A stretch of 64,000 nucleotides of DNA, taken from the NCBI GenBank assembly GCA_963799845.1, contig CAWCYI010000004.1, forward strand, positions 1,888,001 through 1,952,000, given 5' to 3'. Positions within the stretch are counted from its first letter, which is position 1, and the number at the start of each line of letters is the position of its first letter. Source of the stretch: an uncultured Nitrososphaerota archaeon (GTDB lineage Archaea > Thermoproteota > Nitrososphaeria > Nitrososphaerales > CADDZS01). The notes under the pieces are model-generated. The model was given only the letters and a program-made list of their open reading frames with translations, ran no database searches and was not told the DNA's origin. Positions 1-64,000 of the stretch are shown piece after piece. The position numbers were made by a program, and so were the translations under genes.

Positions 1-2
1 TT

Positions 3-707
3 GACAGAAGGAACGTTGATTCGAAAGGCAGGAAAATTCAAACTGCCGATAACCTGTTCATGATGCGAAAGCTGGACTTCCAGTCTTCGGCAGATAACTC
101 GGACCGGAGCTACAAACGAGCCCTTCTGGAGATTACAAGAACCGGGGAACGACTGGGATTGGGCTTAGCCATTCAACGTGAGGCGATGTCGATTTATTCA
201 AAAGCATCCGAAGAGGGCCTCATCAGAGGGAGATCGGTCGACGGTATCTGCACGGCCGCAATTTATGTAGCATGCAGGAAGCTAAATGTCCCTAGATTAT
301 TGCAGGATATCGTTGAGGTCGCGGCTCACGAAGATCGCAAACAAATCGCACCGTACTGCAAACTGCTCTTTCGTCGGTTAGGAATTAGAGTGTCTCAGTT
401 GGGTGCCGCGGAATATGTTGACTATGTTGCCCGGAACGCCCGGATTAGTTCCAGAACGCAGAGGGAAGCTCTATCTCTGCTATCTTCGATCGAGGGAAGT
501 GCGATGCTCTCCGGAAAAAGGCCGATATCAATCGCTGCCGCTGCCTTGTACCTGGCTTCAAAAAAGACCGGAGAAAACTCCAGCCAGCTTCGAATCGCGG
601 GTGCTACAAACTTGATGCCCACGACAGTACCAAAGACAGCTCTGGATATTGAACAAATATTCAAAGATCGAAAGCAAGAAACTGAGAATATTCCCCCCAC
701 TCCCTAA
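3..707 (+). CDS. tfb: Transcription initiation factor B paralog, divergent, 5'-truncated by the window edge
   Basis: Frame is open from position 3 (DRRNVDSKGRK...). Two cyclin repeats with GLIRGRSV and SGKRPISIAAAALYLAS motifs. The C-terminal HTH is atypical. Confidence 0.9.
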   Translation, partial: DRRNVDSKGRKIQTADNLFMMRKLDFQSSADNSDRSYKRALLEITRTGERLGLGLAIQREAMSIYSKASEEGLIRGRSVDGICTAAIYVACRKLNVPRLLQDIVEVAAHEDRKQIAPYCKLLFRRLGIRVSQLGAAEYVDYVARNARISSRTQREALSLLSSIEGSAMLSGKRPISIAAAALYLASKKTGENSSQLRIAGATNLMPTTVPKTALDIEQIFKDRKQETENIPPTP

Positions 708-1044
708 AACTTGATGATCCCGTTTGGAAAAGTGCCTGAAGTAGTAGTTGTTTAGCCAGTAGACCACTATCTGGTATTGCACCCCCCGGTTGAAGACCTG
801 AAAATGTTGCGGGCGTACACTCTGTCTTTATCGTAGAACCGTTGATCCTTAGATCAACCTGAACGCCGGATATCTCGGTTCCAGTTAGGAGGCTGCTGGA
901 GACCGCGATGCTGTTTGTTGGAATTGGCAGTGATGTCTGGGAATAATATGTCGTGAATAAAAGTGAGGAGAAAATCACAGCTATTGCAACGGCTAGGACA
1001 GGAAACATTCCGGATAGGGAAGAAGAATGTTTCTTACTCGCCAA
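700..1044 (-). pseudogene. Secreted or membrane-anchored protein fragment with a TPATFSGLQPG-YQIVVY beta domain
   Basis: N-terminal TM/signal segment. A frameshift in the G6 run near 782-787 joins it to the VQYQIVVYWLNNYYF frame, which then appears truncated. Confidence 0.5.
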
Positions 1045-1204
1045 GGCAACGAGTACTAAGTTGTTATGTCTCTATTTACTGATGACCGAATCTTTTTCGA
1101 GAAGAATCAACCAGTTCATGCGTTTATGATGATTAGTTATTCGCTAGTAGAGTACTTTGCAATATTCAGTTCTCGCGATATGCTTTAGAATGTAAATTTC
1201 CGAG

Positions 1205-2179
1205 TTGGCAAATCCAATGCCCACGTCAAAATTGGCGATTCCAAAATCTCTTGACGCTCTTTCTGAGTCAGATCTGAAGAGAAAGAAACTTGCTTCGAAA
1301 ATTATGACGAAGACTCTCAGCTACCTCACAGGCGAGTTGGTCGGTCAAGACTTTGAATGGCTCCTGCCGGTAATTTTCTCGAAGATGACAGACCCCCTGT
1401 GGCCGGACCCCGGTGCCTCGATAGAGAAGAGAATCGAGATTGAAATTTACGGCCAGACTGTCAGAACGACTGCGAGCATGATAATCCACAAAATGTTTGC
1501 CAGCTCGCTTGCATTCCCGAGGTTGTTCGTGCTTTCTCCGAACGTCAGAATCGAGAAGAGCGAGAGACAGACTACCGGCTGGCACGCGTACGAATTCACT
1601 CAGCTCGACTTTGAAGTTAGCAACGCCTCCTCCAAGGACGTGTTTAACATGGTCGAAGGGTGGATTTGCGGGCTGATCAGGAATCTCAAGCTGAGTTCAA
1701 GGAAAGAACTTTCAGAGCTCGGAACGTATTCCAAGCTGAAGGTTCCTAAGGCTCCATTCAAGGTCTACGATAGCGAGGAACTCCAAGCCGAGCACGGATC
1801 GGAGTGGGAAAAGTGGTTGGCTTCGGAAATCAACGATCCCGTTTGGGTCACGAATATTCCGAGGGAGTTTTACGATTTTCAGGACATTAGTACAAACTCT
1901 TGGGACAACTACGATCTCTTCGTTCCAAAATACGGAGAGATCCTTTCGGGCGCAAAGAGAGAATGGGAGTTCAGCAAGATCCAGAGCAAGATCAAGAGGG
2001 ACGGCGTCAACGCTGAGAACTATACTCTGCTCCTGAAACTCGCAAAACAGAAGAGATTGAAGCCTTCGGCTGGAGGTGGGATAGGAGTTGAACGGTTGGT
2101 GAGCTGGCTCGTCGGCGCAAAGCACATCGGCGAAGTTTCCCCATTCCCTAAGGTTCCAGGGTTCGTCTACCAACTTTGA
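1205..2179 (+). CDS. asnA: Archaeal asparagine synthetase A (AsnRS/AspRS catalytic-domain-like)
   Basis: Class II aaRS motifs 2 (SPNVRIE...HAYEFTQLD) and 3 (PSAGGGIGVERL), EILSGA, no anticodon-binding domain. Confidence 0.88.
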   Translation: MANPMPTSKLAIPKSLDALSESDLKRKKLASKIMTKTLSYLTGELVGQDFEWLLPVIFSKMTDPLWPDPGASIEKRIEIEIYGQTVRTTASMIIHKMFASSLAFPRLFVLSPNVRIEKSERQTTGWHAYEFTQLDFEVSNASSKDVFNMVEGWICGLIRNLKLSSRKELSELGTYSKLKVPKAPFKVYDSEELQAEHGSEWEKWLASEINDPVWVTNIPREFYDFQDISTNSWDNYDLFVPKYGEILSGAKREWEFSKIQSKIKRDGVNAENYTLLLKLAKQKRLKPSAGGGIGVERLVSWLVGAKHIGEVSPFPKVPGFVYQL

Positions 2180-2432
2180 CGAGATTTCTTCGACTGCAAG
2201 ACGGACGCCCTTTCTTTAGGTCTGCAGGTACGAAACTACCTGAAGTACGCGCGGTTACGGTGATTTTACTCTAAAATAAAGTAACTCCGTAACATAACTA
2301 TGGCATTTGAAATTGTCGAAGAGCTTGAAACGAGCTCTCGGTTACGGAGAATTGCATCCTATTTTCGATCAATGATCAAATTACCCACACACGTGAAATG
2401 ACCCTTTGGGGCCCACTTGCTGAAGGACTGCC

Positions 2433-4399
2433 CTAAACATTAATAGTCTTCTCTTGCTCCTCGGATTTCTTAGGACTATTCAAGCCCATTTTCTTGACGA
2501 GCGCATCATATCTCGGCTCCCCATGGAGGTTTTCGTAGACAAAGTCCGAGGCCATGGAGGGAAGATAGCCCTCCCGTTGCTCGTACGCTTTTTCTAGAAA
2601 CTCGATCGCCCTTTCTTTCTCGCCGAGCACCGCATAAACGGCCGCAATCCTCGTGTAGAGAAGCGGCTTCCCCTCGACGGGTTGTTCAAGCAAGACCAAA
2701 AGCTCCTGGCTTCTTCAGGCTGGTTTGCCTTGTCATAAGCGTAGGCTAGGTCTCCATAGAAGACCGTGGTCTTGCTCTCTTCTACAGCCTTCTTCACCTC
2801 TGCAAGACCGACATCGATCATCCCTTTGCGTATATGTGCCAGCCCCAAATTATCCAAGACGAACGTATTACCGGGATCGAGTTCCAGCGCTCCCGAGAAT
2901 AGTTCGATCGCCCGATCGTACTGTCCGGAATAAAGATGCCAGGTTCCTGCGTTTCCCAAGGTCTCCACCGAAAGAGGGTTCAGTTGTACTGCCTTATCGA
3001 CTTCTATAAGGCATTCATCCCAATGGCCCGTGAAAGCGAAAATCGAGGACAGCCCGTCATGGGCTTCTGCCAGATTCGGGTTGAGCTCGATTGCTTTTAT
3101 GAAATCCTGTTCACGCGATGCAAAATCGAAATTAGTTCCGTGAGAAAAGGCAAGGGCCAGATGCGAGTCGGCTAGAGAATCGTCAAGTGCGAGAGCCTTT
3201 TTGGCTAATCCTTCGGCGCGCTCAAAAGCTACCTTCGAATCCATGAGATCCTGGAACCCGAGTTTTGAGTAAACACCCGCTAGTCCGCAGTAGGCGAGAA
3301 CGAACTTCGGATCTAGTCGAATTGCTGCCTCGAAATGCCCGATCGCACTCTCCAGGGAGCTTTTATCCCATCTCTGCAAGTTCACTCGACCTTTTAGATA
3401 TTCCAGATGGGCTTCTACACTTGCGGTCTCTTTCCGATCGATATTCTTCCGATCCAGATCTGTTAATTTCAGATGTAAACTGGAGGCGACACTCTCTGCC
3501 AGTTCAGTCTGAACTGCAAAGATGTCTTCGAGATTACGATCATAACTCTCAGCCCAAAGGTGACTTTCAGTATTGGAGTTGATGAGCTGCGCGGTAACAC
3601 GGATTCTATTGCCGGCTTTTCGAACACTTCCTTCGATCAGGGATCCCGCCCTAAGTTCTCTCCCGATCTGACCTGCACTCTTTTCCTTTTTCTTGTAATT
3701 CATTATGGAGGTTCGCGCGATCACTTCAAGACCCCTTAGCAGAGATAATCTGGCGATCAGCTCCTCGGTCAAGCCATCGGCGAAGAACTCATCATTGGGA
3801 TCGGGGCTCAAACTCGTAAAGGGAAGAACGGCAACACGATGCCTGTCAAGAGATACCTCGGTCACAAAATCCCTTTCCCACGGGAGGTCCACCTTGTAGA
3901 TCTCTATATTATCCGTTACGTTCTTCAAACTCTTGTTTCCCAAGCTGGACAGATGGTGTTCGAATTTGTTTTTGATTTGAACAGCTACCTGTTCGGTTAG
4001 GCTGATTCCTCCAGGCGGAGCAAGGGCCTCAATTCTCGAGGCGATATTAACAGCGTCTCCGTAGACATCGTTTTGGTTGTGGATGACGTCCCCAAGGTGG
4101 ATTCCTATCCGTAACAAAATCCGTTTTTCCGGGGACCGATTCAAATTTGATTCATGGAAAGAGTTCTGAATTTCAAAAGCGCAGCTTGCAGCGTCCAATG
4201 CACTCGCAAATTCCACCAGGAAGGCGTCTCCGATGGTCTTAATTTCTTGGCCTCTATGTTTAGGAAGAAATGATCTCAATATTTTCCGGTGCTCATCCAG
4301 TAGTTCCATGGCCAGAACCTCGTTCTTCTGAGTGAGAGATGTGTACCCCACAATATCAGTGAACATGATCGCAGCTAGTCTGCGATCGGCTTGGAGCAG
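2433..4399 (-). CDS. Class III adenylyl cyclase + TolB-like + TPR protein; one frameshift at ~2701; probable CTG start
   Basis: RRLAAIMFTDIVG, KTIGDA, GDAVNIASR, AVLPF...FADGLTEELI and TPR repeats. ORF 2433..2699 supplies the C-terminus. Confidence 0.88.
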
Positions 4400-4554
4400 T
4401 AAATTCGCCCTCTAATCCTTTCATTCGAACTTGGAAATAAAACAGTAATGTTTCCCATACGCAATTGTAACGAACGAAAGTTTCGAACTTTTCAATTCAA
4501 AATCTTGAGGTTTGACAGAATCCTTTACTATGTACTGATTGCTCGCTGTCCACA

Positions 4555-5457
4555 ATGAGCGAAAATAGGGAAGGGCTGATCAACGTCCTCGGGTACAATT
4601 TGTTCTATCGAGTGTTTGAGCCAAAGGAAGGCGGGGTAAAGGGAACGATACTTTGTCTCCACGGAGGACCTGGATTCCCGCACAATTATCTACTTTCGCT
4701 CTGCGACCTCACCAATTTCGGTTATCGAACGGTTTTCTATGACCAGCTTGGCGTTGGCAACTCCGAGATGCCGAAGAACAAGTACATCTTTTCGATCGAA
4801 TACGGCGTCGAGGAAGTTGAAGCTTTTCGCAAGGCAATGAATCTCGGAAAGGTGAATCTGTTCGGATCAAGTTACGGCGGTCTCCTAGCGATCGCTTACG
4901 CTCTAAAATATCAGAGGAATTTGAAGAGCCTCATAACCGCAGGCGGGCTTGCCAGCGTTCCGCTGACGGTTGCTGAAATGGATAGAATGAAGTCGGAGCT
5001 CAAACCGGAGGTGGTTTCGGTTCTCGAAAAATACGAGAGCATTGGCGACTTTGAAAATCCTGAATACATCAATGCCGTTATGGTGTTTTATCGCGAGCAC
5101 TTCTGCAGGCTATCACCGTGGCCGGACGATGTTCAGTATGCCATCGACAATGTCAGTAAACCGGTCTACTCGTTGATGAATGGACCGAACGACTTCACGA
5201 TAACTGGCGGCCTGAAATACTGGGACGTCACGGACAAGCTCCACACGATAAAAGTACCCACCTACGTCACCGGAGGAAGGTTTGACGAAGTTTCAACCAA
5301 GGTGGCTGAGAGTATCCACAAAGGTATCAAGGGATCCAAGAGATCAACCTTCGAGAAGAGTTCTCATTTGCCGTTCTGGGAGGAGCGGAACAAGTACATG
5401 AAAGCCGTTGCAAACTTCCTTGATAGCCTGAATGAAAGTAGGAAGAGAAAAATTTGA
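4555..5457 (+). CDS. pip: Proline iminopeptidase (tricorn F1-like, alpha/beta hydrolase S33)
   Basis: HGGPG, YDQLGVG, GSSYGG nucleophile elbow, GRFDE and SSHLPFWEE motifs. Confidence 0.9.
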   Translation: MSENREGLINVLGYNLFYRVFEPKEGGVKGTILCLHGGPGFPHNYLLSLCDLTNFGYRTVFYDQLGVGNSEMPKNKYIFSIEYGVEEVEAFRKAMNLGKVNLFGSSYGGLLAIAYALKYQRNLKSLITAGGLASVPLTVAEMDRMKSELKPEVVSVLEKYESIGDFENPEYINAVMVFYREHFCRLSPWPDDVQYAIDNVSKPVYSLMNGPNDFTITGGLKYWDVTDKLHTIKVPTYVTGGRFDEVSTKVAESIHKGIKGSKRSTFEKSSHLPFWEERNKYMKAVANFLDSLNESRKRKI

Positions 5458-5490
5458 AGGTTCTTATTTCCGAAATCTGTTGAGCTGTCT

Positions 5491-6142
5491 ATGAAATTCG
5501 CCGTACCCACTTCAACCATAGTTGTTGCAATTATTGCAGTTCTCGCAATCGGATTGTTTGCAGGATTTGGATTTATTCGAAGAACTACGCGTGGCACCAC
5601 GAACTACGTGAACCAGACTCAAATTCAGACATTCCTCTCGACGCAGGCCGTGGTGCAGAGTGCTGTAACGACAACCACAACGACCTCTATCTCGCCGTCA
5701 ACTCATACTGTTTCTACCGTATCTACATTGAGGGTTCCAACGACATTGGATTTTTCTATCACAAAATACCAAAACAGTACCGAACTCGAAACCCAAACCG
5801 TTTACAAAACGATTAACCAGACCACGACAACTGAACCGAGCGGGGCTGTAACTTTGCTTTCAAACTACTTGATTAGTTTCACGGTTTACGAGCCTGATCT
5901 AGCTTTGACATAGGCCTCGTTCTATCCGGGTTTCAATAGATTTCTTGACATCAGTTACGAATCCACCGATCCGATTCACTGGGTCCTCTACGGAAACTCT
6001 GTAAATGAAACGTCATTCCCACGTCGAATTTCCTGTGATGGCAGACGTCAGGTATTCCCTCTACGTTTACAATGACGACTGTAATTTTGGGGGATGCACG
6101 ACCCCTTTCAATGTCATGGCATCCTTAGTTTATGAATATTGA
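5491..6142 (+). pseudogene. Membrane-anchored Thr-rich surface protein with an in-frame TAG at 5911 and a frameshift near 6020
   Basis: N-terminal TM and Thr-rich stalk. Coding-like sequence continues past the TAG and, after a shift, ends ...FNVMASLVYEY* at 6142. Confidence 0.55.
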
Positions 6143-6411
6143 GCGAGACTTCCCTTGGGTTTAATGTCCCCTTTTTCTACGCCTCGTAAGTATGTAGATT
6201 CTTGTTTTCGATCATATTCTCTATGCAATAACCACATGCGCGATAAATTACTGTACCTTATGCGAGAAACAGATTCGGAATCTTCATTGAAATAACGAAT
6301 TTATTCCTATTCTATGTAATTCATTAGGGCGCGTGTTCCTATCCCAACTTAGAGTTTCCGAATGACCAGATTTATATCATAAGACGGACCAAAACCGATT
6401 CGAATAGAATT

Positions 6412-7953
6412 TTGACAGAACTGAGCTTTGAAACAATTGAGCTACCCTCACTTTTCGCGGATTGTTACGTTTCAAAAGAGGGCATTCCGGAATTTGGAAT
6501 GTTTATCGGTGGAAAGTGGAGCAAAGCAACCGGTGGGGGCACGATCGATGTTAGATCCCCTATCGACCGAGCGGTGATTGCCCGAGTCCAGAGCGGAACG
6601 ACGGTCGACGCCGATAAAGCCGTGAATAGCGCGTTTGTATCGCGCAAGAAGATTAGAGACATTCCCGCCATAGATCGCATCAACATCCTGAATCGCGCCA
6701 GGCACATAATCGAGGATAATCAGGAGTACTTCGTCCGCGCGCTCGTTTTAGAAGCCGGAAAGACACCAGAGGCCGGTCAGAGCGAGGTCAAAGCCGCCCT
6801 CAACCGAATCAAAATGACCATGGAAGAAGCCCGAAGCATATTTGGAGAATACCTCCCGGGCGACTGGTCAGAAGATACGGTTGCAAAGTTCGCCCTTGTG
6901 ATCCACGAACCGCTCGGGGTCATTACCTGCATAACACCATTCAACTATCCGCTTTTCTCCCTGGTGGCGAAGGTCATCCCGGCTCTCGTTTCCGGCAACG
7001 CAATCGTGATCAAGCCAGCGACGGACGATCCGATATCCTCGATCCTTCTGACCAGAGTGCTTCAGGAATCGGGTATTCCAGATGGTGTTGTGAACCTGGT
7101 GACCGGGCACGGCAAGGAAGTAGGGGATACCCTCGTGAGCCACAAACTGGTGAGCATGGTCACGCTTACGGGTAGCACCGAGACGGGAAAGCACATCGCC
7201 AGAATGTCCGATATGAAAAAGTTACACCTCGAGCTCGGCGGAAAGGGATCGGCGGTGGTAGCGGAAGATGCCGATCTTACGCTCGCTGCGAAGAAGATCC
7301 TCGAAGGCGCCCTAAAATTCTCGGGCCAGAGGTGCGACGCAATCAGCAGGGTTCTTGCTTTCGAAGTAATCCACGACAAATTAATCACGCACATCCTGAA
7401 AGAATTCGGACACTGGAAACTGGGAGACCCCAGAGTCGAGGGAAACAATATGGGACCTCTGATCAACGAGGGTGCTGCTAGCAAGGTACAGCTTCTGGTC
7501 GACGATGCGCTGTCGAAAGGCGCGAAGCTCCTGAGAGGCGGTAAACACAAGGGCGCCTACTTCGAACCAACAATCCTGGACAGCGTACCCCTTGAAGCGA
7601 AGATATCATGGGAAGAAACATTCGGCCCGATCGTGACGATCATTCCGGTAAAGGACTTGGACGCGGCGATCAAGATAGTCAATGAATCCCGGTACGGCCT
7701 TGACTCCTGCATCTTTACGCAGAACTTCTACACGGCATGGAAAGCGGCGAAGAGCTTCGAAGAAGGCTCGGTCGCAATAAATGATGCACCGGCTCACGGT
7801 GTGGGCTACTTCCCATTTGGAGGCAACAAAGATTCTGGACTTGGGAGAGAAGGCGTTGGGCACAGCATCGATGAGATGACCCGCCTCAAAACGATTCAAT
7901 TCAACCTGGCTCCTGCGGGGCTTGGAAAAGTCAGGCAACAATTACGGATGTGA
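6412..7953 (+). CDS. gapN: Non-phosphorylating glyceraldehyde-3-phosphate dehydrogenase (ALDH superfamily, archaeal GAPN type)
   Basis: ITPFNYP, TGSTETG, LELGGK, SGQRCDAI, EETFGP and FPFGGNKDSG motifs. Confidence 0.82.
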   Translation: MTELSFETIELPSLFADCYVSKEGIPEFGMFIGGKWSKATGGGTIDVRSPIDRAVIARVQSGTTVDADKAVNSAFVSRKKIRDIPAIDRINILNRARHIIEDNQEYFVRALVLEAGKTPEAGQSEVKAALNRIKMTMEEARSIFGEYLPGDWSEDTVAKFALVIHEPLGVITCITPFNYPLFSLVAKVIPALVSGNAIVIKPATDDPISSILLTRVLQESGIPDGVVNLVTGHGKEVGDTLVSHKLVSMVTLTGSTETGKHIARMSDMKKLHLELGGKGSAVVAEDADLTLAAKKILEGALKFSGQRCDAISRVLAFEVIHDKLITHILKEFGHWKLGDPRVEGNNMGPLINEGAASKVQLLVDDALSKGAKLLRGGKHKGAYFEPTILDSVPLEAKISWEETFGPIVTIIPVKDLDAAIKIVNESRYGLDSCIFTQNFYTAWKAAKSFEEGSVAINDAPAHGVGYFPFGGNKDSGLGREGVGHSIDEMTRLKTIQFNLAPAGLGKVRQQLRM

Positions 7954-8035
7954 ACTATCTGTGAATAGATTCACGTGTGTTATTGGCCTCTAGGGCTATT
8001 TTAGCCCTAAAACTTGAAAGACTACTGTCTCATCA

Positions 8036-9382
8036 TTAGGTTGACGCAAACCAAATCTGGGTCTTCGCACTGGAGCTGCTCTGGTACTGCCAAGTCGCAA
8101 AAGCGGCGGTCCCGAAATTTACTACCCAGCCTGTAGAGATATCATTAGAATTCGCGGCGACTCCATTCGCGTTATTGCTGATATTTATTCCAGGCGGAGC
8201 AACCCACGTACTGCCGTCATCTGTGCTATAAGTTCCGTAAGTAACCCACGTTCCTGGCGTAACTTCCCGTCCCCAAATTGCAAAGATGTTGTTACCGTAA
8301 GCATAAACGTTAAGCGTGGTTTCGATATCTACCGCCGTTCCACTCTCGGCAATGGGTCCCGTCCAAGTAACGCCAGCGTTGCTTGAGACGTAAATGTAAT
8401 CCTGAGCAGAGCCGCTGTCCGGATGGACCGTGACTGTGATATAGACGTAATTCCCGTAAGCGGCAATCTTTGGACCCCACGCATCAGTGATCGTAGAAGA
8501 AAGTAAGAACACTTTCGACCAGGTAGATCCATAGTTGTGGCTGTAGGCATAGAAGACCTGACTCATGGTGCCCTTTGTCTCCCAAGCGACGTAAACGTTC
8601 GGACCGTTTCCCCAGACCCATGGTTCCCCGCCGCAACAGCCCGAGAGCGAAACTTTCTTCCAAGAAGCTCCTGCGTTGGTCGTAACCGCCGTTCCTTGAT
8701 CTGATACTACCACTCCTGACTGTGCAGATGCGTAAACCTGTGGTTCGTGAAAGTTCGAGACTTTAAACGGAGCTGACCAAGATACTCCAGCATTACTACT
8801 TGCGATTGCGTAAGAGAAGCTGTCCTGGGCATACCCGATATAGACGGTGTTGCCCCATGATGAAATCACGGGTGTTATTGACGCATTGGTTCCGGTGGTT
8901 ACTTGCAAAGGTGCGCTAAAGGTGATGCCGTAGTTCGTGCTTGCAGCAAAAAATAGTTGAGGTTGGGTGCCAGAAATACCATTGGTCCAGACAATGTAGA
9001 CGTTAGAACCATTAGCCGATATGACCGGGTATTGTGTCCCCAGAGTGCCTGCATTGATTTTGAGAGGGGCACTGGCAAGCGGCGGATTCCACGTTGTTCC
9101 ATTATCCGGACTAGATCTGAAAAATATCCCCGTATTGCCCTCAGTCCAGACGACGTAGACATGACTGCCGGAGTTGGCATCCATCGGGAAAATAGCGTTG
9201 TCCTTGTCATTACTAAGATTGAATGCCGGGGAGTAGGTTATCGCCGCATTTGCGTGTTGAAACGCTGAAACCGATACATTCCCGTAGACCATCAACCATG
9301 TTGCGAGAAAAATAGCCGAACCGTAAAGAACAGTTTTTGAATACGATACTCTTCCACTTAGCCGAATAACTTTTCTTGTCAT
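8036..9382 (-). CDS. Secreted BNR/Asp-box (sialidase-like) beta-propeller protein
   Basis: Signal/TM segment and about seven SxD/NxGxTW Asp-boxes, each preceded by VYVVW-type strands. Confidence 0.85.
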   Translation of the reverse strand: MTRKVIRLSGRVSYSKTVLYGSAIFLATWLMVYGNVSVSAFQHANAAITYSPAFNLSNDKDNAIFPMDANSGSHVYVVWTEGNTGIFFRSSPDNGTTWNPPLASAPLKINAGTLGTQYPVISANGSNVYIVWTNGISGTQPQLFFAASTNYGITFSAPLQVTTGTNASITPVISSWGNTVYIGYAQDSFSYAIASSNAGVSWSAPFKVSNFHEPQVYASAQSGVVVSDQGTAVTTNAGASWKKVSLSGCCGGEPWVWGNGPNVYVAWETKGTMSQVFYAYSHNYGSTWSKVFLLSSTITDAWGPKIAAYGNYVYITVTVHPDSGSAQDYIYVSSNAGVTWTGPIAESGTAVDIETTLNVYAYGNNIFAIWGREVTPGTWVTYGTYSTDDGSTWVAPPGINISNNANGVAANSNDISTGWVVNFGTAAFATWQYQSSSSAKTQIWFAST

Positions 9383-10046
9383 AGCATTCTACTCTGGACT
9401 AATTTCAATAACGATGAAGTACAAGCTTGCGGATTGGGGCCCAGTTATTAAATGCATGTTTCGAAATCTGATACTATTTGCCTAGTAGTATTCCTCAATC
9501 CGATCAAACCTTCACGCATCCATTTCAGAAGTATTTCCTGGGCTGATCCATTAAAGAATCGTTTTTGGGATAATTATCCTGAATTTTTGCAAGTGATCAG
9601 AATGTTTAGGGCAAAAGATTCCGTTTTCAATCAAGCCACATGATTTCGGAAATCTTCTATCATATCGAAAGCCGCAGAACATCTTTTGCAATCAAGATAG
9701 TGACTGATGATACCAATGAATTCATTCTCACGAACCAGATCATCTTACTTCACAAAATTGAATCTGTGTTAATTTCTGAACGCTCGAATGCTCTCGATTC
9801 TCTATCATTCGAGTTAGACGATAAAGGCAAAGTCAAAATCGACTCTGAAAAGAGAAATCCGAATTCGTTAGCAGAAAAAAGATCAGCCTACCAACTGGGT
9901 CTCTATGTTCGCGGAGCGTCCGATACGAAAACATCACTAACAGAGTATATCGTATTTCGATATATCGAGAAAAGATTTTTCCTGATTTGTGGAAACGCTC
10001 TCAAGTATTATATTTTGAGTTCGACAACGGTATTTCTGATTCATGT

Positions 10047-11472
10047 TTGAGGTACGAATTCTCCATTAAGAAACTTGGGATCGCGAAACCCGTGTTGTTG
10101 TTTGTACTCGCTCTAATTCTCTCCGCGGGTGGAGCAACCATGTTTTCATCCGCCTCAGTCGCCGTCACGCCGACATTCAGCGCAGCTGTGAATTTGAGCA
10201 ATGACTTGGGAAAGGCGAATACTCCCGTTATTTCCAGCCAGGGGCTCAATGTTTATGCTGCGTGGACTGAAGGCAGCAAGGGGGTATTCTTCAGAATGAG
10301 TTCGGATGGTGGAAACACCTGGTCTCCGACGTTATCGTCGGCCGCGCTGAAATTGAGCAATCATGGAGGCAGCACCGCGTTCCCCGTAATGTTCGCTCAA
10401 TATCAGTATCCAAACAGCGGTAATGTCTACATCGCTTGGACTCAGGGAACCAAGCAGGCAAATGGCTCGATGGTTACACAGATTTACGTAGCTTCAAGCA
10501 CTAATTATGGGGCCAGTTTTACTACCACTCAGATTAGTCACAACTCAACAAACAGCCAGAACACTCCCGCGCTTTCCGCGTGGGGTACCGATGTCTACGT
10601 CTCATGGTTCTCGGCAAACAATGCAACGGGTTATGGATCTGATTATGTTAGTTCTTCGAACAACAACGGCGTCACGTGGGGAAAGCCCATCGATGTGGTC
10701 AACCCATCCGGTGGCGGGGAGACTGAGATTGTCGCTTCCGGTTCTAGCGCCTACATGGTCGGGGATACTATCCTGTTCACTGCAACCTATAATTCCGGAG
10801 CTTCGTGGTCTCAACAAGTGAACCTGTATAACCAGCCGTACAATTCCAGTTCTACCTCAAACTACGAGGGACGTGAACCATGGATCGCCTCATACGGCAA
10901 CCTTGTTTACGTCGTATGGGAAGCGAACAGCACGACACCCGGAATAAGTTACCACGATCAGGCAGTTACGAGCACCGACGGAGGACTCACGTGGGGTGCA
11001 ATCCAGAACGTCACCGATCCACTCAAGGATAGCTGGGAACCGGAGAATGCCGCTTACGGGAGCAACGTGTTTCTCACTTTTCACACAGTGTCAAGTCAGG
11101 GAGTTTACGTAACTTCGGCCACGAACGTGAATTCGGAATCGCCCGCTTGGAGCACACCTGTACTTCTAAGCCCAACCAAGCTGAAGAGACTCGTTCTCGC
11201 ACGTGTTCACCTCAGATGGAGTGAATGTTTTCGTGATGTGGGGCCAGCAGATATCGACCGGATCATCTACCTGGAATGCGTACATTGCGTACAGCGGTGA
11301 CAGCGGATCAACCTGGAGCAAGCCCATCGACATTAGCAACAATGCAAAGGGGGTTGCAGCGCCGAATACGGATGTGACCTCGTTCAATCTCTCCACATCC
11401 GGAACAAATTGCTATGCGATCTGGACCTTGACAAACGCAGGGACGTCGCAGATATACTTCGCCGGCTCCTAG
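10047..11472 (+). CDS. Secreted BNR/Asp-box beta-propeller protein, paralog of 8036..9382; frameshift at ~11189
   Basis: Asp-boxes SSDGGNTW, STDGGLTW and SGDSGSTW. Removing one base in AG[A]CT joins the 9987 and 11203 ORFs. TTG at 10047 follows a TATA-like element. Confidence 0.85.
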
Positions 11473-11586
11473 ATCCAATGGGATCTAATCCACCCTTCCT
11501 TTCTTTCTCTTGCCTAAGCGATCAACGTTTGCGCGCTTCAGTTCAAGAAGAAAGATTTTATTCTGAATGATCCTGCTGAGCAAGTC

Positions 11587-11814
11587 ATGTATTCTCAGCT
11601 ATCTGAATTGGATAGAAAATTGTTGAGAATGCTTGTGAGTACTGGCGGTGAAATATCTACCAATGAATTATCCCAGCAACTTGCTATTCCATCAGGCACT
11701 GTGCAGAGGAGACGCAAGAAACATTACGATTTGATAAGTAATATCGGACAGCTAGACAGGCGCTCTTTCGTTCCGATGCGATTTCAGCCTTTAACCCCCT
11801 TGTTCCAAGGTTGA
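11587..11814 (+). pseudogene. Lrp/AsnC-type HTH N-terminal fragment
   Basis: LSELDRKLLRML...ELSQQLAIPSGTVQRRRK HTH; similarity ends near 11720. Confidence 0.6.
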
Positions 11815-11818
11815 TTTG

Positions 11819-12802
11819 TTAAGTTCTGTCATCATGCCCCACAGTTATGACTACATTTCCTGTTTTTTGTCCTGTATCGACATACGTGTGGGCTTCGGCA
11901 ATCTGTTCCAACGGATAGCGCCTATCAATTACAGATCTTATCTTTCCCGCTTCAATAATCTCTTTGATGAAAATCAAATCTTCAGTCTTATATGACACGG
12001 TCCCGCCTATTACTTTCTTGCCGCTCCTCGAGGTCCAAAGTGCTCGAAATTGCTGAGATAGCCCCGGGTTTCCCAAAAGATAGAACCCATTTTCCTTTAG
12101 CGATCTTATACAACCAGAGAACGAACTCTTCCCTACCACATCAAAAATAACATCATAGGTCTCCCCGTTTTTGGTGAAATCTTCATTGGTGTAATCAATG
12201 ACCTGGTCTGCGCCGATTGAGCGCAGCATGTCTAATTTCCCCGTGCTGTCCACGCCGGTTACTTCCGCCCTAAATGACTTGGCAAGCTGCACCGCAAAAG
12301 TGCCTATACTTCCGCCTGCACCAATGATCAGGACCTTCTTTCCATTTTGGATGTTTGCTTTTCTAAGAAAATGTAATGCATGCAGTCCCCCAAGTGGAAC
12401 AGCTGCGGCTTCCTCGTAGGTCATGTTGGACGGTTTTGAAGCGATCAACGCTTTTTCAGGCAGACAGTCGTATTCAGCATAAGCACCGAGACGAAAACCG
12501 GTAAGCGCAAAAACTTGGTCACCCTTCTTGAACTGTTTTACGTCTTTGCCCACTGATTCAATTTCCCCCGCTAGCTCTTGCCCCAGTATTTTTTTTCTTG
12601 GTCCCCTGAAACCAAATCCTATTCGCGCGAGTAGCCACAACCAGGTGGGCATCTTGAATCTTCGAATTTCGCAGTCCCCCATAGTCACTGTAGTCGCATG
12701 CACTCTTACCAGTACTTCACTTTCCTTGGGAATAGGTTTCTCCACCTCTTTGAGCTGGAGAACTTCTGGTGGGCCGTATTTTGTGCAGATGATCGCTTTC
12801 AT
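11819..12802 (-). CDS. NAD(P)-dependent MDR-family (quinone oxidoreductase-like) dehydrogenase
   Basis: MKAIICTKYGPPEVL, GAYAEY, GAGGSIG Rossmann motif and IDRRYPLEQIAEAH...GNVVI. Confidence 0.9.
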   Translation of the reverse strand: MKAIICTKYGPPEVLQLKEVEKPIPKESEVLVRVHATTVTMGDCEIRRFKMPTWLWLLARIGFGFRGPRKKILGQELAGEIESVGKDVKQFKKGDQVFALTGFRLGAYAEYDCLPEKALIASKPSNMTYEEAAAVPLGGLHALHFLRKANIQNGKKVLIIGAGGSIGTFAVQLAKSFRAEVTGVDSTGKLDMLRSIGADQVIDYTNEDFTKNGETYDVIFDVVGKSSFSGCIRSLKENGFYLLGNPGLSQQFRALWTSRSGKKVIGGTVSYKTEDLIFIKEIIEAGKIRSVIDRRYPLEQIAEAHTYVDTGQKTGNVVITVGHDDRT

Positions 12803-12885
12803 CAGGGCATCCTTCTTTATTTGATTGATTGTGCTTAACATTGATATTCCCTACGTCTTCTCTAATTCAATCCGCTACTCGCGCA

Positions 12886-13199
12886 TCATGCTATAGTTAT
12901 TACTACTTTTCCTTTAGCGTGCCCTTCTCCAAGATACCGGAGTGCTTCAGGAACCTCGCTTAGCTGATATCGTCTATCAATAGCAGGGACGATTTTGCCT
13001 TCTTTGCAAAGCTCAGTTACGAAGACCAAATCTTTTCGATTTGGTTGAACCGCCAAGATGCGTATTTTCTTGCCCGTGGTCATTCTAATCCATGGTCCCA
13101 GGATCAAAATTTGGAAAAGTGTAGCTGACAGAACCTCCCACGGCGAAATAGCTTCCATTGGGCCTTAGCGCCCGCTTGTAGGCGAAAACCGAACGATCG
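12886..13199 (-). pseudogene. C-terminal fragment of a second tandem MDR dehydrogenase
   Basis: RSVFAYKRALRPNGSY...IDRRYQLSEVPEALRYLGEGHAKGKVVI; 5' part missing; frameshift at ~13127. Confidence 0.8.
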
Positions 13200-13529
13200 T
13201 CGAAATTACTACGACTCGCCCGGATCTTGGTATTGGAGTGGGCAAACAGATGCCCTCTTTTTGTAAACGCGTTCAAGACTGTCGCTGGGAACCATCTTAG
13301 CATGATATTTGTCGCGGAGGATCCACAGAGCTTTCAGGACGTGGTCGACGAACACCTGCTGAAAATCGAGGGACTGATCGATTTCAGGTTCTCAAACATT
13401 CTTGACTGGACGAAGGGGTTTTGGGCGCCACTTGACCTTATTATGTCAGTTAGGGAAGAGCCGCCCTGCGGGATGAGACCATTCTGCTTGAAGTGTCCCA
13501 CGAATCCCGGGTACCCCGGAAAGGTCTAG
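13195..13529 (+). pseudogene. C-terminal part of an Lrp/AsnC-family regulator with a Cys-rich tail
   Basis: CPLFVNAFKTVAGNHLSMIFVAED RAM-like domain followed by PCG...CLKCP; no HTH. Confidence 0.55.
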
Positions 13530-13714
13530 GAGACCTCCCGACAGACAATGATTGACAAAGACATGGCTCAGAACAAAGTTGGCTGAGTGAATATTCTTAG
13601 GGCGATTTCAGAATCCGTGCTACTAAGGAATGCCCTTTCGGTACTACGGATCCGTATGCATTAACCAACCGACTAATTTAGAGGAGCGGTCGAAGCTAGC
13701 AATCGCTTCTAATT

Positions 13715-14272
13715 TTGCAGGCTAGCCACGACATATTCGGAAGCTATTCTTTCGACGCCCACATCTCGGAAATTCGAAACAAAACGACGAATTCCCGAGT
13801 TCTTCTCGTGGGATCGGACGGCTGGGACTCCCTGCAGGAAGGCCTGTACAAGAAATTCTCGACCGGTGCCTCGGTAATAATTCTGGAGATGGGATTCTCG
13901 TATGGCAAAACCGTTGCATCGCAGTCGGCCATGGATGATCAATCCGGGGAAGCGAGAGCAAGATCGATTGCAAACCTCTGTGGATTAATCACCAATGCCG
14001 GTTGGGGAACCCTCTCGTTGTCAGGCGATCTCGAAGAGGGTTCGAACATTGTCGTGTTTGTCAAGAATTGCGTTTTCTGCAACAAGAATCATCCCGCTTA
14101 TCCGTGCAACTTTTTGAGAGGAGTTGGGCTGGGGCTGGCGACGACACTGTTTCAGCAGCCCTTCAAATCTTCGTCGAACTGTTCCGTGGGAAAAGAGGAA
14201 CACTACTGCAAGATCGAGCTTCAGGCGAGCAAGTTGAGAAACTGGAGTGCGAAATTCCAGCAAAAGCCGTGA
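13715..14272 (+). CDS. V4R (4-vinyl reductase) domain protein
   Basis: LEMGFSYG, AGWGTL, NCVFC...PCNFLRG...C...C motifs. Confidence 0.8.
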   Translation: MQASHDIFGSYSFDAHISEIRNKTTNSRVLLVGSDGWDSLQEGLYKKFSTGASVIILEMGFSYGKTVASQSAMDDQSGEARARSIANLCGLITNAGWGTLSLSGDLEEGSNIVVFVKNCVFCNKNHPAYPCNFLRGVGLGLATTLFQQPFKSSSNCSVGKEEHYCKIELQASKLRNWSAKFQQKP

Positions 14273-14279
14273 GATCCAA

Positions 14280-15107
14280 TTGGTCGCAGAAGCAAAACAA
14301 GAACTTACGGAAAAAGAAAACGAGAACAAATTAGTAGACCAATCGTCGAGCTCGCGTAACGCATATCTGATAGCCACTGCGGTCTGGCTTTTGGTAACTG
14401 CAATCTTTGGGTTCCAGTCGTTCTATCCAAACTTAATCGGTCCTATTTCGAACGTTCTTCCTTCCATGCTAGCTGGCACCGCACTGGTTTGTGCCGGCCT
14501 GTGCGTGCGAAAGTACGGACTCAAATTGAGCGAGAATTTTGCGCGGATGTGGTTTTTGTTTGCCCTGGGACCTGCTTTCTGGGTGGTAGCTGAGATTACG
14601 TGGGCAATCTATTACTTTTTTCTCAATGTCCCGGTGCCATATCCGTCAATTGCGGATATATTCTACATAGGAGCATACCTGCCGCTCTCGATCGGTCTAT
14701 TCATGTACTTCAGGGCGTTTTCTGGTGCTCTAACTAGACGTAGACTCGCCGCATCTCTTGGTACGATAGCGGTGGCGGCAGTTCTAATTTTCACATTTGT
14801 TATCCCGACTGAGCTGAAGATGGCAAACCCGCCGATCGTAACTGTAACTGACCTAACCTATCCAGCTCTTGATCTTGTCTTATTCTCTCTTGCTGTTTTG
14901 AGCCTTGCAATATTTCTGGGAGGATCAATTGGAAAATGGTGGATTATGGTAGTCGGTGCAATTATTCTAGATATCGTGGCGGATGAGTATTTCCTTTATC
15001 TCGAAGCAAAGGGGACTTATTACAACGGCAGTTTTGACGATCTGATTTACCTGTGGGCCTATCTGATTTTTGCGCTAGCGTTTTACGTCCACAAGAAAGA
15101 ACTTTGA
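14280..15107 (+). CDS. Multi-pass membrane protein resembling N-terminal sensor modules of signalling proteins
   Basis: About 8 TM segments with PYPSIADIFY and YPALDL motifs; no cytoplasmic output domain. Confidence 0.7.
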   Translation: MVAEAKQELTEKENENKLVDQSSSSRNAYLIATAVWLLVTAIFGFQSFYPNLIGPISNVLPSMLAGTALVCAGLCVRKYGLKLSENFARMWFLFALGPAFWVVAEITWAIYYFFLNVPVPYPSIADIFYIGAYLPLSIGLFMYFRAFSGALTRRRLAASLGTIAVAAVLIFTFVIPTELKMANPPIVTVTDLTYPALDLVLFSLAVLSLAIFLGGSIGKWWIMVVGAIILDIVADEYFLYLEAKGTYYNGSFDDLIYLWAYLIFALAFYVHKKEL

Positions 15108-15133
15108 TTGTCATCTATCGCTTTGATTTCGTG

Positions 15134-15622
15134 TCAACTGCCAGTCGAAGTAACACTCGTACTTAAACCTGAGACTTTCGCGTGCATCGTACGTGGCATG
15201 CTGACTAATCTCCCTAGATTGATGTACACGAGTATTGCGACGAGAAACGCGACAGACATCAGGTATGACTCTGCGTTGTTGGTGTATCCACTGGAAGCAA
15301 GTGCCAGACCAGAAAAACCAGCTACAATTATGGAGACAGCGCCCACGAGCGAAAGAATCGCCGCACCGACATTCTTCAAAAGGGCTGCAAAAATCAGCGC
15401 GACGATTGATAGAATGCCGAGCAAGATTCCCACTATAAGATGTATACCCAGTTCAAGCTTCCCGCTGAAATCCGGTTGCTGAGAAAGAGTCAGCTTCGTC
15501 CCAATTGGGACTGCGGCGTACAGGTTGACCCACATGCCCGACAAGAACTCGACTATGAGTAGAGTGACAATAGCCATGATAGAGTATCTAACGGCGAGGG
15601 AAAAAATTCTGCTGCGAGACAT
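15134..15622 (-). CDS. 4-TM membrane protein
   Basis: Hydrophobic helices with GMWVNLY and HLIVG motifs. Confidence 0.7.
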   Translation of the reverse strand: MSRSRIFSLAVRYSIMAIVTLLIVEFLSGMWVNLYAAVPIGTKLTLSQQPDFSGKLELGIHLIVGILLGILSIVALIFAALLKNVGAAILSLVGAVSIIVAGFSGLALASSGYTNNAESYLMSVAFLVAILVYINLGRLVSMPRTMHAKVSGLSTSVTSTGS

Positions 15623-15687
15623 TTAGAGCAATCAGATCTCCTTTGAGCGAGCAAATCCAAGTAATCGGGTTTCCGAATTGAGGACAC

Positions 15688-16146
15688 CTAGTTTACTGGA
15701 GCCACTGAATGTGCTGCCTCTTCCGCTATCTGCGAGAGGGCCTTCTCTGTCACTTCAGAGATGTTGTCCTTGATAAACCCAATCGCAAATCCTGGAACCC
15801 CTTTCATCTCAAATTCCCAATTCACTTCGATCATAGTTCGATCTTCGCTCAACTTGCTGAGAACGATCTTACGCGTGCCAAGCATCGGTCCCTTTGTCAT
15901 CCTAAGCGTGGTAGATTTGTTGGGGAAATCAGCTACCAGAGTCTGCACGCTCTTTGCTTCTCCCATCGGCCCGCGACGGATTTTCACTTCTCTCTCGACT
16001 GAATTGCCCGTTCTGCCTAGTATCTTGACGTCTCTTAGCAGTGACCAATTTTTGTGCTCGTTATCCAGATCGGCGACTAGTTTCCATACCGCTTCGATCG
16101 GTGCTGGTACTTCTTGACTCTTGTTTATCTCGATCATTTTTTTCAC
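15688..16146 (-). CDS. SRPBCC/polyketide-cyclase (START-like) family protein
   Basis: APIEAVWKLVADL N-terminal motif and C-terminal long helix. Confidence 0.8.
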   Translation of the reverse strand: MKKMIEINKSQEVPAPIEAVWKLVADLDNEHKNWSLLRDVKILGRTGNSVEREVKIRRGPMGEAKSVQTLVADFPNKSTTLRMTKGPMLGTRKIVLSKLSEDRTMIEVNWEFEMKGVPGFAIGFIKDNISEVTEKALSQIAEEAAHSVAPVN

Positions 16147-16187
16147 AGGACCTTCCTAATCGTCTGATGATAGGTGATATATTTCGC

Positions 16188-16208
16188 ATGTTACGTCTTG
16201 AGTAACAT
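16188..16208. promoter_or_regulatory. Inverted repeat ATGTTAC-N7-GTAACAT, candidate TrmB operator
   Basis: Perfect 7-bp arms just upstream of the SRPBCC promoter; the same motif recurs at 17068. Confidence 0.65.
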
Positions 16209-16231
16209 TGACAGAACCAAGTTTCAGGTGG

Positions 16232-16636
16232 TCAGGAAGGATCGAGGGTGATCGAGAAAAATCCTATTTCGCCCCACCGAATTCCTTCGAACAGAAAGAA
16301 AAATCTGGTAATGAAGCCGAGCTTTCTGGTGTAAACCTTGCGAGCCTTTATTGCTTCCTCACCTTCGAGCTTCACGACTCGTGCATTAATCCAGTCGCCC
16401 TTGGTGTCGCCTCGAAAGGTTGACGGCGCTATACGAACTATTGGATTCCTCATCACTCTCTTCGCTTTCCAGGCCTTCAGTGCCGTTTGGAAGTAGAGCT
16501 TTCCGCTTTCCTCCACGAAAACGACCGGAGTGCGAACCGGGTTGCCATTCTTCTTGTATGATTCCAGATTAATCACTCTCTGATTACGAAAAGCCGCCAG
16601 TTTTTGCGAAACATCGGGGGTCGACATCCAATTCAT
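16232..16636 (-). CDS. PPOX-class F420-dependent oxidoreductase (Rv2061-like)
   Basis: INLESYKKNGNPVRTPV...KAKRVMRNPIVRIAP motif. Confidence 0.82.
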   Translation of the reverse strand: MNWMSTPDVSQKLAAFRNQRVINLESYKKNGNPVRTPVVFVEESGKLYFQTALKAWKAKRVMRNPIVRIAPSTFRGDTKGDWINARVVKLEGEEAIKARKVYTRKLGFITRFFFLFEGIRWGEIGFFSITLDPS

Positions 16637-16660
16637 CTCCTGAATGAAAATTTCCTTCCC

Positions 16661-17017
16661 TCAGCTTTGCTCCAGGTCCTTTGTCATCTGGTCGAGCTGT
16701 TCTTTTGTGATCTCGCCCTTGGCGTATCGCTCTCTTAGGGCAACCATTGCTGGATCATAGTATTGTCCGTCACTCCAACCGCGACCCCATCCCCAGCAAC
16801 CCCAGAAGAACCAGCGAAATCCGAAGAAAAAGAGGAATATCACCGGGATGAAGATGAGCGGGAAGAACGGAAACGGGAACCAGTAGTATACCCCTGGGTG
16901 AACCCCAGTAGTTGCGAAGTACAAGCCGATTCCAGCGACTATTGCTACGACGCTTACGGCCACTAGTATCGGTACTAGGAGCCACCTTGTCGAAGGACGA
17001 TTACGTGATGGATACAT
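16661..17017 (-). CDS. SHOCT-domain membrane protein
   Basis: Two TM helices and a C-terminal LRERYAKGEITKEQ motif. Confidence 0.85.
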   Translation of the reverse strand: MYPSRNRPSTRWLLVPILVAVSVVAIVAGIGLYFATTGVHPGVYYWFPFPFFPLIFIPVIFLFFFGFRWFFWGCWGWGRGWSDGQYYDPAMVALRERYAKGEITKEQLDQMTKDLEQS

Positions 17018-17067
17018 GTTTGATGTTACACCAATGGTCCAACCGTTCCAAAATCTAATATCCCTGT

Positions 17068-17086
17068 TGTTACTCCTGAGGTAACA
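17068..17086. promoter_or_regulatory. Inverted repeat TGTTAC-N7-GTAACA, candidate TrmB autoregulatory operator
   Basis: Lies between the TATA-like element and the trmB ATG; a half-match occurs at 17023-17043. Confidence 0.65.
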
Positions 17087-17091
17087 TCCTC

Positions 17092-17919
17092 ATGAGCTCA
17101 ACGGAATACCTAGTCGGGCTAGGTCTGAACAAGAACGAAGCTGAAGCTCTCGATGCTTTGATTTCACTCGGACCCGCGGGGGCATCTGACGTCCACAAGT
17201 ACTCTGGTATGCCCAGAAACAAAGCGTACGAGTCGCTAGAGAGCCTGGCTGAACGTGGAATGATCGAAATTCAGCACGGGCGGCCAACGCTTTACAGAGC
17301 GATGGGCGCAAAGGCCGTAATCAATAATCTAGTGGATGAATATTCTAAGGAGGCAAAGGAGGCACTCGGCCTTCTTGAAAGAAAGCAAGAGGATTTGAAG
17401 GAGGGATCGGAATCCGATATTCAGAACACCTCAGCCTGGATGGTCAGAGGAGAGCTCGGGGTCAAGAGGCGACTCGCGGAGCTAATTTACAACGCGAAAG
17501 GTGATATTTTTGTCATGGGCGGATACCCGCCGAAGTACGCGCTCGCGGTCAAATCCGCCCTAAAGGCAGCATCGAAAAAAGGAGTGAGCGCAAGGGCAAT
17601 ATCGATGATAAGGCCCTTCGAGGATGTCGATATCTCTCAAGACGATAGGACGGTCATCGAATTCAGAACCGTGAAAGCATCGCCAAAGCTAGCGCAGAAG
17701 ATTGATGCTTATGATGAAAAGTTGATTGACAGCTTCAGAAGCATGTCAGGCTATGGTGCAATGGTTATTATCGACGAATCTACCGCCTTTGACATTGTAG
17801 ATGACGGCAAGGATCCAAAGAAAGTGGCTGGGATTCTATTTAGGGCTCCAGGCATTCCTCGCATCCAGAAGGCGACGGTCGAGAGAATAATCGGATTGTA
17901 CACAAGGAAACTTAACTAG
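17092..17919 (+). CDS. TrmB-family transcriptional regulator
   Basis: LGLNKNEA...MPRNKAYESLESLAERG...GRPTLY wHTH plus an effector domain. Confidence 0.88.
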   Translation: MSSTEYLVGLGLNKNEAEALDALISLGPAGASDVHKYSGMPRNKAYESLESLAERGMIEIQHGRPTLYRAMGAKAVINNLVDEYSKEAKEALGLLERKQEDLKEGSESDIQNTSAWMVRGELGVKRRLAELIYNAKGDIFVMGGYPPKYALAVKSALKAASKKGVSARAISMIRPFEDVDISQDDRTVIEFRTVKASPKLAQKIDAYDEKLIDSFRSMSGYGAMVIIDESTAFDIVDDGKDPKKVAGILFRAPGIPRIQKATVERIIGLYTRKLN

Positions 17920-17957
17920 CCTCGGTTGGCTTCCATTGAAATTAGCTATGGATCATC

Positions 17958-18563
17958 CTAGAAAACTCTAGTCGAGCGCCCTTCCTCCATCTGGTACAAA
18001 TGGTCTGCGCACTCGGAATCCTCGGCGTGTTGCGTCGAAAAGATTACATCAATCGTTGACTTGCGGGCAAACTCGCGGTAGGCGTTGATGAATTCCTTCC
18101 TATTGTCTATGTTCCCAAATGCCTCATCGACCAGTATCACTTTTGGAGAGGCGATTAGAGCCGTTGCGAGCGAAACGCGCTCCTTCATTCCCAGGCTCAA
18201 TTTCGAAACTTTGCCCTGGTAATTGATGCCAAGATTTTTCTTGATCTCCGCGACCTCGTTGTACTCAACATGCCTCTTTCGAAGCTTCGCGCCCCAGACA
18301 AGATGCTTGTCCACAATCAAATTTGGGAGGCACGAGTCCGGCGTTACCAAGACAACTTGCTTTTTCTCAACACTGACATCGGTTATTGTTTCGGAGTTGA
18401 TTTTGACGTACCCTTCATCGGGTTTGTAAACACCCGCGATGACGTTTAGAAGTGATGTTTTTCCGGAGCCATTTTTTCCGACAAGACAGATGAAATTCTC
18501 GTCCTTCAGTTCAGAGTCCAAGAAGAAAGATCCCAATTTTTTCTTGGCTTTGAGCTCTATCAA
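17958..18563 (-). CDS. wtpC: Molybdate/tungstate ABC transporter ATP-binding subunit
   Basis: Walker A GKNGSGKT, signature LSLGMKER, Walker B VILVDE; genomic context. Confidence 0.8.
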   Translation of the reverse strand: MIELKAKKKLGSFFLDSELKDENFICLVGKNGSGKTSLLNVIAGVYKPDEGYVKINSETITDVSVEKKQVVLVTPDSCLPNLIVDKHLVWGAKLRKRHVEYNEVAEIKKNLGINYQGKVSKLSLGMKERVSLATALIASPKVILVDEAFGNIDNRKEFINAYREFARKSTIDVIFSTQHAEDSECADHLYQMEEGRSTRVF

Positions 18564-18657
18564 ATATCGAACGCCGGAAAAGGAATGATTTTACAATTCC
18601 CGACTTTATAGGGATTTGCTGTTTTTCAGATCGAGAATGATTTCGCGAGGTGTGAAA

Positions 18658-18675
18658 GCAACGACATAGCGTTGC
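18658..18675. promoter_or_regulatory. GCAAC-N8-GTTGC inverted repeat, candidate Tfx site, 6 nt upstream of a TATA-like box
   Basis: AAGCAACGACATAGCGTTGC-accctg-CTTATTA; same architecture at 20002. Confidence 0.6.
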
Positions 18676-18732
18676 ACCCTGCTTATTAGTTGCTTGACGT
18701 TACACACTCGACCTAGCATTGGTCATCCCGAA

Positions 18733-19509
18733 ATGAACTGGCTCAGAGTAATCTCCTACACTGTTCTGACTCTGCTGATAATTCCGATTCTGGTTTTGCT
18801 CTACGAAGGTTTTGGCCCGATGAGGACACCCTCCGGTTACAGCTCCGGGGTTTTCAGATCGATTGAGCTCACACTGCTTGGCTCCACAATTGCAGTCCTG
18901 ATTGCGGTAGCACTCTACACGCCACTCGCATATTACTTTGCAAGAAATGAAAGCACCGTCACTCAGGGGATTGCCGACATACCTGCCTCGATTCCGCACC
19001 CAATTGTGGGAATTGCGCTCCTAATCTTGGTGAGCCCGCTCACTCCTCTGGGAAGATTTCTGGTCTCCATCGGCTTTGATGTGTTCAATACTTTGTTGGG
19101 ATACGTGATATGCCTGGTAATCGTTACGGCCCCGATTTATATCAAGGCGATGATGCCGTTCTTCGAATCGATGAACAGATCAGCTGAAAACTATGCTTCA
19201 GGTCTCGGGGCTTCTCAGCTGCGAAGGTTCGTTTCGGTTGTTCTGCCAAATTCGGGAAGGGGGATACTATCTGCTTCCCTGATCTCCATGAGCAGGGGGT
19301 TGAGCGAATATGGATCTATCGCGATAATTGCGTACGAGCTCTTGAGCCGGCCGTTCTATGGAGTCAGTCCAATTTCCGTCTTCATTGTTAATGAATACGA
19401 AGCTGCAAATCTCGGAGCCGCGGTAACCACTTCTGCCGTAATGATTGTTATTTCGTTCGCGATCATGTTCGCGTTCAGAGTGGTCCAGCGTCCGATTACT
19501 AGGACGTGA
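18733..19509 (+). CDS. wtpB: Molybdate/tungstate ABC transporter permease
   Basis: IPASIPHPIVGIAL, EAA-like loop AENYASGLGAS and SRGLSEYG motifs. Confidence 0.85.
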   Translation: MNWLRVISYTVLTLLIIPILVLLYEGFGPMRTPSGYSSGVFRSIELTLLGSTIAVLIAVALYTPLAYYFARNESTVTQGIADIPASIPHPIVGIALLILVSPLTPLGRFLVSIGFDVFNTLLGYVICLVIVTAPIYIKAMMPFFESMNRSAENYASGLGASQLRRFVSVVLPNSGRGILSASLISMSRGLSEYGSIAIIAYELLSRPFYGVSPISVFIVNEYEAANLGAAVTTSAVMIVISFAIMFAFRVVQRPITRT

Positions 19510-19564
19510 CGGACAATGCTTCATACTACTTTGGAGTTCGTGAGTCTGGTTGACAGTTTCTAGA

Positions 19565-19830
19565 ATGAAAGGCAGCCTATTCAACCAAAAACAATGGAAG
19601 ATCCTGGAGCTCCGAGCTCGCGGATTTACTCAGTTAGAGACTGCAAAAAAGCTTGGGACATCCAGGGCAAACGTTTCGATGATCGAATGGCGCGCAAGAA
19701 GGAAATTGGATAAGGCCCGAGCTACCATCCAAGTCTACGAAAATTTGCAATCCTCCCGTAGGGTCTCGGTCGATAGGGTAACCAAGCTGAAATCCCCGTG
19801 ATAGTCCTGCACGAAGGCGACAGGCGTCCC
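19565..19830 (+). pseudogene. tfx: Tfx-family DNA-binding protein, frameshifted at ~19788 and truncated
   Basis: GFTQLETAKKLGTSRANVSMIE. The shifted frame reads EIPVIVLHEGDR, matching KVPMIVLLEADK in the paralog, then similarity stops. Confidence 0.75.
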
Positions 19831-20001
19831 ATTCATGGCAAGAACTGTATTTTTTGAAAGATCAAGAAAAAATTTTGAAGAGAAAAAAAGCGGGGAAATC
19901 GTCTATGAACAATGTACGATCGCCTAACTGTCTTAACTCTACTCTAGTTGAATCTGAGTTAAGATTTCAGATTGGTTCCAGCGCTCGTCTAAAGCGGCTA
20001 A

Positions 20002-20019
20002 GCAACAAGGTAACGTTGC
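20002..20019. promoter_or_regulatory. GCAAC-N8-GTTGC inverted repeat, candidate Tfx site, 6 nt upstream of TTTAAAT
   Basis: AAGCAACAAGGTAACGTTGC-gtcccg-TTTAAAT upstream of wtpA. Confidence 0.6.
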
Positions 20020-20077
20020 GTCCCGTTTAAATCAAACAATTATTCCCAAAATTGGCTCAACGAGTTCTCAAAAAGAC

Positions 20078-21274
20078 ATGAATCATAATGCTAGACTAGT
20101 CAGAAGATCAGGAAGTTCATTTGGCAATTCATCGAGAGGCATCGCAACTACGGTTGTCGTTCTCGTCGTCATCGTAATTATATTGATCGCGGGTGTGGCT
20201 TACCTTGCCGTATCTCCGACGAAGACGGTAACTTCAGTCGTAACGCAAACATCAACTGCAACATCTGTGGTTTCCTCTACAGTTACATCTACAGCGACGA
20301 CTACAAGCATTTTCGCAAATCCATTGTTGTTGTACTCCGCTGATTCGCAAGTAAACGAGTCGGGAGTTCTTGAAGCCGCCTTCACAGCTCAGACTGGAAC
20401 CCCGATGGCGACGCCAGTGAGTGCAGGTTCTGGGGCTTTGGCTGCGGACATTTCGGCGGGCGATCCTGTCAGTGTGTTCCTTTCAATTTCCCACAGCTCA
20501 GTCGGACAGGGAGACCTTGGTGCCGAGTACCCAGGTTGGGCGATAGCTTTCGCCGGCGACCAGTTCGACATCGCGTACTCTGCCTCAACTTCTCAAACTG
20601 CGGGAGGCAAAGCAGTTTTAGCAGCCTACGCGACCGCAAGTACAACAAACACAACCGGGGCCTGGTACGACTTTTTCAATAATCTGACCTCGGGCCAGGT
20701 TAAAGTCGGAATCTCAAACCCGGTTGCGGATCCCGCGGGCTACAGAGGTTGGTTGAGCATGGAATTAGCAGGAATAGCCTACGATGGTGGAATAGCCAAC
20801 GAGCAGTACTTTGTCAACAGGATGCTCACAAATCAGGCGAACGTTACAGGGCCGAGCGCAGCAGCACTAGTACCGTCACTTCAAACAGGACAAATTCAGT
20901 TTCTCTTCTACTACAGATCTGCCATTGTATCGGGAGGGCTGAGTCTAATACAACTCGCTAATCCAACAAATCTTGGGGAAAGCGCTGACAACACATTCTA
21001 CGGTCAGGCGAATTACACCCTTCCCACCGAGGTCCAGACGGGTTCCGCCATTACACTCTGGATCACGGTGCCAGAGGATAGTACCGACCCAGCCGATTCG
21101 GTTAGATTCGTAGTCTTCGTAATCCAGAATTATGCGAATCTCTTGAAAAACTTTGAACTAACGCCTTTCAGCCCAGCACACCTGTATAATGATACGGCGA
21201 CCAGCGCACCGACTCCAATAGTAGCACTGCTCAACGCAGGGACTCTAGTGGAAAAAGGTCCTGTCGGTTCGTAA
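20078..21274 (+). CDS. wtpA: WtpA/ModA-like oxyanion-binding protein, membrane anchored with a Thr-rich linker
   Basis: GSGALA, SNPVADPAGYR and FYYRSA motifs; N-terminal TM. Confidence 0.8.
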   Translation: MNHNARLVRRSGSSFGNSSRGIATTVVVLVVIVIILIAGVAYLAVSPTKTVTSVVTQTSTATSVVSSTVTSTATTTSIFANPLLLYSADSQVNESGVLEAAFTAQTGTPMATPVSAGSGALAADISAGDPVSVFLSISHSSVGQGDLGAEYPGWAIAFAGDQFDIAYSASTSQTAGGKAVLAAYATASTTNTTGAWYDFFNNLTSGQVKVGISNPVADPAGYRGWLSMELAGIAYDGGIANEQYFVNRMLTNQANVTGPSAAALVPSLQTGQIQFLFYYRSAIVSGGLSLIQLANPTNLGESADNTFYGQANYTLPTEVQTGSAITLWITVPEDSTDPADSVRFVVFVIQNYANLLKNFELTPFSPAHLYNDTATSAPTPIVALLNAGTLVEKGPVGS

Positions 21275-21326
21275 TCGATGCACGGATTATCGAGCAGGAT
21301 TTTCCCATTTCAGTAAGGAAGTAAGA

Positions 21327-21539
21327 TTACTTGCTGATCATTACTTCAGTAGCTTTTACAACAGCTTGAACTTCGTCGCCAACCTTCAAGTTCATCTCTT
21401 CGATGGAATCTGCCGTAATCACTGATGTTACCTTTGCGGGAAGCATAAGCTCGATTTCAACTGAACCCACAATTGAGCCCTTCTTGATCTTAGTTATCTT
21501 GCCTTTGATCTGATTTCTTGCGCTGAGTTTGGATGTCAT
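21327..21539 (-). CDS. mop: Mop/TOBE molybdate-binding protein
   Basis: SARNQIKG...SVITADS...VVKATEV molbindin signature. Confidence 0.92.
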   Translation of the reverse strand: MTSKLSARNQIKGKITKIKKGSIVGSVEIELMLPAKVTSVITADSIEEMNLKVGDEVQAVVKATEVMISK

Positions 21540-21716
21540 TATAGATTATGCACTTTAATAATTAGGCCGGGTTTGATTAATGTATCTTATTATGTGGCAC
21601 CTAGTCTTTGCGAATAATTCAAGACTTTGAAACTTGTAGAACGGTAGATCAAATAAATGAAGCAAACGAATAACCCTAAATTCAAGTAACATGACCATAG
21701 GAAGCTGAATCATTGC

Positions 21717-22181
21717 ATGGAGCGGAGAATAATTCAGAAACAAGAAGCGACCGAGCAAAGATTCTCAATACCGAAATCCTTCGGATTCTTGACAGAGAAG
21801 CAGTACCGCGTTCTGGCTTTGAGATCGAAAGGGTATACTCAACTAGAAATTGCCAACGAGCTGCATACATCAAGAGCAAATGTCTCCATGCTCGAAGGGA
21901 GAGCAAAAAAGCAAGTCGAGAAAGCAAAGGAAACTCTGAGAGTGTTCGATCTATCTCAAACTCAACACATAGTCGCGATCGAACCTGGCACGCGATTGCA
22001 GAAGGTCCCGATGATCGTCTTACTCGAAGCTGACAAATTTCAAACCCACCTGCAAAGTAACATGGTCGAGATCCTGAAAATGGTCAAGAAGCAAAAACCG
22101 GATTCATGGTCACCGGATGGAAAAACGATTGAAGAGATAGTTTTCAACTTTAATGAAAGGGGAAAACTTTCTCTAAAGTAA
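21717..22181 (+). CDS. tfx: Tfx-family DNA-binding protein, intact
   Basis: FLTEKQYRVLALRSKGYTQLEIANELHTSRANVSMLE plus the Tfx C-terminal domain. Confidence 0.88.
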   Translation: MERRIIQKQEATEQRFSIPKSFGFLTEKQYRVLALRSKGYTQLEIANELHTSRANVSMLEGRAKKQVEKAKETLRVFDLSQTQHIVAIEPGTRLQKVPMIVLLEADKFQTHLQSNMVEILKMVKKQKPDSWSPDGKTIEEIVFNFNERGKLSLK

Positions 22182-22183
22182 GT

Positions 22184-22981
22184 CTACTCTCTTACCTTTG
22201 ACCAACCGACTGCGAGGTTAATTCCTCCAATTGTGAGTCCTCCGTCCATAACTATGCAAGCACCAGTGAGGAATGGACTTTTCATTGAAAGGAGATGACC
22301 GATCAATTCTGCAATTTCATCGGGTGCGCCCATTCTTCCGACAGGTGTGATTTTGGGGATCGCAGACATTGCTTCCTGGGGCTGAATAACCGATGACACA
22401 AAGCCGGGGAGAATCGCATTTACCTTCACGTACGGCGCGAGGCTTACTGCACAAGACTTTGTCAGTCCTATCATGCCCGCCTTCGCGGAGCAGTACGCCG
22501 GCCCGCAGTCGCCAGTAATTCCACAAACTGAGGAGATGTTAATTACGTGGCCGCTCTTCCTAGCGAGCATACGGGGCGTCAGATACCGCGTGCAGAGGAA
22601 TGCCCCGGTAAGATTAGCACCAATAACAAGATTCCAATCGCCTAAATTTGCGTTCTCAACCGATGGATCGTCTTTCGCACCGCCGTCACCGCCTGCATTG
22701 TTTACCAGAAAGTCAACGTCGCCTAATTCTGCAAAGGCTGTTTCTGCTATATCTTTCACCTGGCCTTCCTTTGACACATCGCAGGGAAGCAAGACTACTT
22801 TCCGACCTAGGGTCTCGATTTCGCCCTTTGTTTTGTTTGCAGCTTCTTGGCTTCGCCAATAATTCAATCCAATGTCCGCCCCGAGTTTTGCTAGCTCGAG
22901 GGCAATCGAGCGGCCTATACCTCGACCAGCTCCGGTAACGAGAACAGATTTGTCGTTTAGAGGAAAATATTGTTCGGGCAA
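22184..22981 (-). CDS. SDR-family (FabG-like) oxidoreductase
   Basis: TGAGRGIG, NNAG and YCSAK catalytic motifs. Confidence 0.9.
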   Translation of the reverse strand: MPEQYFPLNDKSVLVTGAGRGIGRSIALELAKLGADIGLNYWRSQEAANKTKGEIETLGRKVVLLPCDVSKEGQVKDIAETAFAELGDVDFLVNNAGGDGGAKDDPSVENANLGDWNLVIGANLTGAFLCTRYLTPRMLARKSGHVINISSVCGITGDCGPAYCSAKAGMIGLTKSCAVSLAPYVKVNAILPGFVSSVIQPQEAMSAIPKITPVGRMGAPDEIAELIGHLLSMKSPFLTGACIVMDGGLTIGGINLAVGWSKVRE

Positions 22982-23122
22982 TTTTAGAATCTAGATGTAC
23001 GAGAAATGCCTCAATTAAAAGTACTTATCGCGACCGAGAATCCAGTAGATTATGGCTTTATTCAGGATAGAAAAAGAGATTAAGATCCCGAGAGAAACGA
23101 AAACACATCTAAGTGGTGGAAA

Positions 23123-23461
23123 ATGAACTCCGACCAGTCATGGAAAATCATAGATTCGAACCTTCCGAAACTCGTTAGTCTTATGATAACTGTCCAGAAA
23201 GGGAGCTCGGTAGATGTCTTCTGCGATCAATCGGGAAAGAATCTTTCTTTCTCAAAGCCATCGACCGATGCGAATATCAGGCTCTGCTCTGTAAGCGCTC
23301 CAGATCTCGTTGGCAGTTACGGCGTACATCAAGAGGGAAATTCTTTCGTCGATGACGATGGCGGAAAAATTCCAAATGATCAACTGGCAGCATATCTTAC
23401 GGAGTACATTACCAAAATGAAGAACGAAGGCAATGAATGGGGCTGGGAATTCAAGGTTTGA
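23123..23461 (+). CDS. Hypothetical protein (112 aa)
   Basis: ATG about 35-40 nt after a TATA-like ATTAAG; globular composition. Confidence 0.6.
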   Translation: MNSDQSWKIIDSNLPKLVSLMITVQKGSSVDVFCDQSGKNLSFSKPSTDANIRLCSVSAPDLVGSYGVHQEGNSFVDDDGGKIPNDQLAAYLTEYITKMKNEGNEWGWEFKV

Positions 23462-23595
23462 TGATTAATTTATCGCGGATCCTTGACCTCATCACACATT
23501 GAGAACCACTGTAAACTTGTTGCAGTTTCAAAATACATGTTGCCGCTTAAGCCAATCGTATTTTAAACCCAAGCGATAGCCTTGAGCCGTCGCCC

Positions 23596-25113
23596 TTGCC
23601 CGACAGTGCACCAATTCCTCCCAACGGCGACCGGGCGAGAAATATAGTTCAGGGAATGGGATCGCTTGCTCTTCAAAACGTCGCAACCAGCGGCCTTGGA
23701 TTTGTTTTTCTCGTTGCGATTATCCGATTGCTTCCGGGGTTGGTCCAATATGGAATTTACAGCGCCGTTCTTGTAACCGTAGGCATAGCATCTACGGTTG
23801 CCGGCTTTGGACTGAGCCTAGCGGCGACCAGATTTGTCGCGTTACTCTGGAATGACAGCGAACAAACCTCCTGGGTTGTTGCCCGCAAGACTGTTTTACT
23901 TTCCCTAGTTCTTACGAGCGTTACAACCGCATTTTATCTAGCAATTTCTCCCCTGCTTTCAATTTATTTTACGAAATCGACCAGCTGGACCTGGGCTTTC
24001 CTGCTGGGTGGAGCTTGGATATTCTCCGTTTCAATATCCAATACCTTTCAGGGAATTTTGCAGGGATTGAAAAAGTATGTTCAACTCGCGAAGATTATTT
24101 TTGTGACCCGGCTGGTCATGGTTGTGGCTTCAACTGCAATCCTTTACTTCGATCGAACCATCGCGGTACCTCTTCTCGCGTGGGTACTGTTCTACTCTCT
24201 GATCATTCTTTGGATCTTTACGATTGTCGGGAGGAAGCTCACGACTGCAACCGGGTCATTCAGTTATTCAACAATCTTACGTTACGCTATGCCGTTAGGC
24301 GTCGCTGGAATCATAGCGGTTTTCGCCACCTCGTCAGATAGCGTAATTGTCGGCGGATATCTCAACCCATCCTCCCTTGGAATATACCAAGCGGCAATCA
24401 GCATATCGGGAGTCCTTGGCGTCGTTGCCCTAACTCCTTTGACCACGGCCCTTTTGCCGGAGATTTCGAGCTCACAAAGCCACGGAGATGTTTCTTACGG
24501 TATCAGGCTTGCGTTCAGATTTGCTACGCTCGCGGTCCTGCCAGTCTCCCTATTTGTAGCGAGCGTTCCATCACAACTGCTGGGGCTATTCACAACTGGT
24601 GGAGGGTACCTCGCGGGATCGCTGACCCTTGAACTCATAGCGATATTCTACGTGTTCATCGCGATCCAAATGATACTTCTCGTACTGCTCCAGGCAGTCG
24701 GGAGGACCTTGCAGGTCATCGTTGTCGGCGTGGTCACCGCCGCTACAGACATCGGGGTCGCGATAATATTGGTGCCGCACTTCGGTCTGGCCGGCGCGGT
24801 TACAAGCAAGGTAGCTGTGTCCCTTGACGGTACATTCGTATCGATCTATTTGACCAGAATTTACCTAAAAAATCTGGACAAGTCTTCCTTTTACGTGAAG
24901 GGCACGGTCGCAGCTTTGATACCTTTCGTTATCATACTCGCGCTTTCATTCTTCCTTTCTTCAAGGATCATCACATTGATACCGTACGCCCTTTTGTACG
25001 CGCTGTTATTTCTGGTCTGCGTCAGGTGGCTTCGACTGATCTCGCCCGAAGATCGCACGTTCCTGCGGCACACGCTCCCAGGCTCGTTGCAGAAGGTCGC
25101 AGACTATATCTGA
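23596..25113 (+). CDS. Wzx/PST-type oligosaccharide flippase (MOP superfamily)
   Basis: About 14 TM helices with YGIYS, DSVIVGGYL...LGIYQAA and PHFGLAGA motifs. Confidence 0.85.
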   Translation: MPDSAPIPPNGDRARNIVQGMGSLALQNVATSGLGFVFLVAIIRLLPGLVQYGIYSAVLVTVGIASTVAGFGLSLAATRFVALLWNDSEQTSWVVARKTVLLSLVLTSVTTAFYLAISPLLSIYFTKSTSWTWAFLLGGAWIFSVSISNTFQGILQGLKKYVQLAKIIFVTRLVMVVASTAILYFDRTIAVPLLAWVLFYSLIILWIFTIVGRKLTTATGSFSYSTILRYAMPLGVAGIIAVFATSSDSVIVGGYLNPSSLGIYQAAISISGVLGVVALTPLTTALLPEISSSQSHGDVSYGIRLAFRFATLAVLPVSLFVASVPSQLLGLFTTGGGYLAGSLTLELIAIFYVFIAIQMILLVLLQAVGRTLQVIVVGVVTAATDIGVAIILVPHFGLAGAVTSKVAVSLDGTFVSIYLTRIYLKNLDKSSFYVKGTVAALIPFVIILALSFFLSSRIITLIPYALLYALLFLVCVRWLRLISPEDRTFLRHTLPGSLQKVADYI

Positions 25114-25193
25114 TCAAGAAAATAAATCTCCTGAGGGGATTCTAAGGTAACGGGCGTGAATTTACGTGGTTTCATGATGCATGAAAGTTGTAA

Positions 25194-25646
25194 CTAGCCC
25201 GAAATGTATGTGCAGACGGTGCTGTTCCAGATGGCTAGTGCGCCAGTCAGAGTGCCGTTGTAATTCGCTGTGGTGGTTGTTACAGATCCTACCGCCTGCG
25301 TTATCGAAGTTGTGGTCTGGTATGTTTGGACATCATAGCTCTGTGTTGAGGTCCCGTAGGAGGTAGTAGTGTTTCCTATTGACGCGATCATCCAGACATG
25401 GTATTCCGTAAGGATGCAACGCATGCTCAACCCCTGAGGGAAAGCGGTTGTATTGGTGCCTTGGGGGAGAGTCGTCGTTAAGGTGTAAGTGCTGATTGCA
25501 GTCTCGGTCGTAGTATTACTTTCGGTGTAAGTACTCATTATGGTCTCGGTTATGGTGCTAGTGGCAGGAGTATGCCCGAAGTAGCCAATCCCAGCACCTA
25601 CGACCAGGGCTGTTACTATCAGGATTGAGGCGATTTGCCGCTTCAT
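25194..25646 (-). CDS. Secreted Thr-rich small protein
   Basis: Signal/TM segment, Thr-rich region and two Cys. Confidence 0.7.
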   Translation of the reverse strand: MKRQIASILIVTALVVGAGIGYFGHTPATSTITETIMSTYTESNTTTETAISTYTLTTTLPQGTNTTAFPQGLSMRCILTEYHVWMIASIGNTTTSYGTSTQSYDVQTYQTTTSITQAVGSVTTTTANYNGTLTGALAIWNSTVCTYISG

Positions 25647-25811
25647 TAGTGTCCTAGACCGCTGACTATCCTTTAAGATTCTTCCTTATTTTCAAAATTA
25701 GCCTCGCAGGATTTCAACCTTGGAGCAGTGAGCCGTTCCTCCCGTCATAAAAAGTCAAGCGGAGCGGCGGGACCCATTTCACCAGGATGCAGGGATGTTC
25801 GAGACTTTCAA

Positions 25812-27011
25812 TCAGTTAGATTGTGATCGTTGAGGAGATTCCTGCCAAGGTGCCAATGATTCCAGTGCTAACTGAAAGTCCTCGATGATATCTTCCGGCG
25901 ACTCGATTCCCACGGACAGACGAATTAAGCCGTCGGTGATCCCGAGTCTGTGCCTGTCTTCGGAAGACATTCCGGAATGAGCCGTTGTTGCCGGAGTCGT
26001 TATCAGGGTCTCCACCCCTCCCAGGCTTGGGGCTGCTATCGGAATTGTAACACTCTTTATGAAACGGATTGCTGCGTCTGTCCCTCCCCTGAGCTCAAAA
26101 CTTATCATTCCGCTGTAGCCGTCAAAGAGTTCGCTGGCACGCTTATGCTGCGGATGGCTGTCCAGTCCGGGGTAGTTCACCTTCTCGACTGCCTTGCTAC
26201 TTTCGAGGAACCTGGCTATCTTTAGAGCACTCTCGTTGTGCTGCCGCATCCTCAACGCAAGTGTCTTCATCCCTCGGTGAAGCAAGAAACATGCGTGGGG
26301 ATCAAGACTGCCGCCAAGATGATTTAGGCGGTGCTTGACTTTTCCAATCAAATCCGATTTCCCAATCACCGCGCCGGCTACGATATCCGAATGTCCGTTC
26401 AGGTATTTGGTGCAGCTGTGAAGCGAGAGGTCGTAACCGAATTCGGGAGGACGAAAATTGATCGGGCTCGCGAATGTGTTGTCAATTATGGAGACAATCC
26501 CGTGAGATTTGGCGAATTCGACCACTGCCCTGTGATCTGCCACCTCGAGTAAGGGGTTTGTCATCGACTCGACATAAATTGCCTTGGTGTTTGGCCGGAT
26601 TTTTTCTCCCACGATTCTGGATCGTTGCCATCGATGAAATCGTACGAGATTCCGAATCCCTCAAGATCTTTCGTCACAAAATCATGAGTTCCGCCGTAGA
26701 GGCAATCCTGTGCCAGCAGATGGTCTCCCTTGGTAAGCATCGACAGGAGAGTCGTGGAAACCGCTGCCATCCCGCTTGCAGTAACAAGGGCACCCTCCGC
26801 ACCCTCAAGCGCGGCGAGCTTCTCGTGGAGAGCCAGATGATTTGGGGTGTTGTTCAACCGGATGTATCTCAGATCATCGTCAGCTCTTTGCTCCCATCGT
26901 TTCGAACATTGCCGTTTGAAATATCGGCATGGCGACTGCTCCTAGAATTCTGGGGGAGGGTTCGCCCCAGTGAATTAACTTGGTCTCAATATGTTTGTAA
27001 CTTTTCTCCAA
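25812..27011 (-). CDS. Cystathionine gamma-synthase/methionine gamma-lyase family PLP enzyme with two frameshifts (~26881 and ~26603)
   Basis: YIRLNNTP, ASGMAA, DNTFASP, SCTKYLNGHSD (PLP lysine), SLGGVETL and IRLSVGIE motifs spread over three frames. Confidence 0.85.
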
Positions 27012-27123
27012 ACTGGTATCGCGTTGGTCATTCTGAACCTCTGTGCTCTATTATGCGTTCCCTCCTTTTCTAGAACCTCCATGAAGATCGTGACAGTACT
27101 CTCGGACCGGGTTATCGCATCTC

Positions 27124-27492
27124 TTGGCTTTCACCTTTAGATTGTCAATATTCTTTTTACCTTCACACATTGCAGTAAAGTCAAAGATTCCCACCTACAT
27201 TGTATTCACGCGGCTGCGTACTCGTAACCCAGAAGAACTCGATCTCTACAGGAAGCAAGCGCCCGTTTTCTTGGCCGGTCACTCTATCAAGTGGCTCGCA
27301 AACTTCGGTCAGTGCGAGGTACTCGAAGGCCCTGGAGTTGAAGGGGTCGGAATCCTCGAGTTTCCGACACGCGTCGAAGCGAAGGCATGGTACGGTAGCC
27401 CCGCCTACCAAGAGCCAATCCAACATCGATTTAGGGGCGGTGATTATAGCGCAGTAATCGTAGAAGGCATAAATCCTGCTCCCACAATGTAA
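27124..27492 (+). CDS. DUF1330 family protein
   Basis: EVLEG...ILEFPT...AKAWYGSPAYQ motif. The family-like N-terminus begins at ATT 27187. Confidence 0.8.
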   Translation: MAFTFRLSIFFLPSHIAVKSKIPTYIVFTRLRTRNPEELDLYRKQAPVFLAGHSIKWLANFGQCEVLEGPGVEGVGILEFPTRVEAKAWYGSPAYQEPIQHRFRGGDYSAVIVEGINPAPTM

Positions 27493-27495
27493 GAG

Positions 27496-27948
27496 ATGCG
27501 AAGACTCATGAGCACCACAAAAACGGCAAGACTAACCCCTCAACCTCAGGGGCAGCAGTCCGAAGAAGTAATGCACATTTCATCGTTTGCAATAGCAAAG
27601 AAGGGGAATGAGTTGCTCCTGGTAAAGAGGAGTCGACCAGAGTTCACCGCTGGCAAGTGGGTATTTCCCTCTTCCATCATCAACTTCGGAGAACACCCCG
27701 AGTCCGCGGTAAAACGTATAGTCAAAGAGCAGCTCGGAGCGGAGCCAAAAAATGTGAAGTTGCTTGATATTCAGTCTTACGGGGACAAGCACTGGGACCT
27801 GTGCTTTGTCTACGAGGTTTCCATCGACAGCGTTGGAAAAGTTTCACAGGACATCGAGAAAGCGGAGTACTTCGACCGGGGGAAATTGCCATCGGAATTT
27901 CGTTCCGACCATGCAGAAGTTCTCCAGAGCCTGGGCTCCAAAGTTTAG
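27496..27948 (+). CDS. NUDIX-fold hydrolase with a degenerate Nudix box
   Basis: LLVKR...GKWVFPSSIINFGEHPESAVKRIVKEQLG. Confidence 0.8.
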   Translation: MRRLMSTTKTARLTPQPQGQQSEEVMHISSFAIAKKGNELLLVKRSRPEFTAGKWVFPSSIINFGEHPESAVKRIVKEQLGAEPKNVKLLDIQSYGDKHWDLCFVYEVSIDSVGKVSQDIEKAEYFDRGKLPSEFRSDHAEVLQSLGSKV

Positions 27949-28037
27949 TACCGCTGCCCTACAAGTCCCGACAAAAATTCCTGACGGGATCAACCCCGTT
28001 TGAAAACTGACTATTGACGTAGATGCTGGGGAACAGA

Positions 28038-28703
28038 TCAGCCGCTTGATGGGACATAGGACTCCATAACTGAATCTAGGAGAGCATTTTGAGCCTCAAC
28101 CGATTTGATAGCAGCCTTCAACATATCTCGGCCCGTAATCTCCTCAAATTCGGCTAGGAAGCTCCTCCACGTGGCGGCATGCCTGACATCTGCTTCAATA
28201 TGGGTTTCGAAATAGATAGTCGCATCGGTGGATGTCAATCCATAGAACTTTACCAGTCCATCCAATTTCGAGCGACTAATTTTTGGAAGTTCCCATTCGT
28301 AAGCATACATTGCAGATACAGCTTCTTCAAACGATGAATTTTTCATGATGCTGATAAGCATGGAAACTGCTCTGTTTGTCTTTTCAGATCCGGCGTAGCT
28401 TATGAGCTCCGATCTTGAGACACCAAGCGCGGAGGCAAACTTGACCCAAAGCTCGACATGTTCCCTCTCTTCCTTCTCATGTTGAGCCAAGATATTTTTT
28501 GTACTGGCATTGCCGGTCTTCAAGCCGATCTCACTGACCAAATCTGGAACGACCTTGACAAGTTGGAAATACTCTTTTGCATATCCACATAATTGGTCGA
28601 GTGTCAATTCACCTTGAGTCCACAACTTGTAGAAAGGGTGATTGAGAAGACTATTCCGAGTGATTTCCGATTCGACTTGCTCTGTGATGGACAACAGCAT
28701 CAT
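28038..28703 (-). CDS. CADD/PqqC-like heme-oxygenase-fold dimetal oxidase, putative pABA synthase
   Basis: LLNHPFY, EExxH, YE, SKLDGL and YFETHIEADVRH metal-ligand motifs. Confidence 0.8.
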   Translation of the reverse strand: MMLLSITEQVESEITRNSLLNHPFYKLWTQGELTLDQLCGYAKEYFQLVKVVPDLVSEIGLKTGNASTKNILAQHEKEEREHVELWVKFASALGVSRSELISYAGSEKTNRAVSMLISIMKNSSFEEAVSAMYAYEWELPKISRSKLDGLVKFYGLTSTDATIYFETHIEADVRHAATWRSFLAEFEEITGRDMLKAAIKSVEAQNALLDSVMESYVPSSG

Positions 28704-28832
28704 TCCTTTTTGGATTTGCAAAACGGAGTGATTAAAAAAGTGTTTTGATAGGGAGCTTCCGGTCTTAGTCCCTCGCACTCACTCCCTCGATTATTCGGGA
28801 TGAACGAAAATTGTGACTGCGAAATTAGTCGG

Positions 28833-30789
28833 TCATGAGGAAAACACGTTTTTAGAGAGGCCCATCTTCTCGTCAATCTTGCGCCAAAGAGGATCTTTTC
28901 TGTATTCTTTGAAATATGGTAGACTGCCGAACATCAGGATTGAACTATCTCTTTCTGCGATTCCTTTTTCGATCCACCCGAATCCTTCCTCCTTGTTTCC
29001 CATCGCAAGCTCGACCAGACCAATTTGGACTGGTTTGACATATTCGTCGCGGGTTAGGGCTTTGACGTGATCAAGAATCTTCAATGCCCCGATCTTGTTC
29101 CCTGCTAGGGCGTACACATATGCAAGTTGCAATCTCGATGTGGGAGAATCGTCCAAGTCCGCGGACCTCTTTGCATCCTCGATCGCTGTATCAAACTCAG
29201 ACAGCAACGCATGAAGATTGGATTTCCAAAAGTACGCGGGTGAAAAATCTGGATTAAGCTCGATCAATTTATTGTATTCTCGCAATGATTCATCAGTCCT
29301 TCCAAGCATCGTTAGAATGTTTGCCATCATCATGTTGAAGACTCGTGAATAGGGATCTAGGTCGAGTGCCTGCCTCTCGGCTAGAAATGCTTCCTCGTGC
29401 CTCCTCAGGTAAACAAGCAATATTGAATACCAGTGGAAGGCGTTAGCGTAACTCGGCCTGAGTTCGATTGCACGCTTTAATTCATTTTCCGCGGAGGTGA
29501 ATTCCCAAAACATCTCCATCAGAGTGAAGCCAAGAGAAGCGTGAGCTTCAGCAAGAGTTTCGTCAATTCCCAGTGCTCTCGTAGAAAACTGCCGCGCAAG
29601 AGGCCCCGCCCGGTCGGGTTTCATCCAACCATAGTTCACTGAAGCCGCGTAACAATCGGCGATCCCCGAGTACCCGCTTGCAAAATTAGAATCGACCTTC
29701 ACTGCGTGTTCGAAATACTTCATTGCCTTGTTCACGCTCTCCTTAGTTCTCTCGTTCCAGTAAAATCGACCCTTCAGATAGAGCGTATAGGCTTCTGGGA
29801 CCGCGGCTAGTTTTTTGTTCAAGGTCGTTGCCTCTTGTGATTGCAGCTGGACCTTGAGCGCCTCAGCGACTGTCTTTGCGATGTCACTCTGGATAATGAA
29901 AACGTCTTCCAATTCCCTATCGTCAGCTTTCAGCCCAGACGTGATCACTTGACGCAGAGTCTATGAGCTGGACAGTGATTCGAAGTTTATCTCCGGCTTT
30001 TCTTACGCTGCCTTCAAGGACGCTACCCACTTCAAGCTCTTTCGCAATTTCAGCGATCTTCTTTTGCCCTCCCTTGTAACCCATCACCGACGTTCTGGCG
30101 ATCACCTTGAGACCGCCTATTCTTGACATCGTTGAGATCAATTCCTCGGTCATGCCGTCAGCGAAATACTCATTTTCAGGATCGGGACTTATGTTCGCAA
30201 AAGGGAGGACAGCGATCCGCCGTTTGTCGAAGACTTTCGTCGCTGTCTCGGAATATCCCGTGGTGGTCCATGGCATTATCATTTTGAAAATTTCAATTGG
30301 CACATTGACGTTCTTCAGTTGTTGTAGCCCGAGACTCTCCAGCCGAAGTTCGAATTTGTTGTTAACCTGATCGTAGACCTGACGAGTTAGACACACGCCA
30401 CCATCGTCGGCGAGGGATTCGATCCTCGATGCCACGTTGACGGCATCTCCTGATATGTCTCCCTGATATTCCACGACATCGCCTAAATGGATACCAACCC
30501 GGAGGTGGACTCGATTCTCTTGACGCAAGGAAATATTGAACTCCCTGACCGCGCGCTGAATATCGTAAGCGCACCTGACCCCGTCCAGGCCGCTTGGAAA
30601 CTCCACAAGGAACGCGTCCCCAATGGTTTTGACCTCTCTGCCGTTATGCCTCGTAAGTATCGGTCTGATTAGTTTCCTTTGTTCTTCTAAAAGCGCAAGA
30701 GAGAGCGATTCATTTCTTTGCCCGAGGACTGTATAGCCTGTCATGTCTGTAAACATGATTGCGGCGAGTTTACGCTCTCCTTGGGACAA
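28833..30789 (-). CDS. Class III adenylyl cyclase + TolB-like + TPR protein (second paralog); frameshift at ~29924
   Basis: RKLAAIMFTDM, KTIGDA and GDAVNVASR. Deleting one G restores WAESYDR as in the paralog. Confidence 0.88.
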
Positions 30790-30885
30790 GGGTTCCTATA
30801 ACAAGAATAACTAGGCGTACATAAATCAATTTTGTGAGCGCTAGAAAGGTGCTGGGCTCGGCGAGACTGCACGACTCGTCATCGC

Positions 30886-31176
30886 ATGCCAATTGGAGCA
30901 AATAGTGATAGATGGTACGAGTCTGAGATACTCGATTCTGAAATAGAAGATCTGTCTCTTCAACAATGTAGTAAAACAGCATCAAGACATCTACGAATTA
31001 GGATACTGGGAAGGAGCAGCCTCGGCAACCACTTGGAGAAACTTGAACTTGCTGGATACATTCGGACGAAGGTCATCAATTCATTCGCTGGGAAAAGGCA
31101 GGTGTTTGAGATAACAGATAAGGGGCTTGAAGAATCTCGGATTTTGCTCGATAGAATTCGGAGTCTTGATATCTAA
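30886..31176 (+). pseudogene. Winged-helix regulator fragment
   Basis: SSLGNHLEKLELAGYI...FEITDKG; the N-terminal part is not family-like. Confidence 0.55.
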
Positions 31177-31544
31177 TGGTTGTTTGCTAGTAGGTAACTG
31201 CTCACGGCCCTTCCTTATCGAGATTTAGAATTTCAATCCCTTTGGACTCCCAATCCTCTTAGGTTCGGATCGTTGCAATCCGACATGATTCTGTTCGAGG
31301 TAGCATTTTACTAGTAAATTTCGGATGCAGAATAATTCTATGCGCGAAATGTGGGACCCCCGCACGAATTTCGCAAGGGCAACGCTTCATAAATCTATCA
31401 TTAGAAATAACATCACGGGTTCAACCAATAGATTCCCCACTTGCCCGGTCTCGAGTCTCTCGCCTTTGGCCGGGTTTGTGGGAAGATTATGATCTAAAAA
31501 AGGACTGCGAAATCCAAAATTAAAGCGCACGTGTCGAAGCACCT

Positions 31545-31763
31545 CTACGCAATGAGATGAAGGGCCAGAAGCTGGGCGACAAAGTGACCGGCAGCCTCTT
31601 CCGAGTTACGACCACAGCTTTTGCATCTGACACGATTTTTAATAGAAATATCCTCATGATACATTTCAAAATTCCTAAGCCTTCGGCAATTTGCATTCGA
31701 GCAATAGAATTGAATTACTGTCTCATTCAACATGGAATCATTTCTCTCAAACTGGAAGTTCAT
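31545..31763 (-). CDS. Small Zn-ribbon protein
   Basis: CSNANC...CKSC. Confidence 0.6.
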   Translation of the reverse strand: MNFQFERNDSMLNETVIQFYCSNANCRRLRNFEMYHEDISIKNRVRCKSCGRNSEEAAGHFVAQLLALHLIA

Positions 31764-31912
31764 GAAGATTCGTGTTAAGGAAACAGCTCACGGATGAAGT
31801 GGATGGTTTGTTACTTCTTTTCATCCAGACTCGAACGGAAATCTGATGAGCTAGCGTCGCAGCGACAAATCGAAGGATCAGCAAACTATTATTAATTGAA
31901 CAGAGGTTTTTT

Positions 31913-32110
31913 TTGGACGTGGATGTACCCAAAGCGAAGCAGCGGATCAAGGTCATTGGCGGTACTATTTTCTGTTTTAGCTGTAAAGAGATGGCTGGGT
32001 TCTACTGCCTTTGTGGATCATTTCTCTGTGCTCTGCATCTGTCAGATCATAGTTGTTTAATTTCTGTCAGATCAACGTACAATAAGGAAATTCTTGATGG
32101 ACTTGCCTAG
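31913..32110 (+). CDS. Small AN1/B-box-like zinc-finger protein
   Basis: CFSC-x7-CLC-x4-C-x2-H-x3-H-x-C. Confidence 0.7.
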   Translation: MDVDVPKAKQRIKVIGGTIFCFSCKEMAGFYCLCGSFLCALHLSDHSCLISVRSTYNKEILDGLA

Positions 32111-32436
32111 CGATCGTTTCTCTTATTACAACTAGCCCCTTTGTTTCGACCGCCAAATCCCTCATCCCTCGAGACTATAAGTGAGCGGAAATCTTGGTCA
32201 CAGTACCCATGGCGTGTAAGCCTCAGGATGCTCGATTGCTTCGCCATCAAGGAATTCAGCGATGATGGCGATTCCAATAACGACAGGTATAGTGTACCTA
32301 TTTCCTTTCATAAAGCTGAGAGAAGTCAATGATTGCTCACCATTTCTCGATTTAGACGGTATTCTTCTGTAATGCACGAGCAATGGATATAGCGCACATC
32401 AGTGGTTTCACCAACCTTGTGGTTTGAGATGATAGC

Positions 32437-32748
32437 TTGCAAGCTGGTTACGAACTGGGTGAAGAACAGATGAAGAAAAAGAGCCACCAGACTGTCACAG
32501 AGAAGAAAATCCTGAAAATCTTGACTAGCCATGCCGGACTGTCTAAGAACAAAATAATGTCACTTGCAAAGATGCCACGAAAGAGATGTGCTGAATCTCT
32601 GGATGACCTGCCCAAGGATCAATATCTCATATTGCAAAACGAAAGATACGAGATAACTGAACTGGGAATTCGCTACTTGGGGGAAATGACAAAGAGAGAC
32701 AAACGAGGGAGACAATCGAGAAGCCAACTTATCGGACGAAATCATTAG
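32437..32748 (+). CDS. Winged-helix DNA-binding protein
   Basis: ILKIL...LSKNKIM...YEITELG. Confidence 0.65.
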   Translation: MQAGYELGEEQMKKKSHQTVTEKKILKILTSHAGLSKNKIMSLAKMPRKRCAESLDDLPKDQYLILQNERYEITELGIRYLGEMTKRDKRGRQSRSQLIGRNH

Positions 32749-32806
32749 ACTAAAAACTCTAAATCTTTTTTATCCTTTCGACCCTTTTTTCTACCGTTGA
32801 AGATAT

Positions 32807-33016
32807 TTGGAAATTGAGGTTTATTGTGGTAATCTCGATTGTAAAGCAGAAGAAAGAGGCATACAGATGAAAGTGCTTGACGAGATGTCAAGATCGCCCG
32901 AAGAGCAACTAGCCAAAAGGAAAGGCACGCTTATCGAGTATCTAAAATGCCCAATTTGCAACAAGACCAGCATTTGGATGTACGTTTCTACGAAAAGCAA
33001 GGAAGTTAGTGCCTAG
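32807..33016 (+). CDS. Small Zn-ribbon protein
   Basis: CGNLDC...CPIC. Confidence 0.65.
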   Translation: MEIEVYCGNLDCKAEERGIQMKVLDEMSRSPEEQLAKRKGTLIEYLKCPICNKTSIWMYVSTKSKEVSA

Positions 33017-33536
33017 AGAAATCTGACATCCTATCAACTCGGACATTTCTTGGATTTAGTTCAAGCCGCTTCAATTCTAGAAGAGAGTGTGACACTCGAG
33101 CTGAACTTCACCCAGAATGCCAAAACAGGTTATTCGTGGAACATGGTCAGACAAGACGCCGGAAGATTGGGAACAAGACACAATGATGCTAAAGTGAGAT
33201 CAATTTTGATGTTCCTAGTTTACTTTGCTTCTTTCAACGTAATCTCAACCTAATCCTTCTCTTGAAGGTACATTGACTCAACAGTTGACTTTAGAATATT
33301 CACATAGAACCCCCGAGTTACCATTTTTCCTTTGTACTTCCGAGATTCGACTTTGATTTGAATCAGTAGACTCTCAGGACTACCTTTCTTAGAGGCTCTT
33401 GCTTTGTGTTGCCATCGACTTGGGTATAGCTTGTCGTCACTGCAAGTGATGCAAATTCCCAAAGGATGCGCCAAAAATTGAGAAGTATGAAACCATATAA
33501 GGAACCTACTGAATTCGCAATCACAAAGCTGTAGCA

Positions 33537-34043
33537 ATGGCCAAAAGTAAAGTTGCGATGCCAGCAATTAAGAAGGTAAAGAAGCCTGAGCTTGCCGTTA
33601 GAGAACCTCAACCCAGTTGGATTGAAGAGTTCAACAAATTGTCAGAACCGTTTCGCCTAATCCCCTGGGATCCCTTCAGAGGATTCGAGTGGCCTGTTGA
33701 ATATGAACTGCCGACGCGAGTACCCTACGTTGATGTAATCGACTCTGGCAACGAGTATGTTGTGAAAGTCGAGCTTCCCGGGATAAAAAAGGAAAATGTA
33801 GAGATTGAATTCGGGGCAAACGAATTGGTACTGAGTGCTAAATCTGATGTGGAAACGGAAGAGAAGGGAAAAAACTACTTGCATAGGGAAAGGGCATTCT
33901 CCACATTTCACAGACACATAGGCTTTGGCGAAAGTATAGATACAGAAAAAGTCTCGGCAAGCATGTCTGAAGGTATTCTCGAAATAAAACTTCCCAAGCT
34001 CGGACCCAGGCCTGAAAAGAAAACCAAAAGAATAACGTTATGA
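33537..34043 (+). CDS. hsp20: Small heat-shock protein Hsp20
   Basis: Alpha-crystallin domain: VELPGIKKE, RER...F, EGILEIKLPK, C-terminal IxL. Confidence 0.92.
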   Translation: MAKSKVAMPAIKKVKKPELAVREPQPSWIEEFNKLSEPFRLIPWDPFRGFEWPVEYELPTRVPYVDVIDSGNEYVVKVELPGIKKENVEIEFGANELVLSAKSDVETEEKGKNYLHRERAFSTFHRHIGFGESIDTEKVSASMSEGILEIKLPKLGPRPEKKTKRITL

Positions 34044-34425
34044 TGACATCACAGCGACGTTCGGCTCTGCGAAGCGCACTCCTAATCATTTTGCGAGGAT
34101 TCCCTCCATTATTTCGTTGTCAGTGAAGCAAGACTGTCCCCGAATACGTTAAGACGACCCACAAAGAATCCTCGCCAAATCAGGCGGAGAAGGAAAACCG
34201 CATCCGGAGGCCGAGATGAGAGCTTTCGTCATTGAAGATTCTGACATTGACAAATTCCTTAGCAGGTGGGACACGCTGGGCCTCGATTAGTGCCTGATAA
34301 ATGAGTGCCAATCGGTCACTTTTCTATTTGGAGAATAAGAACGAACAAAAAAGTCTGATTGAAGGAAATTCGGTGCAAGGTTCCAAATGAATTAAGACTC
34401 CGCTCTATTCATACATCTGCATCAA

Positions 34426-34650
34426 ATGCCAGTCATAGCCGTTGACACGATCTCAGTTGTGGTCTCCGATAGGACGAAATTGCTCAAATGGTATTCAGAG
34501 ATCCTGGAACTTGAGATCGTCTACATCGGACCATCGGCGCCGATTGCTGACTCGAATATTCAAGGTACAATTGAGATTCCAGGTCATTGGATCGATCTGG
34601 TCCCACACGACCGATGACCCGCTTTCCTTGTCGCCGCCGCAATAAGCCTG
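34426..34650 (+). pseudogene. VOC/glyoxalase family fragment
   Basis: ISVVVSDR...WYSEIL...GHWI, then a frameshift. Confidence 0.55.
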
Positions 34651-34907
34651 GCCACGAAGTAGATATTTGGGGTACTCTTAGCAATGCAGGCTGAGATCAG
34701 ATGATTCCCTTCTCGTCGTAAGAGCACCAAATGATCGGTTCATATCCATCTGGAGGTACTCGTAACACGTTTCTCAATTTTTAGTTTATGAAGTGTTGCG
34801 AAGAAATGTGCTAACAAAAGCTCCTATTCTTCAGAAAAATTAAAAAATTGTCCAACTGACCTCCAAATCTCTAAACTGATTTATAGCACGCATGCGCTAA
34901 CATATTC

Positions 34908-35123
34908 ATGGCTACTTGTCAGTCGAGAGAGGGCTGTACTAATAGAGCCACTCATTGGATTTTGATAGAGTACAGCTGGCCAGCACTGCCCCAAGAAATG
35001 CGAACTTATCTGCTATGTGTAGATCACATGCAACATGCTCAGAAATCTGTATCAAACCAAATATCAAAGTATCCCGAGACTGGAATCCGAATAGTTGAGC
35101 ATGGAACATTACAGACAAATTAG
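34908..35123 (+). CDS. Small Zn-binding protein
   Basis: CQSREGC...CVDH; ATG about 27 nt after TTTATA. Confidence 0.65.
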   Translation: MATCQSREGCTNRATHWILIEYSWPALPQEMRTYLLCVDHMQHAQKSVSNQISKYPETGIRIVEHGTLQTN

Positions 35124-35159
35124 ATCACGTGCATTATTTGTTCTTGATGAACTAGCGCG

Positions 35160-35396
35160 ATGAGGAAATTTCGAGTAAAGGCAAAGTTGACGAAACCGGC
35201 CGGTCAGCGTGTTCGTCAGAGATCCTCCGATTCAATTCAAAGGAGTCTTGAGAGAGAATTTGAGGTACTTGCGGATGATGCTGATGATGCCAAGGTCAGG
35301 GCGAAACAGCTACTTTCGAACGAAGGCTATGATGAGAAATTGTTACACCGTGCAACTTGGACTGTTTCTAGACTTGATCGGCCGCGCAAGCATTGA
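35160..35396 (+). CDS. Hypothetical small protein
   Basis: ATG-initiated, FxV...FEVLA...AK pattern. Confidence 0.55.
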   Translation: MRKFRVKAKLTKPAGQRVRQRSSDSIQRSLEREFEVLADDADDAKVRAKQLLSNEGYDEKLLHRATWTVSRLDRPRKH

Positions 35397-35399
35397 CGC

Positions 35400-37055
35400 C
35401 TAGTCGCCCATGCCGCCATAGCCGCCCGCTCCTGGTGGAGGGCCTGCTGGAGCCCTCATCTTGCCTGAGGCGAGCACATCATCTATACGTAGTATCATGC
35501 AGGAAGCTTCTGTTGCTGCCCTAATTATCTCCTCTTTGACTGCGAGGGGTTCAATAACTTCATCCATCATGTCTCCAACTTTTCCCGTGCGCGCATTGAC
35601 CCCGAACCAAGTTTTTCCTTGAGTGTGCTTTGCTCTTAACTCGACTTTCACATCAATAGTCTCCATCCCTGCGTTCTCAGCGAGTGTGAGAGGGATCCTT
35701 TCAAGAGCATCAGCATACCTGAGCGCTGCTAGCTGTTCTCTGCCTGGAAGCTTTGAAGCGTAATCCCTCAACCTGGATGCAACTTCTGCTTCAGGAGCTC
35801 CTCCACCGGCAACAATCGCAGGTTCCTGCAAAACATCCTTTACAACCATGATTGCGTCGTGGAGACTCCTTTCTGCCTCATCCACCACTCTTTGCGAACC
35901 TCCGCGGACTAGAATAGTCAATGCTTTGGGATTCTTGCAACCTTCGATGAAGACCCACTTGTCCTGCTCAATCTTTCTTTCCTCGACGAGCTTTGCAAAC
36001 CCCAGGTCCTTCACAGATAGATCATCAAGGTTGGTTACAGTTCTCGCGCCAGTAGCTTTTGAAAGCCGAGTCATGTCGCTTTCTTTTGCTCTTCTAACAG
36101 TCAGTATTCCCTTTTTCGCCAACAAACTCTGAGCAATGTCGTCTATCCCTTTCTGGCAGATGAGAACGTTCGCGCCCGAGGATTCTATTTTTTCAACCAT
36201 TGATTGGAGCATCGAATTTTCTTCATCGAGAAAACCCTTCATCTGTCCAGGGGTGTTGATTCTGATCTCAGCCGAGAATTCCGTCTTTTCAATTTCTAAG
36301 GGTGAAAGAATCAAAGCAATCTTCGCATTCTCAATCCTTCTTGGCATGCCCGAGTGGACTATTTCCTTGTCCAATACTACGCCGTTGATGAGCATGGTAT
36401 CGCTGGTAGAGCCTCCTGCCTTCTTTTCCACCTTGATGTTATCAAGGTCCACCTTGTAGGTACCGTCTTCGTTTTTTTCAGCAACTTGCAGCATTCCTTT
36501 GACCACGATAGAGGAAAGCTCTTCTCCGACATCAGAAACCAGTTTTGTTTGCATGCTGGTCGCAGCGATTCTCTCAAGAGTTTTCCTATCGTCTGGTTCC
36601 ACCTTCACTGCGATTTCTTTCAGTATTGCAAGAGCTTTTTCCTCAGCCTTCATGTATCCGTCAACTATGATCGTTGGATGAACGTCTTTGTTGATCAGCT
36701 CTTCCGCATTTTCCAGAAGCGCACCCGCGAGCACTACTGCGGATGTAGTCCCGTCGCCGACTTCCTGATCGGTAGTCTTTGAAATTTCAACGAGCATTTT
36801 CGCGGCAGGATGTTGCACGTCGATTTCTTTGAGGATTGTTGCGCCGTCATTCGTAATTGTGACATCGCCCATGCCGTCCACCAGCATCTTGTCCATGCCT
36901 CTAGGACCTAGGGTGCTCTTGACGATCTCCGCAATAAGCTTCGCCGCAAAGATGTTGTTGCTTTGAGCGTCTCGACCCTTTGTTTGTGTAGAGCCTTCTT
37001 TTAGAATTAAGACCTGTTGACCCGATGATGTAGTTGCAGGAGTAAGAGTGGACAT
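35400..37055 (-). CDS. ths: Thermosome (group II chaperonin) subunit
   Basis: [24 protein letters not shown] and a GGM-like tail. Confidence 0.96.
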
Positions 37056-37094
37056 TTTTCTATCATGGAGTAGCAGTGCTCCTGACTTAAAAAG

Positions 37095-37113
37095 CGACCT
37101 ACGGGAAAGGTCG
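37095..37113. promoter_or_regulatory. CGACCT-N7-AGGTCG inverted repeat abutting the thermosome TATA box
   Basis: The minus strand reads ...AGGTCG-C-TTTTTAAG about 30 nt before the ATG. Confidence 0.5.
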
Positions 37114-37252
37114 ACAAAAAGGCTGCAATATTAGGCAGAACCAGAGTTTGTGGTAAACACTTTCCTGAAAGTAATTTCCACTTTGATCCTTTTCCTGAAG
37201 CCTCAACTCGACGCAAACGTATTTTAGAAGAAAGCTGCTAGAAGCAAAGAGG

Positions 37253-37387
37253 ATGCCCCACTCGACAAAGCTGACCGTTCTTCACGCCAAGGAGAGCCTC
37301 CCGGATGGATGCTCTTGTCCCGACTGCAAGTTTCACATTTATGTTTCACAGTGTCAAGACGACAAATGCAAGTGCTGTTCGCAGTGA
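37253..37387 (+). CDS. 44-aa Cys-rich, metallothionein-like peptide (not in ORF track)
   Basis: MPHSTKLTVLHAKESLPDGCSCPDCKFHIYVSQCQDDKCKCCSQ; promoter-like CTCGAC-N5-CG-TATTTT at 37207. Confidence 0.65.
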   Translation: MPHSTKLTVLHAKESLPDGCSCPDCKFHIYVSQCQDDKCKCCSQ

Positions 37388-37477
37388 GAAACTCACGCAG
37401 GTCGACCTGAATCCTCTCTTCCCTGGTGCGAGAAGCCCAAGAAAAGTAAGCATTCGGTTTACGGGTTTTGGGCACGA

Positions 37478-38299
37478 TTATTTCTTCTTGCTTATTAGAA
37501 CGATGTGATATGATTCGGAGGTTAGCGGCGCGAGAGAACTAACACTTCCGAAGCTCCTGAGATACTCCCATCCTGACTTTCCAAGAAGCTCCCTTAATTC
37601 CTCGAAAGAGTAAGCTCTAAGCTGCCACTTGAGCGAAAATATGATGCTGTTACTGTCATGCATTCTTCTTGTCTCGTAGAATTTCCATTCGCTTTCCACA
37701 AAGGAGGTTTTCTGATTCAGCTGTCTCTCAGCCTCCATCTGAATCGTTTGAGAAATCTGCGAAAAACCGTAAGGACTGCAGTATCTAACGAGCCATTCTC
37801 TGTTAATAACGTCAAGAATTAGTATGCAATTGGAGGAAGCTAGGTCATGGAGGTCTTCGAGTACCTGGAGATCCTCTTTCTCTCCGTAGTAGCCGAAAGA
37901 ATTACCTATGCTCAGAATCGCATTGAAACCCGTCTCCCCTTTTTCGGAAAGGACACCAAAAACCTGTCTTACATCGCCTTGATAGAGTCTGACTCTTTTC
38001 TCACCTAGTTCACTTTGCTTTGCTAGGTGTTCTGCTTTGCGCAAACAATGTTCTGATAGATCAAACCCTACGACCTCGTAGCCCTCGTTGGCTAGCGCTA
38101 TTGCGTGGACCCCTATTCCACAGCAGAGGTCGAGAACCTTGGTTGCCAATGCTGGGATTTGCTGAAAATGTTTGCCAATTATCTTGCACAGCTGGGATGC
38201 TTCTTTCGAAGCGATCTGTTGGTGCGCTTCCATCCCAGGAAGGAAAAACTCTGGATGATCAACGAAAAGAGTACGCGTCCAATGCTCTTCTTTGGACAT
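37478..38299 (-). CDS. Class I SAM-dependent methyltransferase
   Basis: VLDLCCGIG, GFDLS, GDVR and NSFGY motifs. Confidence 0.88.
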   Translation of the reverse strand: MSKEEHWTRTLFVDHPEFFLPGMEAHQQIASKEASQLCKIIGKHFQQIPALATKVLDLCCGIGVHAIALANEGYEVVGFDLSEHCLRKAEHLAKQSELGEKRVRLYQGDVRQVFGVLSEKGETGFNAILSIGNSFGYYGEKEDLQVLEDLHDLASSNCILILDVINREWLVRYCSPYGFSQISQTIQMEAERQLNQKTSFVESEWKFYETRRMHDSNSIIFSLKWQLRAYSFEELRELLGKSGWEYLRSFGSVSSLAPLTSESYHIVLISKKK

Positions 38300-38388
38300 A
38301 GCTAACTTCCTCTTATCAGCTATGTTTCTGGGTTCTGGTAACTTACTTGCGCACAGAACAGCCCGTTAACCAGAGGGACACGGCTAGT

Positions 38389-38544
38389 TCAAGATGGAGT
38401 GTTTCCAGTTCTGATTTTATTCAGCGTAACGAGCTTTGCGCATTCATCGCAAACTCTTTCGAATTTTCCATTATATCGAACGGATTCCATATCTTTGACT
38501 CTAGTTGTCCGGTCGCATTTATGACATGTAGTAATACGATTCAA
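38389..38544 (-). CDS. 51-aa CxxC/CxxC zinc-ribbon microprotein (not in ORF track)
   Basis: MNRITTCHKCDRTTRVKDMESVRYNGKFERVCDECAKLVTLNKIRTGNTPS; TTG about 28 nt after TTAAAG. Confidence 0.65.
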   Translation of the reverse strand: MNRITTCHKCDRTTRVKDMESVRYNGKFERVCDECAKLVTLNKIRTGNTPS

Positions 38545-38746
38545 CGAGCTTTCACCCAACTAAGTTTCCTTTAAGATTTCTTCGGCTGTTTTTAGCCCAA
38601 ATTAAGCCAAGATCAAGCTTCGCTCTCGCCACTTCCTCATAAGCTCCTTCCTGAAACTGAAAGCGACAATACCAACTATAACGTTAACTTCTAGTCCGCC
38701 ATCGTCTTTGGGATTAACATGTCGAGATTTAAGAAAAAAGTCGGAC

Positions 38747-38767
38747 GGGCTGAAATTATTTCAGCCC
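38747..38767 (-). terminator. Perfect hairpin GGGCTGAAAT-T-ATTTCAGCCC with a downstream T-tract
   Basis: About 10 nt after the stop of the 38777 gene and followed by TTTTTT on the minus strand. Confidence 0.55.
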
Positions 38768-38776
38768 AGATTGCGT

Positions 38777-39199
38777 TCACTGAGAGTAGACTTTGATCTC
38801 GAAATCGCCAGTCTTCATATTGGCGTTGACTTCGAGACGACTCTTGGTCCCATTCAGCCAGGATAACTTCGGAGATTTAGTCATGTAGACATCTTCCCCT
38901 TCAGCCCATAAGCTTGTTGGACCTGTAATCTTCCCGTTTCCTCTACCATTGATGGCGACAAAGTCTCCCTCAACAGTGGTCTGTACAGCTTTAGAGTCCC
39001 ATTCGAGAGTTCCATCAACTTTTTGGAACATATTCACAGTTTCCAAGTGGGTCGCAGTGTACTTGCCCCCCACGAACTGAGCCTCGTTAATTAGCTCAAA
39101 TCTTACGCCCAAGGGCGTAATGTCCTTGATTGATCTTGATACTATATGACCGCGGATTTCTCCCATTAGTTCGCCTGTTTTTTGTGTTTGAGTTTGCAT
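38777..39199 (-). CDS. Hypothetical beta-rich protein
   Basis: Alternating beta-strand pattern and a KLSWLN motif; ATG at 39199 lies downstream of the conserved promoter. Confidence 0.7.
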   Translation of the reverse strand: MQTQTQKTGELMGEIRGHIVSRSIKDITPLGVRFELINEAQFVGGKYTATHLETVNMFQKVDGTLEWDSKAVQTTVEGDFVAINGRGNGKITGPTSLWAEGEDVYMTKSPKLSWLNGTKSRLEVNANMKTGDFEIKVYSQ

Positions 39200-39230
39200 T
39201 TTTTTCTCAGCTGCTACAGTGGGCAAGTTA

Positions 39231-39318
39231 CTTATACGCCTATGTCGAGTTAGAACGTTGCAGTTATCTAAATGCGATATTACCTGCCCTAAAGTGAGCT
39301 CGACATAGACCTATATAG
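39231..39318. promoter_or_regulatory. Divergent pair of conserved promoters CTCGACATAGRCN-TATAW
   Basis: Minus 39249-39231 CTCGACATAGGCGTATAAG; plus 39299-39318 CTCGACATAGACCTATATAG. Confidence 0.7.
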
Positions 39319-39339
39319 TACGACACACCCATTACATAC

Positions 39340-39504
39340 TTGCGAAACACATTGCAAACAAGAACATCATTGCCAACACCTGTATTAACACCAACCACAC
39401 CAAAAACAACAATAAAGCAGCGTGTGTCGCAGATATGCTCAAGAGCGCTACAGGACCTTTCACAATCTTTGTCCTATCTATGGCGCGTGATAGGAATCTC
39501 CTAG
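39340..39504 (+). CDS. 54-aa leaderless Thr/Pro-rich microprotein with an amphipathic C-terminal helix (not in ORF track)
   Basis: MRNTLQTRTSLPTPVLTPTTPKTTIKQRVSQICSRALQDLSQSLSYLWRVIGIS; TTG 28 nt after the TATA box. Confidence 0.5.
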   Translation: MRNTLQTRTSLPTPVLTPTTPKTTIKQRVSQICSRALQDLSQSLSYLWRVIGIS

Positions 39505-39701
39505 CTGGAATGCTTGGAGATATCTGCCAAAGCTAGGCAGTATACCAAGCGACTCTAGCTGACGTGGTGATTTGCATAGAGTAATGCATTACTCTGAGTC
39601 TGGTATTGTTTTTCGTTTATGTCAAAGGTACAATTTCTTCTATGTATGGATCTTTTCTAGTCTGTTCCGATGCCTGATTTTCTTATCCAATTCCAGAGTT
39701 C

Positions 39702-40647
39702 TCAGATTTTCATCGCATCCTTGAGTCCCTTGTACCTGTTTCTTATCGTAACCTCAGTAACACCCGCAGCCTCGGCGAGCTCCTTCTGAGTTATGTTATC
39801 ATTCTCCATAACGGAAGCAACGTAGAGCGCAGAAGCCGCTAGTCCCATCGGTCCCTTCCCAGCCGAACCATTTGTCTCTATCGTACGCCTGAGTATCTCC
39901 ACCGCCCTGCGCTTCGTCTTCTCCTGGACGCCGGCTTTGCTCGCTATCCTCGCGAGAAGCTTTACCGGATCAACAACAGGCACTCTGAGGTCAAGTTCAT
40001 TGTAGAGCAACCGGTAGCATCGAGCCAAATCCTTTTTCTTGATGTTACTGATTAGTGATAGATCTTTCAGATTACGAGGTGTTTCCGTATCTCTGCAAGC
40101 AGCGTAAAGCGAGGCTGCAATCATCCCGGAGATCGACCTCCCCCTGATCAACCCTCTTTCGAGCGCCTTCCTGTAGATGTATGCAGACTTTTTCGACTAC
40201 CAAGGCGTTGACGTTTAATTTGTCGACGAGTAGGCTGAGCTCACTGAATGCCTGACGCCTATTTCTGTCGGCAGACTCATGTACTTGCGACCTTCCGTCC
40301 CACGTGCGGAGCCTCTCAATCTGGGTCCTCATAGCAGCGGGAAGAAGCTTGCCGCTGGCGTCTTTATTCTCGAATCCTATGACCGTAGAAAGTCCCATGT
40401 CGTGAAGCGCGAGACTCGAAGGTGCGCCCGTATGAGCGCGCTGATTTGCTTCCTCGGTTGAGAATGCCCTCCACTCGCGTCCAGCATCAACAATTTGCTC
40501 CTTCAAAACATAACCGCAGTTGCTGCAGAAGAGTTCGGCTCCAGAAGAGTCAGTCACCATGGGACCCTTCGCGCACCTTGGGCAGCGGGCTCGTGTACCT
40601 TCGTGACGACTGAGATCCGTTGACGAATTTTTGATTCCGCCGCTCAT
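39702..40647 (-). CDS. tfb: Transcription initiation factor B; one frameshift at ~40187
   Basis: Zn ribbon CPRC...CSNC, B-reader EWRAF, two cyclin repeats and canonical GVTEVTIRNRY helix. Removing one base restores EKAAYIYRKA. Confidence 0.92.
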
Positions 40648-40686
40648 TCGGCTATAACATCCTCTGCACTTATTATCGAAAATGGA

Positions 40687-40848
40687 CTAGCGTCGTCTGC
40701 GTCCCCTGCGTAAAGATTGTTGAAGGGTAATCTGTTCGCAGACGGGACAAAGAAAATTCCCATGTTCGTCGATCCGGAACCTGATGCCGTGTTTAGTGCA
40801 AACCTTGGCTTGACCTATTGAATCGTTGCCGCTCACAGACGAAAACAT
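40687..40848 (-). CDS. Small Zn-finger protein with an Arg-rich tail, directly upstream of tfb
   Basis: CTKH...CPVC...RRGRRRR. Confidence 0.6.
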   Translation of the reverse strand: MFSSVSGNDSIGQAKVCTKHGIRFRIDEHGNFLCPVCEQITLQQSLRRGRRRR

Positions 40849-40903
40849 ATGTTCGCAGTATAAGGTGTTATCCCTCACAAACGATTCATGGTTTTTGGCA
40901 AAA

Positions 40904-41182
40904 ATGAAGCAGGTGGTTATCATCCAAAATATCGTCGAGTCAGCTTCTCTTGGGGGCAGGGCTCATCAGAAAGAAGCAGCGAGACAGCTCCCGAAATCTC
41001 TGTACGAGCCGGAGCAGTTTCCCGGCCTGATACACAGAATTGCGGACCCAAAAACGGTCATCCTGCTCTTCGCTCTGGGAAAGGTTGTCTGTATTGGTGC
41101 AAAGACGGAAACAGACGTGTACAGAGCAGTGAACAATCTTCACGCTACTCTTGAACAGAAGGGTCTGATGACTTATGCCTAA
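40904..41182 (+). CDS. tbp: Single-repeat (half) TATA-binding protein or TBP remnant
   Basis: IQNIV...YEPEQFPGLIHR...VILLFALGKVVCIGAK is one TBP repeat, the C-terminal one; own ATG and an upstream TATAAG. Confidence 0.75.
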   Translation: MKQVVIIQNIVESASLGGRAHQKEAARQLPKSLYEPEQFPGLIHRIADPKTVILLFALGKVVCIGAKTETDVYRAVNNLHATLEQKGLMTYA

Positions 41183-41400
41183 CTTGTCGGCGCCTAAAGT
41201 GAACAAATCGAAAAGGTTCAGCGGAATCCGTAAAATACGGCAGATACTTTCAATCGTATTTTTGTTCGTGATGGGAGCTGGGAATGCCACCATCGTCCAA
41301 AACCACTACCAAAATGGGCCATAGACTAATTACTAAGAGCAACGATTGAGAGCGAAATAGAGGCCATAATCTGCTGAACGGGGCAAACAGTGGATTGTGT

Positions 41401-41565
41401 ATGGCGCTTACAACAACATTAGTTAAACTCACGGAAAAAGTCATGGCAAGAATCGACAAATTCAAAGGACAGTTAGGCGAGGGAAAGTCAGACATGATCC
41501 GGACAAACGTCATCGCATCCCTGAGCAAGAAAGGGTATCTAAGGTGGGATGAATCTGAGCGTTAA
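41401..41565 (+). CDS. Ribbon-helix-helix (CopG-like) microprotein (not in ORF track)
   Basis: MALTTTLVKLTEKVMARIDKFKGQLGEGKSDMIRTNVIASLSKKGYL... Confidence 0.6.
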   Translation: MALTTTLVKLTEKVMARIDKFKGQLGEGKSDMIRTNVIASLSKKGYLRWDESER

Positions 41566-41728
41566 AAAAGAGCGAAAGAAACAAAACCGAGCGACTGATA
41601 AGTTGAGGGAAGAGGTTGAAATGCTCGACATCATGCTCTCATCATTGGTAGATGTTCTCGAAGAGAACCGAATCGTTGGCCATAAGGAGTGGGAGAACAG
41701 AATAAAGGAAAGGCTGAGTTCGAAGTAA
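41549..41728 (+). CDS. 59-aa helical protein overlapping the RHH gene (not in ORF track)
   Basis: ...MLDIMLSSLVDVLEENRIVGHKEWENRIKERLSSK. Confidence 0.55.
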   Translation: MNLSVKKERKKQNRATDKLREEVEMLDIMLSSLVDVLEENRIVGHKEWENRIKERLSSK

Positions 41729-41884
41729 AGGACGCACTTAGAGAGATGTTCACGCAAAAGTGATCGAGGGGATCAGGGCGGCAAAGGAGGCAAATGGATG
41801 GAAACAAAGACTGAGCGTAAGAACTAAGGAATTTGATGAAACGTAGACGGTGATCATCAAGACGCTTACTTCACTTCCCCTCCG

Positions 41885-42973
41885 CTACTGGGCTACACCC
41901 AGAGTGTTTCCGACTCCAACTATGAGTACGGTATCTCCTTCCTTTGTCTTTTCTTCTATTATCCTTTGAACGACCGCGACTGCTTTCTCTGAAGCCTCCG
42001 CGATTTCCTTGTTCATTACCGAAATAGCGTCGATAAGTGATTGCTTTACAACAACCGCGTACATCGGAATGTCCGCGTCGACAGCAGCCTTTTCAATCCT
42101 GAACTTTTCAACGCCGATTCCACCAATTGCTGCGCCGATACCTTCGGCGATTTCTCCCGTATTCTCGCCTTCGAGTTTTAGAGCAGCGTCTATCATTATC
42201 AGGGAGTCGACCTTGTTTTTAGTATCGCTCATTAGTTTCTCTACACCTATGTGAGGTCTACCGACAATGCCCATGGGTCCTTCAGCTTTCATAACGAGCA
42301 AATTGCGCCCCTTGTACTCGGTCTTTGAATATACAGTTTCGCGCTCGATTCCGATTTTCTCCATGCCATACATGAACTTACCCGCAACTATAGCTCCAAC
42401 TCCGTCGCCGATTGGCTGGGCTTGCTTGAACGCGTCAATTGCCCCAAACAGAGCATCGGCTTCCTGAAGCAAGATTGGCATTATCATCTGAAGTTGGACG
42501 AGGATGAAGTAGCTCTTTGTTTTCTGACCCTGAATGTAAAAGTGGCGCACGATCTTGAAGATCTGGTTCAGGCTTGTTGCGACTTCTAGAATGTTCTGAG
42601 CCACGCTGACTTGGATTCGATCTGCCTGCGGAGCCATGCGTCTGATTTCGTCACGAATCCTGTCATCCTGCAAAGTGACGACATGCCCAACCTTTCCAAC
42701 GAGCCCGTTCGGGTCCATACTAACTGGCATTATCGTGAAATATTCGAGAGTTTGTTCTATTCTTGGCTGTACTTCTCTTGGGACCTTGCAGTCGACTATC
42801 AGATAATCCAGCGCTTCCTTCTTGCTCTTTTCCCTTAGCGCACGTATCTTTTCCACGCCTGTCTTGACTTCCCGAAGAGCCGCGAAAGCCTGCATCCTTG
42901 GCCCCCAGAATAAGAAAAGGAACGTGGAACCCACGAATAGAAAGACGTAGACCAGTGTGGTGAGAAGGCTCAC
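41885..42973 (-). CDS. DUF1512 family membrane-anchored protein
   Basis: N-terminal TM with PIGDGVG, KAEGP...VGRP, IDAALKLEGE and GVGNTLGV motifs. Confidence 0.85.
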   Translation of the reverse strand: MSLLTTLVYVFLFVGSTFLFLFWGPRMQAFAALREVKTGVEKIRALREKSKKEALDYLIVDCKVPREVQPRIEQTLEYFTIMPVSMDPNGLVGKVGHVVTLQDDRIRDEIRRMAPQADRIQVSVAQNILEVATSLNQIFKIVRHFYIQGQKTKSYFILVQLQMIMPILLQEADALFGAIDAFKQAQPIGDGVGAIVAGKFMYGMEKIGIERETVYSKTEYKGRNLLVMKAEGPMGIVGRPHIGVEKLMSDTKNKVDSLIMIDAALKLEGENTGEIAEGIGAAIGGIGVEKFRIEKAAVDADIPMYAVVVKQSLIDAISVMNKEIAEASEKAVAVVQRIIEEKTKEGDTVLIVGVGNTLGVAQ

Positions 42974-43003
42974 GTTGCCGCCGAGAAGACTGGACGCGCT
43001 ACG

Positions 43004-45172
43004 TCACCTGTAGTACGAAACTGCGACCCTCTCCACGGGCTTGCCTTCCCTCGAACTCTTGACTTTGCGTATTGCATCCTCGAAGTGCTTCATCGTCACG
43101 GTTGCTTCAGCGGCATGCTGCTTCGCATCCTCGGGTTTCGGATAGGCGGCAAGGTACTCTTGGAGCACGAGCGAGATCGCAGTATTGACTACTGCAGTAA
43201 TGTCCGCGCCGCTGAATCCATCCGCCATTTCAGCAACTTTATCCAAATCAAGATCTGCGCCAATCTGCTTCCCTTTTGTCTGAATATCAAGAATCCGTCT
43301 TCTGGCATTCTTGTCCGGCTGCGGGATGTAGAGCAATTTGTCAAATCGCCCCGCCCTGAGGAGCGCAGGATCCACCATGTCCATTCTGTTGGTAGCGGCG
43401 AGAACCACAACGCCTGCCAGTGATTGTATTCCGTCGAGTTCTGTAAGCAGTTGACTCACGACCCTTTCAGTGACCATGCTGTCTCCGCCCAAACCTCTGA
43501 GTGGAGCTAGCGCATCGATTTCATCGAAGAAAATGATGCAGGGAGATGCCTGTCTCGCGCGCCTGAAGACTTCTCTCACACCCCGCTCCGATTCACCAAC
43601 CCATTTGGAAAGCAGTTCTGGTCCCCGTATGCTGATGAAATTGGCTTCGCTCTCTGTCGCTACCGACTTTGCAAGTAGCGTCTTTCCCGTCCCAGAGGGA
43701 CCGAACAGGAGTATCCCCTTTGGCATGCTGTAGCCAATCGCGTCGTAAAGGTCAGGGTACTTCATTGGCCATTCAACCGCCTCCTGCAGCTCCTTTTTGA
43801 TCGCGTCCAGTCCGCCAATGTCTGACCATCGTACATCAGGAGTTTCGATGAATACCTCCCTCATGGCAGAAGGCGTGATGTCCTTTAGGGCGTTCTGAAA
43901 GTCCTCATTCGTGACCTTAAGTTTGTTCAGAAATTCCGGTGTCAGTTTGTCTTCCTCAAGCTTGAGCTCGGGAAGCACGCGTCTGAGCGTTTTCATCGCT
44001 GCCTCCTTGCAAAGACCCTCGAGATCGGCTCCGACGAAGCCGTGCGTAACAGATGAAAGCTTTTCCAGATCGACTTCCTCGGTCAGCGGCATGTGCCTCG
44101 TATGAATTTGGAGAATCTCAAATCTTCCCTTCTTGGTGGGAACCTTGATCTCGATTTCCCTGTCGAATCTTCCTGGTCTTCGTAGGGCTGGATCTATTGC
44201 ATTCTGGCGATTTGTCGCAGCAATGACTATCACCTTTCCGCGCGCTTCCAGACCGTCCATGAGAGCGAGCAGCTGAGAGACCACCCTTCTTTCGACTTCC
44301 CCCGTGACTTCTTCCCTCTTCGGAGCGATGCTGTCGATTTCGTCTATGAATACAATTGTCGGAGCTTTCTCTCTTGCTTCCTTGAAAATCTCTCTCACGC
44401 GTGCTTCGCTCTCTCCGTAGAACTTGCTCATGACCTCCGGACCCGAGATGCTGATGAAGTGAGCGTTGCTTTCGTTCGCTACCGCCTTTGCGAGCAAAGT
44501 CTTCCCGGTTCCGGGCGTACCGTAGAGGAGTACTCCCTTTGGAGCTTCGACGCCCAACTTTTCGAAGATTTCGGGATGTCTCAAGGGAAGCTCGATCATT
44601 TCCCTGACTTTTTGTATCTCCTCTTTCATCCCTCCAATGTCTTCGTATGCGACTTGTGGGACCCCCCTCAATGTCTCGCCCTTTTCGGAGATCGCAAATA
44701 TCGTCTTCTGGGTGATCAAAACGGCGTCGGCCATCGGGCTAACTCCTAAAACTTGGAAAGTCAGGCGACCCCCGAAGTACGGAATCATGATGTTGTCTCC
44801 CTTTGTTACCGGCACGCTTTCGAGCGCGTCAGCTAGATACCTTTCATCAATCGGTGGAATGGCTTCCAGCGGTGAGACTACTACCTTTTCAGCCGGCGAC
44901 GCTTTGATCTTCTTCACGGTCACAGGATCACCAATCGCCACACCGGAGTTATTACGGGTCAGACCATCAATCCTTACCACACCTCTCCCCTCATCCGACG
45001 GATACAGAGGGAGACATTTGCCAACGGTTCTTCGTTTACCCTTCAACTCGACTACATCGCCGGTTGAGGCGTCAAGGGAGTCCATAGCGTCATAATCTAG
45101 TCTGGCGACGCCTCTGCCCACGTCTCGAGTGTAAGCTTCGAGAACCTTCAAAGTAACTCCTTGCTGACTCAA
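43004..45172 (-). CDS. cdc48: CDC48/VCP AAA+ ATPase
   Basis: N-domain, two AAA modules ([26 protein letters not shown]) and C-terminal YYR (HbYX). Confidence 0.96.
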
Positions 45173-45749
45173 TTGAAACGAGATTCCCGGGTGTGTGAGT
45201 TATTCTCATCTCTAGTATTACTGTCTTTCACAGCTTCTCAAAGTATGTTCACATCAGAACCAGCATTCCGGGATGATCACTGTTAGCTCCATTCGTTTGT
45301 CTCTCTATCCAAATCTCGCTTTCATCTTCCGGCAAGTCAAGGTAGTGATTACTTACTCAGAAGTGGCGTGGGAGTACCACAGCCATTCCATAATTGAAAC
45401 AATCAACTCCACAATGAAGAGGATATTCTTCTCTCCAATGCGGAAGATGCACGTTGGCGGAAAAGCTGTTTGATTAGAAAGGAAGTTGTCTTTCGTTGAA
45501 TCGGAGATTGATCTACGGATAGGGAGGTCCCTGAAGGTTCGCCTTCATCGCAGCTATAGCCTCTGTCGTCCGAGGAAAGAGGTACGTGTATGGTCTAGAG
45601 CCTGAAGAGGAAATAGGTCAATCCGATAATTGGTCAATGATAGTGACGTTTCCCCAGCCTCGAGGTATACTTTCTTTCCACTACTTTCAGCTCGTCGTGT
45701 ATCTACCCCTCGATAGTATAGGACGGACAGCACACCAATGTGGAGCGCC

Positions 45750-45955
45750 TGCTGTGCTCGAAAACCGACTGGAAGATCTCAGCCCCTCTCAGAGAAGATC
45801 GATGAGTTGGACAATCACCTGACTGGAAAATAGATGCGCAGGGAACCCCGTCCAAGCGAAAATGACAAGCGGCTCTCTGAGAAAATTGACGACCTAGACA
45901 AGCGACTCGACATCGTGTAGAGACTTGCCGTAGTCGAAGCTAAAGTAAGAGATCA
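45750..45955 (+). pseudogene. Coiled-coil repeat protein remnant
   Basis: LSEKIDELD...RLSEKIDDLDKRLDIV*RLAVVEAKV across frames, with a stop. Confidence 0.4.
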
Positions 45956-46552
45956 GGAGCAGGCAAGAAGGTAAGAATTTCCCAGCTGTTGCTGCCGAGC
46001 TTTTTCTTCCGATTCGCGCAATTCATCCTGCTGAATTCTGTTTATCAACAGCGGAAAAATACGATCGTCCTCTTCTTTTATGTGGACAGAAATGATTTTG
46101 TCTAGTTCCTCGATGCTAGACCAGCGGCTCTCCGCCATTGAATGTGTTGAGTCATGAAGATCCTTAAACGCTTCAGTGATCAATTTGTGCTGCTGAAACT
46201 CAGAAGTTATAGCTTCGTCTGATAATTTTTCTCCTCCAGAAATCTCAGCAAATACCACCGGCAGCTTGGACTCCTCGTCATAAATGTGCTTCTTCAGCAT
46301 AGCTTCTAGCTCGATCGCACGGTTTCTGGCTGTTTCGTAGTCCTGCCAGTCCTTCCTCGAGTCTAGCATGCGCAATATCCAGAGCTGTCGCTTAATTTCG
46401 TTGTGATCGCTTCTTAGAGTAGAAATGAGTTTTTTGGCTTCGTACATCTTCTGATTATTTCCAACGATATCTTTCAAGCGTGAACTTGATATATCAGGCT
46501 GCTTCTGGAGTTGGACGGTTTCCGAGCCATTTCTTCGATCGAAGAGATTCAT
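45953..46552 (-). CDS. Hemerythrin-like (HHE) domain protein
   Basis: DH...HIYDEE...QH...HIKEEDDRIFP metal-ligand pattern. Confidence 0.8.
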   Translation of the reverse strand: MNLFDRRNGSETVQLQKQPDISSSRLKDIVGNNQKMYEAKKLISTLRSDHNEIKRQLWILRMLDSRKDWQDYETARNRAIELEAMLKKHIYDEESKLPVVFAEISGGEKLSDEAITSEFQQHKLITEAFKDLHDSTHSMAESRWSSIEELDKIISVHIKEEDDRIFPLLINRIQQDELRESEEKARQQQLGNSYLLACS

Positions 46553-46585
46553 CTGTTATTCAGCATGTGTAATATTCATTACGTT

Positions 46586-46773
46586 GTATATACGCCTATG
46601 TCGAGTATAGCAAGGCCATAACTAACAGCTTGGCTCTCCGCACCTCTATCCTTCTTGACCAAACATCCTCTCTTGGACCTAGTTTAACGAGTCGGCCAGA
46701 TCTTAGAAACTCATATTTCCGCAGGTAGCCGTCTCATCGAAGCCGGGCCGTCACTTGACATAGACATATATAA
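46586..46773. promoter_or_regulatory. Second divergent pair of CTYGACATAGRCN-TATATA promoters
   Basis: Minus 46605-46586 CTCGACATAGGCGTATATAC; plus 46754-46773 CTTGACATAGACATATATAA. Both are followed by GTAAT-N4-RTTACA. Confidence 0.7.
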
Positions 46774-46805
46774 TGTGTAATGCTTGTTACATCATGTGAA
46801 AATTA

Positions 46806-47063
46806 ATGTTAACCAACATTTTTGACCCCGCAGATGAAGCATTCGGGAATATCTCCTCTGGAACGCTTGAGGGATTGATGAAAGATTTTCCCAGGCTGAA
46901 GGAGAAAACCGACAACAAACAAACAACGCAGGCGAAGACTCATGCAATGACGCCGGATAAAATGGACAGATTGTCTAGAAAGATAGAAGAAAACAATAAA
47001 CCATATCCTCTTAGCGAAGAAGAGGCAACGCCACAAGTCCCAACTTCAGATGAAACAGAGTGA
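46806..47063 (+). CDS. Hypothetical hydrophilic protein (85 aa)
   Basis: ATG downstream of the conserved promoter. Confidence 0.6.
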   Translation: MLTNIFDPADEAFGNISSGTLEGLMKDFPRLKEKTDNKQTTQAKTHAMTPDKMDRLSRKIEENNKPYPLSEEEATPQVPTSDETE

Positions 47064-47155
47064 TAGCCGATTTCAATATTGCAGACTGAGAAATTTTTGC
47101 TCTTCAAAAGCCCCTCGATACATACTTGAAACGCAGGAATATGGGGCCATAAGAC

Positions 47156-47377
47156 ATGAACGAAGCGCTCGAGAAGCCTCGCTGCGATGCCTGGTCCAAC
47201 TCGAACGGCCTGCTCTGCCGCTGCTCCGATGACCTGGGGCACTGCGGGGATCATTCCTTCAACATACTTGGCTTTCTGAATGTAGACCGCATCACCTGGG
47301 CTGAAAGGGATACTATCGCCCACGCAGACTGCGATCTCGTTACCGCGACAAAAATGCTCTATACAAATCGGGATTAA
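47156..47377 (+). CDS. Small Cys/His metal-binding protein
   Basis: C...CRC...GHCGDH. Confidence 0.5.
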   Translation: MNEALEKPRCDAWSNSNGLLCRCSDDLGHCGDHSFNILGFLNVDRITWAERDTIAHADCDLVTATKMLYTNRD

Positions 47378-48560
47378 CAACTTTTTTTTAGACTAACTCG
47401 CTCCAAAGTTTAACATGGTAAAACGAAAAACACAGCACTTGCAAGATTTTTTGACGGCATTGTTGGGCGAAGGTGGTGTGTGGCCTACTTCACTGGTCGT
47501 CTCCCCAAAAATGAGAAATTATTTCCCAAAAACAGTTTGACGCAACAACGACAGGCAGGGAGGGTTTAATACGTCCGCATCACCGTCCATGTGAGGTGGG
47601 ATAAAGTCGCAATGGTCAACCGTGCAAAATGTGGGGGGAAGAATTCTTGAGGGACAAGAGGTAAAGAAAGGATTTCTAATGAAGAAAAGCTACCACAAAG
47701 AATGCGCGCCCTAGTAAGAGGATATCCGAAAAAAATAACTCGTTTTGTCACGTTGTGAACCCACGATCTGTGGTTGGATCTTTCACGCAAGTTTCTAATT
47801 CGTAGTGTAGGTGATTCATGATCTGTCTTCCACGACGAGCTTCGCTCGGTAAGAAATTCAATTTTTCGTCTTTCATCAGAACATTACAGCTTCCTATTTC
47901 GTCGAATTGTAATTACACAAGAGCTGCATCAGGCAATTACTACGCCCGAATAGTGCTCTGTCAACTCTTCGGTTGCAGAATTATACAAGATCATTCATAA
48001 ACAACCGACAAGTTGACAGTCCGAAGGAAACTCTATAATGAATCAGACGCAAGAGGACTTACGTACTCCATTAGGGAGAGCTCGAAAGATTCTTTTGTCG
48101 ATGGTATAGTCCTCATCTTCATTGAGATCGACGTAGTCGGCCGAATCAATGAGTGTTGTGAAAAAACAGTTAAAGGATGGACGTGTGAACAAAACGGACT
48201 GTTGAAGAAGAAAAGGCAAGGCAGTCGTGAGGGATGCTAGATTTTGGTAACGTCTGTTTAAGTTTGTGTGATCAGGAACGGGACAATCGGGAACGTCTTT
48301 TAATTAAAAGTCTGCTTCGTACTGCAGAACTCATACCAATTGATTCGTGGTCTGAAGAAGGTCTCACATATGAAAAATACAGCACAGGGGGACTTTGAAC
48401 GCAATTGGAATAAAATAGTCAAGGACGCGGACGGTTTGGAAAACTTGAACAAAGCTCCTACAGAAGGATCGTGGGGAATTCTCTATGAATCTGGTAATCA
48501 ACTTCAAAAGGAGAAGCGGGTAAACGCTTCTCGCGTGTAAACGAAGGAAGGAGATAAGAT

Positions 48561-48827
48561 ACGTCCTATTCTGGTAGAGGAATCAGAAGGGGCTTCTCGA
48601 GCGAGGCAAAGCCCTTGAAAGTGGGAAAGGAATACGACGTACAAGTCACCGAACTTTCAAGACGCGGCGACGGCATCGCGAAGATAGAAGGTTTCGTGAT
48701 CTTCGTTCAGGGAACAAAGGTCGGGCAGAAGGTCAAGATCAAAGTTGGCAGTGTAGGTCCAAGATTCGCAAGCGCCACAGTAGTCGGGCACATCGGTGTC
48801 AGTGAAGGAGCAAGCGAAAAAAAGTAG
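48561..48827 (+). CDS. TRAM-domain RNA chaperone (archaeal cold-shock-like)
   Basis: KP-VGKEYDV...RRGDGIAKIEGFVIFV; the Gly/Arg N-terminus begins at ACG 48561. Confidence 0.88.
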   Translation, partial: TSYSGRGIRRGFSSEAKPLKVGKEYDVQVTELSRRGDGIAKIEGFVIFVQGTKVGQKVKIKVGSVGPRFASATVVGHIGVSEGASEKK

Positions 48828-49059
48828 ATGCCAATCGCATTCATTCTGATCAACGTTGAAGCAGGCTCAGAAGAGGAGGTCGCCCATGAGCTCAAAGTCA
48901 TCGACAATGTAAGGGATGTCTATCTGATTTACGGAGTGTACGATTTTGTGGTAAAGGTGGAAGTCTGAAACACAGCAAAAGGTCAAAGAAACAATCACGT
49001 GGAAGATAAGAAAGATAGACAAAATCAGATCTACTCAGACCCTCATGATTTCTAGCTAA
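48828..49059 (+). CDS. Stand-alone Lrp/AsnC ligand-binding (RAM) domain; frameshift at 48964
   Basis: MPIAFILINVEAGSE...YGVYD...ITWKIRKIDKIRSTQTLM after removing one T from AG[T]CT. Confidence 0.85.
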
Positions 49060-49286
49060 TCTTCTAAAATCGAAGCGGAGAAATTAGGACGATCAAGTGA
49101 TCTGATCTCGAGCTTAAATGAAGGAGCGTTCATATTCTACACCATTCATGCTTAATTAGACTCAAGCGCAGCCTGTCTAGTCATAATTAGAATTTAGTAT
49201 AGTTAAGGATGGGTAATTACTCGAAGCTCTTACTGTTGCGAAGGAATGAGAGCAGCCTTTTCTCGGAATTTTCAAAGTGCGCGCGA

Positions 49287-49705
49287 CTAGTTAGATAAGA
49301 GCATGACGATGTAGTCAGGATAGAGTGATACCCAGATTAATCCTGCTCCAACTAGAAACATTACGAAGCTCAGCCAAATACCGCTTGTAATTCCTACAAG
49401 CAAAGGTTCTCTCCGAGAGAATCGTGAAAATCCATGCTGTATTCCGTATTCCCTTAAAGCATCCACGGAGTTTTTGATCTCCAAATCCATTTAGGAGTTT
49501 TGTAAGCCATGATCGGGGTAATGACCCCGGCAAAATAGAAAGTCACGGAAATAATAGTAGGATTTTTCGTCAGCATGACGGATCCGATAGCAACGAAATA
49601 ACCAATTAGAACGGCTATAGAAGCCTGCCATCCCATAACCACTAAGTGCCTATAGTCTTCGCTTAGTTCCCGATATTCCTCTTTCCAGTCGTCGTTTGCG
49701 GACAT
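49287..49705 (-). pseudogene. Small membrane protein split across two frames
   Basis: Overlapping hydrophobic ORFs 49454..49705 and 49287..49490. Confidence 0.5.
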
Positions 49706-50124
49706 TTACGCAAAAAGTACGGACTAATATTCAGAGATACAAATCCTCGCTGTGGTTGAGCGAGTTTTACCCACGGTAAAAAGAAAAAAAGGGGAAGAAG
49801 TCAGTTTTCTTCACAAATTCAAGTCGGCAATGCGAGATATGCTGAGTACGTAGATTGATATGCGGATCTCTTCCGTGATTAAGGCTGATTTCCTCTCTTG
49901 CTAGTTTTGCCTTTTGCTTCCTCTTCCAGTTTTGGATCCTTAGATTCGGTTCTTCCGCGTTAGTACATTTTACGCAGAGTCCGGAGAGGTTATTCCATGC
50001 GAGTTGCCCGTCGGGATGATTCCTACGGTATTCTGTCATGTGTAAAAGAGATGAAGCGCAATTGTGGCTAATCATAGCAAACATGATTTTATAGCTCAGG
50101 ACTAGAAGGAGACACTGATCCAAC

Positions 50125-50943
50125 TTGGACTTTGTCACTCCGGCAATAATCGGAATCCTAGTTATTGCGATATTGGGCATTCTTCTTTCAGGTATCAAGA
50201 TCCTTAGAGAATGGGAGAGAGCGCCCCTTCTAACATTAGGGCGATTTAGGGGATTGCGGGGACCCGGCATAATCTACGTTCCCCCATTCATAAGCAAACT
50301 TCCCTACATAATCTCAACGCGGTTGCAGGTGCTTACCTTCAAAACTGAACAGACGTTTACTCGAGATAATGTCCCCGTAAATGTGGATGCAGTCATGTAC
50401 TATCAACCGATTAACGTGGAGAAAGCTGTACTCAATGTAGAGAATTATAGCATGGCGACCCAGCTTGCAGCGCAAACCACATTGAGAGAAACCATTGGCG
50501 GAGTTAGTTTTGACGATTTACTCTTTGAGCGAGAAAAGATAGGGGCCAAAGCTCGGGAAATTATCGATTTGAAAACAGAAAACTGGGGTGTTAAGGTGAC
50601 TGCTGTTGAAATAAGAGACATCACGACCCCAGCTGCACTTCAAGAAGCCATGTCAAGGCAGGCGCAGGCTGAGAGGGAGAGACGAGCCAGGATCACACTT
50701 GCAGAGGCAGAGTTCCAGGCAGCGCAAAAGATGGTCGACGCTGCTAATCTATATTCCGCAAACCCAAGAGCAATGGAGCTTCGCTGGATGAATATTCTGT
50801 ACGAACTAGGCTTACAAGGTCGCGGCACGTTGATGCTCGTTCCAACTAACATGCCGACTGCTGGAGCGGGATCGCCCCAACCAATTACATCTGTGAATAC
50901 TCGGCCGAAAAATAAACAGGAGCAAAGTGAGCAAATAGCGTGA
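50125..50943 (+). CDS. SPFH/stomatin (slipin) family protein
   Basis: EWER...LGR, TRDNVPVNVDAV, AQTTLR and QAQAERERRA motifs. Confidence 0.93.
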   Translation: MDFVTPAIIGILVIAILGILLSGIKILREWERAPLLTLGRFRGLRGPGIIYVPPFISKLPYIISTRLQVLTFKTEQTFTRDNVPVNVDAVMYYQPINVEKAVLNVENYSMATQLAAQTTLRETIGGVSFDDLLFEREKIGAKAREIIDLKTENWGVKVTAVEIRDITTPAALQEAMSRQAQAERERRARITLAEAEFQAAQKMVDAANLYSANPRAMELRWMNILYELGLQGRGTLMLVPTNMPTAGAGSPQPITSVNTRPKNKQEQSEQIA

Positions 50944-51095
50944 GCGAAAAATCAAAGCCTTCCAAGAAAGAGGAGGTCAAAAAGGACGAACAAAACGCGA
51001 AACACGAGGTAATTAAAGAAGAAAGACGGAGCGATGAAGACATAGAGGAAGAAGATCTATATCAAGAAGATTGGAACTCGGATAATTCAGATTGA
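50940..51095 (+). CDS. 51-aa highly charged peptide translationally coupled to the SPFH gene (GTGA overlap; not in ORF track)
   Basis: MSEKSKPSKKEEVKKDEQNAKHEVIKEERRSDEDIEEEDLYQEDWNSDNSD. Confidence 0.5.
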   Translation: MSEKSKPSKKEEVKKDEQNAKHEVIKEERRSDEDIEEEDLYQEDWNSDNSD

Positions 51096-51195
51096 AGGTG
51101 ATTTTTCCCTGTAAAGAAGTACTTGGCAGAAAGAAGGTTCTTGTTTTTAGAATGGAATCCCGAGATTCGTTTTTCATGTTCTCAATGTACAAGGC

Positions 51196-51468
51196 ATGTT
51201 GCATCGAGCGAAGAGGAAGCAAGAGAGATTCTGGGGTGTAATTGAAACCATACTAATCGGTACGGTCTCAGAAGAACATCGGACATTTTACCAGCGCAGA
51301 ATCGCTGACATAGATGCTGAGATTCTAGAGATACAGGCAGAACTGAACAAAAAGGCTGAATACCAAAAGCAATACCTAAGGGAGGGGATAAGGGAAGCAC
51401 AGGAACATAAGAAGAAAGAGGCAAGGCGTCGAGCACGTGCTTTAGATCGATGGCTAAACTGGCATTGA
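51196..51468 (+). CDS. Hypothetical coiled-coil protein
   Basis: Heptad-rich, charged sequence. Confidence 0.5.
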   Translation: MLHRAKRKQERFWGVIETILIGTVSEEHRTFYQRRIADIDAEILEIQAELNKKAEYQKQYLREGIREAQEHKKKEARRRARALDRWLNWH

Positions 51469-51558
51469 GACAAAGAGAGGGATAGAGGTAAAGAGACTTG
51501 AGAGAGAAATAGGCAAAGCCATAAAGTACTACTGCAACCGTCGCTCGAAGCGTCGCGG

Positions 51559-51840
51559 TTGAATACAAAAATACACGAATTGCAGCGTCTCATGATGCTC
51601 GAAAGGCTGCTCATGGATTGCGTTGAAGAGCGTTACCAGATATCAGAAGCACTTCCCAAATACATCGATTCTAAGTCAAAGTCACGGCACGAGCAGAGAA
51701 TCGCTCAACTGTTCATAGAAATTCGTGTCCTCTGGTGGGAATACCAGATACTTACAAAACCAGTCAGCGCTGGTTTGAACCTCTGGCCGATTACGAATTC
51801 ACTACCAAATCATCCAGAAGATTTTGCGCCCTCATCCTAA
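51559..51840 (+). CDS. Hypothetical helical protein
   Basis: ORF with helical composition. Confidence 0.4.
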   Translation: MNTKIHELQRLMMLERLLMDCVEERYQISEALPKYIDSKSKSRHEQRIAQLFIEIRVLWWEYQILTKPVSAGLNLWPITNSLPNHPEDFAPSS

Positions 51841-52051
51841 TACGTAAGAAGATTTGCGTTACGTTCCGATCCTTTTGAGTTTCTTCTCCCTTTTTCAGGT
51901 TCTTAATTAATGTTGGAAAGGTGCCGCTCATGCGGACGTATTTTACAGCGATATCTCTTGCAGTTTGTCCCTGGGTGCCCATGATTTCATCGCTTGGTGC
52001 GAGTATTTCCACCAGGGTGACAGTATCGTCGAATGATTTGTAGGAAGCCAT
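51791..52051 (-). CDS. Hypothetical protein
   Basis: ATG about 30 nt after TTAAG. Confidence 0.45.
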   Translation of the reverse strand: MASYKSFDDTVTLVEILAPSDEIMGTQGQTARDIAVKYVRMSGTFPTLIKNLKKGEETQKDRNVTQIFLRIRMRAQNLLDDLVVNS

Positions 52052-52319
52052 CGTAACTTGTTTTCAGGGCTGAACTTGCTCTTAAGGAGTTGTCAGGTTA
52101 TTGCCGAACAGGCTCAGGCTCATGAGGGAAACAGTGTAAAAAGTGAGACAGTGAAACACTGAACGGGATGGCCCTATTTTATTTTAAGAAGACGTAACCT
52201 TCTTCCATAGAGTCAGAATGCAGATTACTAAAATCTTCGAACATTCTGGCTGGAAAAGCCAGACAGACACTGGTTTTGACCCCAAGGTTGTTAGGCAAGA
52301 AAGCCCCTTTTAGCAATAC

Positions 52320-52571
52320 ATGAGCAAAGAAATCTTCGCCACCATTGAAACAATCAGACTTCAAATAATACCTACAAACACAGTAAATGCAAGGGGAATA
52401 GTAAACATGACCGGTCCTGGGCCAGCTTTTAGAGGACAGAACGGGGGATACAATTACATTTGCGGATTCTGCGATATTGTCCTAGCAAAAGATGTCAAGA
52501 AAGACGAAATTAGAAACAAAGTCATCCAGTGCTATGACTGCCGAAAATATAATCAGTTTCCTGTGGTCTGA
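52320..52571 (+). CDS. Small Zn-ribbon protein
   Basis: CGFC...CYDC. Confidence 0.7.
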   Translation: MSKEIFATIETIRLQIIPTNTVNARGIVNMTGPGPAFRGQNGGYNYICGFCDIVLAKDVKKDEIRNKVIQCYDCRKYNQFPVV

Positions 52572-53177
52572 GTTGCAATAAGTTAAGACAAACTACTCTT
52601 TCTTGTACGTGAATTTTACAACCACGTGATTCTCTTAATCCAGACTCTTGGCAGCAATTACCCAGACCGGCTTTACTCGAAGGGAAATAGGTTTGTGAAT
52701 AGGACGGGAATTTATGCGGCGATCGCCTTTTGGAGAAAGAACTGATTGTTCAGATTTGAACTCTATAAAGAAATTTAGTGCGTAAAGAAACCGGTTGTCC
52801 AATCTATTCTCCAGATAGCGATCCTCGAAAGCCCAGAGAAAAAGCACCTAATTATGATACTGGAGATTCAGTTTTTATCGACAATACGGGCCACGACCTT
52901 GAACATGCAGTTTCAGAATCCTTGAAGTCATTGGGTTTCGAAGTCTTTCTCGGTAGAGACGGGCAGGAGGACCTTATTGCAGAGGGTGCATTCGAATCGA
53001 AGAAGAAATCCGAAAAAAATTCAGAAAATGTAAGATTCTCAGAGGATGATGCTCAGATGTTCCATATATCAATGCTTTAGGACCATGTAAAATCGGAAAA
53101 TATTAACGAGAGTCAATGAGCGATGGTTTGTACCTTGTCGCACCATATGCACTAAAGGATCAAGAATAGAAATTTTA

Positions 53178-53284
53178 ATGCCTACATGTCCGAAATGCGA
53201 CAAATTGATCAGCGTCAAGAAATCCGACGGCATGTCAAGAGATGTGGTACCCAATTCAAGAAGCTTACCTACGAATTGCCTTAA
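53178..53284 (+). CDS. C2HC zinc-finger microprotein; one missing base at ~53222
   Basis: MPTCPKCDKLISVKK followed by IRRHVKRCGTQFKKLTYELP in the shifted frame. Confidence 0.5.
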
Positions 53285-53420
53285 TTTCTACAGAAATCGC
53301 AACGTGATCATCTCTGCGAGAGGTCATACTCGATTGGAATAAGATAAAAAACTCGTAAGAATTCCATTTGATCGTTGTCTCTTCCGTTTCACGTGCGATC
53401 GTAGCAGCATCGTGTAACGT

Positions 53421-54909
53421 CCGGCATCTGAAGGTCAGACCAGAATCCAGTACAAGTGGGTAGCTCTCAGTGTAACAACAGTTGGAACAGTGATGGCGGG
53501 AGTTGACGCGAGGATCGTCCTCGTCGGCCTTCCGACCATTGCAGATCAGCTTCACGCCGGCGTGGCAGACGTCATCTGGGTGAGCCAGGCGTACTTATTT
53601 GCGAGCACGCTGGGGTTGCTTTTGATCGGAAGGACGGCTGATCTCGTTGGTAGGGTCAAAATCTACAACCTCGGCTTTATCGTGTTCACTGTCGGCTCCG
53701 GTCTCGCCGCCCTCTCCTTCACCTCGCTCGAGCTGATCCTATCCCGGATGGTACAGGGCATTGGGGCTGCGATGTTAATCACGAATAGTGCCGCTATTCT
53801 GACTGATGCGACCCCGAGAAACGAACTGGGGAAGATACTCGGGATGAACAGCGTAGCGTACAGGCTGGGATCGGTTACCGGTCTCACGCTTTCCGGAGTG
53901 ATACTTTCGTTCACGGACTGGCGCGCTCTTTTCTACATTAACATCCCGATTGGAATTTTCGGGACTGTATGGGCTCATTACAGGTTGAAGGAGATTTCTA
54001 CGAAAGACACCTACAGGGGCATGGACTGGGTCGGATTCTTTACCTTCTCGATAGGGCTCGGGCTCTTACTCCTTTCAACCACCTACCTCAGCTTCGGGTT
54101 ATCAGGATACGACTATGGATTTGCCATGCTCGCTTCCGGAACTACCCTAATTTTATTCTTCGTGTGGTACGAGCTTCGTGGCAAGATTGCGGCGATGCAG
54201 GTGCAGCCCATCTTGGACATGAAGCTTTTCAAGATCAAGGAATTCGCCGGCGGCTCCCTCGCACAGATGTTCAACGCCATCGCATGGTCCGGGATTCTTC
54301 TCATGGTTTCATTCTATCTGCAGGTTATAGTAGGATACACGCCACTCCAGACGGGAATCCATCTCCTCGCGCTTGATGCAACTTACATTATAATTGCTCC
54401 AATTTCTGGTCGGTTGTCAGACAAGTACGGATCGAGGTCGTTTGTGATCGCCGGTCTGAGCATAAGCAGCTTTGCTTTCCTACTTTTTGCTTTCGTAAAC
54501 GTCAACACGAGCGTTTCGATTATTCTGGTCGCGCTTGCAGTCCTCGGAGTTGGAACCGGATTGTGGGGCTCTCCTAACATCAGCTCGGTGATGGGATCCG
54601 TCCCGGCTAACCGACGGGGCATTGCATCAGGATTTCGGATTACGCTCTCAAACATCGGAGACACAGCGAGCTTCGGTCTTGCAATTCTCATCATGACTCT
54701 CGTTATCCCGTACAACACGCTCAACAACCTCGTGCAGAGCTGACGATCTTTCGGGATCGCCGCCTGTGGGAAAGGAGGAGTTCATAATGGGATTCCAGTT
54801 AGTCGCACTGGTGCTGACAGGCATCAACACTATCTCTATCATTCCAGCATCGCTCGCAAAGCGCAGGGTTTCGAGTGCAAAAGTAGATACGAAGCACGTA
54901 GCAGATTAG
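53421..54909 (+). CDS. MFS DHA2 (EmrB/QacA-like) transporter; frameshift at ~54742
   Basis: YKWVAL, GRTADLVGR, RMVQGIG and GRLSDKYG motifs. The last TM lies in the shifted frame after AGCT[G]AC. Confidence 0.88.
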
Positions 54910-54972
54910 AGTAATTATTTACCAAGCAGCGAATCACAGACTCGTGCAGAGCTGACGATCTTTCGGGATCGC
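54729..54972 (+). repeat. 32-bp exact direct repeat (54729-54760 and 54941-54972)
   Basis: CTCGTGCAGAGCTGACGATCTTTCGGGATCGC occurs twice. Confidence 0.9.
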
Positions 54973-56328
54973 TATTCTCGCGGCTGGAGGTCAGATCGAG
55001 AAGTTACGAGATTCGGTGTACAGGGTGAAATCTCAAAGCAACGGTGCCGAACTATACAGAGTATTTCATGATGGAGCTCATTGGACCTGCGACTGTCCTG
55101 ATTATCGACAGCATGGAGACGATTGCAAGCATACATTTGACGTCCTTTATGCAACCCGACTAGAGGATATTGTCGCCTCCAATTCGGGGGCGATCACAGA
55201 GAACGATGCGGAGGTTCCAAATGAAGAATGAAAGAATTTCTAAGCATCATAGGCTATCTCAACGTAAGCTCTGGGGTCTAGGAATCCTTTCCATCGGTGG
55301 TCAAGTCGAAAGAATCAATGACAGAAATTTCAGAATCAAATCTCAGTCCAATCCTGAAGTAAGTCACAGCGTTGTCTGGGAGAATGGGGCTTGGAGCTGT
55401 AATTGTCCTGATTTCCTAGAAAGAAAGAAGCCTTGCGAACATGTTTACACAGTCCTGTATCTTCTGCAGCTCCCTATAACATAATCGTATCAAATTCAGC
55501 CGCTCTAGAACGGAAATGTCAGAACTGTGGTTCCTCTGATGTCGTACGAAACGGGACCCGTATGAACGTATCCGGTAGTGTTCAAATTTATCTGCGCAAC
55601 AGCTGCCGGAGCCGTTTCGCTGAAAGGGGTTCGGGCGAGGTCGGAGCCTGCAACTTTACTTACATGTTGATAGCTTTTGATCTTTTTTTACAAGAAAGTC
55701 AGTTTACGAGACATAAGAAATCACATTTACCAGGTCTATTATGTAGAGAAACCGGTCTCAACTATCCACTCATGGATCATGAGACTCAACAAAATTGTTC
55801 TGAACGCAGTAGCAGGTCTCGTCCCCGAGGTGGGAGACAAGTGGTTGGGTGACGAGCTGGTTGCGAAAGTAAATGGAAAAAGGAACTATCTCTGGAACAT
55901 CTTGGATTTCGAAACTCGCTTTCACGTGGTCTCCTTTTTGGCGGAAGGTCGGAGCGAAACTGAAGCGAGAAACGCAATAGCTGAGGCTTTTCGTAGAACA
56001 CAAAAAGAACCCAAGGATTTTGTTAGCGATGGACTTGCTTCGTATTAAGGCAATTAGTAACCTGCCAAAGTCGACAAAGAGAATCAATCATGTGAAAAAT
56101 GTTGGAATAAGAGACAAGACAAACAACAACAGAATAGAGAACAGACATAGTACTATTCGTGATTGGGAAAGGACGAAAAGAGGAATGAAAAGTAGAGCGG
56201 CCGAGCATTTTGAAGCACTGCAAGTGTATCACAACTACATCCGTCCACATCTCAGCCTGGGGAATGAGCCGCCGGATAGATCAGTTACAGATCAGCGCTG
56301 GATCTCCACGATGAACAATAAACTTTGA
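54920..56328 (+). mobile_element. Degenerate IS6-like DDE transposase preceded by two SWIM zinc-finger modules and a Zn ribbon
   Basis: CDCPDY...CKH and CNCPDF...CEH (SWIM); CQNCGS ribbon; GDE, YLWNILD, SDG and NNRIE (DDE); three frameshifts. Confidence 0.8.
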
Positions 56329-56519
56329 TTGTTAGGAATAGTCACAAATCAGATTGACTCCCCGTTACCGTCATCTCCGTTTAGTGTAATTGTTTTGGGA
56401 GGAACGCCGCTAAGGTTGGATTACTAGGATCCCACGCCGCCGTTACCTTGAAATTCGGGTCCATGATCTCGAACTCACGAGGAGCCAGGTCGATACTGGT
56501 CGTCCCGTTAAACCACTGA

Positions 56520-56791
56520 CGTCGAATCTTCAGTCCATTCCTCTTTGCTACTATCGAATGAGCAAGCTCGTGAACCATAATAGACACAAACAACAGGACA
56601 GCTGACAGTATTCCGATTGAGAGATACTCAGAGGAGGAGAGACCCGGGTAGGACGCCGGCATCAATCCGAATCCAACGGTATAAACTATGAGCGCGAAAA
56701 TAAGGAACCAGGAGTAATCAAGATAGAGGGGTATCCCGTAAATGCTTCCAATCTTAATTGCCAAGTATTTGCAATCTCCCCCACTATACAA
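56520..56791 (-). pseudogene. Site-2 protease (M50) N-terminal fragment
   Basis: GIPLYLDYSW...VHELAHS, truncated after GLKIRR. Confidence 0.75.
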
Positions 56792-56921
56792 AAGGCTGAT
56801 CTGAATTTCTGTCTAAAGCGGTAATGTTCTAATCATTCCCTTATATTGAACGCTACAATTCTCATGCGTGTGAATCACCTATCTTTCGTGTTTCTTTAAG
56901 AATACCCAACCGGAGTAATTT

Positions 56922-56957
56922 GTTAATTAACGCTAATTAATTAATTTAGCAATTAAC
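56922..56957. promoter_or_regulatory. AT-rich nested palindrome upstream of the MFS gene, candidate repressor operator
   Basis: GTTAATT-AAC-GCTAATTAATTAATTTAGC-AATTAAC. Confidence 0.45.
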
Positions 56958-57000
56958 CGGGACCCGGCGTCGATTTTTTGAACACTAGAGGTGAGATCTA

Positions 57001-58776
57001 ACGGTCGAGTACAAGTGGGTCGCTCTTTCAAACACCACAATCGGCACTTTGATGGCGGCCATCGACGCAACAATCGTACTGATTTCCCTTCCCGCAATAT
57101 TCCGCGGCCTTTCTATCGATCCACTTAGCTCGTTTCAGTATCTTCTCTGGGTTCTCTTTGGATACAGCGTGGTTACCTCGACTCTTCTCGTATCATTTGG
57201 GCGCATCTCGGACATGTTCGGAAGAGTCAGATTGTTCAATATGGGCTTTGCCATTTTCACAATAGGTTCGCTTCTTTGCGCCCTCACGCCTAATACTGGA
57301 GATCTGGGAGCACAGGAACTGATCACGTTCAGAATTGTTCAGGGAGTGGGTGGTGCATTTTTGCTCGCCAACAGCGCTGCGATTTTGACCGACGCGTTCC
57401 CGCCGAACGAGCGAGGAAAGGCACTTGGAATAAACATGACCGCGGCTATCGCGGGCTCTCTGGTAGGATTGGTACTGGGCGGGATTCTTGCAATCTTTGA
57501 CTGGCGTTACATCTTCCTCGTAAGCGTGCCTGTTGGAGCTTTGGGGACCGTCTGGTCCTACTGGAAGCTCAAGGAACTCGCCACCATAAGGAGAAACCAG
57601 AAGATCGACATATGGGGCAATCTCACCTTTGCCTTGGGGCTGATTCTCGCGCTGGTAGGAGTGACATATGCCCTAATTCCGTACAAGAGTTCGTCAATGG
57701 GTTGGGGAGATCCGTGGGTCATAGCCGCGTTAGCTGCGGGGTTTGCTTTGCTCGTCGCTTTTCCATTCATTGAGATAAAGGTGACGGACCCTATGTTTCG
57801 CCTCGACCTCTTCAAAAATCGCATGTTCACAGCCGCAAACATTGCCGGCCTTCTGGGATCGGTGGGAAGGGGAGGAGTGCAGATAATGCTCATTATACTT
57901 CTGCAAGGAATATGGCTTCCTCTTCACGGCATAAGTTATCAGGACACTCCGTTTTGGGCGGGGGTCTACATGATACCAATGATTCTCGGATTCTCCTTAA
58001 TGGGCCCGATAAGCGGTTATCTCTCTGACAAGTATGGGGCTAGGGCGTTTGCGACGCTCGGGATGGTCATCACAGCTGCCACATTTCTCGCTCTTTCATT
58101 TCTTCCCTACAACTTTAGCTACCTGCCTTTTGCGGCAATAATCTTTGTCATGGGCCTCGGAGGAGGGATGTTTGTAGCTCCGAACACAGCTTCAATCATG
58201 AACTCGGTTCCCAAGGAAAACAGAGGAGCAGCTTCGGGCATGCGAGCAACGCTGCAAAACACAGGGCAGACAGTGAGCCTGGCAATATTTTTCACCGTGA
58301 TAATTACGGGATTGTCCAAGAGTCTCCCCACAGCATTCGCGAACGCTATGATCTCTGCGGGTGTTCCAAAACTTGCCAGCGCGTTCGCTTCGATCTCACC
58401 TACTAGTGCCCTATTTTCTGCATTCCTTGGGTATAACCCCATGCAATCGATCCTATCTCTGCCCCAACTATCATCAGTGGTCAGTCAGATACCGCAATCA
58501 ACTTTAAGCTATCTTGAGGGGGAAACCTTCTTCCCGCACGCTATAGCTCCAGCGTTCATATCTGCTCTGGATTTGGCATTCTACATCGGGGCGGCTCTAT
58601 CGATCGCGGGTGCTGTCGCCTCTCTTCTTAGGGGAAAAGTGTACATTTATGATGAAGGACAACAGGCACAACCCGCTCAGCCTCCGGTAGCGACGAACAG
58701 CGGACCTCCTAGCATAGCTCGTCCGACCAATGAAGGAATCGACTCACGCAATCCGGTTAAAAAAGAAACGAAATGA
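57001..58776 (+). CDS. MFS DHA2 transporter (14 TM)
   Basis: (M)[13 protein letters not shown]-terminus at ACG after SD GAGGTGA; GRISDMFGR and GYLSDKYG motifs. Confidence 0.9.
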
Positions 58777-59259
58777 TGAGTATAATCGCGGAATATTTCT
58801 CTTTTTGTCGCTTGCTGCAGACTGGGCCTCCAAGGGGGGAATACTCAAAACTTAACTGCAGCTTCTAAGAGCTTCAAATAATCTTCGGCATTGAGCCTGG
58901 CAACCTGAAAATTGGTTAGGTTTGAATCTACAATTTCCATTGCTGTTGTCCCTCCCACCTGGCTAGGTGACCGCGAGCGATTTTATCCGCCTACGAAAAC
59001 TAATATCTTTCCATTTGTATTATCGGGATCTATTACTCTTTCGCAGCTTAAACTGAAAGGGATTCAATTCCATTATGGAATTGGATACCATCCCATTCGA
59101 ACCCATCTTTGATTCTTTTGGCTTGTTCTAAAAGAGGTTCCGGACCAATTTCACTCCGAATCCCGAGAGGCTCGCTACAGTAATGGCGACTGATGTGCGA
59201 TTTGAACTTAAAGTTCAATTCCCACCTCCAGCAGCACACCCTAATCTAGTAAATCCCGA

Positions 59260-59284
59260 GTGCGAGATGTGGGATTTGAAACCA
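59260..59284 (-). other. Degenerate tRNA 3'-end fragment (Leu-like), possible att remnant
   Basis: Minus strand TGGTTTCAAATCCCACATCTCGCAC resembles a T-loop plus acceptor strand. Confidence 0.4.
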
Positions 59285-59385
59285 ATTTACTGGTAAACTG
59301 CACAACTCACATCAAGTTACTTCTGGTTCTCTGGGGAGTGGTGGGGATATAGGGTCGTTGGATTTCGACATACGATACAAAAATG

Positions 59386-60003
59386 CTATTCCAGCGGAGC
59401 CGAGAGATAATGAGTAATCGTAACAACAGTCCAGCGAGCGATATCATCTGGGGATCCATCCGTTATTCCGGGTAGCCTCAGCACGTAACGACTGAGACCA
59501 AGACCAAGTAGTGTAGACGCGATTAGGGCAACTCTTCGGTTCGCAAACCGAGGCCCCGATCGTGCTGTAATCTGCGGTGTTATTTGTTGCTCGATCGTGG
59601 AGCGGAGAGCTTCGGCTGCCTTTTCGTTAGTAAGGGCAGATCGCAACAATCCTGAAAAAGCCATTGAAGTTCCGGGATTCTCCCACCGAGCCAAGAACAG
59701 TTTGACGATCGCTCGCGCCGCCTTGGAGGGATCTTTGATTGTGGTCAGCGGAGCGGTCTCGGGGGAACGCATCATCCGGCTCAGCGTTTCGCGGAAGAGT
59801 CTTGCCTTGTTCCCGAAGTAATGATATGTCAGTGCCGGGTTGGTACCTGCTCTAGTAGCAATAGCGCGCATAGACGCCCCATCGAAACCAAGTAGTCCGA
59901 ACTCGAAGAGTGCCGCCCGTAGAATGTCATCTCGCGGACTACCCCACGCTTTTGGCCGTCGACCTCTTCTTGGTCGTCTTTCTGGTGAACCAGGCTCAGC
60001 CAG
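59386..60003 (-). CDS. TetR-family regulator of actinobacterial type; CTG start
   Basis: RRGRRP...ILRAA...FG..GFDGASMRAIATRAGTNPALTYHYFGNK; an in-frame TAA sits immediately before the CTG. Confidence 0.88.
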   Translation of the reverse strand: MAEPGSPERRPRRGRRPKAWGSPRDDILRAALFEFGLLGFDGASMRAIATRAGTNPALTYHYFGNKARLFRETLSRMMRSPETAPLTTIKDPSKAARAIVKLFLARWENPGTSMAFSGLLRSALTNEKAAEALRSTIEQQITPQITARSGPRFANRRVALIASTLLGLGLSRYVLRLPGITDGSPDDIARWTVVTITHYLSAPLE

Positions 60004-60023
60004 TTAGGTCACAGCTCAATTAA

Positions 60024-60039
60024 TTAAACACATGTTTAA
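60024..60039. promoter_or_regulatory. TTAAACA-CA-TGTTTAA palindrome, candidate TetR operator
   Basis: Sits in the 50-bp divergent gap between tetR and the membrane gene. Confidence 0.7.
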
Positions 60040-60053
60040 ATATTTGCCTAGGG

Positions 60054-60557
60054 TTGCTGCAGGTAAATCGAATAATGATATCAGAGTGGAATCTTTCGCT
60101 TTTTCTCGCAGCCTCGGGAATCAACGGACTACTTGCCGGAACGAGCATAACTAAATCAGTCGTTGAGTTGCCCGCTGGCAAGAAAATAGGATCTCTTGCC
60201 TTCGCTGCCTACAGTCGGGCTGCTGACCTAAAAAACGGCTTGCTTTGGTACTCTTTCCTTGGTATTATCGGTCCTGTTCTGACCGTAACAGCTACCATCA
60301 TGACAAACATTGGATATGGTCCATCTGGAGACTTTTCGATTGCTCTGGACGTTGCGGCTGTACTCTCAGTCGCACATGTTGGATCGACGGCTCTGGCCGC
60401 TCCCAATATGATGAAGGTAAGTCGTGCTGGCAATGAGATTGCGCAATTGGAGGTTCTCTATGCTCGATTCCGACGATGGAACGGTTTGAGAGCCCTCTTG
60501 CAGGGCCTCACATTTCTCGTCTGTCTCGTCGCAATATATGAGCTGATAATCGGGTAG
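60054..60557 (+). CDS. DUF1772/anthrone-oxygenase-like 4-TM membrane protein
   Basis: Four TM helices and a C-terminal RFRRWNGLR motif. Confidence 0.7.
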   Translation: MLQVNRIMISEWNLSLFLAASGINGLLAGTSITKSVVELPAGKKIGSLAFAAYSRAADLKNGLLWYSFLGIIGPVLTVTATIMTNIGYGPSGDFSIALDVAAVLSVAHVGSTALAAPNMMKVSRAGNEIAQLEVLYARFRRWNGLRALLQGLTFLVCLVAIYELIIG

Positions 60558-60647
60558 CTAGCATTTCCTTCGATCCACACCAAAACATTCCTCACTCTTG
60601 CTTTTTCTAGAAAGCCCAATCCTGCAAATGATAAGAATAGAGAGTAA

Positions 60648-60951
60648 TCATCTCGCGCCAAGAAATCTGGATTGGGCTTCAGAGACGACATCGAACAGGG
60701 ACAAATTCTCCTTGTACGATATATGAAAAGCTTAGCAGATTTCCCTAATCACTCTTTCGACAATTGGATAGCCCCGCCCCAAAATTTCACCGAGGTTCTT
60801 AACCACGTCGAGAGGGCTTTTCGGGAAGTCCTTTTCTGGAATGTTGTACTTTTCGCTGATCTGGAAGTATAAGGCTCTCTTGGCTCCCTACGCCGAAAGT
60901 GTCTAGAGCCTTGTCTACGCACTCGAAGATCCGCGAATTGAAACCCTTCAT
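60648..60951 (-). pseudogene. NitrOD5/DUF3227-like small archaeal signalling domain with a frameshift (60874) and an in-frame stop (60732)
   Basis: FECVDKALDTFG...LYFQISEKYNI...P..P..VVKNLGEILG...IVERVI. Confidence 0.6.
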
Positions 60952-61480
60952 TTCGGCTGTAGGAAACAAATATTGGATTTTGACGATGCATGTCTAATAT
61001 TTAAAGTAATTTTGAAAAATCGCGCTGTAAAAGTCAGATGCTTGATATTTCTAATTTTTGAATCGTTGAATCATGCACACTTGTAACATGTTGTCAAAAT
61101 AAATTCAAGCGGAGTTAGGCGAACCCCAGCTTCTCGCACCCAGTAGTGAGATGAGCCAGCGGTCTGACTTCCCAAACCACGCTCTAATCTCAAAGGTCAC
61201 CAATCAGAACAGACCATCTCCATGCAAAGTGATGCATGCAAAGAGGATTCCCTAGAGTATCTTCTGCAGTATTACCACTGTGTACGCCGATCCGAAAATC
61301 CTCTGGCGTGAAGAAGAGACCCGGGATAAACGACTCGGTTTAATTGTTCCGGGTTAAGTCCCCAGAACAATGAACTCTCAATCTGAACCAAAGCTCTAGG
61401 TCAGTCTGACGGATACAGCAACTCTGTGAAATTATAACGGTCGAGATAGGAAATCCAGCGCAACAAAGGCCTTTCCCGGA

Positions 61481-62023
61481 ATGTTTGGCAAGAAATCAGT
61501 ATCTACTTTCTCATCTGACTCGCCAGTCATTCCGAATCCAAATACGGGCTTGCCCGAAGATCCAATGATAAATAGACGCGTATTGATAATTGACGCTGAC
61601 TTTTACAAGGCCTTGCATGACAACTTGTACAAGCGCTTCGATAGCGCAGCTTCTTTGATACTCTACGAAATGGGTGTGGGATATGGCGAGCTATATTCGA
61701 AAAATGTGGATGAGTTAGGAAAAGGGAAGCTCGAAGCCTACAGAATGTTCGTAGAGAGGGGCAAGCGCCAGGGATACGGCGAATTTATCGTTCCCTTGTT
61801 AGAGGCGATCCTATCTGGCCTGAAAGGAGAGGGGAAGGTCGTTCTAAAGAACAGTTTCTTTGCAGCCGCTTCGGGAGTCACCGGAAAGACAGAATGCTGG
61901 ATAGTCGCGGGAATGATCGCTGGCGCAGGCCGGAAAATGTTAAACAAGGAAGTGGTATGCACGGAAGAAATGTGCTTGTCAAAGAGAGACCAGCATTGTC
62001 AGTTTGTATTCAAGTCAAAGTAG
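61481..62023 (+). CDS. V4R domain protein
   Basis: LYEMGVGYG, QGYG, NSFFA and C...CTEEMC...C.F motifs. Confidence 0.82.
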   Translation: MFGKKSVSTFSSDSPVIPNPNTGLPEDPMINRRVLIIDADFYKALHDNLYKRFDSAASLILYEMGVGYGELYSKNVDELGKGKLEAYRMFVERGKRQGYGEFIVPLLEAILSGLKGEGKVVLKNSFFAAASGVTGKTECWIVAGMIAGAGRKMLNKEVVCTEEMCLSKRDQHCQFVFKSK

Positions 62024-62418
62024 ATCCTTGAAAGTTCTCTTGCTATAAGTAATAGAAAATGATCCAAGAATAAATGTCATTCTAGTTGACGGCGCATAGC
62101 ACATCTTTTTCCGTTACTAATCTTCGACCCTGATGATTCTAGACGGAATCTATGTCTTCTCGCAACAATTCTCTCATCGCCCGTTCGATGATTTTAGATC
62201 CATTCTTTCTCTTGCTTCTCCTTGTCTCCCCTGCGGCCGGCTTTGTCACTACGGTTGCGACCTATGGGTTCAGCTTGAACGTGGGGCTGGGATCTTTCAA
62301 CATGCTACCCATCCCGCCGATTGATGGATACAAAATTTTCAAGAACAACATTGATCTGGACCCCATCTTTTAGACACACTTTTGACTCGTTTGACTGCAT
62401 ATTATTTTGTGTCATCTT

Positions 62419-63249
62419 CTATTTCACTACTATCTGGGAGACGAATTCGTACGGACTCATGTAACCGAGTGCCGAGTGAGGTCTCCTCTCGTTGTAATCT
62501 ATGAAGGCTTCTGCTATGTGTGAATCAGCTTCCTGGAAGGATCTAAAATCGTACGGCCAAACATATTCACGCTTGAATCGTCCGTGGAACGATTCAATTG
62601 ATCCATTCTGCTCGGGAGTGTTGTAGGCGATGTATCTTTGCTTAATGCCTAAAGCTTTCATCGACTGCTTGAATGTCTCGCTGATGTACTGGGATCCGTT
62701 GTCGCTGTAGAGAGTCACTTTTCCAGAAGCTTCGGGATGCTTCTCGAGAGCTTTTACGACAGCCTGTACTGCATTCTCCTTACGTGCAAAACCATCAAAG
62801 ACATACGCAAGCCATTCTCTTGAAAACACGTCGATGACGTTGAAGAGATATCCAAAGCCATCTATTCCGCAGCGGATGTATGTGAGATCGGTCTGCCATG
62901 ACTGATTTATTCCATTGGGTTTCGGGATCTTATCCGAGACAGATTTCAGTACCTCATTCCTCGTCAATCGAGGTGTGATCCAGCCCATCATGCGGTAGGC
63001 GTGCTGCACTTGCTTTCTATTGATGGGTCTTCGAAGTTCTTTTGATAGAAGAGCTGCCATCATCCTAGTTCCGTACATAGGCTTCTTTAGAGCAATGTCC
63101 CTGACTGTCGAGATGATGGACGGATCGCGGAGAGCTCCTTTATCCTGCCTTGTGTGACGCTTGTAGTAATACGCTCCCTGCGAAGACCCAACGGACCGGA
63201 GAGCTTTCCTCAAGCTCAATCCTTTGTTAACCATTATTGCGACGCTCAT
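62419..63249 (-). CDS. IS3 OrfB (rve DDE integrase core)
   Basis: WQTDLTY, SDNGSQY, NGSIESFH and YN..RPHSAL motifs. Confidence 0.93.
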   Translation of the reverse strand: MSVAIMVNKGLSLRKALRSVGSSQGAYYYKRHTRQDKGALRDPSIISTVRDIALKKPMYGTRMMAALLSKELRRPINRKQVQHAYRMMGWITPRLTRNEVLKSVSDKIPKPNGINQSWQTDLTYIRCGIDGFGYLFNVIDVFSREWLAYVFDGFARKENAVQAVVKALEKHPEASGKVTLYSDNGSQYISETFKQSMKALGIKQRYIAYNTPEQNGSIESFHGRFKREYVWPYDFRSFQEADSHIAEAFIDYNERRPHSALGYMSPYEFVSQIVVK

Positions 63250-63539
63250 TTTTTCCCCGATCCCTGCAGTACCTGCTTCATTGCGTCGTTTGCGATTGTT
63301 AGTTCTCCAATGAGCTTCTTCAATCGCTCCACCTCTGCCTCCTTCTCCTTCCCCGGATCCTTCAGACCTCCAGTGAGGGCAAGCTTTCCACCGTGAATGA
63401 ATTTCTCCCTCCACTGGTAGAATGTCCCTGGAGTGAGGTTGTACTTCCTGCAGAGCTCGGACATGGAGATGTTGGTGTTCAAAGATTCAAGGACTATCCT
63501 GATCTTGTCATCAGGACTCCACCTCGAGTTTCTTGGCAT
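63246..63539 (-). CDS. IS3 OrfA (HTH + leucine zipper)
   Basis: WSPDDKIRIV...ELCRKY...FYQW; ATGA overlap with OrfB after GGGGAAAAAA. Confidence 0.9.
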   Translation of the reverse strand: MPRNSRWSPDDKIRIVLESLNTNISMSELCRKYNLTPGTFYQWREKFIHGGKLALTGGLKDPGKEKEAEVERLKKLIGELTIANDAMKQVLQGSGKK

Positions 63540-63830
63540 GCTTCTATCTTGGACCTCCACTGCTTGCAGTAAAAGGTTCTCCATATTGGGGTGTGTCTAA
63601 TGTGCGTGGGTCCTCACCAACATCCTAATCGCCCTGGCAATTGCCCTTCCGCTTTGGGCGATGTTCGTTTTCTTTTTCATCGGAGTGTAAAGCAAGTTGA
63701 CCAACTAGGACTCAGCAAAGTGTAACGCTGAACGCTTTTAGCCAGCATCGGCACATCTCTCCGCTTGCTTGTTTAGCCCGCTACATCTTGGTGTCCCAAT
63801 TCATACTCCTGACAGATTGAGCTGGAAACT

Positions 63831-64000
63831 TTGGACAATACAGAATTCATACTCTCCAAACTAGACTCGGCGATAGTTAGCGCCAAGAATATTGATCTGG
63901 GTTCTTCCATAATTAGTGCGATCCTGGGCCTCGCATCCATATTCCTAGCTCTTGCCGCGATTCTCCCGCCATCCGTTCTGGGACTCTTTCGATTCCTGTT
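63831..64000 (+). CDS. Membrane protein, runs off the window end
   Basis: MDNTEFILSKLDSA...IISAILGLASIFLALAAIL; open to the end. Confidence 0.45.
   Translation, partial: MDNTEFILSKLDSAIVSAKNIDLGSSIISAILGLASIFLALAAILPPSVLGLFRFL

Follow-up and report, generated by a model that had tools for sequence, protein, structure and literature searches.

The window analysed here, a 64,000-nucleotide stretch from an uncultured Nitrososphaerota archaeon, raises the question of why so many otherwise recognisable genes are interrupted by frame breaks in or next to AGCT, and whether these genes are broken in the organism at all. All 11 AGCT contexts to which a sequence-only reading had tied such breaks are present in the assembly at the coordinates given. 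The account that we favour, at a probability of about three in four, is that the breaks stem from errors at AGCT in the consensus of a long-read metagenome assembly, with N4-methylcytosine (m4C) at that site as their likely cause.

A comparison with short reads had been set beforehand as a check. Over positions 11000-30999 of the window, we aligned the assembly with Logan contigs of four runs (X1-X4) from a single soil study, presumably the study behind the assembly, so that the runs are a check independent of the long reads, though not of the sample; runs and assembly may also stem from different samples of that study. Loose contig ends carry remnants of what we take to be the transposase-library adapter, and the contigs therefore derive from short, amplified reads. 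The two versions agree throughout these 20,000 bases except at nine positions, grouped in eight events (five indels and four substituted positions); differences found in more than one run are identical in each such run, and 24 of 25 X1 pieces match the window at 99% or better. Eight of the nine positions, including all four substituted ones, fall on AGCT according to the short-read contigs and are corrected in those of X1-X3. A true AGCT underlies seven of the eight events, namely three substitution events and four one-base insertions, all at sites cited by the sequence-only reading, yet AGCT with two bases on either side takes up 3.5% of these 20,000 bases (P = 5.4e-10, binomial). The extra bases at 11189, 13127, 26881 and 29924 are all absent from short-read contigs, which accounts for four of the five cited sites tested in this way.

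The short-read version brings back open frames and the continuity of Pfam domains. The piece downstream of 13127 holds positions 67-134 of the 134 in ADH_zinc_N_2, the break at 29924 lies between an upstream Guanylate_cyc domain and downstream TPR, and in the Cys/Met-metabolism PLP enzyme positions 28-135 and 130-381 of Cys_Met_Meta_PP sit on separate pieces. This last gene also contains an error overlooked by the sequence-only reading, at 26600 and away from any AGCT, which the frame scan had flagged independently (interval 26561-26660); it is the only one of the five read-verified indels that touches a T run. Outside AGCT the consensus is thus of about Q43, with one error in 20 kb, and the pipeline is otherwise accurate. 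At AGCT itself, counting 89 sites in the assembly and three restored by the reads, there are seven events at about 92 sites, or about 8%. Five of the seven lie in the context AGCTAC, of which the assembly shows eight and the reads restore five, so that 5 of 13 true sites are wrong in the assembly. The read-verified spectrum consists of insertions, two G read as A and one A read as G, with no deletion signal.

Table. Sites of frame breaks and consensus differences, and candidate methyltransferases. Bracketed letters mark the extra base; positions are those of the window unless a contig is named; X1-X3 are short-read runs.
Feature	Position	Gene (span, strand) and effect	Basis
AGCT within 120-nt deletion-type break interval	2701..2704	second adenylate-cyclase/TPR gene (2436-4411, -)	
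AG[A]CT, extra base 11189	11187..11191	splits 483-aa and 95-aa ORF (9849-11469, +)	base absent in X2 contig only
AGCT[G]AC, extra G 13127	13123..13129	zinc-type dehydrogenase gene, C-terminal piece (12889-13333, -)	base absent in X1, X2, X3
Assembly GTCACT, reads GTAGCT (16771 C>A, 16772 A>G)	16769..16774	substitution-type	X1, X2, X3
Assembly AGCTG, reads AGCTA (17143 G>A)	17139..17143		X1, X2
AGCT beside deletion-type frame change	19785..19788	Tfx-like gene (+), TKL/EIPVIVL	paralog alignment
Non-AGCT error, C missing after 26600 (true GGATCTTTTT)	26600..26601	second break, PLP enzyme gene (25815-27047)	C present in X1, X2
GT[C]AGCT, extra C 26881	26879..26885	first of two breaks, Cys/Met-metabolism PLP enzyme gene (25815-27047, -)	base absent in X1, X2
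Assembly GTAACT, reads GTAGCT (29451 A>G)	29448..29453		X1, X2, X3
GT[C]AGCT, extra C 29924	29922..29928	splits adenylate-cyclase/TPR gene (28836-30795, -) at WAES/YDR	base absent in X1, X2
AG[A]CT	40185..40189	splits TFB gene (39705-40686, -) between VVEK and AYIYRK	paralog alignment
AG[T]CT	48962..48966	splits small Lrp/AsnC ligand-binding-domain gene (48828-49056, +) at KVE-x-ETQQ	paralog alignment
AGCT[G]AC	54738..54744	C-terminal helix cut off MFS transporter gene (53418-54906, +), S-Y-DLSGS	paralog alignment
AGCT near end of SWIM-domain ORF	55468..55471	(+)	domain content
AGCT[G]AG	55979..55985	break in IS6/IS240-like transposase (55412-56328, +)	frame and domain evidence
AG[G]CT	60872..60876	insertion-type break, small gene (60735-61000, -)	resolved only to ~24 nt
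Candidate N4-cytosine methyltransferase, SPPY	C8:12137-12907		PF01555 and motif IV
Candidate N4-cytosine methyltransferase, SPPY	C6:1380725-1381642		PF01555 and motif IV
Candidate N4-cytosine methyltransferase, SPPF	C4:1979761-1980627		PF01555 and motif IV

Three further cited breaks, at 40185, 48962 and 54738, can be judged from unbroken paralogs, which locate each of them no more than one codon from the AGNCT or AGCTGAC cited and make all three insertion-type. For TFB, where the break separates Zn_Ribbon_TF upstream from TFIIB downstream, an intact paralog with about 83% identity lies on contig C6 and has VVEKAAYIY at the corresponding place. Likewise, a 71% identical paralog of the Lrp/AsnC-domain gene runs uninterrupted through KVEDETLQK where AsnC_trans_reg ends at position 42 of 73, and the MFS paralogs continue in a single frame into KQEFIxGFQ, a gap of 37 nt standing against 12 paralog residues. 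These three sites, with the same form of error, join the four read-tested ones in supporting the proposal that the breaks are assembly errors in intact genes. At 60872 either junction is compatible with the paralog alignments, and the AGGCT or AGCCT form is not enriched in break intervals across the genome (34 against 32.7 expected). We also observed a break at 55983, in the IS6/IS240-like transposase, that the sequence-only reading had not cited: DDE_Tnp_IS240 ends there at position 70 of 139, the insertion-type interval is 55981-56048, and virtual removal of one base fuses two arms, 103 and 114 codons long.

The pattern extends well beyond the window. When every 6-mer was scanned without preselection in the 363 candidate intervals of insertion type from the whole genome, AGCTGA (41 against 7.6 expected), TCAGCT (32 against 7.6), GCTGAC and CTCAGC came out as the top four. 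The signal is found for both coding orientations, which is what a strand-blind artefact should give, and on both large contigs (38 of 172 intervals on C4, 20 of 130 on C6). Among the palindromic 4-mers tested, AGCT alone is enriched, at a ratio of 1.4, the other ten lying between 0.5 and 0.9. In a stricter set of 68 insertion-type breaks, each backed by an unbroken paralog and with a median interval of 28 nt, AGCTGA or TCAGCT occurs at 25 (1.3 expected; at most 5 in 300 random sets), and any AGCT-derived form at 43 (7.6 expected; at most 15 in the random sets). G or C follows AGCTGA more often in break intervals (49 of 75) than genome-wide (1312 of 3348). Homopolymer indels of long-read assemblies also cause spurious frameshifts in MAGs, according to the accessible part of PMC13543314, but unlike such errors those seen here are not associated with homopolymers of at least 5, which are enriched in neither insertion- nor deletion-type break intervals (ratios of 0.5 and 0.8).

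The missing-base half of the earlier claim fared differently. Bases had been thought to be missing beside AGCT at 2701, 19785 and 55468, but deletion-type breaks show no AGCT enrichment, either in the paralog-confirmed set (3 of 29, 3.6 expected) or among genome-wide candidates (59 of 258, 65.5 expected), so that the predicted enrichment is confined to insertions and these three genes do not gain the support given to the others. A paralog narrows the first break to about 2687-2708, where a slip in the neighbouring T4 run would explain it equally well. At 19785 the listed short-read differences include none, with cover inferred from an X1 depth of about 8 in that bin. The third is probably no frameshift but the point where a SWIM-domain gene gives way to the IS6-like transposase: the upstream ORF has a complete SWIM domain (positions 3-37 of 38) and the next ORF has a zinc-ribbon-like CxxC start.

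What, then, might make AGCT so error-prone? The nine contigs (largest 2.14 Mb) and the error spectrum suggest a nanopore platform. AGCT methylation is a plausible cause of the errors: an orphan beta-class amino-methyltransferase would place m4C on each strand of AGCT, the nanopore current would shift at the modified base to values outside the training of base-caller and polisher, and most reads would then mis-call the same few positions, allowing the error to pass into the consensus, the affected genes being intact in the organism. The commonest form of error is a spurious G between AGCT and a true A (AGCTA to AGCTGA), chiefly at AGCTAC and AGCTAG, followed by a spurious A or T inside the site (AGCT to AGACT or AGTCT) and by substitutions on it (AGCTAC to AGTTAC or AGTGAC, AGCTA to AGCTG).

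The strongest competitor, to which we give a minor but appreciable chance, is that these are true assembly errors that owe nothing to DNA modification, the base-caller or polisher being weak at AGCTA(C/G) in any organism. The marked dependence on the 3' flank, seen both in the share of AGCTAC among the read-tested events and in the G or C that follows AGCTGA, would fit such a weakness, as would the small fraction of AGCT sites that err. Set against it are the accuracy of the consensus elsewhere and the nature of the motif, a four-base palindrome of the type that type II methylases target, with a signal symmetric on both strands; moreover, m4C at AGCT is documented in the phylum, in the accessible parts of PMC10609329, PMC8919816 and PMC11033074.

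It is a good deal less likely that AGCT bears another mark, be it m6A on the first A, 5mC placed by an undetected enzyme or some bulkier modification. The sequence-only reading had looked to an m4C or 5mC methyltransferase encoded elsewhere, and the genome makes the former plausible. A 5mC enzyme is unlikely as the writer, because PF00145 has no match in the genome, although at 86.7% completeness a C5 enzyme could sit in the missing part, and the available part of PMC11033074 has one AGCT m5C entry, for Methanocella conradii. PF01555 has 12 matches, three of which carry SPPY or SPPF as motif IV; the other nine, several with DPPF or DPPY and one with no readable motif IV, would leave room for a different mark. 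As far as PMC10406627 was accessible, the solved N4-cytosine enzyme N4CMT has SPPY and adenine enzymes have DPPY. The errors themselves are centred not at the first A but at the C and G within AGCT and the base 3' of it (C read as T, insertion of G after T), and the thaumarchaeal AGCT entries in the literature tables accessible to us are m4C (PMC10609329, PMC11033074).

An m4C enzyme is plausible, judging from sequence, with these three as candidate writers. N4CMT aligns with the entire C8 enzyme (E = 3e-18), and the PDB matches of the candidates, to TTHA0409, N4CMT and M.PvuII, are uninformative on the recognition sequence. For the C6 enzyme, 9 of the family's 12 genomes have a version with 71% identity or more, and those that lack it are 58-82% complete (one of these three, G001, is unpublished). 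Its neighbours are housekeeping genes (SPFH, HTH, metallo-beta-lactamase-fold and TrmB) with no adjoining nuclease domain, so that it is a persistent orphan in the sense of the available text of PMC10609329, conserved in its lineage with no restriction enzyme alongside. The two complete small genomes from this order contain nothing close to either the C6 or the C8 enzyme. The nearest named relatives of the organism are Nitrososphaerales MAGs, and a search for amoA (PF12942) found no match in the genome, as it found none in control genomes; the organism may belong to a lineage that does not oxidise ammonia, beyond the taxa that the surveys covered.

That the breaks reflect true mutation or pseudogene formation in the long-read population, the short-read contigs coming from a different, intact strain, is very improbable: the possible difference in samples and a deletion-type change in the Tfx-like gene near 19785 that appears to be in both data types would suit it, but strains should differ at random rather than almost wholly on one tetranucleotide, nearly all X1 pieces match the window closely, and for one motif to have taken up inactivating insertions independently, hundreds of times, in housekeeping genes such as those for TFB and the PLP enzyme, would be non-viable biology.

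The errors are an artefact of a known kind. In the accessible text of bioRxiv 10.64898/2026.01.14.699587, A>G and G>A substitutions and insertions are commoner, and deletions rarer, with native than with amplified DNA, and the enrichment under R10.4.1 is greatest at a 4mC motif; the spectrum found here agrees with that bias. Errors at GCAGC/GCTGG in nanopore assemblies, corrected by Modpolish, are likewise described in the available part of PMC10687267. As in these reports, so far as they could be consulted, the errors lie at one short motif, survived polishing and disappear in amplified or short-read data, and they take the form of G>A and A>G changes and insertions, not deletions. Unlike the substitutions in bacterial isolates treated in those parts, about half of the read-verified AGCT events here are gene-breaking one-base insertions, and the motif is AGCT, the source an archaeal MAG and the modification putative.

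On the enzymatic side, two Thaumarchaeota MAGs have AGCT modified at 82-91% (PMC8919816). Groups HG11, HG16 and HG19 are, in the accessible portion of PMC10609329, persistent orphan m4C AGCT methyltransferases of Nitrososphaerota and Methanomicrobiales, and M.NspBD3I, M.Nca01I and M.TarMY3I are tabulated as AGCT m4C in that of PMC11033074. The present genome shares motif and phylum with these, to the extent that the sources describe them, and its orphan-looking beta-class SPPY candidates include one conserved in the family. For the biology of this soil archaeon, the consequence is that most of the apparently broken genes in its genome are not broken, which is useful for curation.

All 11 contexts in which the sequence-only reading had placed frame breaks in or beside AGCT are present in the window, with a frame change at or near each on three-frame translation. 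Several of the pieces so produced belong to one gene, as domain halves identified with Pfam fall on neighbouring pieces: different pieces of one gene carry Cys_Met_Meta_PP profile positions 28-135 and 130-381, and the same is true of the TFIIB zinc ribbon and TFIIB cyclin repeats (a TFB is encoded in the window, so the genome is archaeal) and of Guanylate_cyc and TPR repeats; an AsnC_trans_reg match ends at profile position 42 of 73. A search of public runs for window 11000-20999 gave four hits, all from one soil-metagenome study, and the contigs of these short-read runs (X1-X4) were compared with window 11000-30999. Loose contig ends carry adapter remnants that we take to be those of a transposase library, and the reads are therefore short and amplified. 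The share of sampled words present is 0.90 in X1 and 0.66 in X2, and 24 of 25 X1 pieces match the window at 99% or better. X3 and X4 contigs reach 19 and 13 of 30 bins, respectively, and their silence at a site is uninformative.

The insertion-type frame breaks at AGCT are assembly errors. The differences listed over 20,000 bases are five indels and four substituted positions. Four of the indels are one-base assembly insertions at cited sites, so that, as had been anticipated, the extra base vanishes in short amplified reads at four of the five cited sites inside the stretch, and at all four substituted positions the reads restore AGCT. Seven of eight events lie within AGCT±2, which makes up 3.5% of the stretch (P=5.4e-10). 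AGCTAC accounts for five of these seven, and five of the 13 true AGCTAC sites (eight visible in the assembly plus the five restored by reads) are wrong in the assembly. Half of the read-verified AGCT events are one-base, gene-breaking insertions. The non-AGCT indel, a missing C, was picked up independently by the genome frame scan.

Read-tested and paralog-judged sites (window coordinates) and the candidate methylase on contig C6
Feature	Position	Form	Evidence
AG[A]CT, extra base	11189	insertion-type	correction in X2 only
AGCT[G]AC, extra base	13127	insertion-type	correction in X1, X2, X3
Substitution	16771/16772	assembly GTCACT, true GTAGCT	
Substitution	17143	assembly AGCTG, true AGCTA	
Missing C, non-AGCT	after 26600	GGAT[C]TTTTT; true GGATCTTTTT	C put in by reads
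GT[C]AGCT, extra base	26881	insertion-type	correction in X1, X2
GT[C]AGCT, extra base	29924	insertion-type	correction in X1, X2
Substitution	29451	assembly GTAACT, true GTAGCT	
TFB gene	40185	insertion-type; VVEK-A-AYIY	paralog alignment
AsnC-domain gene	48962	insertion-type; KVE-x-ETQQ	paralog alignment
MFS transporter gene	54738	insertion-type; S-Y-DLSGS	paralog alignment
Break	60872	insertion-type	two junctions fit paralogs equally
'Missing base' site	2701	deletion-type	narrowed to ~2687-2708
SPPY/SPPF enzyme	C6:1380725-1381642	SPPY, 305 aa	

Beyond the read-tested stretch, the breaks in the TFB, AsnC-domain and MFS transporter genes are bridged by intact paralogs, each at most one codon from the cited motif, and their error forms are the same as the read-verified ones. 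The claim that the gene breaks are errors thus stands for these three and for the four insertion sites corrected by reads, and is not supported at the three deletion-type sites where bases were said to be missing beside AGCT. The break at 2701 could be a slip in an adjoining T4 run. At 19785 (TKL/EIPVIVL against TRLQKVPMIVL in the paralog) no short-read difference is listed, cover there being judged from an X1 bin depth of about 8. This site lies in a Tfx-like gene (19544-19924) with two frame changes some 60 nt apart, near 19785 and ~19850 (a T6 run). With no difference listed by the short-read contigs, the gene could be a true pseudogene; its 154-aa paralog at 21717-22181 is intact. The third site, 55468, looks like a gene boundary, with a complete SWIM-domain ORF on one side and an IS6-like transposase on the other; window 55164-56328 holds a SWIM-domain ORF followed by an IS6/IS240-like transposase spread over three frames.

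A second SWIM-like paralog lies immediately upstream of that SWIM-domain ORF (54926-55162), and the transposase contains an AGCT[G]AG break at 55983, absent from the cited list and exposed by a virtual-repair scan, as well as a frame change at GATCTTTTTTT (window ~55685-55700). Both non-AGCT indel suspects (26600 and ~55685-55700) lie at GATC followed by a T run; GATC m6A is described as the other persistent mark in the phylum Nitrososphaerota, beside AGCT m4C (PMC10609329). The MFS gene has a 37-nt direct repeat at its 3' end (54724-54760 and 54936-54972, 95% identical, spacing 212); both copies include AGCTGAC, and the repeat could have originated by duplication or as a paralog remnant.

For the genome as a whole (4.60 Mb in 9 contigs, GC 0.477, completeness 86.7%, contamination 4.9%), a codon model was trained on 460 open stretches, each 500 codons or longer, and a break was scored wherever one coding-looking frame ended within a second coding-looking open frame, both flanks spanning 50 codons or more. 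This yielded 6,371 raw and 745 stringent candidates (418 extra-base, 327 missing-base); because many are ordinary gene junctions, counts were set against expectation, and k-mer tests used intervals of at most 150 nt. A plain 4-mer count over all break intervals showed AGCT weakly (115 against 76) and was dominated by stop-codon k-mers; it was therefore replaced by a split into insertions and deletions, an unbiased 6/7-mer scan and paralog narrowing. In 363 insertion-type intervals the 6-mer scan placed AGCTGA first (41 against 7.6 expected), then TCAGCT (32 against 7.6), GCTGAC and CTCAGC, and AGCTGAC occurs 16 times against 1.4 expected. Read on the coding strand, TCAGCT is free of stop codons, so the signal does not simply arise from the TGA within AGCTGA. 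AGACT or AGTCT is enriched in these intervals (74 against 39.7) and AGGCT or AGCCT is not (34 against 32.7). Among 11 palindromic 4-mers AGCT alone exceeds 1, with a ratio of 1.4 (the remaining 10 at 0.5-0.9; homopolymers of at least five, 0.5), which bears out for insertions the proposed genome-wide enrichment of indels at AGCT.

An intact one-frame paralog spans the break in 97 of 621 candidates (68 insertion-type, 29 deletion-type) and narrows the interval to a median of 28 nt. AGCTGA or TCAGCT is found in 25 of these 68 insertion-type breaks, with 1.3 expected and at most 5 in 300 random sets, and any AGCT-derived form in 43 (7.6 expected, at most 15 in 300 random sets); the AGCT signal is seen on both large contigs. 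Deletion-type breaks show no such enrichment, either in 258 de-duplicated intervals (AGCT 59 against 65.5 expected) or in the paralog-confirmed set (any AGCT-derived form in 3 of 29, with 3.6 expected). A second, weaker insertion hot spot, GGTACTG or CAGTACC, is present in 12 of the 363 intervals (1.8 expected, at most 6 in 100 random sets), with three paralog-confirmed cases, and contains GTAC, reported as an m4C motif in Nitrososphaerales (PMC10609329). Deletion-type k-mers such as CCGTAGC and TAAAAAA (~19 each) proved to be copies of one repeated element, and their removal reduced 277 intervals to 258; this ~19-copy element, probably an insertion sequence that uses a programmed -1 slip, has its deletion-type frame change at TAAAAAA, CACCGTAGCAT and AAAGGACCGCAAG. 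Nucleotide-level relatives were unfit for placing single-base indels, the best being fragmented and ~80-88% identical, and virtual repair of the window with strict arm lengths, which found just one verified site, 29924, was dropped for counting.

We infer that the cause of these errors is probably methylation of AGCT, most likely as m4C; the motif is a 4-base palindrome struck equally on both strands, the hallmark of a type II methylase target. A REBASE survey describes persistent orphan AGCT m4C enzymes, alongside GATC m6A, throughout Nitrososphaerota (PMC10609329), a review table includes three thaumarchaeal ones (PMC11033074), and a SMRT metaepigenome gives AGCT as 82-91% modified in two Thaumarchaeota MAGs (PMC8919816). 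Modification-mediated, motif-bound consensus errors that disappear after amplification have been described (PMC10687267), and a 2026 preprint comparing native with amplified DNA reports more A>G, G>A and insertions and fewer deletions, the same spectrum as in this MAG, with the strongest R10.4.1 enrichment at a 4mC motif (10.64898/2026.01.14.699587). A weakness of the base-caller or polisher in the AGCT context, independent of modification, would fit the observations that only ~8% of AGCT sites err and that the 3' flank matters; we consider it unlikely, and a mark on AGCT other than m4C rather less likely still. That the breaks are real mutations is excluded at the four read-tested sites and so implausible elsewhere that we give it almost no weight.

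A methylase with the proposed AGCT specificity was sought among both m4C and 5mC enzymes. A PF00145 (C5 methylase) profile search of this 86.7% complete genome gave no match, and the m4C side yielded candidates: of 12 PF01555 matches, three have SPPY or SPPF as motif IV, as does N4CMT, a solved N4-cytosine enzyme (SPPY), where adenine enzymes have DPPY (PMC10406627, PMC7544214). By this motif the three (C6:1380725-1381642, C8:12137-12907 and C4:1979761-1980627) are putative N4-cytosine methylases and candidates for the writer of AGCT. The one on contig C8 (256 aa) aligns over its full length with N4CMT and has counterparts 70-76% identical in four of six congeneric genomes, one of them unpublished. 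The C6 enzyme, at least 71% identical in nine of 12 family genomes and surrounded by housekeeping genes, on these grounds looks like a persistent orphan methylase. NCBIfam offers the candidates only generic adenine-methylase names, below cut-off, and their PDB matches, including a TTHA0409 search, carry no information on recognition sequence. One full-length PF01555 gene was found in the order's two complete small genomes; it lies in G019, and its DPPF motif is unlike that of the SPPY candidates. A PF01555 gene on the window's own contig (C4:1427535-1428338, minus strand), without a readable N-terminal motif IV and 43% identical to the G019 enzyme, may itself be frame-broken. Some 26 kb past the window end (C4:1977992-1980627), a ParB-fused DPPY methylase followed by an SPPF methylase looks like a piece of a plasmid- or virus-derived element.

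Modification-motif consensus errors are a known class of artefact and not a new biological mechanism; what is particular here is the AGCT motif, the gene-breaking one-base insertions, the bias to AGCTA(C/G) and the extrapolated scale. In the parts of the literature searched, we found no report of AGCT-specific consensus errors. Extrapolated to the 4.6-Mb MAG, four AGCT indels and seven AGCT events per 20 kb come to ~900 spurious frameshifts and ~1,600 errors, a load that would lower its completeness estimate and swell its pseudogene count, the TFB, PLP enzyme, MFS transporter and adenylate cyclases being examples of genes split in this way; annotation or inference of genome decay from the uncorrected MAG would mislead. 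A motif-aware or short-read polish should clear about eight of nine errors, taking consensus quality in the tested stretch from Q33.5 with the AGCT errors to Q43 without them.

Besides aiding curation and supplying three candidate enzymes, the footprint hints indirectly that AGCT is methylated in an uncultured family of archaea. It is tempting to read it as a methylome read-out from a bare assembly, in which these soil Nitrososphaerales would be fully m4C-methylated at AGCT by the C6 enzyme, and perhaps at GTAC as well, a tentative reading to which we assign a probability of roughly 0.45. If it is true, motif enrichment at frame breaks could be used to mine methylation motifs in public long-read MAGs without raw data, and the same approach could flag hundreds of false pseudogenes in them. 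The closest named relatives of one gene of this genome are 'Nitrososphaerales archaeon' soil MAGs, and a profile search for archaeal AmoA (PF12942) gave no match in this genome or in any control genome and is thus of little weight. Were the reading correct, the 'persistent AGCT/GTAC m4C' of ammonia-oxidising Thaumarchaeota would extend back to their non-oxidising relatives.

Follow-up and report, generated by a model that had tools for sequence, protein, structure and literature searches.

The window analysed here, a 64-kb stretch of the genome of an uncultured soil archaeon of the Nitrososphaerales (G000), contains two divergent gene pairs whose upstream regions share one 18-nt sequence, CTYGACATAGRCNTATAW. 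It is present without mismatch at 39232-39249 (minus strand), 39299-39316 (plus), 46588-46605 (minus) and 46754-46771 (plus), and the window has no fifth site at two mismatches or fewer. Four matches compare with 0.03 expected, and none of 100 shuffles held four or more. In the whole 4.6-Mb genome YGACATAGRCNTATA occurs seven times and its reversed (backwards-read) pattern not at all. A preliminary description of this DNA had reported four near-identical repeats 28-40 nt before start codons. The repeats prove to be exact over 18 nt, and the gaps from their 3' ends are 32 nt to ATG 39199, 35 nt to TTG 39352 (23 nt to the in-frame TTG 39340), 35 nt to ATG 46552 and 34 nt to ATG 46806. A degenerate fifth copy at 37207 and a weak site before pip at 4511 had also been claimed, and these do not stand: neither gave a profile match even at E<=10 when the whole window was scanned with filters off, a scan in which, among the 15 matches returned, the four sites alone exceeded 8 bits. 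The promoters of the window's own thermosome (35400-37055) and Hsp20 (33537-34043) genes show a vague resemblance at most and were not counted.

The 18-mer is the upstream third of a promoter-plus-leader module of about 55 bp. The module consists, in order, of (C)GACATAGRY at the BRE position, a TATATAG box, the inverted repeat GTAAT-N4-ATTAC (14 bp, with its centre about 13 bp past the TATA box), some five variable bases, an SD-like GTGAAA and the start codon, 36-42 nt on from the initial T of TATATAG. CATAG, TATA and T..CA are invariant in an alignment of 12 copies. A profile of the module (R1) gave 34 matches at E<=0.1, 13 of them in G000, spread over seven of the 13 genomes of the family, a count that includes the unpublished genome G001 and is drawn from related genomes, which are not independent samples. 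Two matches were discarded as noise (E 0.066 and 0.078), and in 31 of the 32 left a start codon (26 ATG, 5 TTG) stands at module index 51-58. The inverted repeat (GTAAY-N4-RTTAC, 3-4 bp after the TATA box) is perfect in only seven of the 13 G000 modules, and the copies of the sp54, wHTH and barrel genes described below keep the ATTAC half alone, or less. Its 4-bp spacer (RCCT) and flanking bases are also conserved, which a simple symmetric operator would not need, and the bare palindrome is not over-represented across G000 (22 found, about 17.6 expected). The GTGAAA block resembles the remnant of an SD sequence; barrel paralogs of module-less genomes have GGAGGTGAAAA at this position. A viral origin of the module was rejected, as TATATAGNACGTAAYNNNNATTACA had 0 matches in viral contigs.

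The general promoter of G000 is TTAAATA with a weak A-rich BRE, in which the frequency of A is 0.36-0.44 over positions -4 to -6 relative to boxes of the TTAAATA type. This signal came from a filtered set of 1311 upstream regions, in which TAAATA was found in 75 (5.5 in controls) and TTAAAT in 61 (8.5 in controls); the unfiltered gene-start set gave none. The module differs from it and has the fixed (C)GACATAGRY before its TATA box, not a purine- or A-rich BRE. The objection that the repeats are simply the genome-wide consensus therefore fails, and the earlier proposals of a distinct promoter class for a dedicated gene set, and of a non-A-rich element at the BRE position, are both upheld.

In the first pair, the minus-strand module (39198..39250; R1 44.8 bits, E 5.8e-13; exact 18-mer) is made up of CTCGACATAGGC (39249-39238), TATAAGT (39236-39230), a diverged operator region and the leader GAGAAAAAAA, and ends at ATG 39199 of a 140-aa protein (38777..39199, minus). 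This protein has no Pfam match. Fold comparison of its AlphaFold model (pLDDT 92.3) points to an 8-stranded, DUF3237-like beta-barrel (Foldseek TM 0.77-0.82 to 3c5o and 3g7g) and gave no functional clue beyond that likeness; all 27 homologs are hypothetical. The module also precedes the G003 and G010 orthologs and a paralog at C4:1805508-1805560. The plus-strand module (39299..39352; R1 51.9 bits, E 3.6e-15; exact 18-mer) combines CTCGACATAGAC (39299-39310), TATATAG (39312-39318), the half-operator GACAC-N4-ATTAC (39322-39335) and a GCGAAAC leader. It serves a small protein of a family that we call sp54, 50 aa from TTG 39352 (39352..39504, plus), within an ORF open from TTG 39340 (39340..39504). 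Relatives have ATG where TTG 39352 stands, and the family, conserved in relatives, measures 50-54 aa. The module has a paralogous copy at C6:831604-831656 and an ortholog in G003, and the changes between sp54 and its paralog are, by eye, mostly synonymous.

In the second pair, the minus-strand module (46553..46606; R1 49 bits, E 2.8e-14; exact 18-mer; paralog at C6:1610873-1610926) contains CTCGACATAGGC (46605-46594), TATATAC (46592-46586) and the perfect palindrome GTAAT-GAAT-ATTAC (46582-46569) before ATG 46552. The gene (45953..46552, minus) encodes a 199-aa protein whose hemerythrin domain, as claimed earlier, is recognised by Pfam (HHE, PF01814, 7.3e-9), but whose N-terminal 39 residues are shared with another family. 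They are 62% identical to L023, a 142-aa member of an otherwise unrelated family of 140-145-aa proteins that is 53% identical internally and carries the module in relatives, so that the hemerythrin protein is a chimera. The plus-strand module (46753..46806; R1 42.1 bits, E 4.1e-12; exact 18-mer) has CTTGACATAGAC (46754-46765), TATATAA (46767-46773) and GTAAT-GCTT-GTTAC (46777-46790), and the GTAAT-N4-RTTACA motif described for this pair is thus found in both of its members as GTAAT-N4-RTTAC. Its 85-aa ORF (46806..47063, plus) has no Pfam match and contains a fasciclin piece (BLASTP, 64% identity over 28 aa to a G012 fasciclin, E 4e-12). Intact fasciclin genes with the module occur in G000 (C6:555068), G005 and G012, and the ORF probably represents a regular member of the regulon whose gene copy has decayed. 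The "beta protein" and two small unknowns of the preliminary description can thus be refined to a DUF3237-like barrel, an sp54 protein and a fasciclin remnant.

Beyond the window, module targets include an extra thermosome paralog and Hsp20 besides fasciclin, the hemerythrin chimera, the DUF3237-like barrel and several tiny proteins, and their Pfam domains are HSP20, Fasciclin, Cpn60_TCP1, HTH_45 and Hemerythrin. Together they form a putative regulon of about 12 promoters in G000, a stress and chaperone gene set centred on chaperones. The thermosome follows the module after a small ORF of 32-46 aa in six genomes (G000, G001, G002, G003, G010 and G012) and directly in G005; in family f14 a TATA box and palindrome precede a 35-aa ORF and then a thermosome gene. 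The module-linked thermosome paralog (at least 75% identity) is confined to the seven module-bearing genomes, the other six reaching 70% at most. HSP20 carries the module in G000 and in L079. The wHTH (HTH_45) gene at C6:491287 has the module in G000 only. It was considered as an autoregulating regulator and dropped because its orthologs at 12 other loci use a different promoter. AmoA was not found in G000 (86.7% complete) by a search that was positive in f12 and f15 genomes, and amoA is likely to be absent from G000.

Next to the thermosome copy of the module, and divergent from it, is a single-copy gene (C6:1189092-1189799 in G000) for a 236-aa protein with a helical N-terminal domain and tandem ACT domains. 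This gene is divergent beside the module in G000, G001, G003, G005, G010, G012, G039, G089, G119 (partial) and six metagenome loci. The exception is G002 (70% complete), where the module-thermosome operon is present and no ACT protein is detectable. Within the family the protein occurs in six of the seven module-bearing genomes, again counting the unpublished G001 among relatives that are not independent samples, and in none of the six module-less ones. Across the order, 67 of 151 genomes have a homolog. Among ammonia oxidisers the ACT gene adjoins Hsp20-CDC48 with the palindrome in between. A divergent ORF was recovered at 36 of 40 further ACT loci (HSP20 in 24, a RAM-domain protein in six, thermosome in one), and Hsp20 is followed by CDC48 (CDC48_N+AAA) at all three fully read ammonia-oxidiser loci, although one Hsp20 falls below 1e-6. 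In 17 of the 40 loci an exact GTAAY-N4-RTTAC stands 88-108 nt before the ACT gene, and those 1.7-kb loci contain no other. With one mismatch allowed, the palindrome was present in 26 of 39 target segments of the ammonia-oxidiser loci, against 0 of 156 control segments. It was found in loci of families f14, f19, f11, f18, f4, f12 and f15. Across the order, conservation reaches furthest for this palindrome, which lies downstream of TATA, and less far for the BRE-position element, whose GACATAG was not seen in Nitrosopumilus-type loci. The genomic sequences show palindrome, chaperone gene and ACT protein located together across families.

Residues 77-223 of the protein form the tandem ACT domains and match, over residues 80-221, the regulatory domain of aspartokinase (6mx1_B; Z 13.4, rmsd 2.9, 138 residues aligned), and Pfam finds ACT_7 (8.4e-7, 29.2 bits, cut-off 27). 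The N-terminus scores 17.4 bits to DUF7523, below the cut-off of 27, and precomputed PF24367 (DUF7523) annotations stand on many Nitrosopumilus homologs. Four helices are modelled in residues 8-67; the N-terminal ~75 residues had no fold match in structure searches, whose matches were filled by the ACT part, and an Atlas structure search with the protein returned only unnamed Nitrososphaerota clusters. The homodimer model scored 0.63 against 0.00 for the best control, a mark that 20 of 30 solved homo-pairs and one of 23 single chains attained; contacts agreed to at least 75% between runs and pLDDT was at least 79. This pass may reflect likeness, because the solved structures include many ACT dimers. 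No paper mentioning DUF7523 was found in literature searches.

We interpret the module as the promoter of a stress regulon in which the palindrome would be the operator and the 236-aa ACT protein is probably the regulator, with a logic like that of Phr (see below), and we put the probability of this reading at roughly 0.55. The palindrome would be bound by a dimeric regulator at the place where RNA polymerase would be loaded, a position that suggests repression; once bound, the regulator may keep the promoter occluded, and a stress or metabolite signal would release it. The ACT protein would be this DNA-binding regulator. In this lineage the module would then have spread to unrelated genes, sometimes taking a few codons along and giving rise to chimeras. 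The GACATAG element is not accounted for by the repressor model. The preliminary description had invoked an alternative TFB/TBP or an activator: the first is unsupported, and a specific DNA-binding regulator comes closer, but as a suggested repressor, not an activator.

The module could also be an unregulated strong promoter cassette, copied by duplication and recombination and conserved by descent and selection for strength, with no dedicated regulator. Its boundaries are sharp, with no similarity upstream of CGACATAG or past the first codons, and in short-read contigs homology breaks at 39301, the 5' edge of the module. Chimeric and decayed targets are also what copying would leave (the hemerythrin N-terminus, the fasciclin remnant and, at G005:C55, a 98-aa ORF that begins like a thermosome), as is a wHTH gene with the module in one genome. 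However, in eight families or more the TATA-palindrome core stands before chaperone genes and in every case adjoins the ACT-protein gene, a distribution that copying inside one lineage cannot explain. Conservation is blockwise with variable positions between the blocks, the pattern expected of binding sites, and promoter strength does not call for twofold symmetry. We regard a cassette of this kind as unlikely.

Unrelated genes share the conserved GACATAGRC element, which occupies the BRE position exactly and might be a specialised BRE read by a TFB paralog or a half-TBP; the level of that factor would then switch the genes, as at haloarchaeal heat-shock promoters. G000 has about eight TFB paralogs, two TBPs and one half-TBP, and one TFB and the half-TBP are located between the two promoter pairs. 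There is a precedent in Halobacterium hsp5, where, according to PMC2396416, the BRE and TATA box suffice for heat induction and bind TFBb/TFB2. The distribution of the factors argues against this explanation, which we consider unlikely. Homologs of the adjacent TFB, 76-96% identical, are present throughout the 13 family genomes, the six module-less ones included, and no TFB paralog was seen to track the module in a comparison that profiled the adjacent TFB individually. The half-TBP has no half-sized counterpart in the 12 relatives. The palindrome is also kept over far greater distances than GACATAG, and with the same regulator-like neighbour gene. A specialised basal factor and a repressor are not mutually exclusive.

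That the inverted repeat works as a hairpin (such as a thermosensor or protein-binding stem) in the 5' leader of a transcript begun further upstream is very improbable. RNA thermometers classically act on chaperone genes, and the palindrome could form a 5-bp stem with a 4-nt loop, seen in the MFE fold of the 46753-46808 copy. Yet the four modules of the window fold no better than shuffles (z -0.23, 0.98, 0.15 and 1.34), half of the modules are without one arm and show no compensating change, the loop or spacer sequence is itself conserved, and TATATAG has the canonical spacing to a start immediately before GTGAAA.

Extending the repressor reading to the whole order is more tentative, and we hold it at somewhat less than even odds. 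DUF7523-ACT proteins and their operators would constitute an undescribed stress response of Nitrososphaerales, the ammonia oxidisers that abound worldwide included, in which a dimer sensing an amino acid or energy-status ligand may bind GTAAT-N4-ATTAC in the core promoters of Hsp20-CDC48 and thermosome genes. The soil lineage would have added the BRE-position element, and about a dozen unrelated genes would have captured the module. When Ca. Nitrosopelagicus brevis is limited for ammonia, two genes are induced about 10-fold, and one of them encodes an Hsp20, as given in bioRxiv 10.1101/175141. Hsp20 and thermosome are among the few ammonia-oxidiser genes reported, in the accounts consulted, to respond to starvation or inhibitor stress, and literature searches found no chaperone-controlling transcription factor for Thaumarchaeota/Nitrososphaerota. 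The analysis offers a testable candidate triplet of regulator, operator and target, present in cultivable Nitrosopumilus and Nitrososphaera-type organisms, a list of about 12 putatively co-regulated genes in an uncultured soil lineage, and a route by which an archaeal promoter cassette can reach new genes. If the interpretation is true, the DUF7523-ACT protein would supply the heat-shock or starvation regulator that has long been missing for the phylum, and the soil lineage would be a live example of archaeal regulon growth by promoter propagation, with chimeric genes arising on the way.

Several known systems resemble parts of this arrangement. NrpR of methanogens is a dimeric, metabolite-sensing repressor that acts at nitrogen operators on an inverted repeat, GGAA-N6-TTCC, just downstream of TATA; its protein family, operator and regulon all differ from those of the candidate circuit. 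In Nitrososphaera viennensis, a soil member of the same broad group, regulon-specific upstream motifs were likewise obtained by comparing upstream regions (Reyes et al. 2020, PMC7785015). The copper-responsive motifs given there, TTCSGSMTTTGWACYANT and RATTTAAABATAGATTTAAATAATAAS, are unrelated to the module and belong to different gene sets. Halobacterium hsp5 (TFBb/TFB2) is similar in being a small heat-shock gene whose distinctive BRE and TATA box set the response, as the module pairs an unusual BRE-position element with a strong TATA box; according to PMC2396416, sequence downstream of TATA did not matter there, whereas the most conserved element of the module is palindromic and lies downstream of TATA. 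A further likeness is to Phr of Pyrococcus furiosus and other Thermococcales, described in PMC10746257 as a repressor that binds a palindrome and controls hsp20, VAT and other genes. The operator sequence is not the same, and Phr is of the winged-helix type, whereas the candidate here combines a DUF7523-like helical domain with tandem ACT domains and is not a Phr homolog, a Pfam scan of the candidate protein giving ACT_7 and sub-threshold DUF7523. The present system, known from sequence alone, belongs to mesophilic soil and marine Nitrososphaerales and takes in the thermosome and many non-chaperone genes. Both have a palindrome, here a candidate operator, in the core promoter of heat-shock genes, and where the Phr regulon of PMC10746257 comprises Hsp20 and an AAA+ CDC48/VAT ATPase, the palindrome here precedes Hsp20-CDC48 in ammonia oxidisers and thermosome or Hsp20 in this family. 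The negative control of otherwise strong promoters described there for Phr is the logic that we propose for the module.

The 18-mer CTYGACATAGRCNTATAW, put forward in the preliminary description as the promoter element of two divergent gene pairs, is present without mismatch at all four proposed sites in the window (39232-39249 and 46588-46605 on the minus strand, 39299-39316 and 46754-46771 on the plus strand), against 0.03 expected, and no fifth site is found there at up to two mismatches. A profile of the ~55-nt promoter-leader module to which the 18-mers belong, scanned against the window unfiltered at an E cut-off of 10, gives these sites 42-52 bits and nothing elsewhere above 8 bits, leaving a suggested fifth copy at 37207 and a weak site before pip without support. 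The core YGACATAGRCNTATA has seven copies in the whole source genome (G000; 4.6 Mb in 9 contigs, 47% G+C), of which the window is C4:1888001-1952000, and the same pattern read backwards has none. The three core copies outside the window each lie upstream of a paralog of a window target gene, three of the four targets being represented. Four genomes from the genus or family of G000 have the exact core too, with fasciclin genes among those downstream of it.

Crude gene calling with a hexamer score gave 4136 non-overlapping ORFs, from which 1311 were kept whose first ATG lies no more than 60 nt from the upstream in-frame stop and whose 100 nt upstream contain no other gene. Between -60 and -15 of these, TAAATA (75 against 5.5 in distal controls) and TTAAAT (61 of the 1311 regions against 8.5) are enriched, as are TTTATA and CTTAAA. 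When the 197 regions containing such boxes were aligned on them, the sole flanking signal was A at a frequency of 0.36-0.44 at positions -4 to -6, indicating that the ordinary promoter of this genome is TTAAATA with a weak A-rich BRE. The GACATAGRC-N-TATAWA class is rare and distinct from it, and is not merely the genome-wide consensus promoter, a possibility the preliminary description had itself raised. Genome-wide counts of upstream words also brought out a repeat of 12-14 copies containing AGGGCCACAGACCTAGACATTCTC and a second containing TGGCCAACTTCCC, both 15-60 nt before ORF starts, which are probably an insertion sequence or other repeat family.

In an ungapped alignment of 12 copies, conservation spans ~55 nt and comprises (C)GACATAGRY, one base, TATATAG, NAC, GTAAY-N4-RTTAC-A, about 5 variable bases, a GTGAAA-like block, 4-8 bases and the start codon; the copies compared have no similarity upstream of CGACATAG. 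A sequence-only covariance model of the module (R1) has 34 matches at E<=0.1 in seven of the 13 genomes of the family (six of 12 without G001, which is unpublished), G000 accounting for 13. The weakest two, at E 0.066 and 0.078, have none of the conserved blocks and were dropped. The start codon is at module index 51-58 in 31 of the 32 retained matches (26 ATG and 5 TTG, the latter assigned by homology with ATG in relatives) and at index 67 in the one exceptional copy. In a family-weighted logo excluding the four barrel-gene copies, information is found in CATAG, TATATAG, ACG, TAA and CTATTACA. Barrel-gene paralogs of module-less genomes have GGAGGTGAAAA in place of GTGAAA, and GTGAAA is therefore read as the remnant Shine-Dalgarno of a putative leader of ~10 nt. 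An excerpt of one study places the TATA box of thaumarchaeal amo genes 23-24 nt from the ATG (PMC3379541), and the longer distance in the module fits such a short leader. As RNA, none of the four window copies folds more stably than shuffles (z -0.23 to 1.34). DUF3237-like paralogs without the module (loci L092-L094 and L097-L102; G004, G007, G011 and G000 contig C6:477169) share an upstream block ATCGTATTC...TTTATTAG, and these L loci have a full GGAGGTGAAAA Shine-Dalgarno besides.

The bare palindrome GTAAT-N4-ATTAC is not enriched in G000 (22 found against ~17.6 expected), and the seven copies that follow a TATA box are every one a module. The GACATAG element is confined to the soil lineages (families f1, f18 and f19) and is possibly either a BRE of a specialised kind or an additional half-site.

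The window targets are a 140-aa protein of no Pfam family, modelled (pLDDT 92.3) as a DUF3237-like eight-stranded barrel (TM 0.77-0.82 to 3c5o and 3g7g), a 50-54-aa protein kept in relatives, a 199-aa hemerythrin-domain protein (PF01814, 7.3e-9) and an 85-aa ORF. The module copies elsewhere in G000 are followed by genes for Hsp20, a fasciclin-domain protein and a 100-aa HTH_45 winged-helix protein, and by ORFs of 33 and 35 aa. In G005 it lies immediately 5' of a thermosome gene, and in G000, the unpublished G001, G002, G003, G010 and G012 it precedes a 32-46-aa ORF with the thermosome gene no more than ~15 nt further on. The thermosome behind the small ORF starts MAQQASYATT (G000 copy Cpn60_TCP1, 1.6e-186), and this paralog, at >=75% identity, is found only in the seven module-bearing genomes; the six module-less genomes of the family have only housekeeping paralogs (62-70% identical), a type whose canonical TTTAAATA promoters are quite unlike the module. 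Family f14 has R1 matches to the TATA-plus-palindrome part in 3 of 15 genomes, followed by a 35-aa ORF and a thermosome gene. The 21 loci from a metagenome scan for TATATAGNACGTAAYNNNNATTAC include an Hsp20 ortholog carrying the complete module and three double RAM-domain proteins of 172 aa; viral contigs gave none.

The small ORFs before the thermosome are basic (32-46 aa, ending ~13-15 nt before its start; C6:1188881-1188988 in G000), have equivalents in G001, G002, G003, G010, G012, G039, G089 and G119 (MRIEQR...FDNKF..RKP or MKTIQPRK...), and may be leader peptides or small chaperone-associated proteins. Upstream of the MSQGQ-type housekeeping thermosome (L127, L131, L136-L139 and L145) is a strongly conserved CGATAAT-TTTAAATA followed by the direct repeat GGTTAGTGTC-N5-GGTTAGTA, which looks like another regulatory site.

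Several targets appear to have acquired the module by promoter capture. Residues 1-39 of the hemerythrin protein are 62% identical to a 140-145-aa family that bears the module in relatives, with no similarity beyond, and all that the 85-aa ORF retains of a fasciclin is 28 residues. The module precedes the HTH_45 gene in no genome but G000, another promoter being present at 12 orthologous or paralogous loci, and homology with short-read contigs of related strains breaks at 39301, the 5' edge of a module. These observations point the same way, suggesting that the cassette has been relocated before new genes in this lineage, at times with a few codons. In contigs of two short-read runs (X1 and X4), position 39301, the exact module 5' edge, is joined to sequence near 39751/39793, and in some contigs the A-run before the ATG at 39199 lacks one base, as in the paralog. 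Downstream of C6:1610873-1610926, a paralog of the window hemerythrin gene is open for 91 aa only, owing either to decay or to another assembly indel.

The rare module, its fixed distance from the start codon and its chaperone-centred target set bear out the dedicated regulon claimed in the preliminary description. That an alternative TFB or TBP reads this promoter class, as was also suggested, is unlikely. There is haloarchaeal precedent, an excerpt of PMC2396416 describing the BRE and TATA of hsp5 as read by heat-induced TFBs, but homologs of the TFB adjoining the promoters occur at 76-96% identity across all 13 family genomes, and the best matches to the half-TBP in 12 relatives (74-82%) are the second repeat of full-length TBPs, with no half-sized ortholog found among them. 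About eight TFB paralogs were found in G000, together with two TBPs and one TBP of a single repeat. The TFB gene at 39702-40647 on the minus strand is split into two overlapping frames (191 and 149 aa) with the break near 40187. At 40187 the contigs of three short-read runs (X1, X2 and X4) are shorter by one base and lack the frameshift, and in G003 the ortholog has an intact frame of 326 aa, so the split is probably an assembly indel and not a pseudogene. The half-TBP (40826-41182, plus strand) has a single PF00352 repeat in an open frame of 122 aa, and paired compensating indels at 40966/40970 in related contigs hint that this frame is maintained.

The reading we favour is that a regulator encoded beside the module acts on its palindrome. 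The candidate is a 236-aa protein, encoded once in G000 (C6:1189092-1189799), divergently from the thermosome-operon module and 56 nt from its 5' edge. It matches ACT_7 (8.4e-7) and, below threshold in its N-terminus, DUF7523. By tblastn, its gene adjoins the module in G000, G001, G003, G005, G010, G012, G039 and G089, in G119 (partial copy) and at six metagenome loci. Within the family the protein is found in six of the seven module-bearing genomes (five of six without the unpublished G001) and in none of the six others; the exception, G002, is 70% complete. The ACT gene has a TTAAATATTAC promoter of its own, arranged back to back with the module so that GACATAG falls between the two divergent TATA boxes.

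In the predicted structure of the ACT protein (pLDDT 80.7), residues 8-67 form four helices and two ACT-like units come after them. Residues 77-223 resemble aspartokinase regulatory domains (Z 13.4, rmsd 2.9, 138 aligned), also by Foldseek, and structure searches with the full model gave no match reaching the N-terminal domain. The predicted homodimer pairs symmetrically via the N-terminal helices and ACT units with a score of 0.63 against 0.00 for the best control (contacts agreeing by at least 75% between runs, pLDDT at least 79). Solved homo-pairs attained this mark in 20 of 30 cases, single chains in 1 of 23. Since ACT dimers are common among solved structures, this score may reflect likeness rather than evidence.

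Of 151 sampled genomes of the order, 67 have a homolog of the ACT protein, among them all 24 from f12 and 12 of the 23 from f15. These two families are ammonia oxidisers (AmoA in both f12 and all three f15 genomes tested); AmoA was not found in the searched genomes of G000, f14 (three), f9 (one) and f19 (one). Proteins of the f12 type are named 'ACT domain-containing protein [Nitrosopumilus ...]' or, erroneously, 'aspartokinase' at source. In f19 and f11 the ACT gene is divergent from a thermosome gene with AGACATATC-TATATAG-TAC-GTAAT-N4-ATTAC, and at three fully read ammonia-oxidiser loci it is divergent from Hsp20, followed by CDC48 (CDC48_N and AAA in all three, HSP20 at 1e-6 in two). Upstream of the ammonia-oxidiser Hsp20 are TTTATATAA-TGTAAT-N4-ATTACA and a GGTG Shine-Dalgarno.

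Forty further ACT-gene loci were fetched as 1.7-kb stretches. In 17 of the 40, a GTAAY-N4-RTTAC without mismatch is found 88-108 nt upstream of the aligned ACT-gene start and nowhere else in these stretches, ~0.26 being expected over all 40. With up to one mismatch the palindrome is found in 26 of 39 target windows (one short locus omitted) against 0 of 156 control windows of equal size, and TGTCAT-N4-ATGACA replaces it in some lineages. A divergent ORF of at least 90 aa is present at 36 of the 40 loci, encoding HSP20 (24), double RAM-domain proteins (six, all f9), a thermosome (one), a nitroreductase (one) or no family at 1e-5 (four). Stand-alone double RAM-domain (AsnC_trans_reg) proteins of 169-173 aa recur as partners of the ACT protein and targets of palindrome promoters (G039:C7, L164 4877-5398; f9 loci L183-L187 and L212; metagenome loci L071, L083 and L086), which suggests amino-acid sensing in the circuit.

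The explanation as a whole, a module with an operator and an ACT regulator, has in our estimate a probability of roughly 0.55, all of the evidence being sequence comparisons between related genomes, many of them incomplete MAGs. It is based on the rare and sharply bounded module, the fixed start-codon distance, the chaperone-centred targets and the order-wide co-location of palindrome, chaperone gene and ACT-protein gene. The module is very probably a regulon-specific promoter and the palindrome is likely to be a protein operator, while the odds that the ACT protein is the factor binding it are about even. Counted from the expected start, the palindrome would cover roughly -19 to -6, a region in which Phr and other archaeal repressors block polymerase recruitment. 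The ACT protein would bind the palindrome as a dimer, and a ligand or stress would free the palindrome of it. Amino acids are typical ligands of ACT and RAM domains. An excerpt of bioRxiv 10.1101/175141 reports ~10-fold induction of two genes in ammonia-limited Ca. N. brevis, an Hsp20 being one of them, and Hsp20 and thermosome are up in N. viennensis under an inhibitor mimicking substrate limitation, according to an excerpt of PMC13674081. Together with the domain ligands, these responses point to energy or nitrogen status as a possible signal, instead of or besides heat.

In the open-access papers and preprints searched we found no description of the module motif or of DUF7523, and no chaperone regulator for this phylum. 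The Cu-limitation motifs of N. viennensis are unrelated to the module. The system resembles the Phr regulon in its palindromic operator, Hsp20 and AAA+ ATPase, as judged here from sequence comparison, but its operator is another one and its candidate regulator belongs to the unstudied DUF7523-ACT family. By analogy, the arrangement appears to work like the Phr regulon, yet it is not a member of it.
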